Shown here one piece after another: positions 1-37,051 of a stretch of 37,051 nt of DNA (position 1 is the first letter of the stretch; every line of letters begins with the position of its first letter). Both the position numbers and the translations under genes were made by a program. The notes beneath the pieces were generated by a model. The model did not search any database. It saw nothing but the letters and a program-made list of their open reading frames with translations, and was not told the DNA's origin. The stretch spans positions 1 to 37,051 of the forward strand of contig JANOCJ010000363.1 in the NCBI GenBank assembly GCA_031412115.1, in the 5' to 3' direction. Source of the DNA: Flavobacteriales bacterium. Its GTDB lineage: Bacteria > Bacteroidota > Bacteroidia > CAMBQF01.

Positions 1-224
1 TGGCGGGCCTGTTTTTATTCAGCAAAAAGTTAGCCAAAGCCATAGAGAAAGTAGTACCCTGCAACCGCATAGGCATTACCGTTATTGGGCTTGAAGTGCC
101 CCACGCACACGTACACCTTATTCCTATTAATACATTATCTGACATGGATTTTTCTAAAACCCGTGTTACACTTGCCCCCGACGAATTTGTTGGGCTGGCA
201 GCACAAATAGCATTAAATATTTAA
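1..224 (+). CDS. HIT (histidine triad) family protein, 3' fragment truncated by the window edge
   Basis: The frame from nt 3 reads AGLFLFSKKLAKAIEKVVPCNRIGITVIGLEVPHAHVHLIPINTLSDMDF...IALNI with stop TAA at 222-224. It contains the HxHxHxx histidine-triad motif (HAHVHLI). It is absent from the ORF track because no start codon lies in the window. Confidence 0.8.
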   Translation, partial: AGLFLFSKKLAKAIEKVVPCNRIGITVIGLEVPHAHVHLIPINTLSDMDFSKTRVTLAPDEFVGLAAQIALNI

Positions 225-232
225 AACCAATA

Positions 233-1765
233 ATGGAAAACCGCAGAGTTCGCGTACGCTTTGCCCCCAGCCCTACCGGGCCTTTACATATGGGTGGCGT
301 TCGCACAGCATTATACAATTACCTGTTTGCCAAACACCATGGCGGCGATTTTATTCTTCGCGTTGAAGATACCGACCAAAACCGCTTTGTATCAGGGGCA
401 GAAAATTACATTATTGAAGCCCTAAAATGGTGCGGCATAGAGCCTAACGAGGGTATTGGTTTTGGCGATGGCCCACACGCGCCGTACCGCCAAAGCGAGC
501 GTAAAGAAATGTATCGCCAATATGCTATGCAGCTAATTGAATCGGGCCATGCATACTACGCTTTTGACACGACTGAAGAGTTGGAGGAAATGCGCAAAAT
601 GTTAGAGGCAGCAAAATCTACCTCGCCGGCATACAACGCCATTACACGCGCCAATATGAAAAACTCGCTTACCTTACCCGAGGACGAGGTTAAGCGCCGT
701 TTAGATGCAGGCGATGCATACGTTATCCGTATAAAATTACCCCGTGCCGAAGAGGTACGTTTTCATGATATTATCCGTGGCTGGGTTATGGTACACACGT
801 CTAACATGGATGATAAAGTACTGTTTAAAAGCGACGGTATGCCCACCTACCACTTAGCCAATGTGGTTGATGATTATTTGATGCAAACCACCCACGTTAT
901 TAGGGGTGAGGAATGGCTGCCCTCTGCCCCACTCCACGTATTGCTATATCGCTATTTGGGTTGGGAAGAGGTAATGCCGCAATTTGCGCATCTACCATTA
1001 TTACTTAAACCCGATGGCAACGGCAAGCTAAGCAAGCGCGATGGCGACCGCTTAGGTTTTCCGGTATTTCCACTTAACTGGACAGACCCTACCAGCGGCG
1101 AAGAATCATCGGGCTACCGCGAACGTGGCTACTACCCACAGGCATTTGTAAACATGCTGGCCCTACTAGGCTGGAACCCCGGCACCCCGCAAGAGATATT
1201 TACGTTGGATGAGCTTGCCCAACAGTTCTCGTTGGAACGGGTAAGCAAATCGGGCGCAAAGTTTGATTTTGAAAAAACCCGTTGGTTTAACCAACAATAC
1301 CTGCGCGCTATACCCGATGCGGAATTAGCTGAGCAGTTTAAACCGGTTCTTGCAGAAAAAGGCGTTAGCATAGCCGACGATAAGCTGGCTAAAGTATGCA
1401 GTCTAGCTAAAGAACGTGCCACTTTTATTGGCGATTTTTGGGACCAATCGTGGTTCTTCTTTCAAGCACCAACAGCCTATGATGAAGTTACCATTCAGAA
1501 AAAATGGAATGCCGAATCGGGTAAACTATTAACTGAACTGGCTGCTAAATTTGAGGCTTTGCCAAAGTTTACGCATGATAGTGTACACAATGCCTTTAAC
1601 GCTTTTTTAGAAGAAAATGCATTAAAAATTGGTGCTATGCTTCCTTTGTTTCGCCTGGCCGTAACCGGCTTGGGCCAAGGCCCCGGCATGTTTGATGTAG
1701 CCGAAATTTTGGGCAAGGACGAAACACTTAGCCGTGTAAGGCAAGCTATAATAACATTAGGATAA
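233..1765 (+). CDS. gltX: Glutamate--tRNA ligase (class I aminoacyl-tRNA synthetase)
   Basis: 510 aa. The N-terminus RVRFAPSPTGPLHMGGVRTALYNYLFA carries a HIGH-type motif and KLSKR is a KMSKS-type motif. Length and overall sequence are typical of bacterial GluRS. Confidence 0.96.
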   Translation: MENRRVRVRFAPSPTGPLHMGGVRTALYNYLFAKHHGGDFILRVEDTDQNRFVSGAENYIIEALKWCGIEPNEGIGFGDGPHAPYRQSERKEMYRQYAMQLIESGHAYYAFDTTEELEEMRKMLEAAKSTSPAYNAITRANMKNSLTLPEDEVKRRLDAGDAYVIRIKLPRAEEVRFHDIIRGWVMVHTSNMDDKVLFKSDGMPTYHLANVVDDYLMQTTHVIRGEEWLPSAPLHVLLYRYLGWEEVMPQFAHLPLLLKPDGNGKLSKRDGDRLGFPVFPLNWTDPTSGEESSGYRERGYYPQAFVNMLALLGWNPGTPQEIFTLDELAQQFSLERVSKSGAKFDFEKTRWFNQQYLRAIPDAELAEQFKPVLAEKGVSIADDKLAKVCSLAKERATFIGDFWDQSWFFFQAPTAYDEVTIQKKWNAESGKLLTELAAKFEALPKFTHDSVHNAFNAFLEENALKIGAMLPLFRLAVTGLGQGPGMFDVAEILGKDETLSRVRQAIITLG

Positions 1766-1800
1766 TTTAAACAATTTCTCCACTCAACTATTTACATTGT

Positions 1801-2142
1801 ATGGCTGTTATAAAGCTGGTTGGAATGGAGTTTACCGCCTACCACGGGGTATATGCAACAGAGCGCGAAAACGGGAACCGTTTTACCGTTGATATAGAAT
1901 TTGAAGCCGATACCGACCGTGCACAACAAAGCGATGAACTAAATGACACAGTAGATTACAGTGCCGTACACGCATTGGTAGCTGCCGAAATGAAGCAACC
2001 ATCCAACTTGTTGGAACATGTTGCCCAGCGCATTAAAAGCAGCATTATGGGCAGTATAAAAGGTGTTAACGCATTGCAGGTAGCAGTAACCAAGCATAAT
2101 CCGCCAATGGACGGGGTAGATAAAGTAACAGTTGTTTTGTAG
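1801..2142 (+). CDS. folB: Dihydroneopterin aldolase
   Basis: 113 aa. GMEFTAYHGVYATERENGNRFTVDIEF, TVDYSAV and LLEHVAQRI match the FolB family pattern, and the size is typical. Confidence 0.85.
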   Translation: MAVIKLVGMEFTAYHGVYATERENGNRFTVDIEFEADTDRAQQSDELNDTVDYSAVHALVAAEMKQPSNLLEHVAQRIKSSIMGSIKGVNALQVAVTKHNPPMDGVDKVTVVL

Positions 2143-2153
2143 ATACGAGCATT

Positions 2154-2372
2154 ATGTTGGGAGGATTATTTAACAGGAAACCGAAAAAAACGTGCCCGCG
2201 CTGCGGATCAAAATTTGAGTGTGCATCAGGCGACCATTGCTGGTGCGATGAGGAAATGCACCTATGTCGCGACACAATTAAAAAACTGCGTATGCAGTAT
2301 ATTGACTGCCTTTGTAAAGACTGCCTTTTGCATTTTGTAGCCGAAGACAAAAAAGCGGGATTGACTACCTAG
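2154..2372 (+). CDS. Small cysteine-rich CWC-family protein
   Basis: 72 aa with CPRCGSKFEC, DHCWCDEE and CLCKDC. The Cys spacing and the CWC signature are read directly from the translation. Confidence 0.65.
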   Translation: MLGGLFNRKPKKTCPRCGSKFECASGDHCWCDEEMHLCRDTIKKLRMQYIDCLCKDCLLHFVAEDKKAGLTT

Positions 2373-2439
2373 TGCAGCTACAAAACAAATCTTCTTTATT
2401 GATTCTTGCTAAAAACCACCCAGATTTAAAAGTTTTTAT

Positions 2440-2447
2440 TACTTTTG
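2440..2447 (+). promoter_or_regulatory. Candidate Bacteroidota -7 promoter box (TAnnTTTG) for tRNA-Cys
   Basis: TACTTTTG ends 12 nt upstream of the first tRNA-Cys nucleotide. It matches the published Bacteroidetes sigma-A -7 consensus TAnnTTTG. Confidence 0.35.
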
Positions 2448-2459
2448 CCGCTCACTCAG

Positions 2460-2530
2460 GGTTTCGTGGCCGAGTGGCTAGGCACAGCTCTGCAAAAGCT
2501 GCTACAGCGGTTCGAATCCGCTCGAAACCT
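2460..2530 (+). tRNA. tRNA-Cys (anticodon GCA)
   Basis: A 71 nt cloverleaf folded by hand. Acceptor stem GGTTTCG/CGAAACC, anticodon stem CAGCT/AGCTG with loop CTGCAAA, T arm AGCGG-TTCGAAT-CCGCT, and discriminator U as expected for tRNA-Cys. Confidence 0.93.
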
Positions 2531-2531
2531 C
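2514..2531 (+). repeat. attL core (tRNA-Cys 3' end)
   Basis: GAATCCGCTCGAAACCTC, identical to 9050-9067. Confidence 0.85.
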
Positions 2532-2541
2532 CCAATACATT

Positions 2542-2575
2542 AAAACCCCTTGATTATCAAGGGGTTTTGTTTTTT
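2542..2575 (+). terminator. Intrinsic terminator after tRNA-Cys (island-borne)
   Basis: Stem AAAACCCCTT (2542-2551) pairs with AAGGGGTTTT (2559-2568) around a 7 nt loop, followed by a T run. Confidence 0.7.
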
Positions 2576-2576
2576 A

Positions 2577-2594
2577 CCATACCCAAATCATACC
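2577..2594 (+). repeat. 18 bp direct repeat, copy 1 (candidate integrase arm-type site)
   Basis: CCATACCCAAATCATACC, identical to 8919-8936. It lies about 45 bp inside attL. Confidence 0.6.
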
Positions 2595-2615
2595 TAATTC
2601 GAGTTTAAAGCCTAA

Positions 2616-2648
2616 TATTTGTCTTAATAAGAAAAATTAAGACAAATA
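2616..2648 (-). terminator. 13 bp-stem hairpin immediately downstream of the 2650-2946 gene
   Basis: TATTTGTCTTAAT (2616-2628) pairs with ATTAAGACAAATA (2636-2648) around a 7 nt loop, and it abuts the stop codon at 2650-2652. There is no clean T tract on the minus strand. Confidence 0.45.
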
Positions 2649-2649
2649 G

Positions 2650-2946
2650 CTAAAGAACTTCATTCTGCATTAGCATAGAGTTTTTCAGCTTTTGTACATC
2701 TAAAGGTAGTTCCCATAGGGTAGCAGCTAACAGAAACGCTGTATTGAAAGTGTAAATATCTCCCTTACTTATGGCTTTTTCTGCAAAATGTACCAACCAA
2801 TCATATACTTGGTTTCTTTCGCCAGGGCCTACTTCTAATAACCTGTCAACTGGTATTACATAGTTGGGGTCATGTAGCACTTTGCTGCAATCAATTTCTT
2901 CATCGGTAATAATCCAATTACCCACGGTGGCAAGTGTGTTGCTCAT
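2650..2946 (-). CDS. Hypothetical protein (island cargo)
   Basis: The tracked ORF is 2650-3030. I prefer the internal ATG at 2946 (MSNTLATVGNW...) because the 28 upstream codons lie in AT-rich intergenic-looking sequence. I recognise no family. Confidence 0.45.
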   Translation of the reverse strand: MSNTLATVGNWIITDEEIDCSKVLHDPNYVIPVDRLLEVGPGERNQVYDWLVHFAEKAISKGDIYTFNTAFLLAATLWELPLDVQKLKNSMLMQNEVL

Positions 2947-3120
2947 AGTTTTAGTTTTAATTGTTTTGTAACTGCAAACTACAAAAAATTGTAGTACTTG
3001 AAAATCGTGGTACTTTTTTTTTGTAATCAATAAAAATAATACGTTTTAAATGTGTTACTTTTTTTCTTTGGATATATGTAATACATTGTCTATCTTTGTG
3101 TTAGAAAAGAAAAAAACAAT

Positions 3121-3744
3121 ATGGACGTAGTTATTTTAACAAGGGTTAGTAAAGAATCACAATCATACCAAAGACAAATTGTAGATTTAAGGGCGTATGC
3201 AGAACGAATGAATTATAAAGTTGTAGGTGAGTTCAATGAAAAAATCTCTGGGGCAACTAAAAATGAAGACCGCTTGGCACTTACCCAGTTATTTGAGTTT
3301 ACAGACACTCATAAGCCCTCAAGGATTTTGGTATGGGAACTTTCACGCTTGGGGCGCAATACTTTAGAAGTGCTTAAAGCCCTTGATATATTTCACTCAA
3401 AAGGCATTAGCTTATATGTGCTTAACTATAACATAGAAACGTTAAATGCAGACGGTACAATAAACCCAATGGCTCAAATGATGTGTACCATGCTTGCCGA
3501 GTTTAGCCGTGCTGAACGGTCTGCTATTCAGCAGAGGCTAACAAGTGGCTATAAAAAACATCGTGCTGCTGGTGGCCGTGTCGGAAGAATTAAAGGCGTT
3601 GTAATGGAATCAAGCCTATTACTTGAAAAACATAAGGAAACCGTTAAGTTTTTGAAAAAAGGTAGAAGCATCCGTGAAACGGCATTACTGGTGAAACAAA
3701 GCACCCGAACCGTTCAAAAAGTTAAAAGGGCAATGGTGGTTTAG
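3121..3744 (+). CDS. Serine recombinase (resolvase/invertase family)
   Basis: 207 aa. The N-terminal ILTRVSKESQSYQRQ contains the catalytic-Ser motif, VWELSRLGRN is present, and the C-terminus resembles an HTH. The size fits small serine recombinases. Confidence 0.9.
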   Translation: MDVVILTRVSKESQSYQRQIVDLRAYAERMNYKVVGEFNEKISGATKNEDRLALTQLFEFTDTHKPSRILVWELSRLGRNTLEVLKALDIFHSKGISLYVLNYNIETLNADGTINPMAQMMCTMLAEFSRAERSAIQQRLTSGYKKHRAAGGRVGRIKGVVMESSLLLEKHKETVKFLKKGRSIRETALLVKQSTRTVQKVKRAMVV

Positions 3745-5522
3745 GATTCTGCTGTAGTCTTGTCTAATAATATCAATTTTTTTCCACTAAGCTTTAGTTT
3801 TATCTTAAAGTGTAAAGAAGGGCAACAATTTGGGTCGTCCTTGTCATAACAAAAAGATTCACCGATAAGCATTCCATTTTTTATTTCAGAAATTACATAT
3901 GAGCCTCCATTTTTACATCCAAAATCAATAGTGTTCTTAGGGCTTATTGCTATTGTATATTTATTGTTTTGCGATATGAAAGCAAACGATTCTCTCCATC
4001 CTACATTTCCAGCAGCCCACCCACCAGAAGTCTGTTGTTGGGTAAATACATCAGATTTTCCATCATTATTTATATCTCCAACAATAAAATTCTTCATAAT
4101 ATCCACAGAAAATACTGAAATATCTTGTGGGTAATCTTTTGAATAAAAACTTAGATTTATTTTTGAAGGTGCAATTTCCTTTTTCATATTACATTGATTC
4201 TGCAAGCCTTCATTTTTATAATATTCAATTATTTTATCAATAATATCCATTGTATCAATACCAATAATAGTAACTATGTCTTCGTTAGTTACTGTTGAGG
4301 TATCTGATACTTGTGCTGTGCTTCCTAGTTTAGGTACATTTGATATGCTACCTTGGTACTCTTCATTGCTTTTTGGGCTGTTGTTACCTTTAGCTGCCAA
4401 CGTAAAGGATATGATTATTATTAGAATATGAAAAAGTGTTATTTTCCAAAAATAGCTACTCACATTTGCATTCGCATAAATGGTATTATATTCAACAAAT
4501 TTTTCACCATGTTTAGATTGGTAAAATCGTCCCGTTCTCTCCCTTCTATTAATAAATTGAAGAAAAGAAAATATTACCACCATTAAACATGACATTCCTA
4601 AGCAATCCCCAAAATTTGTTTCACTAATATCTAATTTTTTACCTAACAAATAGGCGGCAATTGCCATCCCGTATGGCGCTAATAAATGCAACCAATTTAA
4701 CACTCCAAAGTTTAAATGGGTAATATTATGTTTGCCTTTACTTTCTTGGTTGATTGTATTGTTAGGATATTCAACCGTTTCGGCATTTCCTTTAATGGGT
4801 TCGGACTTGGTTAGTTCCCAAACATTTTTGTAATTACTAAATAATATATTGTTTGACCTAATAAATCCTTTTTCTTTTAATTCAAGCGGCAATTCTAATT
4901 TAGAATCAATTACAAGAATTACTTCAGCTTTTTCGTTTGGTATAAAAAATTTTTGAAAATCAATTTTTGCTAATGGCACTAAGTTAAGATTAGGGCAATC
5001 ATCAAAAATTAATGCTATTTTTCTAATACTATGAAAACCAGCACCCCGATTATTAATATGGTCGATTGCTTCATTAGAAAATTCTTTTAAACTAATATTT
5101 TTTGAGAAATTTAGTGTTGTATCAGTATGAGCATCAGTATAAATAGTAGTATGACCAAACTTTGGCAATTTGTCAATTATTGTAAGTTGGTTACCCGAAA
5201 GGTCTAGTTTTTTCAAATAGAATCGTTCAATACCGTCTAATGTTTTGATAGCATTATTAGGCAGTTCCAACTCTGATATTTGTTCTAATTCTGAATCAGA
5301 GTATAATTCAACCACCTCGTTAATACTCTCAATTTTTCTATCAATATATGATAGTTTCTTGTCTTGAATTAAAGCTTTTATTATTTGAGCCTTGAGCGGC
5401 TTTATATTTACTTCGGGCGTGTTATCTGTCTTTGTATCTGTCATTGGATAACCACAATGAATACATTTCTCTGACTTGTCGGAAACAGTTTTCTCACACT
5501 CTGGACAAACTATTAATGCCAT
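3741..5522 (-). CDS. Multidomain membrane protein: N-terminal zinc ribbon, two LRR-like repeats, about 3 TM helices, C-terminal domain with an FG-GAP/VCBS-like DxNxDGxxD motif
   Basis: 593 aa uninterrupted ORF in very AT-rich DNA. Elements read from the translation: CPECEKTVSDKSEKCIHCGYP; LELPNNAIKTL and LKKLDLSGNQLTII; hydrophobic segments WLHLLAPYGMAIAAYLLG, CLGMSCLMVVIFSFLQFI and FWKITLFHILIIIISFTLAA; and GDINNDGKSDV. Confidence 0.6.
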   Translation of the reverse strand: MALIVCPECEKTVSDKSEKCIHCGYPMTDTKTDNTPEVNIKPLKAQIIKALIQDKKLSYIDRKIESINEVVELYSDSELEQISELELPNNAIKTLDGIERFYLKKLDLSGNQLTIIDKLPKFGHTTIYTDAHTDTTLNFSKNISLKEFSNEAIDHINNRGAGFHSIRKIALIFDDCPNLNLVPLAKIDFQKFFIPNEKAEVILVIDSKLELPLELKEKGFIRSNNILFSNYKNVWELTKSEPIKGNAETVEYPNNTINQESKGKHNITHLNFGVLNWLHLLAPYGMAIAAYLLGKKLDISETNFGDCLGMSCLMVVIFSFLQFINRRERTGRFYQSKHGEKFVEYNTIYANANVSSYFWKITLFHILIIIISFTLAAKGNNSPKSNEEYQGSISNVPKLGSTAQVSDTSTVTNEDIVTIIGIDTMDIIDKIIEYYKNEGLQNQCNMKKEIAPSKINLSFYSKDYPQDISVFSVDIMKNFIVGDINNDGKSDVFTQQQTSGGWAAGNVGWRESFAFISQNNKYTIAISPKNTIDFGCKNGGSYVISEIKNGMLIGESFCYDKDDPNCCPSLHFKIKLKLSGKKLILLDKTTAES

Positions 5523-5702
5523 TTAGCTGGTATTTTATTTGGTTTTCTATGCAATTTATTTAGTATCAGTAGCTTTAAGAACCACTATTATACCATTTGT
5601 TATGATTAACAAATATATAAAACAGACTAATATGACTGGATATATACGTTCCTGTTTTTAAATTATGATGCTTTTAATTTTCAGTCGTTTATAAAGTAGG
5701 CG

Positions 5703-5930
5703 ATGCGAAAAAAGGAAATACCCAATTCGGTGAAAACCGTTGGTGAAAATATAAAGGCTATTATCAAAGAGAAAAAATTGAAAACTAGGCACGTTGCCCA
5801 TGATGCCGACATGGATATTGAGGCTTTAAGGCGTTACATGAATGGAAAACAAATAATGGGTATTGATAAGGCAATACTGATAGCGAAAGCCCTTGATAGC
5901 AATATATCTGACTTATTTAAAGGCATATAA
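5703..5930 (+). CDS. XRE-family helix-turn-helix transcriptional regulator
   Basis: 75 aa. VGENIKAIIKEKKLKTRHVAHDADMDIEALRRYMNGK is a typical Cro/C1 HTH. Confidence 0.8.
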   Translation: MRKKEIPNSVKTVGENIKAIIKEKKLKTRHVAHDADMDIEALRRYMNGKQIMGIDKAILIAKALDSNISDLFKGI

Positions 5931-5992
5931 TAGTTTACTATTACTAATGGTGTGTATTTTTTGACACAGGCCATATTTATAGTAAATAGAAT

Positions 5993-6160
5993 ATGCAAAC
6001 CACAGACTTACGCAACCAGCTAAAACTTAAACAAACTGAATTAAGCCTAACAACCGATAACGAAAAGCGCAGAACGCTTACTACTGATATTCAAATAATC
6101 AATCATAGGATTTCTATTGAACGGATAAAGGAATTAATACAAAATTTAGAAAACCGTTAA
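5993..6160 (+). CDS. Possible small coiled-coil protein (55 aa, below the ORF-track cutoff)
   Basis: ATG at 5993 and TAA at 6158-6160. The translation is MQTTDLRNQLKLKQTELSLTTDNEKRRTLTTDIQIINHRISIERIKELIQNLENR. It fills an otherwise empty 226 bp gap and has no recognisable family. Confidence 0.3.
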   Translation: MQTTDLRNQLKLKQTELSLTTDNEKRRTLTTDIQIINHRISIERIKELIQNLENR

Positions 6161-6807
6161 GCTGCCTTTTTTATATTACCTAATCTATTACCCAGTATAT
6201 CCCAGTCTTCACCGTTTAAACCACCTTTAGAAATATAGTGTATGCCAGCTTTATATTTATCGTAAGGCTCAATTTCTATTCTGTTGCCATTAAAATAAGC
6301 CTGTATATCACTATTTATGGCATTGTGCAGCGTTTTATCAGAAACATATAGCGCAAAGTGGTTATGGTAGCCATCACGGTTTGAGTTGGGTTCAGCATTA
6401 AACACCATTCTAATCTCTGCCAAAACCCCATATTTCTCAATTAATGCGCTGTAAACCCCACTCATTAAACGGTAACAAGACTTTTTATTACGTTCATGCT
6501 TATAGGCCACCGTTACAAAAAATGACCAATCTAAGTAGCATAGGCTTGTTGGTAATGAATCTTTAACCATTAGGCAATCAATTAGGTTTTTCATAGCCCT
6601 ATTATCTTCTAGTAATAACTTGTTTTCTTCAAACATCAATTCACTACTAAAGTATTTGGCATGGGATAAAGGGTAATGTTTCTTGTTACCTTGGCCTTTT
6701 TCTTTTATTTCCTCTTTTAAATCTGGGTTAGCTTTATAAAACCTATTGATTGTACTTTTACTTTTACCAATTCTCTTTATAAACTCTTTTAAACTTTCGT
6801 ACTTCAC
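6157..6807 (-). CDS. Putative HUH-type Rep/relaxase-like protein with N-terminal HTH
   Basis: 216 aa. The order and spacing of FFVTVAY (motif I-like), GYHNHFALYV (HUH-like, H-N-H) and IHYISKG (YxxK catalytic-Tyr-like) resemble rolling-circle Rep proteins. The N-terminal SLKEFIKRIGKSKSTINRFY resembles an HTH. Confidence 0.5.
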   Translation of the reverse strand: MKYESLKEFIKRIGKSKSTINRFYKANPDLKEEIKEKGQGNKKHYPLSHAKYFSSELMFEENKLLLEDNRAMKNLIDCLMVKDSLPTSLCYLDWSFFVTVAYKHERNKKSCYRLMSGVYSALIEKYGVLAEIRMVFNAEPNSNRDGYHNHFALYVSDKTLHNAINSDIQAYFNGNRIEIEPYDKYKAGIHYISKGGLNGEDWDILGNRLGNIKKAA

Positions 6808-7222
6808 TTTTCATATCACTTTATTATATTGTTATTTTTAAAATATAGGTTGCCCATACAAGGGCATTAGCCCCCACATTTTTACAATAAGTACTACACT
6901 TTTTAAAAAAGTCAAGCATTTTTGACACAATTGGCAATTTTTTTTCAGAAATAGTCAAAAAATAACTGTTCCAAACTGACACACTTAAATAAATACTTGG
7001 GTTTTCTGAAAAATACTTGAACGCACCTTTATACTTTATTAAAGTAGAAAGTGGCTATTTGTAAGGGAGGCGAGTAACTATATTATTTAGAAACGCCATT
7101 TTCATTATTAAAAAAGGGCTTTACCCAGGGGGGGAGGGTATAAAAATTAACACGTTTCTACTGTTGAGGTTCATCAGCTAGAACGTGACTAAATAGGCGT
7201 TTATAGGTACGTTAAAAGCACT

Positions 7223-7642
7223 CTATCGCTTAGGTTTAGGTGCTAGTATAAACCGTTTAATATCTGTGGTGGAAACGTTTGTTTTTCTAGCACTAAGTTT
7301 TTCATGTTTTAATGGGGGCTTTCCAAAATTTATCCAATTGCGAATGGTTGCAGTGCTTACAGCATAGATTTTCGCTGCCTCCGGCAGCGATACCCATTCA
7401 TTATTAATTGTTAAACTACTCTCACTTGGTAATGCACCCTGTATTTTAACGCAATTATCCATAATAGCCACGTTTAAATCCGTACTAGCGTTTTTTAATG
7501 CTTGTATTACTTCGGCTGGCTTTAGCCCCTTCTTTTGGGCTATACTAACGTATTGTTCGATAAAATCAGATACCAAATCGTAATCAACTGGTTCTTCAAA
7601 TATTTTGCCTAAAGTATAATACCTGTTTATTTGTTTGCTCAT
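7223..7642 (-). CDS. Excisionase-like / MerR-type HTH DNA-binding protein
   Basis: 139 aa. WVSLPEAAKIYAVSTATIRNWINFGK is a helix-turn-helix of the excisionase type. The gene lies directly downstream of the integrase, with the integrase stop (7642-7644) sharing one nucleotide with this gene's start codon (7640-7642). Confidence 0.6.
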   Translation of the reverse strand: MSKQINRYYTLGKIFEEPVDYDLVSDFIEQYVSIAQKKGLKPAEVIQALKNASTDLNVAIMDNCVKIQGALPSESSLTINNEWVSLPEAAKIYAVSTATIRNWINFGKPPLKHEKLSARKTNVSTTDIKRFILAPKPKR

Positions 7643-8892
7643 TATAATGCTAATTGTGCTGTATAACTCTTTTCTCGCTTGGCGTTTAGGTCAATATACC
7701 TATTTAGGTTTACTATTGATTTGTGGCCTGTGCATTTCATAACTTCATTAACTGGTACACCTGCGCTTAGCATCATAGTACAAAACGAATCCCGCCCCCT
7801 ATGAATGCTGATACATTCCCATCTTTTAAAGTACACACCGCCTTCAACAAACTTTGTTTCATCATCAAACCAACCTGTTAGCATTAAAAGCACTTTAAGG
7901 TACTTATTAAAGTTGGCGTTGTTATATCTAGTAAAATCATAACCATAACGTGTTACAATCTCCAAAACTACCTTATTTACAGGTACGCAAAATTCACTTT
8001 TTGTTTTTTTTGCTACTTTTTTAATGCACAACCCTAAGCCGCTTATTTCTACAAAATCTTTACGGTTTAGTGAACGCATATCTTCCCAACGAATACCAGT
8101 AAAACAACTTAGTATAAAAACATCTTTTATATAATTTAATTTGGTGTCGTTAAAATCGTACTTATATAGTCTATTGGCTTCCTCTTTTGTAATGGTGGCT
8201 TTTATCGCTTCTGAATCTTTAATGCTGCCAAAGTAGTTAGCCAATCCTTTAGGTAGTTCAAAAAGCTTTTCATCTGCCAACCACTTTAAGAATCCGATAA
8301 ACAATCCTATTCTTCTTTTTATAGTAATTGGCCTTAAACCGCCCTTTGTCCAATATTTACCGCCTTTTTTGCGGTTGGTGTCATAGTCATCACGTTTAGT
8401 TTCTAGAAACTGTACAAACCTGTTCATCCAGTCCCTGTTTACTTCTTCTAGGTGAATTGGCTTAGCCGTAGCGGTTATATAATCCTCTAAATAGTAACGT
8501 ATGTTTCTATAATCCTTAATTGAATCGGGGTTAAAGCCTACACGTTTAAACTCGGTTTCTTTTACAGTATAAAACTTATTGAAATACTCTAGTAGGTACT
8601 TAGATTTCTTTACTTGCTTATCATAGTCTTCCCACGCTCTTTTAAATTGGCTAGCTGTTGGGAAGACTTTATAGGTTGAAAAGTGCTTGTCTATTATATC
8701 CTGGGCTTTCTTATCAAAAGTATTTATTACTTCCTGTTTTTCTTCGTGGTCTGTGACTGTAGTTTTTAGTTCACCATTAGCTTTTAAATAAGTTTTGTTA
8801 GGTATCGCAACACCAGTAGATTTTCGAGTTCTTCCATTATGCTGGTAGTCAATTTTAACATAACCAGCGTGGAATATTATATTTGCCTTCAT
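7642..8892 (-). CDS. Tyrosine-type site-specific integrase
   Basis: 416 aa. The C-terminal catalytic region includes GIRWEDMRSL (Arg), HRGRDSF (H-x-x-R) and GHKSIVNLNRY (His ... Tyr). The long N-terminal arm-binding/SAM-like region is typical of Bacteroidota integrases. The gene is adjacent to attR. Confidence 0.92.
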   Translation of the reverse strand: MKANIIFHAGYVKIDYQHNGRTRKSTGVAIPNKTYLKANGELKTTVTDHEEKQEVINTFDKKAQDIIDKHFSTYKVFPTASQFKRAWEDYDKQVKKSKYLLEYFNKFYTVKETEFKRVGFNPDSIKDYRNIRYYLEDYITATAKPIHLEEVNRDWMNRFVQFLETKRDDYDTNRKKGGKYWTKGGLRPITIKRRIGLFIGFLKWLADEKLFELPKGLANYFGSIKDSEAIKATITKEEANRLYKYDFNDTKLNYIKDVFILSCFTGIRWEDMRSLNRKDFVEISGLGLCIKKVAKKTKSEFCVPVNKVVLEIVTRYGYDFTRYNNANFNKYLKVLLMLTGWFDDETKFVEGGVYFKRWECISIHRGRDSFCTMMLSAGVPVNEVMKCTGHKSIVNLNRYIDLNAKREKSYTAQLAL

Positions 8893-8918
8893 ATTATCAG
8901 TTTATACCTTGAGTATTG

Positions 8919-8936
8919 CCATACCCAAATCATACC
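8919..8936 (+). repeat. 18 bp direct repeat, copy 2 (candidate integrase arm-type site)
   Basis: CCATACCCAAATCATACC, identical to 2577-2594. It lies between the integrase start and attR. Confidence 0.6.
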
Positions 8937-9049
8937 CAAAACTAAGAAAAATTAGGGAAAGTTAGCATTAGTTAACGAAAATTAAATTACATAAAGTACT
9001 GATATTCATTGAATTTATGCTTAGTAGGAAAAATTAAGAAAAATAGTAT

Positions 9050-9067
9050 GAATCCGCTCGAAACCTC
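9050..9067 (+). repeat. attR core (displaced copy of the tRNA-Cys 3' end)
   Basis: GAATCCGCTCGAAACCTC, identical to 2514-2531. No tRNA 5' part lies upstream of it. Confidence 0.85.
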
Positions 9068-9078
9068 AAGTAAATAGT

Positions 9079-9108
9079 AAAACCAGTCTCAAAAGGGCTG
9101 GTTTTTTT
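9079..9108 (+). terminator. Intrinsic terminator (probable original tRNA-Cys terminator)
   Basis: An A run is followed by stem CCAGTC/GGCTGG (with one G-U pair) and a 7 nt loop, then TTTTTTT. Confidence 0.65.
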
Positions 9109-9267
9109 GTTTCTCTGCACATGCAGAAAAAAACTAAGCATCCACCATCAACGTTTTTATAAAGTTATCACCGCTTTGCATTCGGGCGGATTTAAGGTAT
9201 TACAGCGGTGTTGCATAGAAAAATGTTCAACCATGCAGCAGAACATAAGACCACTATTAATTATAAC

Positions 9268-9300
9268 AAAAAAGCCCCGATTTCTCGGGGCTTTCATTTT
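9268..9300 (-). terminator. Intrinsic terminator downstream of tRNA-Phe
   Basis: Stem AGCCCCGA (9273-9280) pairs with TCGGGGCT (9285-9292) around a 4 nt loop. A T run follows on the minus strand (the A run at 9266-9272 on plus). Confidence 0.7.
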
Positions 9301-9302
9301 TG

Positions 9303-9375
9303 TGGTGCGAGAGGGATTCGAACCCCCGACACAAGGATTTTCAGTCCTTTGCTCTACCAACTGAGCTATCGCACC
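9303..9375 (-). tRNA. tRNA-Phe (anticodon GAA)
   Basis: The reverse complement folds as a 73 nt cloverleaf: GGTGCGA-TA-GCTC-AGTTGGTA-GAGC-A-AAGGA-CTGAAAA-TCCTT-GTGTC-GGGGG-TTCGAAT-CCCTC-TCGCACC-A. Confidence 0.93.
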
Positions 9376-9437
9376 AGCCTGTCCCTTTATTCAAGGGACG
9401 GCAAAAGTAATATTTTTTTCGAAACTGCGAAAATATT

Positions 9438-12104
9438 TTAATAGGTAATTGTAAGCGAGGTTGTAAACCTGCGCCCCATACCTACAAATACCGTTGCCGA
9501 AGTAGCGTCAAAATTGTTACCATTGGTACTAAAGCCGTTGTCTGTAGCGTCTGATATGTACAAGCTGTTCAGTACATTAAATAAGCTACCGCGTATATCA
9601 AAAAATATTTTTTTGTCAATGTTAAAGCCATAGCCAATATGGGCATCCAATAACCAATAGTCGGGCATGCGCCAGCTTTGGCGGCCGGCATTGGCACCAT
9701 CAAGCTCTACCGGGTTAAAGTTGGCGTAGTTTTTACCAAAATAGCCAAACTGCGCTTTTACATATAACTTTTTAATGGGTTCGTAACGTACGCTAAAGGC
9801 AGCGGTAATTTGGGCAGCATCGCCCACTTTTACGCCCCTGGCGTCAAAATATTTTTTGGTTACAATATTGCCTGCGTCATCGCGCACAAGTGATGTGTCT
9901 TTCGATGTCCAAACCCAATCACCAACCGATAGCATACCTTCCATTGTTAGGTTTTTAAGCACCTTGTAGGCTGCGTCAAACTCAATACCCATGTGGCGGG
10001 CGTTCATACCATTTATGTTGTATGAATAATCTTCGCCATTATAATTTATGGTTTGGGTAAAGTCTAACGGGCGGTTGTTCCACACCGTATAATAGGTATT
10101 TATGTTGCCCGAAAATTTGCGAGATGAATACGAATACCCAATTTCGCCTGCGTAGGTTGTTTCGTTTTTAATGTTTATGGCTTCCTCGTTGCCTACGCCG
10201 GTGGTAAGAGTAAATACGTTTGAAAACCTTGGGGCGCGGCTAAAAGTACCAGCATTTACATACACGTTCATATGCTCGCTTACATTCCAGTTGGCACCGC
10301 CTTTAACAGTGTAGCCAGGAAAATAACGCACAGCGCTTTTTACATAATCGCCGGTGGTGGTATCTTTCTTTAAAAAATAATCTAGCCGCTGGTAAGTTGT
10401 TAAAGAGCCCGATACGTTTACAAACGCACTCCAGTTGCCGCCTTTATACTCAGCTAGGCCAAAAGCACCGGCCCAGTTAACAAGGCCACTAAAATCGTAG
10501 GTAAACTTGTCTTTTTTATCATCAATAATTTGTACGCCCGATGAGTTTTGGTTTGTATTAAGGGCAAATACCACATCGCCACCCAAAAAGTCGTATACGG
10601 TTCGGTATTTGCGGCTTTTATAGGTGCGCAAATCAATACCACCCGATAGGGTTAAGGCTTTTATAGGCCTGTAGTTAAAGGTAGATAAAAGGCCGTACCA
10701 GTTATGGTTGTTCATAGAGGCACGCAAGTAAGCCGAAGAAAACTGAACCGGCTGGCCGTTTACTATGGTTTGGTTTAGCGGATTAGTTTGGTTGTTGCTT
10801 ATAGCGCCTTCAAAATCGTAATTGCCGGTAGCAGGTACAAGCTGAGCTGATGATGACGAGGGGGCCAGTGCTGTGCCGCCGCCTGAGCCAAATGATGCGT
10901 AGGCAATGTTTGACCAGAAGAATTTATCATTTACCTGCCAAGAGTGGCGTAGCGAAACTACAGGTTTGTGAAAGAAGTTGGTACGCTCGCTTAACACCTT
11001 GCCATATACATTTTCACGGCTGCTATTTACAGTACCCCAGTTTTCATTAAAGCGGGCACCATATTCAGGAAAAAGCGCCAGTTGAGAATCATTCCAGCCC
11101 AGTTCTTTAGCCAGACTATGGCTGTAGTTGGCTATAGGCTGCGCAAAAGAGCGTTGGCCATGTTGCTGCGGTGCACCAAATGCTGAAAGGCTAAGCATAT
11201 GGTCGCCAATTCTTTTTTCTACTTTAAAATAATAAAACCACATGCGAGACCACGTAGCATCTACCCAACCATCGTTGCGCTTGTACGAACCTGCGGCTGT
11301 AATAGCCCAACCGCCTTTTAACTGGCCGCTGGTATAGCTAAGTATGCTGCGTAAGCCCAGGTTGTTGCTAAACTCTTGCTTAAACACCAATGAGCGTTTA
11401 GCTTCAAAGCCGCTGGTCATAATGTTAATTGTACCACCAACCGATGGTATAGCTAATTTTGATGCGCCCAAACCGCGTTGCACTTGTATGCTGCGGGTAA
11501 CGTTATCGAGCCCAAACCAGTTTGACCAAAAAACCAAGCCATTTTCCATATCATTCATGGGTATACCATCAATCATTACGGCTACGTTGCGCTGGTTAAA
11601 ACCGCGTATGGTAATACGGGCATCACCATCGCCACCACCGCTTTGTGTGGCATATACGCCGGGCGTGGTGTTTAATATCATAGGCAGGTCTTGCGACCCT
11701 AACTGCTCTTTAATTTTTTCGGCCGATACGTTTGAGAACGCTACCGGGGTTTCGCGGCTAATGGCTATATCAGCAATTACCTCTACCTCTTTAATAGTAT
11801 TGGGTTGTAGGGTAATGTTTAAAAACACCTCTTTGCCCGCTGCTACAACTACCTCTTTGGTAAACAACAGGTAGCCCGAAAATTGAAAAACTACATTATA
11901 AGTACCCGCAGGCACATCCATTGTAAAGTTGCCATCAACATCCGTTACTACCCCTTTGCCCGGGGCATAAGTTACTGTAGCCCCAATTACCGTTTCGCCG
12001 TTTGTGGCATCTTTTACTGTGCCCTTAATTATACCTTGGGCACTAACAGTAGTTGCAAGCGCAAAAATTGCCAGCATTGCTGTAAGCAGTTCTTTCATAA
12101 CCAT
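9438..12104 (-). CDS. TonB-dependent receptor with N-terminal CarboxypepD_reg-like domain
   Basis: 888 aa. It has a signal peptide, GIIKGTVKDATNGETVIGATV (carboxypeptidase-regulatory-like fold), a plug region (ITIRGFNQRNVAVMIDGIPMND) and a long beta-barrel ending in an aromatic residue (LTITY). The start may be 12104 or 12098. Confidence 0.9.
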   Translation of the reverse strand: MVMKELLTAMLAIFALATTVSAQGIIKGTVKDATNGETVIGATVTYAPGKGVVTDVDGNFTMDVPAGTYNVVFQFSGYLLFTKEVVVAAGKEVFLNITLQPNTIKEVEVIADIAISRETPVAFSNVSAEKIKEQLGSQDLPMILNTTPGVYATQSGGGDGDARITIRGFNQRNVAVMIDGIPMNDMENGLVFWSNWFGLDNVTRSIQVQRGLGASKLAIPSVGGTINIMTSGFEAKRSLVFKQEFSNNLGLRSILSYTSGQLKGGWAITAAGSYKRNDGWVDATWSRMWFYYFKVEKRIGDHMLSLSAFGAPQQHGQRSFAQPIANYSHSLAKELGWNDSQLALFPEYGARFNENWGTVNSSRENVYGKVLSERTNFFHKPVVSLRHSWQVNDKFFWSNIAYASFGSGGGTALAPSSSSAQLVPATGNYDFEGAISNNQTNPLNQTIVNGQPVQFSSAYLRASMNNHNWYGLLSTFNYRPIKALTLSGGIDLRTYKSRKYRTVYDFLGGDVVFALNTNQNSSGVQIIDDKKDKFTYDFSGLVNWAGAFGLAEYKGGNWSAFVNVSGSLTTYQRLDYFLKKDTTTGDYVKSAVRYFPGYTVKGGANWNVSEHMNVYVNAGTFSRAPRFSNVFTLTTGVGNEEAINIKNETTYAGEIGYSYSSRKFSGNINTYYTVWNNRPLDFTQTINYNGEDYSYNINGMNARHMGIEFDAAYKVLKNLTMEGMLSVGDWVWTSKDTSLVRDDAGNIVTKKYFDARGVKVGDAAQITAAFSVRYEPIKKLYVKAQFGYFGKNYANFNPVELDGANAGRQSWRMPDYWLLDAHIGYGFNIDKKIFFDIRGSLFNVLNSLYISDATDNGFSTNGNNFDATSATVFVGMGRRFTTSLTITY

Positions 12105-12117
12105 TTTTTGTTTGAAT

Positions 12118-12150
12118 AAAAAAGGCTAATGCATGCACATTAGCCTTTTT
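12118..12150. terminator. Bidirectional-looking intrinsic terminator between the LTD gene and the TonB-dependent receptor gene
   Basis: GGCTAATG (12124-12131) pairs with CATTAGCC (12138-12145) around a 6 nt loop, flanked by an A run and a T run. Confidence 0.55.
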
Positions 12151-12172
12151 ATTTTTATCCATTAAAATAAAA

Positions 12173-13180
12173 TTACTGGATAGTTAATTTTTTAGTTGCA
12201 ATATGGCCTTTTACCGTTTCAACTTTCACTAAGTAAAGTCCCGAAGTTAGGTTTTGGGTATTAAATTTAGTAGTAAAGGTAGGTTCGCTTACAGTAATAG
12301 TGCGTACCAACTGGCCGGCTACATTATAAACTTCAATACTTTTAATATTTTCAGACAGGCGAACATTTACCGTCTCTGTAGCAGGGTTAGGGTAAATAGT
12401 GGCGGTAAAAGCTTGTGGGTTTTCATTTACGCCAACAGTGTTGCAATCGCAAACGTGGGCGCCAAGTTCGGTAAAAGTATTAACTGGTAGGGTATCCCAC
12501 TGGGTGGCTGGGTTCCAAGCGCCGGTGTAAGGTACGCCCGGGTTTGTAGCCTGACCGGTAATAACCGTCGGTTTACGAATCATGGTTTGGTTTTGAGTCC
12601 AATAACGTAAAAAATATACGTTAGAAGCAATACCGCTGCCCGCATCGTACGACGAGTATGGCGAAATGTTGGTCCAGGCTGCTGTGCCGCCGGTACTGCC
12701 GGTAGGCTGCTCGCCAATAAGGCCAAAAATATCTACATTACTCCAGTTGCCTTGGCCATCATTTTTTTGTAACGATAGGGCGTCATCGCCATTAAAGCAC
12801 ATTGTACGGCTGTCAGAAAGGTTGGGGTCGCATGAGGTGGTTAATTGCACGTCAGCTTTAGCGGCTAATGCAGCAAAAGGTACTGTATCAGTACCCAAAT
12901 CGGTAGTATTAATAACTATAACATACACGTCTTTAGATGCTATTGAAGCGCTTGGCAAAGGCAAAACCTCATTTGCTATTATTGAGGTAGCACCATTAGA
13001 CCAGCGGATTAAGCGGTAGTTAGACAAATCGATAGCTGCGCCGGTAGGGTTGTAAAGCTCTAGCGCCTTGTTGTTATTCGATCCCTCAACATATTCCGAG
13101 ATAAATAATTCGTTACAGGTTTGCGCGCCTGCCATTAGTGCAGTACCGGCTAAAATTACTGAAAGTAAAAACTTCTTCAT
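12173..13180 (-). CDS. Secreted lamin-tail-domain (LTD) protein with T9SS C-terminal sorting domain
   Basis: 335 aa. It has a signal peptide, and CNELFISEYVEGSNNNKALELYNPTGAAIDLSNYRL is the LTD signature. The C-terminal IYPNPATETVNV...GLYLVKVETVKGHIATKKLTIQ is a type A Por/T9SS sorting tail. Confidence 0.8.
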   Translation of the reverse strand: MKKFLLSVILAGTALMAGAQTCNELFISEYVEGSNNNKALELYNPTGAAIDLSNYRLIRWSNGATSIIANEVLPLPSASIASKDVYVIVINTTDLGTDTVPFAALAAKADVQLTTSCDPNLSDSRTMCFNGDDALSLQKNDGQGNWSNVDIFGLIGEQPTGSTGGTAAWTNISPYSSYDAGSGIASNVYFLRYWTQNQTMIRKPTVITGQATNPGVPYTGAWNPATQWDTLPVNTFTELGAHVCDCNTVGVNENPQAFTATIYPNPATETVNVRLSENIKSIEVYNVAGQLVRTITVSEPTFTTKFNTQNLTSGLYLVKVETVKGHIATKKLTIQ

Positions 13181-13301
13181 GTTTTGATTGTTTGAGGTAG
13201 CAAAAATAGGATATTTATTAAACGTACAACGGTATTAATCATTTCTTAAAATAAGATAGCCTACCACTGAGCAATTTAAAATTTTACCTTTACATAATAT
13301 T

Positions 13302-15062
13302 ATGGCAGCAACAGGCAGGGCTTTTGATTTTGATTTACTGAAACGTGTACTTAGTTACGCTAAACCTTATAAAGGCACGCTGGCGGCTACTTTTGCCCTA
13401 ACTATACTACTGGCAGCGTTAGCGCCCCTTACTCCTATTTTAACGTCGTATACTATTGACCACTACATTATTAATAGCGATTGGGACGGTTTGGTACGCA
13501 TGACGTTATTAATGGCGGCACTACTGGTTACCCAAACGGGTTTGCAGTTTGCTTACTCCTACTATTCAAGCTGGCTGGGGCAAAGCGTTATAAAAGACCT
13601 GCGGTCGCACCTTTTTAGGCATATAAATAAGCTAAACTTAAAATTCTTTGACAATACGCCCATTGGCACGCTTGTTACCCGCGTTATATCAGATATTGAG
13701 ACCATTGCCGATATTTTTTCGGAAGGGCTACTGGTTATTATTGCCGATGTTTTAAAGCTGATTGTTATTATAGTAGTAATGTTTTACATCAACTGGCAAC
13801 TGGCCGTAATCAGCCTATCTACCGTGCCGTTGTTGCTTATTAGCACCCGTATTTTTCAAAATGCCGTTAAAAAGGCTTTTCAAGATGTGCGTACCAAGGT
13901 AGCCGAGCTTAATGCCTTTGTGCAAGAGCATATTACAGGCATGAACATTGTGCAAATTTTTAGCCGCCAAGAGCAGGAATTTAACAAGTTTGAAACCATA
14001 AACCGCGCCCACCGCGATGCCAACAACCGTTCGGTATGGCACTATTCGGTGTTTTTGCCGGTGGTTGAGTTACTGTCGTCCATCTCTCGCGGCCTGCTGG
14101 TATGGCTTGGCGCAAGGCTAGTTCTTAATGAGGCTATTGAGCCCGGCGTATTGGTAGGCTTTATGATGTTTGTAGATATGCTTTTTAGGCCCATACGCGA
14201 GTTGGCCGATAAGTTTAATACCCTGCAAATGGGCATTGTAGGCTCTGAACGTGTATTTAAAGTGCTGGATACCCAACAATTTATAGATAATACCGCCAGC
14301 CTAAACCCCGCTAAAATTAGCGGCAACATTAGCTTTAAAGATGTTTGGTTTGCTTATAACGATGAGGATTATATACTAAAAGGCGTATCGTTTGATATTA
14401 AGGCCGGGCAAACCGTTGCCATTGTTGGCGCTACGGGTGCTGGTAAAACATCCGTTATAAGTCTTTTAGGCCGCTTTTACGAGTACAACAAAGGCAGCAT
14501 AACCCTTGACGGGATTGAGTTGCGCGAATATGATATTGCCGCCTTGCGCCGCAATATTGCCGTTGTTTTGCAAGATGTGTTCTTATTTTCAGATTCAGTT
14601 AACAATAATATATCATTAGGGAAAGACACCATTAGCCGCGAAGAGGTATTTGAGGCTGCCCGTATGATTGGCGCCGAACAGTTTATTGAGCGCCTGCCCG
14701 GTGGCTTTGACTATAATGTAATGGAACGCGGGGCTATGCTATCGGTAGGCCAGCGCCAGTTAATTTCGTTTATTCGTGCATATGTGCACAACCCGTCTAT
14801 ATTAATTTTGGATGAGGCTACCTCATCTATCGATACCGAGTCGGAAATATTGATACAGCGCGCTATTAATAAACTTACCGAAAACCGCACCTCTATTATT
14901 ATTGCCCACCGCCTAGCCACCGTTCAAAAAGCCGATTATATTTTGGTATTTGACCACGGCCAAATTATTGAACACGGCAGCCACCGCGAGCTTTTGGCCC
15001 AAAATGGCCAATACAAACGGCTGTTCGAACTACAGTTTAAGAATACCGAGCAGGAGGTGTAG
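13302..15062 (+). CDS. ABC transporter, fused permease/ATP-binding protein (MsbA/type I exporter-like)
   Basis: 586 aa. The N-terminal half has six hydrophobic segments. It carries Walker A GATGAGKTS, the signature LSVGQRQ and Walker B ILILDEATS. Confidence 0.92.
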   Translation: MAATGRAFDFDLLKRVLSYAKPYKGTLAATFALTILLAALAPLTPILTSYTIDHYIINSDWDGLVRMTLLMAALLVTQTGLQFAYSYYSSWLGQSVIKDLRSHLFRHINKLNLKFFDNTPIGTLVTRVISDIETIADIFSEGLLVIIADVLKLIVIIVVMFYINWQLAVISLSTVPLLLISTRIFQNAVKKAFQDVRTKVAELNAFVQEHITGMNIVQIFSRQEQEFNKFETINRAHRDANNRSVWHYSVFLPVVELLSSISRGLLVWLGARLVLNEAIEPGVLVGFMMFVDMLFRPIRELADKFNTLQMGIVGSERVFKVLDTQQFIDNTASLNPAKISGNISFKDVWFAYNDEDYILKGVSFDIKAGQTVAIVGATGAGKTSVISLLGRFYEYNKGSITLDGIELREYDIAALRRNIAVVLQDVFLFSDSVNNNISLGKDTISREEVFEAARMIGAEQFIERLPGGFDYNVMERGAMLSVGQRQLISFIRAYVHNPSILILDEATSSIDTESEILIQRAINKLTENRTSIIIAHRLATVQKADYILVFDHGQIIEHGSHRELLAQNGQYKRLFELQFKNTEQEV

Positions 15063-15066
15063 AAAA

Positions 15067-15257
15067 CCTCTCCCCTTAAAGTGGGGGGAGTATCCGCCTG
15101 AGGCGGAGAAGGGTATAAGCATTCATACCACCCCGGCTCTTCGAGCCACCCCTCCTACATTAGGAGGGGAGAAACAAAAAGCCCGCAGTTTGCGCTGCGG
15201 GCTTTGAATTTCAATCCCTCCCCCTCGTTACACTCGGGTACTCCCTTTAAAAGGGAG
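15067..15257. repeat. Cluster of short GC-rich palindromes (CTCCC.../...GGGAG type) in a convergent intergenic region
   Basis: Hairpins read by eye: CTCCCC/GGGGAG (15070-15090), TCCGCC-TGA-GGCGGA (15093-15107), GGCTC-TTC-GAGCC (15135-15147), CCCCTCCT/AGGAGGGG (15149-15169) and CTCCCTTT/AAAGGGAG (15241-15257). Confidence 0.6.
15176..15205. terminator. Bidirectional intrinsic terminator shared by the ABC exporter and TonB-dependent receptor genes
   Basis: AAAAA, then GCCCGCAG (15181-15188), a 6 nt loop, CTGCGGGC (15195-15202) and TTT. Confidence 0.7.
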
Positions 15258-15290
15258 AGTTATATTTTCCTCTGAACTAGGAACTCACAA

Positions 15291-18029
15291 CTACAGTTTC
15301 CCTATATCAAACGTATACGATACGTAGTAAGTGCTGCCAATAAGCGGTCCGCCACCGGCTTGCACCTTGCGGTTGTTGTAAATATTTGAGCCGCCAATGC
15401 GGATAACAGAATACGCTTTAGGCAGTTTGTAGCTTAACTGTAAATCCATCCAATGGTTGGCAGGCACATCAACACCTGTTGGTACAACGGCTGCGGTAAA
15501 AGCGCTTTGCCATTTAAAAGCATCCATCCATTTCCAGTTGGCAGAAAACCCAATGCCCTTCCATATATTATCAATATTAACACCAATATTTACTTTGTGC
15601 GGAGGGGTATTGAAACCGGCAACCAAATTATCATTCAGGCCGGCGGTATCAACTTTGGTGTATGCATAGTTGGCATATACCGAGTTGCCTACGCCCCAAT
15701 AATAGGTAAGCGAAGCTGTTCCGCCATACGATGGCACGTCTGATTTTGAGTTGGTAGCAATGTTATATGTTTTGTACTGGCGGGCGTTAATAGCAGCTAC
15801 ACCGGTAGCATCATCTACATCGCCAACGTTAGGTTCTACACAACGTATAAGGCCGATGAAGTTTTTGTATACGCCATAAAATGCGTTTACATCTAAATAC
15901 AAGCCCTCAGTTATATTAGCGCGGTAGCCAATTTCAGCCATTTGCAGGTTCTCGGGTTTCACAGGGTCAAGCACAATTGGTTTTAGCAATGCAGTATTGG
16001 TATTGCCTCCCGCTTGATATGCGGCAACCGATGATGCCGTGTACAGGTTATCGTACCCTGTAATGTTGCCCCTTACTATAAAGGCACCCACGTTAAGCAA
16101 AAAGTATTGGTCGTTTAAGCTAGGTGTGCGAAAAGCCGACTGTGCTGATAAACGAATGTTATGTTTACCCAATGTTAAACTGGCCGAAAAACGCGGTGAA
16201 TACTGCATATCATAGTTCTGGCTTTTATCTAAACGGAACGATGCATCAAGCTTCAATTTGTTTCTCCACAGGCTTTTTGAAAGCTGAACATAGCCGCCCA
16301 TTTCGTTGTACGATATGTTGCGGTACGTGCCATCTTGCTGCAAGGTATCGGCAAACAGGCGGCCTTGGGTGCGCGGTATATAGCGGCGGAACATAGCGCC
16401 CACACCTACGTTTACAATTTTGTTTTTGTAGTTGTACTGGCCATCAACCTGCCAAACCGATGAGTTGCTAATGTATTTAGAACCTACCGGGCGGTTAGTG
16501 CTTGATATGGTTGAGTTAAACAAGGCATCAAATTTCTCTGTGCCGGGTTGTGCCCATGTACCGGCAGCAGCACTGGTGGCGCCGGTTTGTGCTGCGGTAA
16601 TATCGCCAGCGGTAACGCCATTTGCAAAGCCATTGGATGCTGTACTGATGTTATTAATATAATTTAACAAATATGCCGAATTATAAGTGCCTACCTGTTG
16701 CTGGCCCATGCTAAGACCGGTAAGGGCAAGGTCGTAAGTGTTTACAACATTATCAGTATTAATAAAGCCTTTAATAAAAAAGTTGCTTCCCTTCAACTCC
16801 AGCTTATGCTGGTTAAAGGTAAAATCTTTAAAAAACGCCCTATTGTTGCCTTGGTATATGGCCGATGACTGGCTGAATTTATAGATATAGCTTACCTCCA
16901 AACTATCGGTAATTTTATAATAAACCGCCGGGCTAATTTTGAAAGAATAGGTAGTTGGCTCAGGCACCAAATCGCTCTCATTATAACCTTGTATAAAGTA
17001 TGAAACTGCTGTGCCGGGCAAGGCATTACTGTTGCCTTGGGTATAGGTAACAAAACTATCTATTTGTGCCTGTAATGCCGGCGACAATGTAGTATCGGCT
17101 GCAAATACGCCCAGTAAATTATTCATGTTTACCGGTGCCCCTTTGCGGGTGCGGTAGTTATTAATCAATGGGTCGGTAGCAATCCACTCTTTAGCCTGAA
17201 AATACGATGCGGTAACCTTAACACCAAAGCGCTGTTTTTTGCCTATTACTTTAGCATAACGGGCTTGCACATCGCCATACGAGCGGTTGCCACCTTTTAA
17301 GCGCACCATCAGGCCTTGCTTATCAAAGGGAGAGAATGACGAAATATTGACAATGCCCTGCATAGCGTTTGGGCCGTACATGGCCGACGATGGGCCCGAT
17401 ACAATCTCAATATTTTTAATATCAATATCGGTAATGCCCAACATGTTGCCGGGAGAGAAATTTAACACGGGCGTAATGCCATCAATACCATCAATTAACT
17501 GCACGGTACGGAAAGGTGAGGTAGAGTTAAAGCCACGGGTATTAAACATTTTTAAGCCAAAGCTGGTATTTACCACATCAACGCCGGGCAGGTTGCCCAT
17601 AGATTGGTAAAAATCGCCGGAGGCAGAACCTTGTATAGCACGCGAATCTATCTTGTAAATAGTAACGGGCGATTCAAAAATATTTTCAGACAAACGAGAA
17701 CCGGTAACAACAACGGTAGAGGTTAAATACGCACCTTGTATAAGTTTTAGCGTAAGCACACTGCCGGGTTTGGCTTTCAGCATAAGCTTTTCATAGCCTA
17801 AGTGCGAAACCTCAATAGCTACACTATCGCTACCCGAAACGTTTAAGGTAAAACTACCCGAAGCATCGCTAACGGTGCCTTTGCCTTCTTTTTGTGTAAT
17901 TATAACCCCAGGCACAGTTTCGCCCGTTTTATTGTCGGTAATTTTACCGCTAATGGTTTGTTGCCCCATAGCAGTTGTTGCTATAAGTAAATTAACAGCC
18001 AGTAATAATAAGACGTAAAGTTTCCTCAT
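15291..18029 (-). CDS. TonB-dependent receptor with N-terminal CarboxypepD_reg-like domain
   Basis: The tracked ORF runs to 18149. The ATG at 18029 gives MRKLYVLLLLAVNLLIATTAMGQQ, a clean signal peptide. This is followed by ISGKITDNKTGETVPGVII, a plug region and a large barrel. Confidence 0.9.
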   Translation of the reverse strand: MRKLYVLLLLAVNLLIATTAMGQQTISGKITDNKTGETVPGVIITQKEGKGTVSDASGSFTLNVSGSDSVAIEVSHLGYEKLMLKAKPGSVLTLKLIQGAYLTSTVVVTGSRLSENIFESPVTIYKIDSRAIQGSASGDFYQSMGNLPGVDVVNTSFGLKMFNTRGFNSTSPFRTVQLIDGIDGITPVLNFSPGNMLGITDIDIKNIEIVSGPSSAMYGPNAMQGIVNISSFSPFDKQGLMVRLKGGNRSYGDVQARYAKVIGKKQRFGVKVTASYFQAKEWIATDPLINNYRTRKGAPVNMNNLLGVFAADTTLSPALQAQIDSFVTYTQGNSNALPGTAVSYFIQGYNESDLVPEPTTYSFKISPAVYYKITDSLEVSYIYKFSQSSAIYQGNNRAFFKDFTFNQHKLELKGSNFFIKGFINTDNVVNTYDLALTGLSMGQQQVGTYNSAYLLNYINNISTASNGFANGVTAGDITAAQTGATSAAAGTWAQPGTEKFDALFNSTISSTNRPVGSKYISNSSVWQVDGQYNYKNKIVNVGVGAMFRRYIPRTQGRLFADTLQQDGTYRNISYNEMGGYVQLSKSLWRNKLKLDASFRLDKSQNYDMQYSPRFSASLTLGKHNIRLSAQSAFRTPSLNDQYFLLNVGAFIVRGNITGYDNLYTASSVAAYQAGGNTNTALLKPIVLDPVKPENLQMAEIGYRANITEGLYLDVNAFYGVYKNFIGLIRCVEPNVGDVDDATGVAAINARQYKTYNIATNSKSDVPSYGGTASLTYYWGVGNSVYANYAYTKVDTAGLNDNLVAGFNTPPHKVNIGVNIDNIWKGIGFSANWKWMDAFKWQSAFTAAVVPTGVDVPANHWMDLQLSYKLPKAYSVIRIGGSNIYNNRKVQAGGGPLIGSTYYVSYTFDIGKL

Positions 18030-18047
18030 CGTGATGATATTTTTAGG

Positions 18048-18055
18048 TATTTTTG
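18048..18055 (+). promoter_or_regulatory. Candidate -7 box (TAnnTTTG) for the plus-strand biosynthetic operon
   Basis: TATTTTTG lies 42 nt upstream of the ATG at 18097, inside the 67 bp divergent region shared with the TonB-dependent receptor gene. Confidence 0.3.
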
Positions 18056-18096
18056 CGTAAATATGTAAAAGATATTCCACCCGCAAAACAAACAGT

Positions 18097-19818
18097 ATGT
18101 TATCTATTGAGAATGTGCCAGACACTACGTTTAAACTACTGATTAGCACGGCTTTAAAATTTCCGGATAAAATAGCGCTTACAGGCCGTTATAAAGGCGA
18201 AGAGGTATCATACACCTATAGCAAGCTGGTTGAGCTTGCCAAAGCATGTGCTTGCGGCTTACTGGGTTTAGGCCTTAAAAAAGGCGACCATATTGGCATT
18301 ATTACCAACAATAGGGCTGAGTGGTATATATTGGATTTGGCCTCATCGCAACTGGGCATAATTAACGTTACATTATTCCCAAATTACGATGCCCCGGCAC
18401 TAAAACATATATTAACAGATGCAGGAATAAGCTACCTTTTTGTAGCTAATAATTTGCTGTATAAAATGGCAAAACCCGCCCTGCAAGGCGTAAATGGCAT
18501 AAAGGGCATAGTATCGTTTGATGAAGCACCCGATTGTATTCCGTTTAATACCTTGTTAAACAACCCCGCAAACGAGCAATACTCTGCCGAGGTGGAGAAA
18601 ATAAGCAGCACTATAAAGTCTGATGATGTGTATTGCATTTTCTACACATCGGGCACGGGTGGCAACCCCAAAGGGGTTACAACTATGCACAAGGGCATTT
18701 GTTCGGCAGCTGTGTCTATGGGCGCAGCACTGGGGCTTACCGAAAAAGATAAAGCCATTGGCTTCCTTTCCATATCGCACGCGTATGAGCGCGGCCACAA
18801 TTTTGCCTATATGCACTATGGCACCGAAATTTACATTGGCGATATGACCAACGGCCCCATGGAAAATATTGCTAATGCCCAGCCTTCGGTATTTGCATCG
18901 GTACCGTTGATGCTTGAGCGTATTTATGGCGGTATAACAGCCAATGACGTAAATGATGAGGCAGGCAAAAAAGCCTTGGATTTGGCCATTAACTACGAAT
19001 TTGGCGATGAAGAAAAGCCAGAATTTATTGAGGCCCAAAAGAATTATTTTGATAGCTGGAAAAGTAAATTCGGCGCTAATATGCGGGTACTATCGTGTGC
19101 CGGTGCGCCGCTTCCTGCATGGCTTGCACGCTTTTACTGGGCTATAGGTTTGCCTATTTATGAGGTGTACGGCTTAAGCGAATGTTTTTCATTAACCTAT
19201 GGCCGTGGCCGCGAGTATACTAAGTTTGGAACTGTTGGTGCCGTAGCCGAATGGGCCGAAGTAAAAATTGTCGAGGATGGAGAAATACTCTTCCGCGGGC
19301 CTTTTACCATGAAGGGTTTTCATAACCTGCCCGAATATACCAAGCAGGTGTTGGAAGAAGATGGCTGGTTTCACACAGGTGATTTGGGCGAATGGGTTGA
19401 CAAAAAATTTGTGCGCATAACAGGCCGCAAAAAAGATATTTTCAAGGTATCGTCGGGCTACTATGTACACCCACCGCTGGTTGAAGATAAAGTAAATGCT
19501 TCGCCGTATATTGCACGCAGCATAGCGTTTGACCGTGGCGCACGTATTGGGTTAATTGTACAGCCTGAATATGAGTTGCTGGCAAACGAACTGGGCATTG
19601 ATGCAGCAACATTGGCAACGCCGCAACATACAGGCTTGGTGCTAAATAAAATACAGGCCGAGGTAGATAAATATTACAACACTTACGTAATGGAAGCAGA
19701 GCGTATTGCTGAATATTTTATCGACCCAAAACCTTGGACAGTAGAGGGTGGCGAGCTTACGCCCACCATGAAAATTAAACGCGAAATAGTAATTAAAAAT
19801 TTAGAAACAATTAAGTAA
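18097..19818 (+). CDS. AMP-dependent acyl-CoA/acyl-ACP ligase (long-chain fatty acid ligase-like, ANL superfamily)
   Basis: 573 aa. It has the AMP-binding core motif IFYTSGTGGNPKGV plus YGLSE, GWFHTGDLG and the C-terminal LTPTMKIKR. Confidence 0.9.
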   Translation: MLSIENVPDTTFKLLISTALKFPDKIALTGRYKGEEVSYTYSKLVELAKACACGLLGLGLKKGDHIGIITNNRAEWYILDLASSQLGIINVTLFPNYDAPALKHILTDAGISYLFVANNLLYKMAKPALQGVNGIKGIVSFDEAPDCIPFNTLLNNPANEQYSAEVEKISSTIKSDDVYCIFYTSGTGGNPKGVTTMHKGICSAAVSMGAALGLTEKDKAIGFLSISHAYERGHNFAYMHYGTEIYIGDMTNGPMENIANAQPSVFASVPLMLERIYGGITANDVNDEAGKKALDLAINYEFGDEEKPEFIEAQKNYFDSWKSKFGANMRVLSCAGAPLPAWLARFYWAIGLPIYEVYGLSECFSLTYGRGREYTKFGTVGAVAEWAEVKIVEDGEILFRGPFTMKGFHNLPEYTKQVLEEDGWFHTGDLGEWVDKKFVRITGRKKDIFKVSSGYYVHPPLVEDKVNASPYIARSIAFDRGARIGLIVQPEYELLANELGIDAATLATPQHTGLVLNKIQAEVDKYYNTYVMEAERIAEYFIDPKPWTVEGGELTPTMKIKREIVIKNLETIK

Positions 19819-19819
19819 G

Positions 19820-20062
19820 ATGATATATAGCGAAGACAAATTTTTACGCCGCATTGAAGAAGAATTTACCGAGATAAAACCGGGCTCATTAACACCCGAA
19901 TCATCTATGCCAAAAATTATTGAGTGGAACTCAATGAACGTGTTATTATTCCTGGCATTTATATCAGAAGACACCGGCGTGCGCGCCAACTACGATGAGG
20001 TAAAACAGTTTGATACCTTGCACGACTTATATTTATTTTTAGGCGAAAGGGTTACAGCCTAA
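19820..20062 (+). CDS. Putative acyl carrier protein-like small protein
   Basis: 80 aa, acidic, placed between the ligase and KAS III with 1-2 nt gaps. The candidate phosphopantetheine Ser is in EWNSMNVLLFLAFI, where canonical ACPs have DSL/DSM. The assignment rests on position, size and a weak motif only. Confidence 0.5.
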   Translation: MIYSEDKFLRRIEEEFTEIKPGSLTPESSMPKIIEWNSMNVLLFLAFISEDTGVRANYDEVKQFDTLHDLYLFLGERVTA

Positions 20063-20064
20063 CA

Positions 20065-21120
20065 ATGGCTTTATTCAAGGTAAATAACATACGCATTGCA
20101 GGCATTGCAGCAACAGTGCCCAAACGTATTATGTCTAACCTCGACTATGATTTTGTAAGCGAAGAAGAGCGCCAAAAAATTGTTAAAATAACCGGTGTTC
20201 AGGAAAAACGCCGTGCCGACGAAGGTGTTACCGCATCCGACTTATGCATAAAATCGGCCAAAAAGCTGATGGATGATTTGGGCTGGCAGCCCGAAGATGT
20301 GGACGTTTTGGTATTTGTTAGCCAAAGCCGCGATTATATTTTACCCAATACCGCACACCATATACAAGCCCAGCTGGGCCTGCCTAAAACTTGCGCTGCA
20401 TTTGATATTCCGTTGGGTTGCTCAGGGTATGTATACGGGCTTTTTGCCGCCGCAAATACTATGGCAGCGGGCGGGATTAAAAAAGGATTATTCCTTGCGG
20501 GAGAAACACCGCACTTTGTAGTATCAGAAAGGGATAAAGCATCGCACCCATTGTTTGGCGATGCAGGCACAGCTACTGCGCTTGAGTCTAGCCAAGGGGC
20601 ACCTACCATGTATTTTAACCTGCAAAGCGATGGCAGCGGCCTGCAAAGCCTATATGTACCGGGCGGTGGTACACGCTTACCGTTAACCGAAGAAAATAGT
20701 GTAGAAGAAAAAATTAGCGAGGGCATTTACCGTTCAGCAAAACATTTGGTGATAGACGGGGTAAAAGTGTTTGAATTTACCATGCGCGAAGTGCCTGACA
20801 ATGCTACTGCTTTGCTTAACTATGCGGGCAAAAGCACAGATGATGTTGACTGGTTTGTAATGCACCAGGCCAACCTATTGATGATGGAAACGGCGCGCAA
20901 AATTTTACGCATACCAACTGATAAAACCCCCTACTCTATCCGCAACTTTGGCAACACCAGTTCAGCCTCCATCCCACTAACCATTGTAACACAAATTAGT
21001 GCCAATGTATCGTCAGGTAAAAGCAATTGGTTACTTTCGGGCTTTGGTACGGGCTTATCGTGGGGCAGTTGCTATATAGAAACCGGCCCCGTTTACTGCC
21101 CGCCGTTAATTGAATATTAG
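20065..21120 (+). CDS. 3-oxoacyl-ACP synthase III (KAS III / FabH-like)
   Basis: 351 aa. The Cys-His-Asn triad contexts are present: LGCSGYVYG, VMHQANLLM and FGNTSSASIP. Confidence 0.9.
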   Translation: MALFKVNNIRIAGIAATVPKRIMSNLDYDFVSEEERQKIVKITGVQEKRRADEGVTASDLCIKSAKKLMDDLGWQPEDVDVLVFVSQSRDYILPNTAHHIQAQLGLPKTCAAFDIPLGCSGYVYGLFAAANTMAAGGIKKGLFLAGETPHFVVSERDKASHPLFGDAGTATALESSQGAPTMYFNLQSDGSGLQSLYVPGGGTRLPLTEENSVEEKISEGIYRSAKHLVIDGVKVFEFTMREVPDNATALLNYAGKSTDDVDWFVMHQANLLMMETARKILRIPTDKTPYSIRNFGNTSSASIPLTIVTQISANVSSGKSNWLLSGFGTGLSWGSCYIETGPVYCPPLIEY

Positions 21121-21949
21121 GCATTTGGAAACGCTCTCGCTATCTATCGTAATACCCGCTTTTAATACAGGCGCACAGCTAAGTGATTTGGTTGATTCGC
21201 TAACGGTATTCTTCCAAAATAAATTAAATTTTGAGGTAATTATTGTTGATGATTCAGGCAATGAAAATATCCTTTCCTTTAATCACCCTTCTATAAAATA
21301 CTTTAAGCTAAAAAACAACTACGGGCAGCATTTAGCAACGTATTACGGCATTTTGCAAGCCAAAGGCCAGCATATTTTAACACTAGATGATGATGTAATT
21401 TTGCCGGAGCAAAAGCTGGAAATTATAGCATCACGCCTTAACGAGCCTAACGATTTACAGTATTTTGTAAATGATGATTACAACGAAACCGATAAAATAA
21501 AATTTGCCATTATTAAAAATTTCTTTCGCTTTGCATTGTTCCGTACACCACCAAAATATGGCACATCGCAACGGTTGTTTACACACGAATTAGCACAAAA
21601 AATAATAGCACAAAAATACCGCTATATATACTTTGACGCCTTGCTTATGCTTCAATCTGAAAGTAAAACGCATTGTATAAATTATATTGCCAAAAACAAA
21701 TCGCCCGAACTAAAAAACAGGTATAGCCTGTCTAACCGCCTGTTTCTTCTTACCAATTCGTATTTGTTTTACACGCCGCTTGTTGCACAAATTGCATATT
21801 TATGGCTTATAATAGGCGTATGTTTATTAGCCTTTTACGCTACCCCCATTATAGGCTTGTTATTTATTTTTATCTTTATGCTAGCTGCACTATTCACTGT
21901 TTGGGGTTATACAACAGTAGTTACAGCCAATGATATTGAAACGGCATGA
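21110..21949 (+). CDS. Family 2 glycosyltransferase with C-terminal TM helices (polyprenyl-phosphate glycosyltransferase-like)
   Basis: 279 aa with LSIVIPAFN, IIVDDSGNE and LTLDDDV, plus two C-terminal hydrophobic helices. The start is TTG at 21110 or 21125; no ATG is available. Confidence 0.82.
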   Translation: MNIRHLETLSLSIVIPAFNTGAQLSDLVDSLTVFFQNKLNFEVIIVDDSGNENILSFNHPSIKYFKLKNNYGQHLATYYGILQAKGQHILTLDDDVILPEQKLEIIASRLNEPNDLQYFVNDDYNETDKIKFAIIKNFFRFALFRTPPKYGTSQRLFTHELAQKIIAQKYRYIYFDALLMLQSESKTHCINYIAKNKSPELKNRYSLSNRLFLLTNSYLFYTPLVAQIAYLWLIIGVCLLAFYATPIIGLLFIFIFMLAALFTVWGYTTVVTANDIETA

Positions 21950-22575
21950 CGATAGACCTTTACAACATAAAATATACGTTAATTACTGAAGATGATTTAG
22001 AGAAGCTACGCCAATGGCGCAATAGTGAGTATGTACGCTCTAAAATGTTATTTCAAAAAACCATTACACCCGAGGCGCAACTTAACTGGTATAACAGCCT
22101 TGACAAAAGCAAAAATTTCTACTTTATCATATCATCAGGCGGTGTAGAACTGGGCATGTCTAACATCAAAAACATTAATTACGAGAATAAAACCACCGAG
22201 CCAGGCATTTTTTTTATTGACGAAAAATTTTCAAATGGCGAGTTTTCCATCAATTGCGCATTAATAATGATTGAAATATCACTTTACTTTTTTGGGGCCA
22301 AGGAGCTACACTCTATGGCTATGAAAGACAATAAACCGGGCTTTGATTTTAACACCACATTGGGCTTTTTGCCAACGCAAGACCATGCAGACTATGTGGA
22401 TTTTACGCTAACGCGCGAAAATGGGCTAAAAACTACCCAACGCATACGCAAAGCGTTTGCCAAATTGTACAAAACAAGCCCCGATGAAAAGTTGAAAATA
22501 TCTATTGGCAATAACCCTTTTTTGCAACAGGTTTATAATAACTTAGCCGACAAAGAAAATATAGCTTTATGCTAG
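21946..22575 (+). CDS. GNAT N-acetyltransferase, PseH-like
   Basis: 209 aa. LRQWRNSEYVRSKM and the following pattern resemble the PseH-type aminosugar N-acetyltransferase signature. Its start overlaps the upstream stop in an ATGA arrangement. Confidence 0.72.
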   Translation: MTIDLYNIKYTLITEDDLEKLRQWRNSEYVRSKMLFQKTITPEAQLNWYNSLDKSKNFYFIISSGGVELGMSNIKNINYENKTTEPGIFFIDEKFSNGEFSINCALIMIEISLYFFGAKELHSMAMKDNKPGFDFNTTLGFLPTQDHADYVDFTLTRENGLKTTQRIRKAFAKLYKTSPDEKLKISIGNNPFLQQVYNNLADKENIALC

Positions 22576-23339
22576 CTAAAGAAGACTTTATACTGACCAT
22601 ACTGGAGCGCGGCTTTTACCTTGCCAAAAACGTTTTAACGCCCGATTTTGCTAAGCAACTGGCGGCGCATTTAGAAAATAGCATTGAGAAAGAAAATGCT
22701 TTTCACCAAGGGAAAGACCACCCTACTTTTGGGGCCTTACTTAATACTGCATTGTATGGCGGGCCTTTTTTAGACTTGTTGGAAAATGAAAATTTTGTCC
22801 AACCATTTAAGTGGTTTATTGCCGATAATTGCATTATTTATTCCTATTCATCGGCATCGGTGCCGCCAAATAGTAAAATATACACAGCCCGCATCCACGT
22901 TGATTCGCACAGAAAATCGACCGACCACCGTTTGGTGCTTGGGGCTATGGTTTTTTTAACAGGTTTTACTGAAGAGAATGGCTCGCCATATTACTTAGCA
23001 GGTTCACACAAAACAGCAGAGAAGCCGGATGAGGAATATTTTTACAAAAATGCCGATAAAATAGTGGGCGAAGCGGGCGATATATTTTATTTTGACCCCT
23101 TAGTTTGGCACACCGGCAGCTACAACGAAACTAATGATTGGCGCCATGCGCTAACCATAGGCTTTTGCGAGCCTTGGATGAAACAGCGCTTTGATTTCCC
23201 GCGAGTTTTAACCCAAAACGGATTGGATAAAACGATGACAGAAAACCAAAAACATTTACTTGGTTTTTATTCGCAGCCGCCCGTTACCTACGACGATTTT
23301 TATCAAAACACTTACCGATATAACCAAAAGATAGCTTAG
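22569..23339 (+). CDS. Phytanoyl-CoA dioxygenase (PhyH) family Fe(II)/2-oxoglutarate oxygenase
   Basis: 256 aa with IHVDSH (HxD), a distal His in LVWHTGSYN and a downstream Arg (WRHAL). Confidence 0.72.
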   Translation: MLAKEDFILTILERGFYLAKNVLTPDFAKQLAAHLENSIEKENAFHQGKDHPTFGALLNTALYGGPFLDLLENENFVQPFKWFIADNCIIYSYSSASVPPNSKIYTARIHVDSHRKSTDHRLVLGAMVFLTGFTEENGSPYYLAGSHKTAEKPDEEYFYKNADKIVGEAGDIFYFDPLVWHTGSYNETNDWRHALTIGFCEPWMKQRFDFPRVLTQNGLDKTMTENQKHLLGFYSQPPVTYDDFYQNTYRYNQKIA

Positions 23340-24319
23340 TGAAGAAAAAGGCGCTAACATTTGCTAAGCTGTTTCGCATTGCCGACTGGTGGAACTACCT
23401 TATTCCGCCAATATTGTGTTTTGTATACATTGGCTGTTTAAATAATACGCTGCCTTTTAAAGAGAGTATTTTGCCCTGTATAGTAATGTTGGTATCATCT
23501 ATAATAACGGCCTCATTCGGGTTTTATATAAACGATTTATTTGATATTAAAGATGATGCGCTGGCCGGCAAACACAACCAAATTGGGCAGCTAAACAGGG
23601 CATACCGCATACCACTGCTAATTATTCTTACACTATTATCTATTGCCCCGTGGCTACTTACCGATATTGATTTGCATATAAAAGCCTTGCTTATTGCACA
23701 ATATGTATTTTTTATAGGCTACTCTGCACCGCCCTTCAGGCTTAAGAAAAACAAGATATTTGCCTTGCTGCTCGACTCATTATACAGCGGTACCTTGTTT
23801 TATATTATTGCCCTGCTGGTAACCAACAATAACAAATACGTACACCCTTATTTAGTGTATGTTTTATTATTCTGCTGGGGATTTTCTAAGGGGTTACGCA
23901 ATATTTTATTACACGTTATTTTAGACAAAGAGAACGATGAAAAAGCAGACACCAAAACGCTTGCAACGCATTTGCCGCTATACAAATTGTTAAATTTTAT
24001 TTCGTACATAATTATACCACTTGAGGTAACATTTTTTGTTTTACTAATGTGGTTTTTGCTACTAAACTCAAAAGCAGCACTGTTTATTATAATTGGCTAT
24101 GGTTGCTTTTTGCTGTACTTACTTGTAAAACCACTGTTTTTAAAAGATAAGCACGGCCTAATTACTTTTTATCGCCTGAACGATTTTTACGAGATAGTTT
24201 TGCCCGGCCTCATACTGCTAATGCTGGCATACACCATAGATTACCGCTACCTGATAATACTGGCTATACATTATATTCTTTTCCCAAGGGTGTTGCTAAA
24301 ATTGAAAAAAGCATTGTAG
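23339..24319 (+). CDS. UbiA-family prenyltransferase (integral membrane)
   Basis: 326 aa with about 8 hydrophobic helices. The first Asp-rich motif is NDLFDIKDD (NDxxDxxxD) and the second is DKENDEKAD. The GTG start overlaps the upstream stop. Confidence 0.8.
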   Translation: MKKKALTFAKLFRIADWWNYLIPPILCFVYIGCLNNTLPFKESILPCIVMLVSSIITASFGFYINDLFDIKDDALAGKHNQIGQLNRAYRIPLLIILTLLSIAPWLLTDIDLHIKALLIAQYVFFIGYSAPPFRLKKNKIFALLLDSLYSGTLFYIIALLVTNNNKYVHPYLVYVLLFCWGFSKGLRNILLHVILDKENDEKADTKTLATHLPLYKLLNFISYIIIPLEVTFFVLLMWFLLLNSKAALFIIIGYGCFLLYLLVKPLFLKDKHGLITFYRLNDFYEIVLPGLILLMLAYTIDYRYLIILAIHYILFPRVLLKLKKAL

Positions 24320-24364
24320 CTACTTTTAAACCTCTGCTGTTTTTAGCTATGTTTGCTGCTGTAG

Positions 24365-25183
24365 ATGAGCAATGGCAACAACATAATTAATGGTTTGTGG
24401 ATAGGCAGCACGCTGTCGTCGCTAGAACTAATTACCATTAACTCATTTATTGCCAACGGCCATACGTTTAAGCTGTGGGCCTACGAACCTATAAAAACTC
24501 CACTACCGCAAGGCGTAGTTATTGCTGATGCTTCGGAAATTATTCCGGCAAGCTATATTTTTAGGTACAAACACAACAACCAGTTTGGCCACGGAAAGAA
24601 TAGCTTGGCAGGATTTTCAGACCTTTTTCGATATAAACTGCTATATGAAAAAGGCGGCTGGTGGGTTGATATGGATGTAACCTGCTTAAAGCCTTTTGAT
24701 TTTGAAGCAGAATATGTTTTTCGTAACCACCATAAGCTGCTAATGGTTGGCAACATTATGAAATGCCCGCAGGGCAGTGAGTTAATGCTACAATGCTACG
24801 AAGAAGCCAAAGGACAGGTTAATGCCGAAAACCGCGACTGGATGTTGCCCATTACGATATTGAATAATAATATTCTAAAACTAAATCTGGAAAAATACAT
24901 TATTGAGCTATCAAATAAAGATAGCTGGTACGATATACGCAACTTTTTCAGGCGAAAATTAAATGCGCCAAACCATTGGTATGCCTTACATTGGAATAAC
25001 GAAGAATTGGGCAGAAACAGCGTAAACAAAGCATCGCACGTGGCAAATTCACTTTACGGTGAGCTTATAAAAAAATACGGCATTCAGAATATATTGCTAA
25101 CCGGAGTTGATGCTGCTAAGTACCGTTTTAAGCTGAGTTTAACCTTTTTTGTGGTTAATTATTTTTACAAACGCTTTCTATAA
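24365..25183 (+). CDS. DXD-motif glycosyltransferase (GT32 / Gly_transf_sug-like)
   Basis: 272 aa. FSDLFRYKLLYEKGGWWVDMDV is the sugar-binding DXD region typical of this family. Confidence 0.72.
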   Translation: MSNGNNIINGLWIGSTLSSLELITINSFIANGHTFKLWAYEPIKTPLPQGVVIADASEIIPASYIFRYKHNNQFGHGKNSLAGFSDLFRYKLLYEKGGWWVDMDVTCLKPFDFEAEYVFRNHHKLLMVGNIMKCPQGSELMLQCYEEAKGQVNAENRDWMLPITILNNNILKLNLEKYIIELSNKDSWYDIRNFFRRKLNAPNHWYALHWNNEELGRNSVNKASHVANSLYGELIKKYGIQNILLTGVDAAKYRFKLSLTFFVVNYFYKRFL

Positions 25184-26303
25184 GGTTGTAATACTCATTT
25201 ACAATCGAATTTATATCAAACGCATTTCGGATTTTACTTACGCACTCCGCATCTACCAGCGGTTTGTGTTGTTGTTTTTTAGCAAAACAGGCTTCCAACT
25301 CATTTGCTAAAGCAGTATAATCATCGTAATTAATTAATGAGCCATTGCGGCCCGGATGTAACAATTCGTCTGTCCCACTAACAGGTGTAGAAATGATATA
25401 CTTACCCGCGCAAGCCGCTTCTATCAATGTCATAGGCATAGCCTCGTGGGTTGATGTCATTACGTACACATCAGCATTGGCAAAGTATGCGGGCATTTTA
25501 TCGTAATCAACTTTGCCTTCTAACTTTACGTACTCTGCCAAACCATTTGCATTAATATATTGTTCCAATTGGCTGTATAATACCCCATCTCCCACAATAT
25601 AAGCCTTAAATTTAATTTTATTTTTCAGTAGGTTTAATGCTTTAACAAACAATAGCGGGTTCTTTTGTGCTACAAGGCGTCCGGCAAACAAAATGGTTAA
25701 TTCGGCGCTTGCATTGGTGCTACCAATAGAAAACTGCCCTGTATCAATTCCATTAGCAATAACATGGTTGCTATCTATTTTCCCAACCAAATTATCTGCA
25801 TTAATTTTTAACTTCTGCGTAAGAGATATAATAGCCGCAGCTCTTTTACATACCCTATAAATAATAGGATACAAAGGCAAATGATACATTAACATTTTGC
25901 GCGGATAGAAAAAAGGAATATCATGTCCGTGCGAAATAATTACATACGGAATATTGTATTTTTTTTTCAAAAATTGGCCTACAATACCACCCGGAATAGA
26001 GAAATTACAGATAGCAATATCAAACGGTGCGTTGGCGTTATTCTTAAAAAACTGCATAGCCTTACGCATCCAATCATACATTTCCCAAGGGTTTGATTGA
26101 AACGCATGTTGGCGCTTGCTTTTTATGCGATGGATAGTGAGGTTGCCAGCAGTTTCCGTTTCCTTTTCGCCTGTAAAAAAAGCAGTAACAACAGTAACCT
26201 GAACACCTTTAACAGCAAGGCCCTCGGCAATATATTTGGTCATTACCCCGGCCCCGCCCCCAATGGGTGGGTACTCATAATTTAATATTAAAACCCGCCT
26301 CAC
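25155..26303 (-). CDS. Family 4 (GT-B, group 1) glycosyltransferase
   Basis: 382 aa with N-terminal ILNYEYPPIGGGAG and the C-terminal E-x7-E region EAMPMTLIEAACAGKYIIS. Its 3' end overlaps the convergent GT32 gene by 29 nt. Confidence 0.88.
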   Translation of the reverse strand: MRRVLILNYEYPPIGGGAGVMTKYIAEGLAVKGVQVTVVTAFFTGEKETETAGNLTIHRIKSKRQHAFQSNPWEMYDWMRKAMQFFKNNANAPFDIAICNFSIPGGIVGQFLKKKYNIPYVIISHGHDIPFFYPRKMLMYHLPLYPIIYRVCKRAAAIISLTQKLKINADNLVGKIDSNHVIANGIDTGQFSIGSTNASAELTILFAGRLVAQKNPLLFVKALNLLKNKIKFKAYIVGDGVLYSQLEQYINANGLAEYVKLEGKVDYDKMPAYFANADVYVMTSTHEAMPMTLIEAACAGKYIISTPVSGTDELLHPGRNGSLINYDDYTALANELEACFAKKQQHKPLVDAECVSKIRNAFDINSIVNEYYNLIESVCKNN

Positions 26304-27058
26304 TTTGTTATTCTGTTTTTTACAAATATAACAGCAGAAGCAAGCAAAACGGTAAGCATAGCCGAAGACATAATGGAAATAATTACAATATCGCCAAACT
26401 GGTTATCGCGCAGGGGTAGAAAAAACCTACCTATAAATACTAATGTAAAAATAGCAAAAAGCAGGTAATAATATAGCAGTTTATCGGCCTTTTTTATGGG
26501 CTTATACACCGGTATAGGCTGGTTGAATGACAATAGATGCAACACCATATAGCCTAACCCAAACAACGAAAATATGACCTGTAGAAAGAAATATACCTTA
26601 ACAGAAAAAGCTGATGCTATTGAAATATCAGAAGTAATTGTTTCAGGATACATTTTAGTAAATGTAGTATACTCATGCGTCAGGTTATCAAGCGCCAAAT
26701 GCACTACAACAGCAATAAATATAGAAAGTAAAAACACTCCGTACTTCTTCTTTAAATAGCCAATAAAATTAAACGCCAAAATACTTGAATATCGCACATC
26801 AAAAGGTGCCGGCAAGTGGGCTATTAACACATTTCGCACTAGCAAATGAAACAATACACTCATAATAACAGCTAAAGGCATGTACAAACTAAATATGCCA
26901 AATATATTATTTTCAATAATTGGGAAGGTAGAAAAGGTAAGGTACATGTGGCAATCGGGTGCTATGCTACCAAAAAAAAGGCCCGTGTATGAAAAATGCT
27001 TTGGCTTAATCTTTGCCAGTGGCAATACAAATGCGGGATGCGAGAAAGTAAACGGCAT
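26300..27058 (-). CDS. DUF4184-like polytopic membrane protein
   Basis: 252 aa. The N-terminus MPFTFSHPAFVLPL matches my recollection of the DUF4184 family. It has about 6 TM segments and overlaps the GT4 start by 4 nt. Confidence 0.6.
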   Translation of the reverse strand: MPFTFSHPAFVLPLAKIKPKHFSYTGLFFGSIAPDCHMYLTFSTFPIIENNIFGIFSLYMPLAVIMSVLFHLLVRNVLIAHLPAPFDVRYSSILAFNFIGYLKKKYGVFLLSIFIAVVVHLALDNLTHEYTTFTKMYPETITSDISIASAFSVKVYFFLQVIFSLFGLGYMVLHLLSFNQPIPVYKPIKKADKLLYYYLLFAIFTLVFIGRFFLPLRDNQFGDIVIISIMSSAMLTVLLASAVIFVKNRITK

Positions 27059-27093
27059 TGCCTTAAGCTTGAGTTTTATTATATTTGCTAACT

Positions 27094-28098
27094 ATGAAGC
27101 GTACAAAACTAACAATTAATACAGTGGCCAAAACCCTTACACTATTGTTATTGTTTGTGGCCGGCATTACTAGTGCACAAACTACAACTGCCGCCCCAAA
27201 AGATACTACACCTAAAGATACTACCAAAAAGGTTGAAACTATAAAGTTGCAACTGGTAAAACGATTAAATAAAAGCATTGAGCGCACCACGGCTTACCTG
27301 GAAACTGTTCCTGTGGACTCTATTGATATTGGCCTAACCTATGCCTTGCTAGACATTATAAAAAGAAAGTTTGGTTTAAAATTTAAAATGGCCGATAAGG
27401 TTGCTGTTGAAAGTAAGTTTCCTGAATTAAAAACAGGCAGGCTAAAACTTTACGGTATTTTTTATGACAACAACAAATCAATACCATTTACCCAACAAGA
27501 GCTTGATAAGCTTAAAGCAGAGCCTATAACATCATTATACGACGACAAATACCTACTAGGTGTAAGTATGTTTTGCAATGAGTTGCCCACACCGCCTGAG
27601 TATTTAACTACTTTTGCCGCTCGCATACAAAAATACAAGGAAGAACGCACCGGGCTTGACCCAATAACCGCAGGGTTTGCCTACATTAATTTTGATGAAA
27701 ATAATTGTAAAGAAGGAAAACTAAAACTGGACAGCTTATACAATGACATTGCTTTTATTTTGACCAATAAAAACGCCGGAAACTTAAGGGCTTTGTTGGA
27801 TTTGGAGTGGTTTTACAGCGAGCAGATGAATCTTTTGCCACCGGTATTAACATCCGCTATGTTATATAAAATAGGCAAATGCAATTTTTATACTTACAAT
27901 ATGCTTTTTAAGCTGCTTGAATTTCAGAATGAAGATGGCGGTTGGCACATGTTGGTTCAAAAAGGCAACTCATCATACTCTGCAAGCGTAGCATATTTAT
28001 GGCTAATGTTGGAGTTAAAGGCTAATGCTGATTGCATTGATAAAACAGCCGACTTAGAGCGTGAGGATGCTGGCACTCCAATTCCCCCCAAAGACTAG
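27094..28098 (+). CDS. Secreted hypothetical protein
   Basis: The tracked ORF starts at TTG 27085. ATG 27094 gives MKRTKLTINTVAKTLTLLLLFVAGITSAQ, a signal peptide followed by a Thr/Lys/Asp-rich linker. A single QNEDGGWH motif recalls the QW repeats of prenyltransferase/terpene-cyclase alpha-toroid folds. This is the only plus-strand gene in the minus arm. Confidence 0.55.
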   Translation: MKRTKLTINTVAKTLTLLLLFVAGITSAQTTTAAPKDTTPKDTTKKVETIKLQLVKRLNKSIERTTAYLETVPVDSIDIGLTYALLDIIKRKFGLKFKMADKVAVESKFPELKTGRLKLYGIFYDNNKSIPFTQQELDKLKAEPITSLYDDKYLLGVSMFCNELPTPPEYLTTFAARIQKYKEERTGLDPITAGFAYINFDENNCKEGKLKLDSLYNDIAFILTNKNAGNLRALLDLEWFYSEQMNLLPPVLTSAMLYKIGKCNFYTYNMLFKLLEFQNEDGGWHMLVQKGNSSYSASVAYLWLMLELKANADCIDKTADLEREDAGTPIPPKD

Positions 28099-29493
28099 TA
28101 TTTGATTATATAAACGCTCTTCGGGTATTTTCTCAAATATGCTTTTTTCATATTCTGGCAATAGTTGGTAATAGGTATTCAGCTTTTCATTCAACTCATC
28201 AATTTCGGCTAAATTATTGTCTTGTATATATCCACTTACACGCAAAACCGCATTTGCCAAATGGTTGTTTGTTTGTAATGCAATTGCTTGTTCGCGGGTC
28301 AAAGCGTCTTCTTTCCATTTTTTCAGTTGCTCAATATAGCTGTAAAACATAGCTGCATTTTTTCGTTCAATACCTGTTTGTGCAGGCAATACAGTTGCCG
28401 AAAAAGTGGTTATAAAACTTTCGATTTTCGAAGCCGGTAAATTCCAAATGGCAACATTATGGGGCTCATACACAGTATTAAAATAAGCGTTGGCATTAAG
28501 GCTGTTTGCGTATTCAATAAACTGTTGCAATTCAACCACTGTATTGCGCATTGGGCTGTAACAAATGCTAAATTCAGTACCTGTTTGTTTACAGTAGTTG
28601 GCAAAGTATTGTATGTTTTCCATCACCCGCTCATATTTTGAGTTTATGCGGATGGATTCCAGCTTCTCTTTCTCCAACGAATCAATAGATACGCCAATAT
28701 TAAACCTGCCGTTTGCCAGTACTTTTTTCACCTTTTCATTCAGCACCGTGGCATTGGTTTGCACATACATAAGGCAATCGGGACTTAGGGCCGCAATTTT
28801 ATCCCATAGTTGGTAGTATATATCAATCAAAAAAGGCTCACCGCCTAAAAATTTGGCGTATTGCAGGTGCGGTATATATTCTTCCAATTGAGTTACGAAT
28901 GCATTATCATACGGGTAGGGCAAAGGCGCTTGCTTTTCCCTGTTTTTGCGAATGGATGAGGAGCAATAACCGTTACACATAACACACTCTAAATTGCAAG
29001 TGTTGCTCAACTCAAAATCCATACGGGTTGGATACTTGCCCGATGATGTAAAATAATCGTACGTGGCGGCGTTTACGGCCATGTAATTTTTACTCTCTAC
29101 AGCTAATGCACAACGCTGGCATCCTAATGAAAAATCGCCTTCGTCAATATGGCGGCGCAGTTCATCGGCACGTTCTCCATACCAAATATCGTTAATGCTG
29201 TTATCAGGGTACTTGCCTAAATCATACTCGCGGTTAAAACAACATGCGGTTACAGCCCCGGTAGTGCCAAAATAAAGGTTCGAAAATGGGGCATAGCAAA
29301 TTTTTGCACGTGCACCTAAAATGCGGCTTTTGTTATATGCATCAATGTTTTGAGGCGAATTGGCATTGTAATTCTTTTTCTTGCCCAATACAGTAAAAAC
29401 AAAATTGTTGTAACCTTTAATTGTGGCAATAGCAGAACTGCGAAGCAATGGCTTCGATATAACCAGATTACGAATAGATGCGATAAGTCCCAA
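28054..29493 (-). CDS. Radical SAM enzyme with N-terminal SPASM/twitch-like Cys motif (paralog 1)
   Basis: 479 aa. The core is ELSNTCNLECVMCNG (CX3CX2C) with LGGEPFL. It is preceded by CYAPFSNLYFGTTGAVTACC (C-x12-G-x4-C) and GCQRC (CxxC). The TTG start at 29493 is uncertain, and there is no in-frame ATG upstream of the Cys motif. Confidence 0.85.
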   Translation of the reverse strand: MGLIASIRNLVISKPLLRSSAIATIKGYNNFVFTVLGKKKNYNANSPQNIDAYNKSRILGARAKICYAPFSNLYFGTTGAVTACCFNREYDLGKYPDNSINDIWYGERADELRRHIDEGDFSLGCQRCALAVESKNYMAVNAATYDYFTSSGKYPTRMDFELSNTCNLECVMCNGYCSSSIRKNREKQAPLPYPYDNAFVTQLEEYIPHLQYAKFLGGEPFLIDIYYQLWDKIAALSPDCLMYVQTNATVLNEKVKKVLANGRFNIGVSIDSLEKEKLESIRINSKYERVMENIQYFANYCKQTGTEFSICYSPMRNTVVELQQFIEYANSLNANAYFNTVYEPHNVAIWNLPASKIESFITTFSATVLPAQTGIERKNAAMFYSYIEQLKKWKEDALTREQAIALQTNNHLANAVLRVSGYIQDNNLAEIDELNEKLNTYYQLLPEYEKSIFEKIPEERLYNQILVFGGNWSASILTL

Positions 29494-29653
29494 ATGTATT
29501 AGGATTTATCACAATGTATTTACTATAATTTTAACAACCAATAATCCTATGTTAAGATTTTGGTACATAAACACAATACGCTGATTTTTAAGCTATTGAA
29601 TTTTAGTTATATACTAAAAATTAAATTATAGTTTATGCGCACGAAATTTACAA

Positions 29654-31144
29654 TTACTCAAGCAGATAGCCTTCAATTTTATCTATAAACTTAGTATTAT
29701 CAAATATCTCCGTGTCGTATTTAATCCACTCAAAAGGCAATGCATTTAGCTTAACAAGTATTTTATGTTTATCTGTTTGAGCATCCAAAAAATTCACAAT
29801 CAAATTATTAAACTTGTTAAGCGAAAGGATAAATTCATCAGGGTTTAGCGCATGCATATAGCTAAATATTTCTTCTATTTTAGCTAAAAAAATTTGCAGC
29901 AAAATATCATCGCTTACAGCATCCAGCCGGTCAATTTCCTGCTGGCGTGTAATAGCTACTGTGGCCCAGCTTTGCACTTGTTTAATAAACCCTGCAATAA
30001 CTGTAGCATTGTGTTTTTCAAAAAAATTGTTTTGGGTAGGGGTGTATGCCGTTAATACATTTTCAATGGCTTTCAACTTATCGTGGCTCAACGTCCACAA
30101 CGATTGTACTGCAGGTTGCATAACCGTATTAATATTAAGCAACGCGCCTATTTTATTGGCAAACTCAAGCACCTGCGGTAACTCGTTCCAGTTGCTGCGC
30201 AAAGGGCAAAAGCTTAGGGTAAGAAAAGTATTCTTCTTACGCGAGTATTCTGCTAGAAATTGAATATTCTCTATAACCCTATCGTAATTGGCGTTTACGC
30301 GTATGGCTTCGTATGTTTTTTTGTTGAATGAATCAATAGATATTCCAATGTGAAAATTGCCTTTCTCCAACAGGTTTTTTACCTTGGCATTCATAACCGT
30401 AGCATTGGTTTGCAAGCGTATTTCGCAGTTGGGGTTTAAAGTGATTATCTTCTCCCAAATGCTGTAATAGCTATCAATTAAAAATGGCTCGCCTCCCAAA
30501 AAATTAGCCACTTTAAGGTGGGGTATGTATTCATCCAATTGGGCTAAAAACTCAGCACCATAGGGCGAAATAATTGGTGCTTTATGCTCCCTATTTTTAC
30601 GTATGGATGATGAAAATTCGCCCGAGCACATAATACACTCAAGGTTACAGGTGTTTGATAATTCAAAGTCGAAACGCGTAGGGTATTGTGGCTCATCTTC
30701 GGCCTCATAATCATATTTAGCCGCCATTACCGATGAGTAATCGCCCGCAACCAATTGTTGCTTGCAAAGCTGGCAGCCGCCGCCTAAGTCAAAATTATCA
30801 ATGCGCTCTCGCAGTTCATTTGCTTTAGCGCCTTTCCATATTTGAGATATACTGTTTTCCGGATAAAACCCTAACGGCACATCACGGTTATAGCAGCAGG
30901 CCATTACCTTTCCATCAATAGCAAAATACATGTTGTTAAAGGGCGCATAGCACACCTTTTTACCCGGTCCAAACTTGCGGCTTTTGTAATAAGCTTTTAC
31001 ATTTTTCTCAGGCAACGTTCCCTCCGGAACATTGACTGTTGGCAGAAAAGCGTTACGGCCAAATTGGTATACAGATGTTGCCACCTCAAACATTTTGGGT
31101 GGTAAAACCTGTGCTACTTTTTTTATAAATCGGGCCTTGGGCAT
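29654..31144 (-). CDS. Radical SAM enzyme with N-terminal SPASM/twitch-like Cys motif (paralog 2)
   Basis: 496 aa. The core is ELSNTCNLECIMCSG with LGGEPFL. It is preceded by CYAPFNNMYFAIDGKVMACC and GCQLC. Its ATG abuts the stop of the upstream PhyH gene. Confidence 0.88.
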   Translation of the reverse strand: MPKARFIKKVAQVLPPKMFEVATSVYQFGRNAFLPTVNVPEGTLPEKNVKAYYKSRKFGPGKKVCYAPFNNMYFAIDGKVMACCYNRDVPLGFYPENSISQIWKGAKANELRERIDNFDLGGGCQLCKQQLVAGDYSSVMAAKYDYEAEDEPQYPTRFDFELSNTCNLECIMCSGEFSSSIRKNREHKAPIISPYGAEFLAQLDEYIPHLKVANFLGGEPFLIDSYYSIWEKIITLNPNCEIRLQTNATVMNAKVKNLLEKGNFHIGISIDSFNKKTYEAIRVNANYDRVIENIQFLAEYSRKKNTFLTLSFCPLRSNWNELPQVLEFANKIGALLNINTVMQPAVQSLWTLSHDKLKAIENVLTAYTPTQNNFFEKHNATVIAGFIKQVQSWATVAITRQQEIDRLDAVSDDILLQIFLAKIEEIFSYMHALNPDEFILSLNKFNNLIVNFLDAQTDKHKILVKLNALPFEWIKYDTEIFDNTKFIDKIEGYLLE

Positions 31145-32014
31145 TTAGTTGCGCTGTTTAGCAAAGTACCTATAAAAATTGATAAGGTTGAGATTAGCCT
31201 TTTGCAAAGGCTCATGTCGCAACAAACGGTATTTGGCTGATGGGCGTTTGGTAATTTCTTCGGTATAAAAAAACTCGGGTGTAATATCAAAAACATCAAC
31301 CATACCTGCCGGTGTTTGCGCATCGGTAAAATAGTGGCAATAAGGGCTGGCCTTGGGCTTTACCAAGCCGTTTACCGCAAGTCTATAGTTGCTTGTTTGG
31401 TTTGGTGGCGATGAATGTATCATAGCACTATGAAAGATAACCGCTTGGCCCGCCTTTACCATGAGGGGTTTCATAAAGCGGTACATTACCAAATAGTACG
31501 GTATTTTATTAAACTCCCACGGCACGTTTAGCGAGCGTTGCTTATTGCCTAACTTATGGCTGCCCGGCAAAATATGCAGGGTACCATTCTGCATGGTAGT
31601 ATCCTCTAGCGGGCACCAAATGTACACAGCCAAAAACTGCTCTTCATCAACATGCGAACTATCTTGATGCGGGTTTAATTTGCTTTTGCTGCCGGGTGGT
31701 TTTATTTGGTGCACACCCGAAATAAAATCAATTTCGTCAGCAATAAAATACTTTGCAATGCCCTGTTGGTAGTATTTGCGTATAATTTGGGTAGATAGCA
31801 TTCGCATTTCAGCCTCGGGTATGCGCCCGGCAGATTGAAACGTTTTAACGCTACCAAAGCCATTCTCCAACAGCTTATCCATCATCTCGCCTGACTCTCT
31901 CCTCAACCCTTCTATCCCTTCATTATCAATAAAATTTACTATGGCATAACCCTGCTCCTCAATGGTTTGTTGAAGTGCTTCATCTTTAAAAATTTGTGGG
32001 TAGCGCGTTGCCAT
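31145..32014 (-). CDS. PhyH-family Fe(II)/2OG oxygenase (array member 5 of 5 in transcription order)
   Basis: 289 aa with NPHQDSSHVDE (HxD), WCPLEDTTMQNGTLHILPGSH, MIHSSPPN (distal His) and Arg in NYRLAV. Confidence 0.78.
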   Translation of the reverse strand: MATRYPQIFKDEALQQTIEEQGYAIVNFIDNEGIEGLRRESGEMMDKLLENGFGSVKTFQSAGRIPEAEMRMLSTQIIRKYYQQGIAKYFIADEIDFISGVHQIKPPGSKSKLNPHQDSSHVDEEQFLAVYIWCPLEDTTMQNGTLHILPGSHKLGNKQRSLNVPWEFNKIPYYLVMYRFMKPLMVKAGQAVIFHSAMIHSSPPNQTSNYRLAVNGLVKPKASPYCHYFTDAQTPAGMVDVFDITPEFFYTEEITKRPSAKYRLLRHEPLQKANLNLINFYRYFAKQRN

Positions 32015-32016
32015 TG

Positions 32017-32874
32017 TTATAAACTATTATACGCTTTATCAAACTGCTCGGCTGTTAGGTAATTTTCTTTAAACGGCACAGTTTCGGCTTGAAATACTCC
32101 GTTTGGTGTATCAATTGTTTGCGAGTACAAGGCATCGGCAAAGTCTTTGCCGGTATTGTAATTCATAAAAAAATCATAATCTACCACGTACTTATTTAGC
32201 ACATTGGGCTGCGCTGCGTTGCGTACATAATGGTATACCTTATCATTGGCCGGAAGCATAAGCAAACCTGCCGAAACACGGGTATTTAACGTATGATTAG
32301 GGCCTGATGCATGCAACATAGCCTGCGTAAAAATCACTGCTTTGCCGGCAGGTAATTCTAAGCGCTTTTTGTATTTACGTTCTATGTACTTTTTAATATG
32401 GTCGTGCTCTTGCGGAACATTTGCACCGCGCAAGGCGCGCAGTATGCGGTGCGATTTTGGCACTACCTGCAAGCAGCCGTTCCATTTATCTACATCAACC
32501 AAAGGGCACCAAATAAATATGGATTGATATTGGCTTTCATCAACAAAAGTCCAATCCTGATGCACGGTTATTTTATCAAAAAAACTGGGCTTTTTAATCA
32601 GCACGTCCGAGAAAAAAGGGGCGTAATTTGAATGGAACAATGATTTTACTTTCTTTCCAAAAGCTTCTTTAATAAGGCGGTCTACGGTTAGCCTGTATTC
32701 TTTATTACTGCTCCACAACGATGCGTAAAAGCGTTTCTTCACTCCCGAATCCAGCTTCAATAATTTGGTACGTAAGGCATCGCATTCGTCCCTGTTTAGT
32801 ATATCTACCGTAACAAAGCCATTTTCTTTAAACTCGTGGTCTAAAGCCGTATCGTTAAAAATTTGCGCCAGCAT
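32017..32874 (-). CDS. PhyH-family Fe(II)/2OG oxygenase (array member 4)
   Basis: 285 aa with VHQDWTFVDE, WCPLVDVDKWNGCLQVVPKSH, LHASGPN and NTRVS. Confidence 0.78.
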   Translation of the reverse strand: MLAQIFNDTALDHEFKENGFVTVDILNRDECDALRTKLLKLDSGVKKRFYASLWSSNKEYRLTVDRLIKEAFGKKVKSLFHSNYAPFFSDVLIKKPSFFDKITVHQDWTFVDESQYQSIFIWCPLVDVDKWNGCLQVVPKSHRILRALRGANVPQEHDHIKKYIERKYKKRLELPAGKAVIFTQAMLHASGPNHTLNTRVSAGLLMLPANDKVYHYVRNAAQPNVLNKYVVDYDFFMNYNTGKDFADALYSQTIDTPNGVFQAETVPFKENYLTAEQFDKAYNSL

Positions 32875-33701
32875 TATTGGTTAATGTATTTTAACAATTC
32901 CTCCTTGCTCAGTTCAATGTGCTTATTCTCTTTGTGGCCAATAGGTTTAGCTCCTTCGGGGCGGGTTTCTTTTACAAAATTTTCGTAAAAATCAAGCCCA
33001 ATTTCATACACTTCCACCATCTCTTTTGGTAAAAATTTATCCCAGTAATACATAATGGTTTGCACGTCTTTAGGCACCATATCTATCCGCAATGAAACAC
33101 GTGGGCTATCGGCATTGTTGGGTGCTGAATAATGCAATGAACGATTGATAAAAACCAAGGCATCACCGGCTTTCATAGGCACCAATGTCATATGGCTTTT
33201 CTCAAAATAATCGTATAGTTCTTCGTAATAACGTTTAACACCCGGGCCACGTACTTTATTCATAAACTTGTGGCTGCCCCTAAGCATTTGCAGCGCGCCG
33301 TTGTTGGCATCAACATCGCTAAAAGGTATCCACACCACGCACGATTCGTACTTGCTTTCATCTACGCAACTTATATCAAAGTGCATATTTACCTTCGATT
33401 TTTTGCCCTTTGTTTTTACTACAAAGTTGCCGGTCATAGGTACATAATCATTCAAATATATCTCTGCCGAACGGCTAATTGCCTTGCGTATAGACTGGTT
33501 TACGTGGTTTTTATAATTGGGGTCGCTACTATCAATCGTTGAATAATACTTGCGGTCAATATTAGGGTCGTAGCTTTGGTAGGCATTGCGAATAAACTCG
33601 AGTTCCTCAGAATTCAAAAAATTTTTAAATACAACAAACCCGTCATTTTCAATTTGGGTGTTAAAAGTATCCTCCCTAAATATTTTGCGTACACTATCCA
33701 T
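32874..33701 (-). CDS. PhyH-family Fe(II)/2OG oxygenase (array member 3)
   Basis: 275 aa with MHFDISCVDE, WIPFSDVDANNGALQMLRGSH, LHYSAPN and SPRVS. Its stop and the next start overlap as TAATG. Confidence 0.78.
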   Translation of the reverse strand: MDSVRKIFREDTFNTQIENDGFVVFKNFLNSEELEFIRNAYQSYDPNIDRKYYSTIDSSDPNYKNHVNQSIRKAISRSAEIYLNDYVPMTGNFVVKTKGKKSKVNMHFDISCVDESKYESCVVWIPFSDVDANNGALQMLRGSHKFMNKVRGPGVKRYYEELYDYFEKSHMTLVPMKAGDALVFINRSLHYSAPNNADSPRVSLRIDMVPKDVQTIMYYWDKFLPKEMVEVYEIGLDFYENFVKETRPEGAKPIGHKENKHIELSKEELLKYINQ

Positions 33702-33703
33702 CG

Positions 33704-34534
33704 CTAACTTAACTCGTTATAAAATTCCTGCTCTGTTAAAAAATTGTTTTGCTGTTTTACTTTGCCCCTGTATGGTGCATTTTCAGGGGTGCTGCGTTTA
33801 TCATACACATCAAAAAACTGCTCATCAACCCCATAGATTTTTATGCCGCTAAAGGGCCAAAAACGGTTGTTGTAATACAGCACACATTCAACACCCTTGG
33901 GCTTGCACGCTATAATAATAGCAGGCCTTTCGGCACTACTTTTATTGTTTGGCGAGTAATGCAGCAGCGCATTGTGGTAAAACAACCCATCGCCTTTTTT
34001 CATTGGCAACGGTTTTAATAAAGGGCTGTTTAACAAGCCCGGGTAATACTGAGTATAGTACTCTTTAACCCAAGGCCCGCGGGCTTTGTTGGTTATTTTA
34101 TGGCTGCCTTCAATTACGTGCATACAACCGTTAGTCTCGTTTACATCAACCAAAGGGCACCAAACAGTAAGCGATTGGTAATGCGTCTCGTCATAAATGC
34201 TCCAGTCGGTGTGCATAGCTACCACGCTTTGGCTGGCGGGCTTTTTGGTGATGAAGCCTGTATAAAACGCTTGGTAATCTTTACAATATTTTTCTATCTG
34301 CCCGTTTTGCAAAACTGACTTTATGCCACGGTCAACGTACTTGCGGTACTCGGCATCGCCACTGTCGGTAGATGCGTAAAAACCGCGCTGCACTTTGCTG
34401 TCGGCGCTATTAAACATAGCAAACAAAGCAGCAATATCATCGTCGGTCAAAAAAGGCTGTATTACGTAGCCCTTTGCAACAAACGTTTCATTCAATTCTT
34501 TATTTGTAAAAACAGGTATCATAACCCTAGCCAT
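33704..34534 (-). CDS. PhyH-family Fe(II)/2OG oxygenase (array member 2)
   Basis: 276 aa with MHTDWSIYDE, WCPLVDVNETNGCMHVIEGSH, LHYSPNN and AERPA. An alternative start at Met5 (34522) abuts the methyltransferase stop exactly and aligns better with the paralog N-termini. Confidence 0.78.
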   Translation of the reverse strand: MARVMIPVFTNKELNETFVAKGYVIQPFLTDDDIAALFAMFNSADSKVQRGFYASTDSGDAEYRKYVDRGIKSVLQNGQIEKYCKDYQAFYTGFITKKPASQSVVAMHTDWSIYDETHYQSLTVWCPLVDVNETNGCMHVIEGSHKITNKARGPWVKEYYTQYYPGLLNSPLLKPLPMKKGDGLFYHNALLHYSPNNKSSAERPAIIIACKPKGVECVLYYNNRFWPFSGIKIYGVDEQFFDVYDKRSTPENAPYRGKVKQQNNFLTEQEFYNELS

Positions 34535-35304
34535 TTTAAAAAGCCGCTACCTTCGGCGGGCTTTATTAACCGTAGTTCCAGCCATTCGGCGGGGGCAAAT
34601 TCTTTCAGCCCTTTGTAATTATCTATACCGAATTTATCTTCGAACTTGCGGCGTATTTCTATGTCAGAATTAAAGCTGATGTGCTTGATGTAATCAATTT
34701 CAAAACCGCATTGGCGAAAGGCATCTAACGTTTGCGAAAGCCCTAAAGTGCTATAGCTGTAGTTAACGTTCATGTTTTTTATCACCTCGTTTATGCGGGT
34801 CTGTGCAGCTTCATCTAACGATATTTTGTAAAAAAAATCTTTTATGTAAACAAAAGCGCCGGGCTTTAATACCTCGTAAACGCCTTGTACCACTTGGGCT
34901 ACATTGCTTGCATGCCCCAGCGATTCAAGAAACAACGCACCATCAAAAGTGTTTTGTTTGAAGTATTGCGGCAGGTTGTGGTAATCGCCTTCGGTAACGT
35001 CAATTATCTTATCAAGCCTACGGGCATTAACGCGCTGTTTTGCAATGCCTGCCTGCTGTGGCGATACAGTTAAACAACTGAATTTTACGCCTGCCTTTTC
35101 GGCCATGGCAATAGCAGGGCCGCTTACACCCGAACCTGCATCCAGTATATGCTGGCCTTTTTGCAAGCCTGCATTTTGGGCGGTATAGGTTGCCAACTCA
35201 CCATCGCTGGTGGGGCGAAACGCCTGTATTACATCGCCATACACGTCAAGGTACTTTACCGTCCACTCGTCGTAGTATTGCTTTACTTCCTCAACAGTTG
35301 CCAT
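34519..35304 (-). CDS. Class I SAM-dependent methyltransferase (SMT/CFA-synthase-like N-terminal YYDxW...YG pattern)
   Basis: 261 aa with QYYDEWTVKYLDVYGDVIQAF, motif I ILDAGSGVSGPA and a later acidic/loop LFLESLGH. Confidence 0.82.
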   Translation of the reverse strand: MATVEEVKQYYDEWTVKYLDVYGDVIQAFRPTSDGELATYTAQNAGLQKGQHILDAGSGVSGPAIAMAEKAGVKFSCLTVSPQQAGIAKQRVNARRLDKIIDVTEGDYHNLPQYFKQNTFDGALFLESLGHASNVAQVVQGVYEVLKPGAFVYIKDFFYKISLDEAAQTRINEVIKNMNVNYSYSTLGLSQTLDAFRQCGFEIDYIKHISFNSDIEIRRKFEDKFGIDNYKGLKEFAPAEWLELRLIKPAEGSGFLKWLGL

Positions 35305-35306
35305 TG

Positions 35307-36167
35307 TTATGCTGTCTCCAAACCGGCGTTAGCCATTATCTCTTTAAACTTTTTGTAGTTGATGCGTGGGTGCTGATACTCTACCACACGGCTGCTTTTT
35401 ACCTCCTTCGGCTCCTCTTTAATATGAAAATTAAAGTTCAGAAAGAAGTCTTGGTCAACCAAAAGCTCGCGGTATTCGGTTTTAAACAACGATTTTTTGC
35501 GATAGTAATGTATAGCAGGGGCCACTATAGGCTTGGCTATTACCTGTATTACCAAACGGGCATAGCCGCCTTGGTTTGGTTTTGAATAATGGATAATGCT
35601 ATCGTCAAAAATCAAGGCCTCGCCAGCTTTTACGGTTACCGGTTTTAGGTAATCGTGCTTCAACTCCTCAATATACCCTTTAAAAAACCAAGGGATTGTT
35701 GGGCTGCGGTGTATGTTGCGAAAGGTGCGATGCGTACCGGGAATAAACTCCAACGCGCCGCTGTTTTCGCCCACATCAACCAAAGGGGCCCAAACCGATA
35801 CTGAGGTAAATTTATGCTCATCAACAAAGTCCCAGTTTTGGTGTACGGGTACTTCGCCAAGGCCGTGTTCTTTATTTACAAAATTTATAACCAAAGGCTC
35901 GTAGCCGTTTAAATACTTATCAAGCGCGGGGGCAAATACTTTAGAGAGGGTTTCAAACACCTTGCGTTTATACTCCCTATTCGAATCGAGAAAAGAGAAA
36001 TGGTAGCTAACGCTTTTATCCTGTGTGTTAAAACGCTCGTTGGGTTTTTGCTCTTCGTGAAAGCGGCGCAGTTCGGCTATTGTTTCTTCGTCAAACAGCT
36101 TCACTTTTACATAGCCCATTTTATCAAACTCCGCCTGTAACTTATCGTCTAGTAATACTCTGTGCAT
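35307..36167 (-). CDS. PhyH-family oxygenase-like protein with HxN in place of HxD (array member 1)
   Basis: 286 aa. VHQNWDFVDE aligns with VHQDWTFVDE and MHTDWSIYDE of the paralogs. The codons CAC CAA AAC were read on the minus strand at 35843-35835. WAPLVDVGENSGALEFIPGTH, IHYSKPN and YARLV are retained. Confidence 0.78.
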   Translation of the reverse strand: MHRVLLDDKLQAEFDKMGYVKVKLFDEETIAELRRFHEEQKPNERFNTQDKSVSYHFSFLDSNREYKRKVFETLSKVFAPALDKYLNGYEPLVINFVNKEHGLGEVPVHQNWDFVDEHKFTSVSVWAPLVDVGENSGALEFIPGTHRTFRNIHRSPTIPWFFKGYIEELKHDYLKPVTVKAGEALIFDDSIIHYSKPNQGGYARLVIQVIAKPIVAPAIHYYRKKSLFKTEYRELLVDQDFFLNFNFHIKEEPKEVKSSRVVEYQHPRINYKKFKEIMANAGLETA

Positions 36168-36187
36168 GGTTTCAATAATTTAAAACT

Positions 36188-36195
36188 CAAAGATA
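36188..36195 (-). promoter_or_regulatory. Candidate -7 box (TAnnTTTG) for the PhyH/methyltransferase/radical SAM operon
   Basis: Plus-strand CAAAGATA is minus-strand TATCTTTG. It lies 20 nt upstream of the ATG at 36167, within the 78 bp gap. Confidence 0.3.
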
Positions 36196-36245
36196 ATGTA
36201 CTAAAATAAGCAAAAAGTATGATAATTGTCAATAAAAGGTGATTT

Positions 36246-37051
36246 TTACTCCTCCGCCTTTTGGTTGGCATTGCCTCTTTTATCAAACAAGTGGGTAAAC
36301 TCATCAACCGTATTTACCTGCTTAACAAAAGGCAGCTTTTTAATGCTTTTTTGGTTGGTTACCAGTTTAATGTAGTTAACTATATAAACAGTAGCGCCTT
36401 GGGCCTGTTCGGGCTTCTCAGCTTTAAACTTTTTAATATGGTAGTTGGCCCAAAAAATGGCCATATCGTGCTGATTTTTTTTGTTGTACCAAGTGCGCAC
36501 AAAATATAGAAAATACTTCTCAAGCGTTGGGGGCGTATACACCGGTTTATTGGGCAAAGCAACCTCATCATTAAACACCGAGCGCATGGGCTGTAGGCTA
36601 TCTTTTTGGTACTCAAGTGTTATCCACCCTACATTGGCCATAGGGTTGGGCGCATACATACCCCAGTGTTGCCCAAAGGGGCTTAATTCTTTTAGCGGAA
36701 AGTTGCGCGTATCAAGCACAAAGCGCCCGCCATTTTTAGGGAGGAATGATTTTTTTAGCGGGGTATGAAACACATAAAACATAAGGTTCATAAAGACCAT
36801 ACCGGCAATACTGGCAATAAGGATGTTGCGGGAAACATTACCTAAATTAGCGTAGGGTGTTTTTGAAGTAATTGACGGTATTTGCTTAATACGTAGGCGC
36901 AGTTTCTCCCAAAAAGAAGCAGGCAAAAACAGGGTTGCCATAGTTATAGATATGTAGGAAAAAGTACCCACATCAGAAAACATTAAAATACCAACATGCA
37001 ATGCATAAACCAGTAAAATAGCGGCATAACGCAGGCCATTGCCTTTGCTAA
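36246..37051 (-). CDS. Polytopic membrane protein, 5'-truncated by the window edge (possibly HTTM/gamma-carboxylase-like domain)
   Basis: The tracked ORF starts at TTG 37001, but the same frame stays open to nt 37051 (...SKGNGLRYAAILLVYALHVGILMF...), so the gene probably begins outside the window. The hydrophobic N-terminal part and the HWGMYAPNP motif faintly recall HTTM-domain proteins. The family call is tentative. Confidence 0.55.
   Translation of the reverse strand, partial: SKGNGLRYAAILLVYALHVGILMFSDVGTFSYISITMATLFLPASFWEKLRLRIKQIPSITSKTPYANLGNVSRNILIASIAGMVFMNLMFYVFHTPLKKSFLPKNGGRFVLDTRNFPLKELSPFGQHWGMYAPNPMANVGWITLEYQKDSLQPMRSVFNDEVALPNKPVYTPPTLEKYFLYFVRTWYNKKNQHDMAIFWANYHIKKFKAEKPEQAQGATVYIVNYIKLVTNQKSIKKLPFVKQVNTVDEFTHLFDKRGNANQKAEE

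Follow-up and report, generated by a model that had tools for sequence, protein, structure and literature searches.

A conserved two-armed locus of uncultured Bacteroidota that most likely directs the synthesis of a heavily oxidised envelope lipid

A two-armed locus of about 20 genes, carried on contig JANOCJ010000363.1 of a Flavobacteriales bacterium, proves to be genuine and is inherited as a unit by several uncultured Bacteroidota; its product is most likely an acylated, prenylated, glycosylated and heavily oxidised envelope lipid made by an uncharacterised pathway. The window, by which we mean the whole stretch of 37,051 nucleotides that was analysed, had previously been read without database searches as holding such a locus at 18097-37051. 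Here, re-derivation of all 20 gene calls, family assignments (by Pfam/NCBIfam profile matches) and gene spacings confirmed the two arms, in agreement with the open reading frames, families and spacings reported earlier. The locus does lie at this position, but both edges had been set too narrow: the conserved unit extends from a TonB-dependent receptor at 15291 to past the window end, into a region that in relatives codes for the remainder of an HTTM protein, a GT-C/TPR glycosyltransferase and an LRR protein. The features are:

15291..18029, minus strand: TonB-dependent outer-membrane receptor (Pfam: CarboxypepD_reg, Plug and barrel), divergent from the ligase gene
18097..19818, plus strand: ANL-superfamily acyl-AMP/acyl-CoA ligase (PF00501, AMP-binding, 216 bits)
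19820..20062, plus strand: small acyl-carrier-like protein, 80 aa (weak PDB matches to ACPs and a conserved Ser)
20065..21120, plus strand: KAS III (FabH-like) condensing enzyme (NF006829, 243.5 bits against a cutoff of 249)
21110..21949, plus strand: GT2 glycosyltransferase (PF00535, 63.7 bits; C-terminal hydrophobic hairpin)
21946..22575, plus strand: GNAT N-acyltransferase, weakly PseH-like (Acetyltransf_3, 24.4 bits)
22569..23339, plus strand: PhyH-family Fe(II)/2OG oxygenase, HxD type, paired with the GNAT (PF05721, 58.9 bits; H110-V-D motif)
23339..24319, plus strand: UbiA-superfamily membrane prenyltransferase (both Asp-rich motifs; about nine hydrophobic segments)
24365..25183, plus strand: GT32 (DXD) glycosyltransferase (PF04488, 32 bits; D102-M-D motif)
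25155..26303, minus strand: GT4 glycosyltransferase (Glyco_trans_1_4, 101 bits; Glyco_transf_4, 72 bits)
26300..27058, minus strand: DUF4184 integral-membrane protein (PF13803, 123.5 bits; multiple hydrophobic segments)
27085..28098, plus strand: secreted all-helical protein of a very narrow family, with a signal peptide, on the opposite strand inside the minus arm
28054..29493, minus strand: radical SAM paralog 1, with an N-terminal twitch (auxiliary Fe-S) domain (NF033640, 167.8 bits against a cutoff of 170)
29494..29653, no strand: AT-rich intergenic spacer between the radical SAM genes (conserved sequence blocks in a four-locus alignment)
29654..31144, minus strand: radical SAM paralog 2, with an N-terminal twitch domain (NF033640, 167.1 bits)
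31145..32014, minus strand: PhyH oxygenase 1, HxD (PF05721, 72 bits)
32017..32874, minus strand: PhyH oxygenase 2, HxD (PF05721, 76 bits)
32874..33701, minus strand: PhyH oxygenase 3, HxD (PF05721, 70 bits)
33704..34534, minus strand: PhyH oxygenase 4, HxD (PF05721, 80 bits)
34519..35304, minus strand: class I SAM-dependent methyltransferase (Methyltransf_11, 47 bits; CMAS, 38.5 bits)
35307..36167, minus strand: PhyH-family protein with HxN replacing HxD (H109-Q-N motif)
36246..37051, minus strand: C-terminal half of an HTTM-domain polytopic membrane protein (frame open to the window end)

Three metagenomic relatives (L001/L090, L087 and L089), at about 70% protein identity (range 54-90%), carry both arms in colinear order, and the entire arrangement is common to relatives at 65-72% nucleotide identity; all relatives of the locus come from metagenomes and none from isolates. 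In two relatives, at about 45% identity, the gene content is preserved but its order is rearranged. L088 retains the convergent UbiA> GT32> <GT4 <DUF4184 secreted-protein> junction, and L002/L091 (about 44% identity) keep nearly all families, in the blocks TBDR-ligase-ACP-KASIII-GT2-GNAT-PhyH, GT4/GT2/GT32, PhyH-MT-PhyHx4-rSAMx2 and UbiA with GT-C/TPR. Genes of opposite arms are further linked by fusion proteins in relatives. Fusion P0011, encoded in a Wzm-Wzt-rSAM-UbiA-fusion operon, joins an N-terminal GT32 domain, to which the window's GT32 is 53% identical over its full length (E 3e-99), to an N-twitch radical SAM domain, while L080 and L065 carry UbiA-GT4 fusions adjoining a radical SAM gene, the UbiA part matching the family profile (hhalign probability 100, E 4e-44). 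Gene order and fusions together indicate that the two arms are one co-inherited unit; the sequence-only reading had named arms that are never adjacent and lack conserved synteny as evidence against itself, and the colinearity of L001/L090, L087 and L089 across the arms is the opposite of this.

The TonB-dependent receptor, which likely starts at the ATG at 18029 rather than the GTG at 18149, shares 77% identity with its counterpart in L090 and 44.5% with that in L091. The L091 gene runs in the direction of the ligase, 10 nt upstream of it, and in L053 a <TBDR >ligase pair adjoins UbiA-AsnS-rSAM-GT32; these comparisons place the receptor in the conserved unit. Cluster-linked homologs of the ligase are 43-87% identical to it, against at most 35% for housekeeping long-chain ligases, and on this sequence evidence the enzyme is a member of a cluster-specific clade. 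The 80-aa protein has no Pfam match, but eight of its nine weak PDB matches are acyl carrier proteins (E 0.065-0.56, full-length alignment), and the Ser38 of its W(N/S)S(M/L) motif does not vary among five loci. The catalytic triad of KAS III (Cys118/His267/Asn296) is intact. This dedicated ligase-ACP-KAS III set argues for a lipid character, and its position in L088 is occupied by three OlsC/LpxO-like acyl-chain hydroxylases (90 and 59 bits).

Among the remaining plus-arm genes, the GT2 carries a hydrophobic stretch at residues 219-274, and weak scores together with this topology suggest a GtrB-like enzyme that would make a polyprenyl-phosphate-sugar donor. The GNAT, kept as a pair with the PhyH gene in L001, L087, L089 and L002, is at best tentatively PseH-like, scoring 49.4 bits against the PseH model TIGR03585 (cutoff 93). 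The UbiA protein scores 29.9 bits, under the Pfam cutoff of 34.2, with both Asp-rich motifs (NDLFDIKDD and DKENDEKAD) present; in the PDB its family profile comes closest to AfUbiA (4tq3), chlorophyll synthase and DGGGPS (6m31), which again points to a lipid, and it clusters with UbiA genes that adjoin a radical SAM gene in 24 loci. Across the junction, GT32 and GT4 converge with a 29 nt overlap. The DUF4184 gene is kept in L001, L087, L088, L089 and L081. The secreted protein, with just six homologs found and no Pfam, NCBIfam or PDB sequence match, occupies the same position in L001, L087, L088 and L089, and its AF2 model (pLDDT 71) gives weak fold matches to (alpha/alpha)6 barrels.

The two radical SAM paralogs had been recognised earlier, but the description was incomplete: the pair is not generic and belongs to an uncharacterised N-terminal-twitch family, most relatives of which lie in Wzm/Wzt glycan-type loci. 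The paralogs are 39% identical; paralog 1 has a CNLECVMC motif at residue 166, and paralog 2 has invariant Cys65/83/124/127 plus Cys166/170/173, its AF2 model (pLDDT 87) being fitted by the nearest PDB structures in the generic radical SAM core only (TM about 0.33). A total of 512 relatives were found in species-representative genomes, mostly Bacteroidota, usually neighboured by UbiA, GT32, Wzm/Wzt and GT-C genes. In 45 genome loci of at least 19 kb each, the radical SAM neighbourhood contained a 400-aa protein (20 loci), AsnS (19), UbiA (17), Wzt (13), a PMT_2+TPR GT-C (11) and GT32 (9). On the operon strand, the 160-nt spacer between the paralogs contains no ORF that reaches 30 aa; this spacer probably acts as an internal promoter or regulatory region. 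Many homologs of the locus PhyH genes are two- or three-domain PhyH fusions, which argues for oxygenases acting in concert, and the HQN motif of the HxN-type protein is kept in the L001, L002 and L088 orthologs and in all nine more distant homologs inspected, marking it by sequence as a conserved clade. The last gene, earlier read as a membrane protein (36246-37001), does encode one but is incomplete, covering the C-terminal 267 aa of an HTTM protein of about 500 aa. The fragment is 65% identical to residues 239-502 of L001:3318-4826, itself matching PF05090 at 28.7 bits (cutoff 27.7), and the L089 ortholog is a 505-aa protein with an HTTM match. Adjoining the HTTM gene in L001 is a 654-aa TPR protein homologous to the PMT_2+TPR GT-C family (hhalign probability 100, E 8e-74).

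In the pathway that we propose, the ligase would load a carboxylic acid onto the dedicated carrier protein, KAS III would condense or extend it, the GNAT would move the acyl group to a head-group amine, and the UbiA enzyme would attach a prenyl chain. GT32 and GT4 would add sugars from nucleotide donors at the cytoplasmic face, and a polyprenyl-phosphate-donated sugar would be added by the GtrB-like GT2 and the GT-C/TPR enzyme on the inner membrane's outer face. Six PhyH-type oxygenases, one methyltransferase and the two N-twitch radical SAM enzymes would then tailor several C-H positions. A lipid- or prenyl-anchored glycoconjugate that is acylated, methylated and repeatedly oxidised had been suggested before and is still the best reading, with added support from the fusions, the OlsC/LpxO-like hydroxylases of L088 and the GT-C partners of relatives. 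We give about an even chance to a membrane-anchored, diversifiable prenyl/acyl glycolipid-type envelope product, whose substrates, step order and nature we infer from the observed gene content, catalytic motifs, synteny and fusions. Relatives swap in lipid acyl hydroxylases, WelO5-type halogenases and sulfotransferases. Counting against the envelope lipid, window-type loci hold no prenyl-diphosphate synthase, nucleotide-sugar genes or recognisable flippase.

The alternative that survives best, although we consider it unlikely, is that the locus tailors an O-antigen-like or EPS chain assembled and exported by genes elsewhere, with UbiA, GT2 and GT-C supplying a polyprenyl-phosphate-linked side-branch sugar. 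The surroundings of most relatives of the rSAM/UbiA/GT32 core, with Wzm/Wzt, NDP-sugar epimerase, AsnB and GDSL genes, look like polysaccharide rather than glycolipid loci and speak against the envelope lipid; canonical ones carry Wzm/Wzt ABC-2 transporters, NDP-sugar epimerases, DegT, AsnB-type amidotransferases, GDSL esterases, a carbamoyltransferase and sulfotransferases. In support of this notion, the top NCBIfam match of GT4 is an XrtA-system EPS glycosyltransferase family, the ligase matches an exosortase-associated ligase family (NCBIfam), PhyH oxygenases 2 and 3 weakly match 'sporadic carbohydrate cluster' oxygenases, and the helical, secreted product of 27085-28098 could be a hydrolase or lyase of the (alpha/alpha)6 type known from EPS operons. 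However, window-type loci are without Wzm/Wzt, Wzx/Wzy, an initiating phosphoglycosyltransferase and nucleotide-sugar genes, a sugar polymer would hardly account for five to ten oxygenases together with halogenases, and L088 carries lipid acyl hydroxylases. The absences listed in the sequence-only reading (PKS/NRPS modules, Wzx/Wzy/Wza, nucleotide-sugar genes and DarA/DarB) held in our Pfam/NCBIfam and ORF searches, and the window contains no polysaccharide polymerisation or export genes.

Co-inheritance of the TonB-dependent receptor, co-directional with the ligase in L091, would also suit a diffusible secondary metabolite, a prenylated or acylated glycoside or meroterpenoid-like lipid that is secreted and then sensed or re-imported through this receptor. 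The combination of UbiA, methyltransferase and PhyH-type dioxygenases recalls meroterpenoid pathways, relatives have WelO5-type HxG halogenases and a P450 fusion, and the secreted protein has its top fold match, albeit a weak one (E 0.1, TM 0.32), in MstE, a type II terpene cyclase. We regard such a metabolite as improbable: the conserved unit is without PKS, NRPS, NIS synthetase or a clear exporter, the MsbA-like ABC gene at 13302-15062 is just 26-29% identical to ABC genes in relatives, and GT-C/TPR, HTTM and DUF4184 indicate membrane or periplasmic processing.

There is little to recommend a third possibility, in which the rSAM/SPASM-type enzymes, oxygenases, glycosyltransferases and an SdpB/VKGC-like HTTM protein act on a peptide or secreted protein. 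The radical SAM enzymes do match the SPASM domain and are weakly similar to peptide maturases, the HTTM family includes vitamin-K carboxylase and SdpB, and the proteins encoded include TPR and LRR types and a conserved secreted one. Against this, the auxiliary-cluster domain sits at the N terminus, no RRE fold is seen in the confident AF2 model, the radical SAM is fused to a GT32 domain in relatives, and relatives carry Wzm/Wzt and sugar-nucleotide genes. As noted earlier from the sequence, no convincing RiPP precursor is present; neither a precursor peptide nor an RRE domain was found within the window, the locus has no conserved small ORF, and the radical SAM spacer is non-coding.

Plus-arm packing is exactly as first described (gaps of 2 nt or less, or overlaps, with one 45 nt gap): the ligase, carrier and KAS III genes are separated by gaps of 1 and 2 nt, KAS III-GT2, GT2-GNAT, GNAT-PhyH and PhyH-UbiA overlap by 11, 4, 7 and 1 nt, respectively, and 45 nt lie between UbiA and GT32. 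The stretch 21110-25183 is indeed more AT-rich than 18097-21120 (GC 0.378 against 0.445), but the mosaic assembly proposed on this ground is unsupported because third-codon-position GC is nearly flat (0.42-0.44 in seven of eight plus-arm genes, with GT2 alone low at 0.343), and the arrangement is shared at 65-72% nucleotide identity. That the arms are unrelated operons, side by side through chance or recent mosaic assembly, is thus very hard to sustain despite their convergence and the GC difference, being already contradicted by synteny, retained at about 45% protein identity, and by fusions joining genes from both arms.

No characterised counterpart of the locus was found by PDB sequence and fold searches or in the literature. 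KAS III scores only 21.6 bits with the DarB/StlD model (cutoff 450), and the DUF4184 protein is distant kin of Zn-dependent phospholipase C (PF00882, 29.5 bits). The supply of a side-branch sugar by UbiA, GT2 and GT-C, as the polysaccharide alternative has it, would be akin to the Gtr/Arn/DPA systems, and the GT2 has the architecture of GtrB/ArnC-type polyprenyl-phosphate sugar synthases, with a weak ArnC match (35 bits).

The locus is best placed among envelope glycoconjugate or glycolipid biosynthetic loci and is built around an uncharacterised family of radical SAM (rSAM) enzymes with an N-terminal twitch domain. An ORF map reproduced the gene coordinates of the sequence-only reading, including its description of the plus arm as eight genes that overlap or are separated by 2 nt or less, apart from a single 45-nt gap, and its family assignments were confirmed by Pfam and NCBIfam. 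The minus arm comprises 11 genes, from 25155 to the window end, and one plus-strand gene is embedded in it. The components are as follows.

15291-18029, divergent from the plus arm: TonB-dependent receptor
18097-25183, plus strand: AMP-binding ligase (TIGR03098 match of 126 bits, far below the family cutoff), ACP-like protein, KAS III (Cys118, His267 and Asn296 present), GT2, GNAT (weak PseH match), PhyH, UbiA and GT32
25155 to window end, minus strand: GT4, DUF4184, two rSAM paralogs, five more PhyH proteins, methyltransferase and HTTM fragment
27085-28098, plus strand: embedded secreted protein
31145-32014, minus strand: PhyH1
35307-36167, minus strand: PhyH with an HxN motif
36246-37051, minus strand: HTTM fragment

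The 80-aa ACP-like ORF has no Pfam match; of nine weak PDB matches, eight are to acyl carrier proteins and span the full length, and in five loci the Ser within its W-N/S-S-M/L motif does not vary. Because a 75-aa minus-strand ORF (27063-27290) runs across the start of the oppositely oriented, conserved gene for the secreted protein, it was treated as most likely spurious. The last gene does encode a membrane protein, as previously read, but an incomplete one: it is cut by the window end, with its frame open to base 37049, and the fragment shares 65% identity with residues 239-502 of a 502-aa HTTM-domain protein in the related metagenomic contig L001. At the opposite boundary, the TonB-dependent receptor is co-conserved with the locus: its counterpart on the L001 contig is 77% identical and equally divergent, whereas the one on the L002 contig, at 44.5% identity, precedes the ligase by 10 nt and has the same orientation. 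In a Saprospiraceae MAG, a UbiA-AsnS-rSAM-GT32 operon is likewise flanked by a <receptor >ligase pair. The locus was correctly recognized but drawn too narrowly, being longer than reported.

Comparison with related metagenomic loci revealed that the two arms are kept together. Three contigs (L001/L090, L087 and L089) are colinear with the window over both arms, at 54–90% protein and 65–72% nucleotide identity. Past the position of the window end, L001 and L089 continue with the full HTTM protein and a protein of ~650 aa with ~10 hydrophobic segments and C-terminal TPR repeats. The latter shares homology with PMT_2+TPR GT-C proteins of other relatives (hhalign probability 100, E 8e-74) and is followed in L001 by an LRR protein. 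In L088, where the rSAM protein is 43% identical, the junction UbiA> GT32> <GT4 <DUF4184 is kept, followed by the secreted protein, and three OlsC/LpxO-like lipid acyl hydroxylases stand in place of the acyl module. In L002/L091 (44% identical), nearly all families are kept in a rearranged order. Fusions further unite genes that lie in different arms of the window: P0011 (L085:7804-10224) joins a GT32 domain (53% identity to the window GT32 over its full length) to an N-twitch rSAM within a minimal Wzm-Wzt-rSAM-UbiA-fusion operon, and UbiA-GT4 fusions (L080:11290-13593 and its homolog in L065) are encoded directly after an rSAM gene. With this synteny conserved in relatives and these fusions across the arms, the genes are not scattered, and the proposed two-arm unit thus holds. 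The P0011 operon could be the simplest system for reconstitution. Separately, HTTM proteins, an LRR protein, a GT-C/TPR protein and DUF4184 co-occur by rSAM/PhyH arrays in L081:539-6901 and L001:453-4826, loci that otherwise differ; in L081 the PhyH genes number nine, and HTTM is represented by two paralogs.

The plus arm had also been suspected, from an apparent rise in AT content, to be a mosaic. The base composition does differ (GC 0.445 for 18097-21120 vs 0.378 for 21110-25183), but a mosaic origin is rejected because GC3 is flat, staying at 0.42-0.44 in all but one of the eight plus-arm genes, and because the arrangement is common to the colinear relatives. We attribute the difference mostly to the amino-acid composition of membrane and Lys/Asn-rich proteins. 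The earlier interpretation is hence supported in part, as to a co-inherited unit but not as to mosaic assembly.

The window's six PhyH proteins show 21–31% identity to PhyH1. HxD, a distal His and a 2OG-binding Arg are present in five, and the sixth (35307-36167) carries HxN. This HQN (HQNW) motif recurs in the orthologs and in all nine more distant homologs inspected (among P0247-P0284), and the protein could either catalyze in a non-canonical way or serve as a partner subunit without catalytic activity. Within a library of 1.84 billion proteins, many PhyH homologs are two- or three-domain fusions, which argues that the tandem PhyH genes act together on one substrate; P0247 and P0249, the two inspected individually, start with the HxN domain and carry the HxD domains after it. 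The nearest solved relatives of the PhyH profile are human PHYH, MysH, SnoK and EvdO2, which do not fix the substrate class, and its PDB matches also include AndA, PrhA, SptF and FtmOx1. Halogenase function was rejected for the window proteins, which carry no HxA/G motif (five HxD and one HxN). PhyH arrays, of up to 10 copies, occur in 14 of 79 loci and are sometimes accompanied by WelO5-like proteins with an HxG...H halogenase signature, found only in relatives (L002:13143-14015, L081:15201-16118 and L082:1541-2440); judged by this signature, some relatives probably make halogenated versions of the product.

The window UbiA scores 29.9 bits on PF01040, below the gathering score of 34.2, and several of its orthologs have an unmarked PF01040 match in precomputed gene tables. 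It has ~9 hydrophobic segments and both Asp-rich motifs, NDLFDIKDD (residue 65) and DKENDEKAD (residue 196), which are conserved in 21 homologs. The family profile is closest to AfUbiA (4tq3), chlorophyll synthase and DGGGPS (6m31), and no phosphoribosyltransferase appeared among its PDB matches at E up to 10. Chlorophyll synthase and DGGGPS prenylate an oxygen atom. Among the glycosyltransferases, GT2 ends in a hydrophobic hairpin (residues 219-274), as in GtrB and ArnC, and the best NCBIfam match of GT4 is TIGR03088 (93 bits, far below cutoff). DUF4184 spans the membrane several times and gives a weak Zn-phospholipase-C match. The embedded secreted protein belongs to a family of six proteins and keeps its position in five loci; its model is all-helical, with a weak likeness to (alpha/alpha)6 barrels, and a PDB sequence search gave no match, nor did Foldseek at E <=0.001.

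Both rSAM paralogs align to nearly the whole of NF033640 ("twitch domain-containing radical SAM protein"), scoring 167.8 and 167.1 bits against a cutoff of 170. The N-terminal Cys cluster and the CxxxCxxC core are present, Cys65, Cys83, Cys124, Cys127, Cys166, Cys170 and Cys173 being invariant in 28 sequences, and the Cys-rich auxiliary-cluster domain (residues 62-130) lies N-terminal to the core. An AlphaFold (AF2) model with a pLDDT of 87 has helical termini, a long helical C-terminal domain and no RRE domain; its closest PDB entries in Foldseek (SkfB, SuiB, BlsE, viperin, MoaA and anSME) share the generic core only, at a TM of ~0.33, and a PDB sequence search gave nothing better than viperin (E ~0.003). 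Our literature search found no paper on the N-twitch rSAM family. In species-representative genomes, a scan turned up 512 relatives, and the best 80 of them, none above 50% identity, are nearly all from uncultured Bacteroidota (Chitinophagales, Saprospiraceae, Flavobacteriales and Crocinitomicaceae).

ORF clustering of the relatives' loci revealed a recurrent operon, (MT)-UbiA-AsnB-type amidotransferase-SDR epimerase-rSAM-unnamed 400-aa protein, that continues with GT32 or with GDSL-GT8-like-PMT_2+TPR GT-C, often with Wzm/Wzt ABC-2 transporters nearby and with sulfotransferases, a carbamoyltransferase, B12-radical SAM enzymes and a P450 as variable extras. The GDSL-containing form was seen in ~20 Bacteroidota MAGs, for example in L010:5791-18663, L024, L034 and L041. 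An invariant, DxD-like YCYLDTDV motif marks the 400-aa partner protein; it matches no known family, and its PDB search returned spurious ACP fragments only.

From the observed gene content, motifs, synteny and fusions, we infer substrates, an order of steps and a product. We favor a single conserved unit that makes a membrane-anchored, glycolipid-type envelope product, a reading to which we give an even chance. In this scheme, an acyl group would be supplied by the ligase, the ACP-like protein and KAS III and installed by the GNAT; UbiA would install a prenyl chain; GT32, GT4, the GtrB-like GT2 and the GT-C/TPR enzyme would provide sugars; and the PhyH array, the methyltransferase and the two rSAM enzymes would carry out multi-site tailoring. 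That the enzymes instead decorate a polysaccharide made elsewhere is rather unlikely in our estimate, yet it is the main rival because most core relatives sit in Wzm/Wzt glycan-type loci. Wzm/Wzt occurs only in the more distant canonical relatives, and neither the window's 20 proteins nor the colinear relatives gave a Pfam or NCBIfam match to an initiating phosphoglycosyltransferase, Wzx/Wzy, Wzm/Wzt or Wza/Wzc. Nucleotide-sugar biosynthesis genes are likewise absent from 15291-37051, epimerase and DegT genes being found in distant relatives only.

A second alternative, a secreted metabolite re-imported through the TonB-dependent receptor, is less likely still. 

Further upstream (9438-15062), the window encodes another TonB-dependent receptor (9438-12104), followed by a lamin-tail-domain protein with T9SS sorting (12173-13180) and an MsbA-like ABC exporter (13302-15062; TIGR02203 492 bits, cutoff 602). 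The exporter clusters weakly, at 26–29% identity, with ABC genes adjoining rSAM/PhyH arrays in L081 and L068; given this low identity, and as no such gene was seen in the contigs of close relatives, it was not accepted as a dedicated exporter, and its link to the locus is uncertain. Beyond it lies a low-GC island (2459-9375, GC 0.31-0.36), with tRNA-Cys (2459-2534) at one edge and tRNA-Phe (9302-9375) at the other. It encodes a resolvase (3121-3744), a tyrosine integrase (7642-8892) and an HTH protein and is probably an integrated mobile element unrelated to the locus.

A RiPP or protein-modification system is very unlikely. No conserved small ORF that could encode a precursor was found between the rSAM genes or elsewhere in the locus, and the rSAM proteins have neither an RRE (PqqD-like) nor a C-terminal SPASM domain. 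The rSAM genes are separated by an AT-rich spacer of 160 nt that has conserved blocks and no ORF and is non-coding in four loci. A promoter and terminator scan was uninformative, with counts equal to the shuffled expectation and a sigma-70 consensus unsuited to Bacteroidota. As for flexirubin or dialkylresorcinol synthesis, KAS III scores 21.6 bits on NF005293, the model for DarB/StlD-type ketosynthases (cutoff 450), and a DarA-like gene is lacking. The locus thus fails the tests for capsule or O-antigen, flexirubin and RiPP clusters, in agreement with the sequence-only reading. Finally, chance juxtaposition of the arms is effectively excluded, as relatives keep the arms together and fusions cross them.

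Extending the membrane-anchored glycolipid-type reading, the locus may represent a Bacteroidota-wide, uncharacterised pathway family, a proposal that we regard as possible though doubtful. In this family, an N-twitch rSAM, a UbiA-type prenyltransferase and GT32/GT4 would make a new class of prenyl-anchored envelope glycolipids, diversified lineage by lineage through PhyH arrays (including the HxN clade), halogenases, sulfotransferases and acyl modules, and the rSAM would catalyze undescribed chemistry on a lipid or sugar substrate. If so, modified envelope lipids or glycoconjugates of a family not yet described would be made by a large, mostly uncultured part of the Bacteroidota, including Chitinophagales, Saprospiraceae and Flavobacteriales, lineages that are abundant in soil, water and wastewater. 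It would also provide a first functional context for the rSAM family with its 512 relatives in species-representative genomes, for DUF4184 and bacterial HTTM proteins, and for a conserved 2OG-oxygenase-like clade without the carboxylate ligand. The natural GT32-rSAM, UbiA-GT4 and multi-domain PhyH fusions offer handles for biochemical reconstitution, and the variation among tailoring sets points to a diversification of the cell surface that could bear on interactions with phages, predators or hosts.

A literature search on DUF4184, HTTM, N-twitch rSAM and combinations of PhyH, rSAM and UbiA found no description of such a locus; several known systems share parts of it. As in the Gtr/Arn systems (GtrB/ArnC GT2, flippase, GtrC/ArnT GT-C), a GT2 with a C-terminal transmembrane hairpin and a PMT_2-like GT-C belong to the same locus, the latter in the relatives: GT-C/TPR homologs adjoin the locus in L001, L089 and L002, with the gene falling past the window end. 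The hairpin GT2 also stands beside an N-acyltransferase, in parallel to the N-formylated Ara4N step of Arn. However, no match to GtrA or an ArnE/F-type flippase was found in the window or its relatives, ArnA, ArnB and ArnD are missing, the window locus adds UbiA, GT32, GT4, two rSAM enzymes and six oxygenases, and the GT-C carries TPR repeats like TMTC enzymes. The polyprenyl-phospho-arabinose systems of mycobacteria and Pseudomonas (UbiA-type DPPR synthase, DprE1/E2, GT-C arabinosyltransferases), which include the decaprenyl-phosphate phosphoribosyltransferase (DPA) pathway, likewise combine UbiA with GT-C, and the canonical relatives share an SDR epimerase with them. In contrast to these systems, no locus table shows a FAD-dependent DprE1-like gene, no PRPP-related gene was seen in window-type loci, and the UbiA profile drew no phosphoribosyltransferase of the Rv3806c kind from the PDB.

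XrtA/PEP-CTERM exopolysaccharide loci (ligase, ACP, AsnB-type, GT4 "stp") match, at scores far below the cutoffs, in the ligase and GT4, and AsnB-type genes are common in the relatives; the exosortase, PEP-CTERM proteins, Wza/Wzc and polymerase of those loci are absent here, whereas they lack the rSAM, PhyH array and UbiA of the window locus. Fungal and cyanobacterial meroterpenoid pathways share the tailoring logic of UbiA, a methyltransferase and several PhyH-type oxygenases, but the window locus lacks a polyketide synthase that would build an aromatic core, no terpene cyclase was identified in it with confidence, and it carries four glycosyltransferase types as well as rSAM enzymes. Lastly, the SPASM/twitch rSAM enzymes (BtrN, anSME and the RiPP maturases SkfB and SuiB) share the CxxxCxxC core and a Cys-rich auxiliary domain and include the nearest Foldseek cores; unlike them, the present family places its auxiliary domain N-terminally rather than C-terminally, ends in a helical domain, lacks an RRE, aligns at a TM of only ~0.33 and is encoded in a glycan or lipid context rather than a peptide one.

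Follow-up and report, generated by a model that had tools for sequence, protein, structure and literature searches.

BtrN, the 2-deoxy-scyllo-inosamine dehydrogenase of butirosin biosynthesis, is the founding twitch-domain enzyme and, like MoaA, NeoN and HygY, has a small molecule or sugar as its substrate. The auxiliary domains of NeoN and HygY are C-terminal. The lipid substrates of the archaeal tetraether lipid synthase Tes are made through a UbiA-family enzyme pathway, and PhyH (phytanoyl-CoA dioxygenase) has an isoprenoid acyl chain as its substrate. The moenomycin pathway of Streptomyces ghanaensis (moe genes) comprises a prenyl lipid anchor, a UDP-GlcA 4-epimerase, AsnB-like uronic acid amidation, radical SAM sugar tailoring, several glycosyltransferases and ABC export. 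MoeO5 is not known to belong to the UbiA family, and MoeK5 is a radical SAM methylase of the B12 type rather than a twitch enzyme.

SPASM/twitch domains are still called C-terminal extensions in a current review, which gives the BtrN auxiliary cluster four Cys ligands and a proposed role as electron acceptor in a two-electron oxidation; the substrate of BtrN is carbohydrate-like, not a peptide (PMC9012708). Another source names Cys249 of NeoN as the H-atom donor and describes HygY as a twitch epimerase in which loss of a conserved non-ligand Cys reveals dehydrogenase activity (PMC10991966). An extra N-terminal [4Fe-4S] domain is found in Tes (MJ0619, PDB 7TOL), which acts on prenyl-derived lipids (PMC13459092). 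The first monosaccharide intermediate of the moenomycin pathway is made by moeE5, moeK5 and moeO5 (PMC3814723).

Results

The window, the whole 37,051-nucleotide stretch of a Flavobacteriales bacterium analysed here (contig JANOCJ010000363.1), encodes two tandem radical SAM paralogs, rSAM-A and rSAM-B (Table 1), which are 48% identical over 358 residues (BLAST, E 2e-126). The first-pass annotation of this DNA had reported in both a five-Cys N-terminal pattern ahead of CX3CX2C, GGEPFL and QTNAT, and we located all of these motifs exactly. In rSAM-B, C65-x12-G78-x4-C83C84 is followed by IWKGAKANELR at 102-112 and GCQLC at 123-127, and CNLECIMC provides the CX3CX2C of the core. The set is common to rSAM-A, where the N-terminal part is offset by +1. 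One spacing needed correction: about 18 residues, not about 40, separate the Cys pair from the start of the (I/L)W.G..A.ELR segment, the larger distance being right for G-C-x2-C.

There is no Cys-rich region after the core of either protein, the last Cys being C313 in rSAM-B and C311 in rSAM-A (S311/C313 and C311/S313, respectively). The core of rSAM-B is followed by helices at 354-366, 374-407, 412-433, 435-454 and others in an AlphaFold model with pLDDT 89.9 and pTM 0.87. BLAST similarity between the paralogs stops near residue 404, and the last ~90 residues of rSAM-B are unlike rSAM-A. The C-terminal tails, which the first-pass annotation had called divergent, indeed show no sequence relationship (12 identities over 75/92 residues, global score -32), and that of rSAM-B is helical in the model; as the same annotation suggested, they may go with different partners or substrates.

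Table 1. Radical SAM genes, their domains and neighbouring genes in the window
Feature	Position	Strand	Description and basis
rSAM-B	29654..31144	-	496 aa; N-terminal twitch, radical SAM core, helical C-terminal region; ORF, Pfam, NF033640, AlphaFold
rSAM-A	28054..29493	-	479 aa; architecture as rSAM-B; TTG start, exact start uncertain
Twitch domain, rSAM-B residues 62-136	30737..30961	-	Cys 65, 83, 84, 124, 127; BtrN profile match, domain-only model
Twitch domain, rSAM-A residues 62-136	29086..29310	-	Cys 66, 84, 85, 125, 128; Pfam SPASM 66-128
Radical SAM core, rSAM-B residues 150-345	30110..30697	-	CX3CX2C 166-173, GGEPFL 217, QTNAT 245, conserved non-ligand C313
Radical SAM core, rSAM-A residues 150-345	28459..29046	-	Pfam, BLAST, motif location
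Helical region after core, rSAM-B residues 346-496	29657..30109	-	AlphaFold model, BLAST, tail comparison
UbiA-like prenyltransferase	23339..24319	+	Pfam UbiA 29.9 bits, below gathering score; family-wide rSAM partner
DXD glycosyltransferase (Gly_transf_sug)	24365..25183	+	Fused to rSAM in P0011 and P0064
GT4 glycosyltransferase	25155..26303	-	GT4-like domain fused C-terminally to rSAM in L068
Four PhyH dioxygenase paralogs, class I methyltransferase, fifth PhyH	31145..36167	-	Pfam; array directly upstream of rSAM-B
Acyl-AMP ligase, 80-aa ACP-like ORF, KAS III, GT2, GNAT, PhyH	18097..23339	+	Acyl/glycosyl part of cluster
DUF4184 membrane hydrolase-like gene (-) and unannotated 337-aa secreted-looking protein (+)	26300..28098		Between glycosyltransferases and rSAMs

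The SPASM model of Pfam (PF13186) aligns upstream of Radical_SAM in both proteins, at 65-128 and 161-328 in rSAM-B and at 66-128 and 161-302 in rSAM-A. It scores 33-37 bits (gathering score 21.5) over model positions 1-66 of 67; the signal lies far beyond chance. Four of the Cys, C65, C83, C124 and C127 (rSAM-B numbering), are invariant in 42 diverse homologs and essentially so in ~226, among which C84 and C313 are each ~90% conserved. When the N-terminal-domain profile was run against the PDB, the only significant match was the C-terminal twitch of BtrN (residues 163-239, E 1.7e-7), whose C169/C187/C232/C235 align with the four family-invariant Cys by our residue count. The top fold match of a domain-only AlphaFold model was likewise BtrN (4m7s/4m7t; RMSD 2.4/1.6 Å, TMq 0.49-0.51), followed by weak matches to PqqE and EpeE; all were radical SAM enzymes. 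The profile match, the aligned Cys and the superposition on BtrN (PDB 4M7T/4M7S) therefore identify the N-terminal Cys region, as far as sequence and model go, as a one-cluster twitch domain preceding the barrel and speak against both a complete SPASM domain and a zinc ribbon. The zinc ribbon, named in the first-pass annotation as the fold that would speak against it, does not occur among the fold matches of the domain-only model. The CX2CX5CX3C part of a full SPASM domain is absent, the four invariant Cys sufficing for one cluster. The proposed SPASM/twitch identity thus holds for an auxiliary-cluster homolog before the barrel, of the twitch kind only.

BtrN itself differs in that its twitch follows the barrel in a protein of about 250 aa without a helical tail, and its F188 aligns with C84 of rSAM-B, an extra Cys beside a ligand. 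The 50 fold matches listed for full-length rSAM-B do not contain BtrN; those to the core, over ~220-240 columns, include SkfB, BlsE, SuiB, viperins, NifB, anSME and DesII, of which BlsE, viperins and DesII act on sugars or nucleotides. Since core and N-terminal domain both match SPASM/twitch-class enzymes best, a swap of domain order along the sequence within this class is a reasonable reading; for a circular permutation in three dimensions, strictly taken, the twitch would have to occupy a BtrN-like position against the barrel.

The front-placed order is already known. NCBIfam has a curated subfamily for it, NF033640 ('N_Twi_rSAM', twitch domain-containing radical SAM protein). The first-pass annotation had named a described and functionally assigned family of this order as grounds against its reading; NF033640 supplies half of that, being curated but without an assigned function. 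This model matches rSAM-B at residues 62-394 with 167.1 bits and rSAM-A with 167.8 bits, and in each protein its positions 2-367 of 398 align with residues 62-396 (E about 1e-49). Both scores (167-168) lie just under the cut-off of 170 bits. By sequence, therefore, the two proteins are a divergent Bacteroidota branch of the family, which the NCBI pipeline would name only 'radical SAM protein'; a 40%-identical Methylomagnum homolog is named after NF033640 in RefSeq (PGAP). The model matches each of the 42 aligned homologs, and a survey of the domain order, as had been suggested, found the front-twitch layout in ~500-1,750 clusters at 50% identity. The long C-terminal extension past the NF033640 model, helical in rSAM-B as predicted by AlphaFold, sets rSAM-A and rSAM-B apart from an architecture that is otherwise alike. 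Structure and literature searches found no characterised member of the family, matching structure or paper on it.

In the syntenic locus L001 the whole gene cluster of the window is present, with the PhyH/methyltransferase array in the same order and the acyl/glycosyl part syntenic; the DUF4184 gene and the 337-aa protein are both kept there, and DUF4184 also occurs in L006. The methyltransferase of the array resembles cyclopropane-fatty-acid synthases. In L006/L041, L048 and L070, too, a single rSAM copy stands beside a PhyH array. PhyH is oxygen-dependent and adjoins oxygen-sensitive rSAM enzymes, an observation that we count against the explanation favoured below.

Among 59 loci of relatives, UbiA is encoded in 20, often directly beside AsnB, and a large DXD glycosyltransferase in 27. 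Many Bacteroidota loci read UbiA-AsnB-SDR-rSAM(x1-7)-DXD glycosyltransferase-SGNH-GT8-like-TPR membrane protein, with Wzm/Wzt exporters. A Methylomagnum plasmid carries the same module: an FPP/GGPP-type synthase adjoins the rSAM there, and AsnB, UbiA, an ABC exporter, PhyH, a methyltransferase, GT2/GT4/GT39 and a sulfotransferase belong to it as well. Several partners are also fused to the enzyme: UbiA-twitch-rSAM (P0218), rSAM with a DXD glycosyltransferase (P0011, P0064), rSAM with a C-terminal GT4-like domain (L068) and a second twitch-rSAM module (P0121, P0122, P0124, P0127). The conserved neighbours and fusion partners (UbiA, glycosyltransferases, AsnB, sugar epimerase, SGNH) span two phyla, and this gene context argues against peptide maturation. 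Nor is a lipid- and glycan-like context anomalous, as the first-pass annotation had it, given the small molecules and sugars on which BtrN, MoaA, NeoN and HygY act.

Discussion

The explanation that we favour, at somewhat better than even confidence, is that rSAM-A and rSAM-B are two-cluster radical SAM enzymes with a BtrN-type twitch in front, of family NF033640, which tailor an exported, lipid-anchored glycoconjugate rather than peptides. Several findings count against it: the sub-cut-off NF033640 scores, the absence from the window cluster of AsnB and SDR, which the commonest cassette has, the many single-copy loci without recognisable partner genes, and the shorter Ruegeria/Hoeflea homologs, which have a type I PKS and thioesterase as neighbours, so that the glycan context is not universal. 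Since the family has no characterised member, substrate and chemistry can be proposed solely by analogy.

The enzymes might instead modify the lipid and not the sugar, abstracting H from an unactivated prenyl or acyl C-H to bring about C-C coupling, cyclisation, desaturation or hydroxyl-equivalent chemistry, like Tes, Gms and GrsA/B, with the PhyH array hydroxylating the same chain; we hold this to be a possible, if doubtful, alternative. Partners across phyla make lipid chains, so lipid could be the target: UbiA is adjacent or fused, the FPP/GGPP-type synthase adjoins the rSAM in Methylomagnum as the type I PKS and thioesterase do in Ruegeria, and an acyl-AMP ligase, ACP and KAS III lie within the window. 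The methyltransferase's resemblance to cyclopropane-fatty-acid synthases and the name of PhyH, phytanoyl-CoA dioxygenase, point the same way, and the long helical C-terminal region of the model could form a hydrophobic binding site. Tes offers a precedent for a front-placed cluster (PMC13459092), but three Cys and one His ligate its N-terminal cluster, it also carries C-terminal and rubredoxin-like metal domains, our N-terminal-domain profile misses it (7TOL) even at E up to 10, and the 50 matches listed in the fold comparison of full-length rSAM-B do not contain it. Moreover, BtrN, the sole significant relative of that domain, acts on an aminocyclitol, and both the fusions to two kinds of glycosyltransferase and the glycan-dominated commonest cassette point to a saccharide.

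That the N-terminal Cys form a structural or other metal site (zinc, [2Fe-2S]) or a degenerate twitch relic, without redox role, seems improbable. Sequence does not reveal the identity of a metal, and SkfB, an enzyme with an N-terminal [2Fe-2S] domain (PMC6231123), is the top full-length fold match. However, a relic would not be expected to keep all four ligand positions of the BtrN auxiliary cluster invariant, as they are here; the SPASM match in Pfam covers the full length and exceeds the gathering score, and the isolated domain matches the folds of radical SAM enzymes only. A role as RiPP maturases, the one that SPASM-class enzymes usually have, which would cross-link or epimerise a nearby ribosomal peptide and leave the glycan and lipid genes as unrelated neighbours, is very improbable indeed. 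RiPP clusters often contain ABC exporters (PMC11002830), the top fold matches (50 listed) include SkfB and SuiB, and many NCBIfam models of SPASM-type peptide maturases match the core weakly, at 25-56 bits; these matches, though, are far under the cut-offs and confined to the core, the Pfam search found no PqqD/RRE domain, the one-cluster twitch has BtrN as its sole close relative, and the neighbours and fusions across two phyla are of the kinds listed above.

For tailoring of a glycoconjugate, we propose that C166/C170/C173 would hold the SAM-cleaving [4Fe-4S] cluster and C65, C83, C124 and C127 of the twitch the auxiliary [4Fe-4S] cluster. The 5'-deoxyadenosyl radical would take an H atom from a C-H of a lipid-linked saccharide, and BtrN/HygY/NeoN-type C-H oxidation or epimerisation on the lipid-anchored glycoconjugate is, by analogy, most likely. 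In one route, the auxiliary cluster, fully ligated, would take one electron from the substrate radical, giving a ketone as in BtrN. In the other, a candidate non-ligand Cys (C313 in rSAM-B, C311 in rSAM-A, or C84) would quench the radical from the opposite face, giving an epimer as with NeoN and HygY; these aminoglycoside sugar epimerases would be the precedent for sugar C-H abstraction with H returned by a non-ligand Cys, and the present family has two such conserved Cys, C84 and C313.

The conserved module resembles the moenomycin pathway in its logic, as an analogy only. The conserved pathway served by the two rSAMs would build and export a prenyl- or acyl-linked glycoconjugate, the rSAMs working closely with the UbiA-type prenyltransferase and glycosyltransferases, and the tandem paralogs may act on different positions or successive residues, possibly as a heterodimer.

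Identity of the N-terminal Cys domain

The two minus-strand genes rSAM-A and rSAM-B encode paralogous proteins that are 48% identical over 358 residues (E 2e-126), the similarity stopping near residue 404. Both contain all of the motifs that the first-pass annotation had described, the set in rSAM-A being identical to that in rSAM-B and offset by one residue in the N-terminal part. The spacing given for the IW..ELR element had to be corrected, as it starts ~18 residues past the CC pair, not ~40; it is G-C-x2-C that lies ~40 residues past this pair. The C-terminal tails indeed diverge: the final 75 and 92 residues of the paralogues share 12 identities with a negative global alignment score, and are thus unrelated in sequence. 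The annotated start of rSAM-A is a TTG within the AT-rich gap that separates the genes, and its exact position is uncertain, which leaves the domains unaffected. In this gap, TACATTTG overlaps the TTG; we take it to resemble the Bacteroidetes -7 promoter element TAnnTTTG. Given this promoter-like sequence, rSAM-A may be transcribed independently of rSAM-B, and its true start codon may be further downstream.

Features of the two genes, of their surroundings in the window and of related loci
Feature	Position	Strand	Description
rSAM-A	28054..29493	-	479 aa, complete ORF
rSAM-A residue 311 codon	28561..28563		Cys
rSAM-A residue 313 codon	28555..28557		Ser
rSAM-B	29654..31144	-	496 aa, complete ORF
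rSAM-B residue 311 codon	30211..30213		Ser
rSAM-B residue 313 codon	30205..30207		Cys
rSAM-B twitch motif, first part	residues 65-84		C65-x12-G78-x4-C83-C84
rSAM-B IW..ELR element	residues 102-112		IWKGAKANELR
rSAM-B twitch motif, last part	residues 124-127		G-C124-x2-C127
rSAM-B SAM-cluster motif	residues 166-173		C166-x3-C170-x2-C173
rSAM-B core motif	residue 217		GGEPFL
rSAM-B core motif	residue 245		QTNAT
Gap between rSAM-B and rSAM-A	29494..29653		160 bp
Secreted-looking protein	27085..28098	+	337 aa, between DUF4184 and rSAM-A
PhyH paralogues, six in all	22569..23339	+
	31145..34534	-
	35307..36167	-
ABC exporter	13302..15062	+	fused ABC_membrane and ABC_tran, MsbA-like
Resolvase	3121..3744
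Phage-type integrase	7642..8892
Low-GC region	3121..8892		GC 0.31-0.34, against about 0.40-0.46 elsewhere in the window; also holds a gene for an HTH protein
Twitch-rSAM-GT4-like fusion	L068:10764-13325		853 aa
Methylomagnum ishizawai module (L084)	NZ_AP019784.1, 172644-201726		274-kb plasmid of strain RS11D-Pr, locus K5658_RS21510
Ruegeria sp. SCP10 locus	L071:9974-18038

Both proteins belong to the radical SAM superfamily, as seen from CNLEC(I/V)MC (166-173) followed by GGEPFL (217). The Pfam Radical_SAM model (PF04055) matches residues 161-328 with 46 and 64.6 bits for the two proteins (gathering score 29.5). Upstream of this match, at residues 65-128 of both proteins, lies a match to SPASM (PF13186) that covers model positions 1-66 of 67 with 33-37 bits (gathering score 21.5). 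The order proposed by the first-pass annotation, auxiliary domain before the core, is therefore also the order of the Pfam matches.

To identify the domain we searched a profile of residues 55-150 (alignment A2) against all PDB sequences. The sole significant match was BtrN (4M7S/4M7T; E 1.7e-7), the founding twitch enzyme; the next hits were c-type cytochromes at E >0.1, which is noise. Counting residues along the printed alignment, C65, C83, C124 and C127 align with C169, C187, C232 and C235 of BtrN, the four Cys that ligate its auxiliary [4Fe-4S] cluster (PMC9012708), and C84 aligns with F188. C65, C83, C124, C127 and the three SAM-cluster Cys are invariant in an alignment of 42 diverse homologues, of which at least 90% also have C84 and C313. 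In a larger census of ~226 true members, 204 of 226 have C84; position 313 is Cys in 203 of 228 and otherwise Thr or Ser. Since the four invariant Cys occupy the ligand positions of BtrN, the domain likely binds one auxiliary [4Fe-4S] cluster.

Structure prediction agrees with the profile. Against the PDB, the AlphaFold model of the isolated domain (pLDDT 84) gave just four fold matches, headed by two to BtrN (TMq 0.51/0.49, RMSD 2.4/1.6 A, 57/54 columns, 26-28% identity); the others, both weak, are PqqE and EpeE. With so short a domain, the fold E-values are modest (0.05-0.18). Full-length rSAM-B was modelled with good confidence (pLDDT 89.9, pTM 0.87). This model consists of three N-terminal helices of lower confidence, a twitch part with a beta-hairpin (71-74/79-81) and helices 99-116 and 125-133, six core strands between 157 and 338, and long helices from 354 to 495. 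Searched against the PDB, this model matched through its core alone, over ~220-240 columns with TMq ~0.33, and none of the fold matches listed for it (SkfB, BlsE, SuiB, viperins, NifB, anSME, DesII and EpeE) has the whole architecture. A search with the whole protein sequence likewise returned viperin-like cores alone (E ~3e-3).

The domain thus carries the C-x9-15-G-x4-C ... C-x2-C signature and is homologous to a structurally defined twitch domain. Its placement, at residues 62-136 ahead of a core at 150-345, departs from the literature, where the SPASM/twitch domain extends the radical SAM core at its C terminus (PMC9012708). In BtrN, too, the matching region (residues 163-239) is near the C-terminal end of the chain, whereas in the window proteins it is N-terminal to the core. 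Neither protein has a Cys-rich region after the core, and the census of ~226 members revealed no conserved Cys there.

Three other explanations of the Cys region were weighed. A zinc ribbon or an unrelated fold, which would have undone the structural reading of the first-pass annotation, is rejected, as both the domain profile and the model put the BtrN twitch domain first and the isolated-domain fold matches include no zinc ribbon. A full SPASM domain with two auxiliary clusters requires a seven-Cys motif that includes CX2CX5CX3C and a final Cys; the Cys at 65, 83, 84, 124 and 127 are followed directly by the SAM-cluster motif, and since CxxC alone is present in place of CX2CX5CX3C, the domain is not full SPASM. 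Finally, in a tandem array a twitch domain could be the C terminus of an upstream radical SAM protein, misassigned through a wrong gene boundary. This we reject because the upstream neighbour of rSAM-B encodes PhyH, an Fe/2OG dioxygenase, and because 34 of 59 related loci are single-copy, with twitch and core in one ORF. The N-terminal region is therefore highly likely to be a one-cluster, BtrN-type twitch domain ahead of the barrel, and the earlier structural reading was largely right.

A catalogued family and its spread

The first-pass annotation had regarded the domain order as new. We found, however, that a curated NCBIfam model, NF033640 ('N_Twi_rSAM'; 'twitch domain-containing radical SAM protein'), already covers the twitch-first layout. 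It aligns end to end with residues 62-396 of both proteins (model positions 2-367 of 398, E ~1e-49), the twitch being N-terminal to the core, with scores of 167.8 (rSAM-A) and 167.1 bits (rSAM-B) that narrowly miss the curated cut-off of 170. The model matches all 42 aligned homologues (best E 1.2e-52), and a 40%-identical protein of a Methylomagnum ishizawai plasmid bears its product name in RefSeq. The domain order is, thus, already catalogued in database curation. Literature searches found no paper on an N-terminal twitch/SPASM order or on any characterised member, and nothing relevant on twitch enzymes with polysaccharide or O-antigen or on the gene combination described below.

A profile of the twitch domain, linker and CX3CX2C (residues 45-180, alignment A3) was searched against 1.84 billion cluster representatives and retrieved 501 proteins at E <=1e-30 and 1,746 at E <=1e-10, i.e., a family of ~500-1,750 clusters at 50% identity in several phyla. 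In all but six of the best 150 proteins the match is at or near the N terminus (starting by residue ~65); in those six a different domain or a first module precedes it. Among species-representative genomes, a scan revealed 568 encoded relatives. The best 77 loci are mostly from Bacteroidota (Chitinophagales, Saprospiraceae, Flavobacteriales, Crocinitomicaceae and Sphingobacteriales); others belong to Ruegeria, Hoeflea, Marinibacterium, Burkholderiaceae, Planctomycetota, Thermodesulfobacteriota and Cloacimonadota.

Gene neighbourhoods

In the window, the cluster begins with genes for an acyl-AMP ligase, an 80-aa ACP-like ORF, KAS III, GT2, GNAT, PhyH, a UbiA-like prenyltransferase and a DXD glycosyltransferase (Gly_transf_sug). 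On the opposite strand are GT4, DUF4184, rSAM-A, rSAM-B, four PhyH genes, a class I methyltransferase and a further PhyH. For these neighbours, NCBIfam returned nothing beyond generic matches. A metagenomic contig (L001; 69% identity) has the entire cluster in identical order.

Several features of the surroundings deserve mention. The 337-aa protein has no Pfam or NCBIfam match and has in it 'QNEDGGWH', a stretch similar to the QW repeat seen in prenyltransferases and squalene cyclases; the 3' end of its gene overlaps the 3' end of rSAM-A by 45 bp in convergent orientation, and L001 has an unannotated 318-aa ORF, also without a Pfam match, at the equivalent position. A fused ABC exporter is encoded upstream of the cluster. 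The genes for the resolvase, the phage-type integrase and an HTH protein adjoin GltX and FolB, and the low-GC region in which they lie is probably an integrated mobile element. A type IX secretion sorting tail on one of the proteins encoded in the window shows that this DNA comes from a member of the Bacteroidota.

The context across the family was surveyed in 59 loci of at least 12 kb, whose called ORFs were clustered and re-searched by iterated HMMs; Pfam served to verify the labels. The order UbiA-AsnB-SDR-rSAM(x1-7)-DXD glycosyltransferase-SGNH-GT8-like-TPR membrane protein recurs in many Bacteroidota loci. In a second locus type, an ABC exporter and one rSAM are accompanied by a PhyH array, a methyltransferase and UbiA; it is this type that the window resembles, with glycosyltransferases in addition. 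In related loci (L006/L041, L048 and L070) up to nine or ten PhyH genes stand beside a single twitch rSAM, so that oxygen-dependent PhyH enzymes adjoin oxygen-sensitive radical SAM enzymes; L006 also has a gene of the WelO5 (halogenase-type) family. In L006 a fused ABC exporter similar to that of the window directly precedes the rSAM, which suggests lipid-linked export in loci with PhyH arrays.

Twitch rSAM copy number and neighbouring genes in 59 loci
Feature	Loci
One rSAM copy	34
Two copies	11
Three copies	7
Four copies	4
Six copies	1
Seven copies	1
rSAM copy not called	1
Large DXD glycosyltransferase	27
SGNH/GDSL proteins	26
AsnB-type amidotransferase	22
UbiA	20
ABC ATPase	19
TPR membrane protein	19
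Methyltransferase	18
NAD-dependent sugar epimerase	17
PhyH (up to ten copies per locus)	10-15
GT8-like protein	12
Wzm permease	9
Sulfotransferases	7
B12-radical SAM enzymes	6

The same module is found in a different phylum, on the RefSeq-annotated plasmid of M. ishizawai. There, after GT39, GT2, an FAD oxidoreductase, several glycosyltransferases (including two GT4), an SDR and a polyprenyl synthetase, come the twitch rSAM, AsnB, UbiA, an ABC permease and ATPase, a methyltransferase, PhyH and a sulfotransferase; transposases lie at one end. We considered whether the UbiA partner could be a decaprenyl-phosphate phosphoribosyltransferase, as in a DprE1/DprE2-like route of epimerisation. This is not supported: the UbiA partners show weak similarity to archaeal-type prenyltransferases or homogentisate phytyltransferase, the SDR beside them has the look of a nucleotide-sugar epimerase, and the synthetase of Methylomagnum belongs to the short-chain FPP/GGPP type.

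Fusion proteins

Pfam scans identified four kinds of fusion. Two [twitch-rSAM] modules occur in one chain in P0121, P0122, P0124 and P0127, suggesting that the tandem paralogues cooperate. The other kinds are UbiA-twitch-rSAM (P0218), DXD glycosyltransferase-twitch-rSAM (P0011 and P0064) and a twitch-rSAM-GT4-like protein. All three non-rSAM partners (UbiA, DXD glycosyltransferase and GT4) are separate genes in the window. The radical SAM proteins therefore likely share a substrate, a membrane-associated, lipid-linked intermediate, with the prenyltransferase and glycosyltransferases, and the fusions are the strongest evidence for this. Two-module chains would, moreover, be an expected intermediate in an origin of the domain order through duplication, fusion and truncation.

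Discussion

Genome mining has treated SPASM/twitch enzymes mostly as peptide maturases. The domain matches and gene neighbourhoods lend no support to a peptide substrate here: both proteins are without a Pfam match to PqqD/RRE, and their neighbours are glycan and lipid enzymes, a context that would speak against RiPP maturation. A more serious alternative is that the lipid chain, not the sugar, may be the site of the radical chemistry. The homologues from Ruegeria (L071) and Hoeflea (L065) are short (374-375 aa), without the long helical C-terminal region. The former has as neighbours a type I PKS of 1,762 aa (KS-AT-KR-ACP-MT) and a thioesterase, both assigned by Pfam, and the latter has ORFs of matching sizes (1,783 and 262 aa) nearby. 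Given the Ruegeria context, what all phyla have in common is the making of lipid chains, whether prenyl, polyketide or acyl, and glycan assembly is an addition in the Bacteroidota and Methylomagnum modules. Taking the fusions and neighbourhoods of these modules together, we consider it likely that the radical SAM proteins are linked to a lipid-anchored glycoconjugate pathway. The logic of this pathway presumably resembles moenomycin-type phosphoglycolipid biosynthesis. For this likeness, PMC3814723 offers partial support only.

As to the reaction itself, our best guess, by analogy, is an oxidation or epimerisation. The proteins have two sets of Cys suited to two [4Fe-4S] clusters, the auxiliary set keeping all four BtrN ligand positions, and may work like BtrN-type twitch enzymes; the four-Cys auxiliary site is the sole trait of a BtrN-like dehydrogenase that they share. 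The 5'-deoxyadenosyl radical would abstract a hydrogen from the substrate, and the electron of the substrate radical would pass to the fully ligated, low-potential auxiliary cluster, for a net two-electron oxidation, as proposed for BtrN (PMC9012708). Alternatively, a conserved non-ligand Cys could return a hydrogen atom to the opposite face, yielding an epimer, as in NeoN/HygY (PMC10991966 and references therein). Candidate hydrogen donors in the family are C84 and C313. The near-invariant core Cys is shifted by two residues on the same strand between the paralogues (S311/C313 in rSAM-B, C311/S313 in rSAM-A), a difference that could reflect different positioning of the substrate.

A broader proposal, whose parts we think rather unlikely to hold all at once, is that radical SAM proteins with an N-terminal twitch form an unrecognised class of glycoconjugate-tailoring enzymes. 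They would form a physical complex with the UbiA-type prenyltransferase and with glycosyltransferases, an arrangement suggested by the fusions to each, and would oxidise or epimerise sugar residues on a prenyl-anchored glycan by radical chemistry. Up to seven tandem paralogues, together with two-module chains, would then allow a surface polymer to be edited at multiple sites with positional specificity, much as peptides are in iterative radical epimerisation. The twitch-first order would be a true three-dimensional permutation, possibly from a tandem-fused ancestor, that keeps the electron-acceptor geometry of BtrN. An N-terminal cluster domain in a lipid-modifying radical SAM enzyme has a precedent in Tes, the archaeal tetraether lipid synthase (PMC13459092); neither the domain profile against the PDB nor the fold matches listed for the full-length model gave a signal of kinship with that domain.

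Judged from sequence, the family would show that the SPASM/twitch auxiliary domain can also be placed, and work, N-terminal to the barrel. The conserved, cross-phylum module of UbiA, AsnB, glycosyltransferases and an ABC exporter, often with PhyH arrays, points to lipid-anchored glycoconjugates, and the context and fusions turn a bare database name into a testable hypothesis with likely partners. M. ishizawai, a cultured methanotroph with the whole module on a plasmid, would be tractable for genetics. What remains is moderately interesting: the function of a sizeable family with concrete candidate partners. If radical epimerisation or oxidation of glycan residues is true, it would be a new type of surface-glycan modification in Bacteroidota; otherwise, the two proteins represent a correct, already catalogued architectural variant.

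Follow-up and report, generated by a model that had tools for sequence, protein, structure and literature searches.

The five PhyH-family oxygenase genes and one class-I methyltransferase gene on the minus strand at 31145-36167, in a 37,051-nucleotide contig of a Flavobacteriales bacterium (the window), belong by sequence comparison to a widespread family of Bacteroidota gene clusters with 4-14 PhyH oxygenases per locus. The most distinctive feature of the array is an H-x-N variant of the iron site in PhyA, the product of its first gene. We found no paper on this gene-cluster family in the literature. An earlier note on this DNA had read the array as five divergent oxygenases acting serially on a single scaffold; the observation itself is confirmed, and the interpretation is supported in part.

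Layout of the array and its neighbors

All five array oxygenases score far above the Pfam PF05721 (PhyH) cut-off of 22 bits (69.1-80.2 bits, E 8.5e-19 to 3.4e-22), which supports the earlier family assignment. The reading frames, the methyltransferase among them and the tight junctions are as previously described. Read from the sequence, the junctions range from -16/-4 to +2 nt. Gaps of 2 nt separate PhyA from the methyltransferase, PhyB from PhyC and PhyD from PhyE; PhyC and PhyD overlap by 1 nt in a TAATG at 32874, and PhyE abuts rSAM1 exactly (31145/31144). The methyltransferase and PhyB overlap by 16 nt if the first ATG is used, or by 4 nt (ATGA) if translation starts at the ATG at 34522, and in an 81%-identical relative, L036, this junction is called with the 4-nt overlap. 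Promoter and terminator scans gave matches at chance level, so we infer operon structure from gene spacing only; the six genes would form one tight, co-transcribed operon, with translational coupling suggested by stop and start codons that overlap or abut.

Table 1. Genes of the PhyH array and its surroundings in the window
Feature	Coordinates	Strand	Annotation
ABC exporter	13302-15062	+	Flanks biosynthetic genes
TonB-dependent receptor	15291-18149	-	Flanks biosynthetic genes
Acyl module and small GT2	18097..22575	+	Five genes, FAAL-like to GNAT
FAAL-like AMP-ligase	18097-19818	+	Acyl module
ACP-like protein	19820-20062	+	Acyl module; 80 aa
KAS III	20065-21120	+	Acyl module
ArnC-like GT2	21110-21949	+	Beside acyl module
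PseH-like GNAT	21946-22575	+	Acyl module
PhyH6	22569..23339	+	Distantly related PhyH-family oxygenase, outside array family
Divergent UbiA-superfamily prenyltransferase	23339..24319	+	NDxxDxxxD motif; Pfam UbiA 29.9 bits, under cut-off 34.2
Gly_transf_sug glycosyltransferase	24365..25183	+	GT32-type, DXD; UbiA partner; Pfam PF04488 32 bits
GT4 glycosyltransferase	25155..26303	-	Pfam Glycos_transf_1, Glyco_transf_4
DUF4184 membrane protein	26300..27058	-	Zn-dependent phospholipase C-like; Pfam 123.5 bits
Secreted 337-aa protein	27085..28098	+	Signal peptide; 'QNEDGGW' motif
rSAM2	28054..29493	-	Paralogous N-twitch radical-SAM enzyme; NCBIfam N_Twi_rSAM 167.8 bits (cut-off 170)
rSAM1	29654..31144	-	Pfam Radical_SAM and SPASM (residues 65-127); N-terminal twitch/SPASM-like Cys cluster; CNLECIMC motif
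PhyE	31145..32014	-	HxD-type, last array gene; Pfam PhyH 72.2 bits
PhyD	32017..32874	-	HxD-type; Pfam PhyH 76.4 bits; start overlaps PhyC stop
PhyC	32874..33701	-	HxD-type; Pfam PhyH 69.6 bits
PhyB	33704..34534 (alternative start 34522)	-	HxD-type; Pfam PhyH 80.2 bits
Class-I SAM-dependent methyltransferase	34519..35304	-	Pfam Methyltransf_11 47.3 bits, CMAS 38.5 bits, Methyltransf_25
PhyA	35307..36167	-	First array gene; Pfam PhyH 69.1 bits
HTTM-domain membrane protein, C-terminal part	36246..37001	-	Upstream neighbor of array

The HTTM assignment comes from a full-length 502-aa homolog in L036 (Pfam HTTM 28.7 bits); the TTG start of the reading frame in the window was set mechanically when ORFs were listed, and the frame probably extends upstream beyond the window end. 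The 337-aa secreted protein, which has no match in Pfam or NCBIfam, has conserved counterparts only in L002 and L036, both close relatives; its likeness to a terpene-cyclase-type repeat falls below significance. Other neighbors recur more widely. The DUF4184 gene was found again in 7 related loci, and the UbiA/GT32 pair is present in 25 of 33; in related loci, orthologs of the divergent UbiA gene are called UbiA. In L014 the position expected for this pair is taken by a 678-aa ORF that matches GT32 and may be a UbiA-GT32 fusion. The FAAL-ACP-KASIII-GT2-GNAT module also adjoins PhyH arrays in L030, L032, L043, L045, L051 and one further contig, and a TonB-dependent receptor adjoins FAAL, as in the window, in L020 and in that same contig.

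The rSAM1/rSAM2 pair is kept in L002, L036 and L038, and rSAM1, like its paralog, scores just below the N_Twi_rSAM cut-off (167.1 bits against 170). Both genes also match NCBIfam peptide maturases weakly, and some related loci contain Asp_Arg_Hydrox and B12-rSAM genes, which proteusin-type pathways also have. These are the grounds for considering RiPP maturation, with a precursor peptide cross-linked and hydroxylated by SPASM/twitch radical-SAM enzymes together with oxygenases. We regard this as very improbable: the best radical-SAM match is N_Twi_rSAM and not a peptide maturase, the operon gaps are only 160 nt and 78 nt and no short conserved ORF fits, and genes for a protease, an RRE or a leader peptide were likewise not found. 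Moreover, the partners that stay constant are glycosyltransferases, UbiA and the acyl-module genes, and the 34-aa ORFs of L034 sit in a non-coding repeat.

Divergent paralogs and the iron site of PhyA

PhyA-PhyE share 27-32% pairwise identity (BLASTP E 1e-27 to 6e-50), and at the DNA level their genes show no similarity beyond one 23-nt motif. Each is closer to its orthologs in other genomes (40-58% identity) than to the other four, and in a tree each groups with those orthologs and not with its neighbors. The duplications are therefore old, and not peculiar to this locus. This supports the earlier reading of old duplication followed by specialization, and in place of a locus-specific clade, a possibility the earlier note had raised, each paralog falls in an orthogroup common to other genomes. 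PhyB clusters with PhyC and two paralogs from L022; PhyC has an ortholog at the same position in L038 (54% identity), and PhyD has orthologs in L002, L020, L022 and L038. The PhyA orthogroup spans many loci, and that of PhyE is the most widespread, with 38 homologs and 27 genome loci, and outside this window its members usually adjoin the UbiA/GT32 pair.

A sixth PhyH gene had been counted with these five. PhyH6 does pass Pfam PhyH, but just in its C-terminal half (58.9 bits, residues 90-194 only); at 16-31% identity to PhyA-PhyE, and with no significant BLASTP match to four of the five, it belongs to a different PhyH subfamily and is not a sixth array paralog. Because it is only distantly related, the description 'six oxygenases of one family' was overstated.

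Both histidines and the 2-oxoglutarate (2OG)-binding Arg are invariant in the alignment of the array oxygenases. The H-x-D backbone previously ascribed to all five holds for PhyB-E, which carry an H-x-D...H triad, but not for PhyA, a variant that the earlier note missed. Here the metal-site motif is H109-Q-N111...D188-D189-x3-H193, with R204 retained. H-x-N combined with D-x3-H before the second His is the signature of PhyA-type members: Asp occurs at -4 from the distal His in 61 of 61 H-x-N domains versus 13 of 287 H-x-D domains. Exactly one H-x-N member is present in each of the 15 genome loci with at least four PhyH domains; PhyE served to find these loci, which leaves the sample unbiased with respect to PhyA. 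This makes PhyA a distinct, obligatory member of the array.

The motif suggests that the acidic iron ligand of PhyA has moved from the H-x-D position to D-x3-H, as in the orthoester synthase HygX, an oxidative cyclase, which has H-x-G...E-x3-H (PMC13374393) and Gly, where PhyA has Asn, at the vacated position. The basis of this relocated-carboxylate reading is motif covariation and analogy. HygX is undetectable by sequence and is the top Foldseek match of the PhyA AF2 model (pLDDT 90.3), although scores are flat across all Foldseek matches (E near 1e-10, TM near 0.5), which so indicate fold, not specificity. Since the Asn is accompanied by a new Asp, an open halide site in PhyA is unlikely. 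The Fe(II)/2OG halogenases SyrB2, CytC3, CurA Hal and WelO5 share the fold, but their H-x-A/G signature occurs in none of the five array genes in the window; in related arrays, five paralogs have H-x-G without a compensating acid, and WelO5-family genes flank several arrays.

A single H-x-N member per array would also be explained if PhyA were a non-catalytic or auxiliary subunit, shared by the H-x-D paralogs as heterodimers in the manner of TlxI for TlxJ. Such a heterodimer has precedent in TlxI-J, including the fused TalA version (PMC11880133), and TlxI-J is among the Foldseek matches; the H-x-N domain is, moreover, often fused to one or two H-x-D domains. We nevertheless consider an auxiliary role improbable. 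TlxI is without the 2OG-binding Arg and the lid loop (PMC11880133), whereas in PhyA-type proteins the two His, the Arg and Ser195 are invariant, and they have gained an invariant Asp pair beside the distal His, which points to a working metal/2OG site. In addition, P0105 and P0108 are fusions of H-x-D domains only.

Related loci and gene fusions

The related loci come mostly from Chitinophagales MAGs and metagenome contigs. We counted 59 loci of 10 kb or more; at least four PhyH domains occur in 39 of them, at least six in 24 and at least ten in 5. Their contents include the same methyltransferase, the UbiA/GT32 pair, N-twitch radical-SAM genes, ABC/ABC-2 exporters and the acyl module, together with sugar-type neighbors (GT2, GT4, GT32, DegT, FdtA, carbamoyltransferase) and other partners (Asp_Arg_Hydrox, FA_desaturase with Cyt-b5, B12-rSAM, GDSL lipases, WelO5). 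In many loci the gene immediately upstream of PhyA is of ABC2_membrane type, and an ABC ATPase whose C-terminus carries a long extension was found again in seven. L038 keeps the order PhyA-MT-PhyB-PhyC-PhyD-PhyE-rSAM-rSAM at 40-56% identity.

Fusions are common. Di-PhyH ORFs of ~604 aa exist in related loci, and many two- and three-domain PhyH fusions occur among 1744 representatives (E<=1e-30), a frequent type joining one H-x-N domain to one or two H-x-D domains in a single polypeptide. Natural fusions also combine the methyltransferase, UbiA and two PhyH domains (P0194), three PhyH domains and Asp_Arg_Hydrox (P0124), and PhyH, UbiA, a weak squalene-cyclase-like domain and a second PhyH; a 527-aa ORF in L005 that matches PhyH and the methyltransferase appears to be a PhyH-MT fusion. 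Methyltransferase orthologs (33-49% identity) are present in most related loci, and one stands beside a tri-PhyH fusion in a minimal two-gene unit in Brevundimonas, surrounded by housekeeping genes with no glycosyltransferase nearby. Far from interrupting the array, as had been stated, the methyltransferase is thus one of its conserved components.

These patterns bear on whether the enzymes work together at all. They could be independent, perhaps as catabolic oxygenases that deal with different imported substrates, and clustered only through tandem duplication; TonB-dependent receptors flank the locus, and the substrate ranges of PhyH enzymes are very broad. However, across distant genomes the orthologous paralogs are inherited as a set and in order, along with the methyltransferase and the single H-x-N member, and are even fused, and the neighbors are biosynthetic, making independence highly unlikely. 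Orthologs of the paralogs travel together, and it is not the norm for each to sit in an unrelated context of its own.

Proposed function

Among known systems, the orthosomycin oxygenases HygX, AviO1, EvdO1/EvdO2 and EvdMO1, from hygromycin B, avilamycin and everninomicin biosynthesis, are among the closest. They too are PhyH-like double-stranded beta-helix enzymes, acting as several paralogs with methyltransferases on one scaffold, which is glycosidic in their case, and EvdMO1 is a methyltransferase-oxygenase fusion comparable to the apparent one in L005. AviO1, EvdO2 and EvdMO1 match array oxygenases by sequence (E 5e-6 to 9e-5); identity to the orthosomycin enzymes is only 13-22%. The actinomycete antibiotic clusters have 1-3 such oxygenases versus 5-14, and the Bacteroidota context (UbiA, GT32, N-twitch rSAM, ABC-2 exporter, acyl module) is unlike theirs. 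The best sequence matches among solved structures are phytanoyl-CoA 2-hydroxylase (PhyH) and PHYHD1 (PhyE profile, E 1.3e-16 and 8.9e-14), which share the Pfam family, triad and 2OG-binding Arg with PhyB-E; unlike these, they are single-copy eukaryotic or housekeeping enzymes for acyl-CoA substrates, without an array, a partner methyltransferase or the H-x-N...D-x3-H variant. The fungal TlxI-J and TlxA-C proteins are paired, sometimes fused Fe/2OG paralogs of one cluster that oxidize one scaffold, there a terpenoid, many times in succession.

We infer the chemistry, step order and scaffold identity as follows. The array would be the tailoring cassette of a ~19-kb biosynthetic locus (about 18.1-37 kb). 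As canonical Fe(II)/2OG oxygenases, PhyB-E would most likely each oxidize a different position of the same intermediate, by default through hydroxylation; some related loci have halogenase-type H-x-G members. The arrangement suggested for the acidic ligand of PhyA is analogous to that of HygX, the methyltransferase would most likely methylate a group involved here, probably a hydroxyl, and the two radical-SAM enzymes would contribute C-H chemistry that does not depend on O2. A membrane-anchored glycoconjugate is the most likely substrate: a sugar or oligosaccharide, N-acylated and/or linked to polyprenyl phosphate. The UbiA/GT32 pair, the ArnC-like GT2, GT4 and the FAAL-ACP-KASIII-GNAT module would build it, and it would be modified at the cytoplasmic face before export by an ABC transporter.

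In favor of a glycoconjugate, besides the sugar-type neighbors and the two kinds of ABC gene described above, sugar moieties are what every one of the structural or sequence neighbors HygX, AviO1, EvdO2, EvdMO1 and SnoK/SnoN acts on, the nearest solved relatives of the methyltransferase (3bus, 1.3e-11; MitM; the D-glucose O-methyltransferase 6uv6) include sugar O-methyltransferases, and there are weak NCBIfam matches to 'sporadic carbohydrate cluster 2OG-Fe(II) oxygenase' (E 1.7e-10, 7.7e-10). Against it, up to 14 oxygenases are many for a small glycan, the Brevundimonas unit is without a nearby glycosyltransferase, and the lipid-type partners (the UbiA fusion, Asp_Arg_Hydrox of LpxO/OlsC type, FA_desaturase with Cyt-b5, a CMAS-like profile, GDSL lipases) are equally compatible with an alkyl or isoprenoid chain.

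The same observations feed the main rival, a hydrocarbon scaffold. Here the chain that is poly-hydroxylated by the array and C-methylated by the methyltransferase would be a UbiA-installed isoprenoid or else a fatty acyl chain, either ACP-tethered or N-linked, giving a polyhydroxylated membrane or secreted lipid, chlorinated in some lineages. To the lipid-type partners and the minimal unit it adds both UbiA-containing fusions, the FAAL-ACP-KASIII module within the locus, the B12-rSAM and WelO5 genes of related loci, the CMAS/CfaB and UbiE-type profile matches of the methyltransferase, the acyl-CoA-type substrates of PHYHD1 and PhyH, and the many C-H sites that up to 14 oxygenases need. Yet the most constant neighbors are glycosyltransferases, sugar aminotransferases and ABC-2-type exporters, the nearest solved homologs of the methyltransferase are small-molecule/sugar O/N-methyltransferases and not cyclopropane synthases, and the window holds no isoprenoid-chain synthase or terpene cyclase at significant score; we therefore hold a hydrocarbon scaffold to be rather unlikely.

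For the preferred reading taken whole, serial, regiodivergent oxidation and methylation of one lipid-linked glycoconjugate, we would put the chances at about even. The narrower proposal, serial tailoring of one scaffold by the array as the earlier note supposed, is probable, strengthened as it is by co-occurrence in dozens of loci, the gene order of L038 and the fusions of two to three domains.

Array genes and their junctions

Six adjoining minus-strand ORFs fill the array, in the order PhyA, methyltransferase (MT), PhyB, PhyC, PhyD and PhyE; the second gene encodes a class-I SAM methyltransferase and the other five are PhyH proteins. All five oxygenases score above the Pfam PF05721 PhyH gathering threshold (69.1-80.2 bits versus a cut-off of 22), so the array of five PhyH genes and one methyltransferase proposed in the earlier note is real. 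Pairwise, the paralogs are 27-32% identical (BLASTP E 1e-27 to 6e-50), and no nucleotide similarity among the five was found beyond one 23-nt motif, which bears out the strong divergence outside the shared motifs. The H-x-D/E...H facial triad is present in PhyB, PhyC, PhyD and PhyE, and the Arg that binds the C5-carboxylate of 2OG (position R204 in PhyA) is invariant in all six PhyH proteins of the window. From the Pfam profile, the H-x-D...H triad and this Arg, PhyB to PhyE are predicted Fe(II)/2OG oxygenases. The H-x-D that had been read as common to all five is missing from PhyA, which has H-Q-N instead, and the H-x-A/G halogenase signature occurs in none of the five.

The plus-strand PhyH gene of the window (PhyH6) had been counted as a sixth member. 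Its Pfam PhyH match (58.9 bits) is confined to the C-terminal half, and BLASTP against the five array paralogs returned nothing significant for four of them; on sequence criteria it belongs to a separate, distant PhyH subfamily and not with the array.

The array genes are spaced as in a coupled operon: all lie on one strand, and neighbouring reading frames overlap, abut or are at most 2 nt apart. The overlap between MT and PhyB is called as 4 nt in the close relative L036 (81% identical). Consensus scans for promoters and terminators gave match counts equal to the shuffled expectation. The sequence TATCTTTG at 36195-36188 resembles the Bacteroidetes-type TAnnTTTG promoter motif and precedes the PhyA start by 21 nt; it serves as a lead, not a result.

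Coordinates of features in the window and in related loci (L handles, loci in other genomes or metagenomes), with the spacing at the array junctions (negative values, overlap)
Feature	Locus	Coordinates	Spacing
PhyH array, minus strand	Window	31145-36167	
PhyA/MT junction	Window		+2 nt
MT/PhyB junction	Window		-16 nt with the first ATG as start; -4 nt (ATGA) with the ATG at 34522
PhyB/PhyC junction	Window		+2 nt
PhyC/PhyD junction	Window		-1 nt (TAATG)
PhyD/PhyE junction	Window		+2 nt
PhyE/rSAM1 junction	Window		0 nt
PhyH6, plus strand	Window	22569-23339	
HTTM-domain protein, C-terminal part	Window	36246-37051	
Secreted 337-aa protein (h337)	Window	27085-28098	
TonB receptor, listed ORF (GTG start 18149)	Window	15291-18149	
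FAAL	Window	18097-19818	
Low-GC segment	Window	2459-9375	
tRNA-Cys	Window	2459-2534	
Serine resolvase	Window	3121-3744	
Tyrosine integrase	Window	7642-8892	
tRNA-Phe	Window	9302-9375	
HTTM-domain homolog, full 502 aa	L036	8417-9925	
H-x-G paralog	L003	6780-7637	
H-x-G paralog	L004	7950-8813	
H-x-G paralog	L008	2224-3075	
H-x-G paralog	L023	240-1097	
H-x-G paralog	L019	6912-7832	
Repeated non-coding region	L034	~2000-5700	

Spread and age of the arrays

PhyH-type oxygenases usually occur as single tailoring genes. A genome scan seeded with PhyE recovered 27 related loci, nearly all in Chitinophagales MAGs with a few in Flavobacteriales, Saprospirales and Microthrixaceae, and a metagenome scan seeded with PhyA added 80 more. 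Homologs of PhyE and PhyA come only from MAGs or metagenomes, and those with a name are called 'phytanoyl-CoA dioxygenase family protein'. In a census of these loci with an HMM built from the five window paralogs, we counted 374 PhyH domains; the R204-equivalent Arg is present in 349 of them, the rest being mostly domains cut by locus ends and one having Ser. Fifty-nine loci are 10 kb or longer; of these, 39 carry at least four PhyH domains, 24 at least six and five at least ten, with a maximum of 14 in L017 and L021. The phenomenon is real and more general than the earlier note could see.

A neighbour-joining tree of 145 domains places each window paralog with proteins of other loci and not with its neighbours. 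PhyA and PhyE form broad orthogroups, PhyD has orthologs in L002, L020 and L022, and PhyB and PhyC cluster with two L022 paralogs. The duplications are therefore older than the divergence of these lineages, in agreement with the proposed old duplication and specialisation and against a locus-specific clade. One related locus, L038, has the exact gene order of the window, PhyA-MT-PhyB-PhyC-PhyD-PhyE-rSAM-rSAM, at just 40-56% identity.

Among the best of the 1744 proteins that a profile search of 1.84 billion representatives returned at E<=1e-30, many are fusions of two or three domains; ORFs of ~604 aa are tandem di-PhyH fusions. Natural multi-domain fusions in the global protein library, tri-PhyH proteins among them, include P0103 and P0106. 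P0194 joins a methyltransferase, UbiA and two PhyH domains; P0124 joins three PhyH domains to Asp_Arg_Hydrox; and P0247 has the order PhyH, UbiA, a middle region, PhyH and TPR, the middle region having a sub-threshold SQHop_cyclase_C match only. In Brevundimonas, the tri-PhyH fusion WP_300444728.1 (H-x-D, H-x-D, H-x-N) is followed by a methyltransferase only, among housekeeping genes. Fusions such as P0194, P0247 and P0124 tie the components into one pathway. That the paralogs are independent catabolic enzymes is unlikely, given both these fusions and the co-inheritance of the paralogs. The comparative sequence evidence gives good support to the proposal of serial, regiodivergent oxidation of one scaffold.

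The variant metal site of PhyA

PhyA belongs to the PhyH family by profile and fold, with a metal site that is non-canonical: its motif is H109-Q-N111...H193, and the canonical H-x-D/E triad is absent. An AF2 model of PhyA, the one paralog modelled (pLDDT 90.3, pTM 0.91), supports a double-stranded beta-helix fold. Foldseek with this model gave 408 PDB matches at E<=1e-3; among the 50 listed, almost every one is a PhyH-like Fe/2OG enzyme. With flat E-values and TM-scores, the matches did not tell substrate classes apart. The top match is HygX, to which we found no homology of PhyA at the sequence level.

The census holds 283 complete domains with H-x-D...H...R, 61 with H-x-N and five with H-x-G. 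All H-x-N domains of the genome loci fall in the PhyA orthogroup, and each of the 15 genome loci with at least four domains has exactly one H-x-N member; these loci were retrieved via PhyE, so that the count is unbiased for PhyA. Arrays of 4-14 domains obey a fixed rule of one variant-site member, several canonical members and one methyltransferase. In every one of the 61 H-x-N domains, the residues at -5 and -4 relative to the distal His are Asp (FDDSIIH, or D-x3-H), while an acid at -4 is found in 13 of 287 H-x-D domains and in no H-x-G domain. PhyA-type proteins invariably retain the distal His, Ser195 and the Arg that binds 2OG.

A variant site has been described in HygX, whose triad reads H-x-G...E-x3-H, with the acidic residue relocated, and whose reaction is an oxidative cyclisation to an orthoester, not a hydroxylation (PMC13374393). 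PhyA shows the H-x-N...D-x3-H motif with perfect covariation (61/61 versus 13/287), a candidate counterpart of the vacated position and E-x3-H of HygX. From this covariation and the analogy to HygX, we infer that PhyA-type enzymes would bind iron via H109, D189 (or D188) and H193, and would perform a distinct, obligatory step. Alternatively, PhyA may by analogy serve the other paralogs as a common auxiliary subunit, much as TlxI does in the TlxI-J heterodimer, a role that fits both the one-per-array rule and the natural fusions; TlxI, however, has lost the 2OG-binding Arg (PMC11880133), which PhyA retains. With the relocated-carboxylate reading, the perfectly covarying switch from H-x-D to H-x-N plus D-x3-H would be a clean, testable ligand relocation in the 2-His-1-carboxylate triad.

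The five H-x-G domains of the census are array paralogs of related loci that have no compensating acidic residue. H-x-A/G without a protein carboxylate ligand is the signature of Fe/2OG halogenases.

Gene neighbourhood and the proposed scaffold

The array is followed downstream by a pair of radical-SAM paralogs (rSAM1 and rSAM2), which encode an N-terminal twitch/SPASM-like Cys cluster. Their products align over nearly the full length of NCBIfam NF033640 (N_Twi_rSAM) at 167.1 and 167.8 bits, under the cut-off of 170, with CX3CX2C motifs CNLECIMC and CNLECVMC, Pfam SPASM at residues 65-128 and Radical_SAM from residue 161. By sequence they are best treated as close outliers of N_Twi_rSAM; a review of lipid-modifying radical-SAM enzymes makes no mention of N-terminal twitch enzymes. 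Past the rSAM genes, the window encodes the secreted h337, a DUF4184 membrane protein and a GT4. The plus strand carries a FAAL-like ligase, an 80-aa ACP-like protein, KAS III, an ArnC-like GT2 and a PseH-like GNAT, as well as PhyH6, a divergent UbiA and a GT32-type glycosyltransferase; neither UbiA nor GT32 gave a usable sequence match in the PDB. The gene upstream of PhyA encodes an HTTM-domain (vitamin-K-carboxylase-like) membrane protein, of which the window contains the C-terminal part; a full homolog is present in L036 and one of 494 aa in L003. SusC-like TonB-dependent receptors and a T9SS sorting domain, also encoded in the window, mark the DNA as coming from Bacteroidota.

By mapping the window proteins on the related loci, together with gene calls annotated by Pfam, we obtained a recurrent set comprising PhyH arrays, the same methyltransferase, N-twitch radical-SAM genes, small GT2 genes and a UbiA/GT32 pair (25 of 33 loci; a 678-aa ORF in L014 is a candidate UbiA-GT32 fusion). 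ABC exporters or ABC-2 membrane proteins recur directly upstream of PhyA. Also recurrent in these loci are an ABC ATPase whose C terminus is much extended and, near the arrays, a FAAL-ACP-KASIII-GT2-GNAT module. Variable neighbours include DegT, FdtA, carbamoyltransferase, GDSL, Asp_Arg_Hydrox, fatty-acid desaturase, B12-rSAM and WelO5-type halogenase; WelO5-family genes flank the arrays in L034, L038, L039, L051, L066, L072 and one further related contig. Four loci (L009, L010, L012 and L014) have a PhyE-UbiA-GT32 core and 3-5 N-twitch radical-SAM genes, and a PhyH array is absent from them. In these four, radical-SAM arrays, which need no oxygen, may take the place of the oxygen-dependent PhyH arrays.

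Several other features of the window were recorded. The linker of h337 is rich in Thr, Pro and Lys, and the protein contains a 'QNEDGGW' motif; conservation is confined to L002 and L036, the closest relatives, and there is no Pfam match even at E<=1. We rejected its assignment as a terpene-cyclase-like repeat protein, for which the sole match was to a short QxxDGGW-like motif (E 0.13). A 335-aa protein inside the arrays of L055, L059 and L066 has a near-threshold squalene-cyclase-repeat match (25.2 versus 26.1 bits), and its similarity to h337 is not significant. The listed TonB-receptor ORF overlaps the start of the divergent FAAL by 53 nt, and its signal peptide (MRKLYVLLLL...) starts 40 codons downstream of the listed GTG; the real start is therefore probably near 18029, as a divergent neighbour of FAAL. 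A TonB receptor adjoins FAAL also in L020 and the further related contig. Bounded by tRNA-Cys and tRNA-Phe, a segment of low GC (0.31-0.36 versus 0.40-0.46 around it) encodes a serine resolvase, a 593-aa zinc-ribbon protein, an HTH protein and a tyrosine integrase, and is probably an integrated mobile element beside a tRNA gene.

As the scaffold, we tentatively rank a lipid-linked glycoconjugate first, because of the constant context of glycosyltransferase, ABC-2 exporter and sugar aminotransferase; because sugar O-methyltransferases are among the nearest solved relatives of the array MT (3bus, 1.3e-11; D-glucose O-methyltransferase 6uv6, 2.3e-9); because the sugar-modifying HygX, AviO1, EvdO2, EvdMO1 and SnoK/SnoN are among the nearest structural or sequence neighbours; and because of weak NCBIfam matches to 'sporadic carbohydrate cluster 2OG-Fe(II) oxygenase'. 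Ranked second is a polyoxidised isoprenoid or acyl chain, which would account for the UbiA fusions, the acyl module in the locus, the neighbouring LpxO/OlsC-type hydroxylase and desaturase, and the many C-H positions needed for as many as 14 oxygenases to act on. A RiPP maturation cassette is unlikely: no conserved short ORF that could be a precursor peptide gene lies beside the would-be maturases, where operon gaps are 0-160 nt, and the best radical-SAM family match of the rSAM genes is not a peptide maturase. In L034, upstream of a six-gene PhyH array, a non-coding unit of ~650 bp is repeated at least 4-5 times and gives rise to spurious calls of identical 34-aa ORFs, which we rejected as peptide precursors.

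The closest known analogue of such an array is orthosomycin tailoring (HygX, AviO1, EvdO1/O2, EvdMO1), in which several PhyH-type oxygenases and methyltransferases act on one scaffold; unlike the window array, those clusters are actinomycete, hold one to three oxygenases and have another gene context. The array enzymes are new members of a known family. Full-text literature searches aimed at the array system or the variant metal site returned no description of it. The one-variant rule and the array architecture that follows it appear to be undescribed, as do the H-x-N...D-x3-H motif and the associated gene-cluster family.

Tentatively, and at low confidence for the proposal as a whole, the PhyA type may represent a new Fe(II)/2OG subclass with a relocated carboxylate, performing a committed non-hydroxylating oxidation (for example, oxidative cyclisation) of lipid-linked glycoconjugates that would form a new class, heavily oxidised, methylated and in some cases halogenated. 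Bacteroidota would make them, and Actinomycetota, Alphaproteobacteria and possibly cyanobacteria would do so in reduced form, with strain-to-strain diversity arising from 3-13 H-x-D paralogs or from the O2-independent N-twitch radical-SAM arrays replacing them. The radical-SAM arrays that apparently replace oxygenase arrays in some loci hint at aerobic and anaerobic routes to similar chemistry. The PhyH arrays are a natural set of closely co-evolved, predicted C-H oxidation catalysts, presumably differing in regioselectivity on one scaffold, which makes them useful for biocatalysis and for the study of how selectivity evolves. They point to an uncharacterised glycoconjugate or lipid, probably of the cell envelope or secreted, of environmental Bacteroidota.
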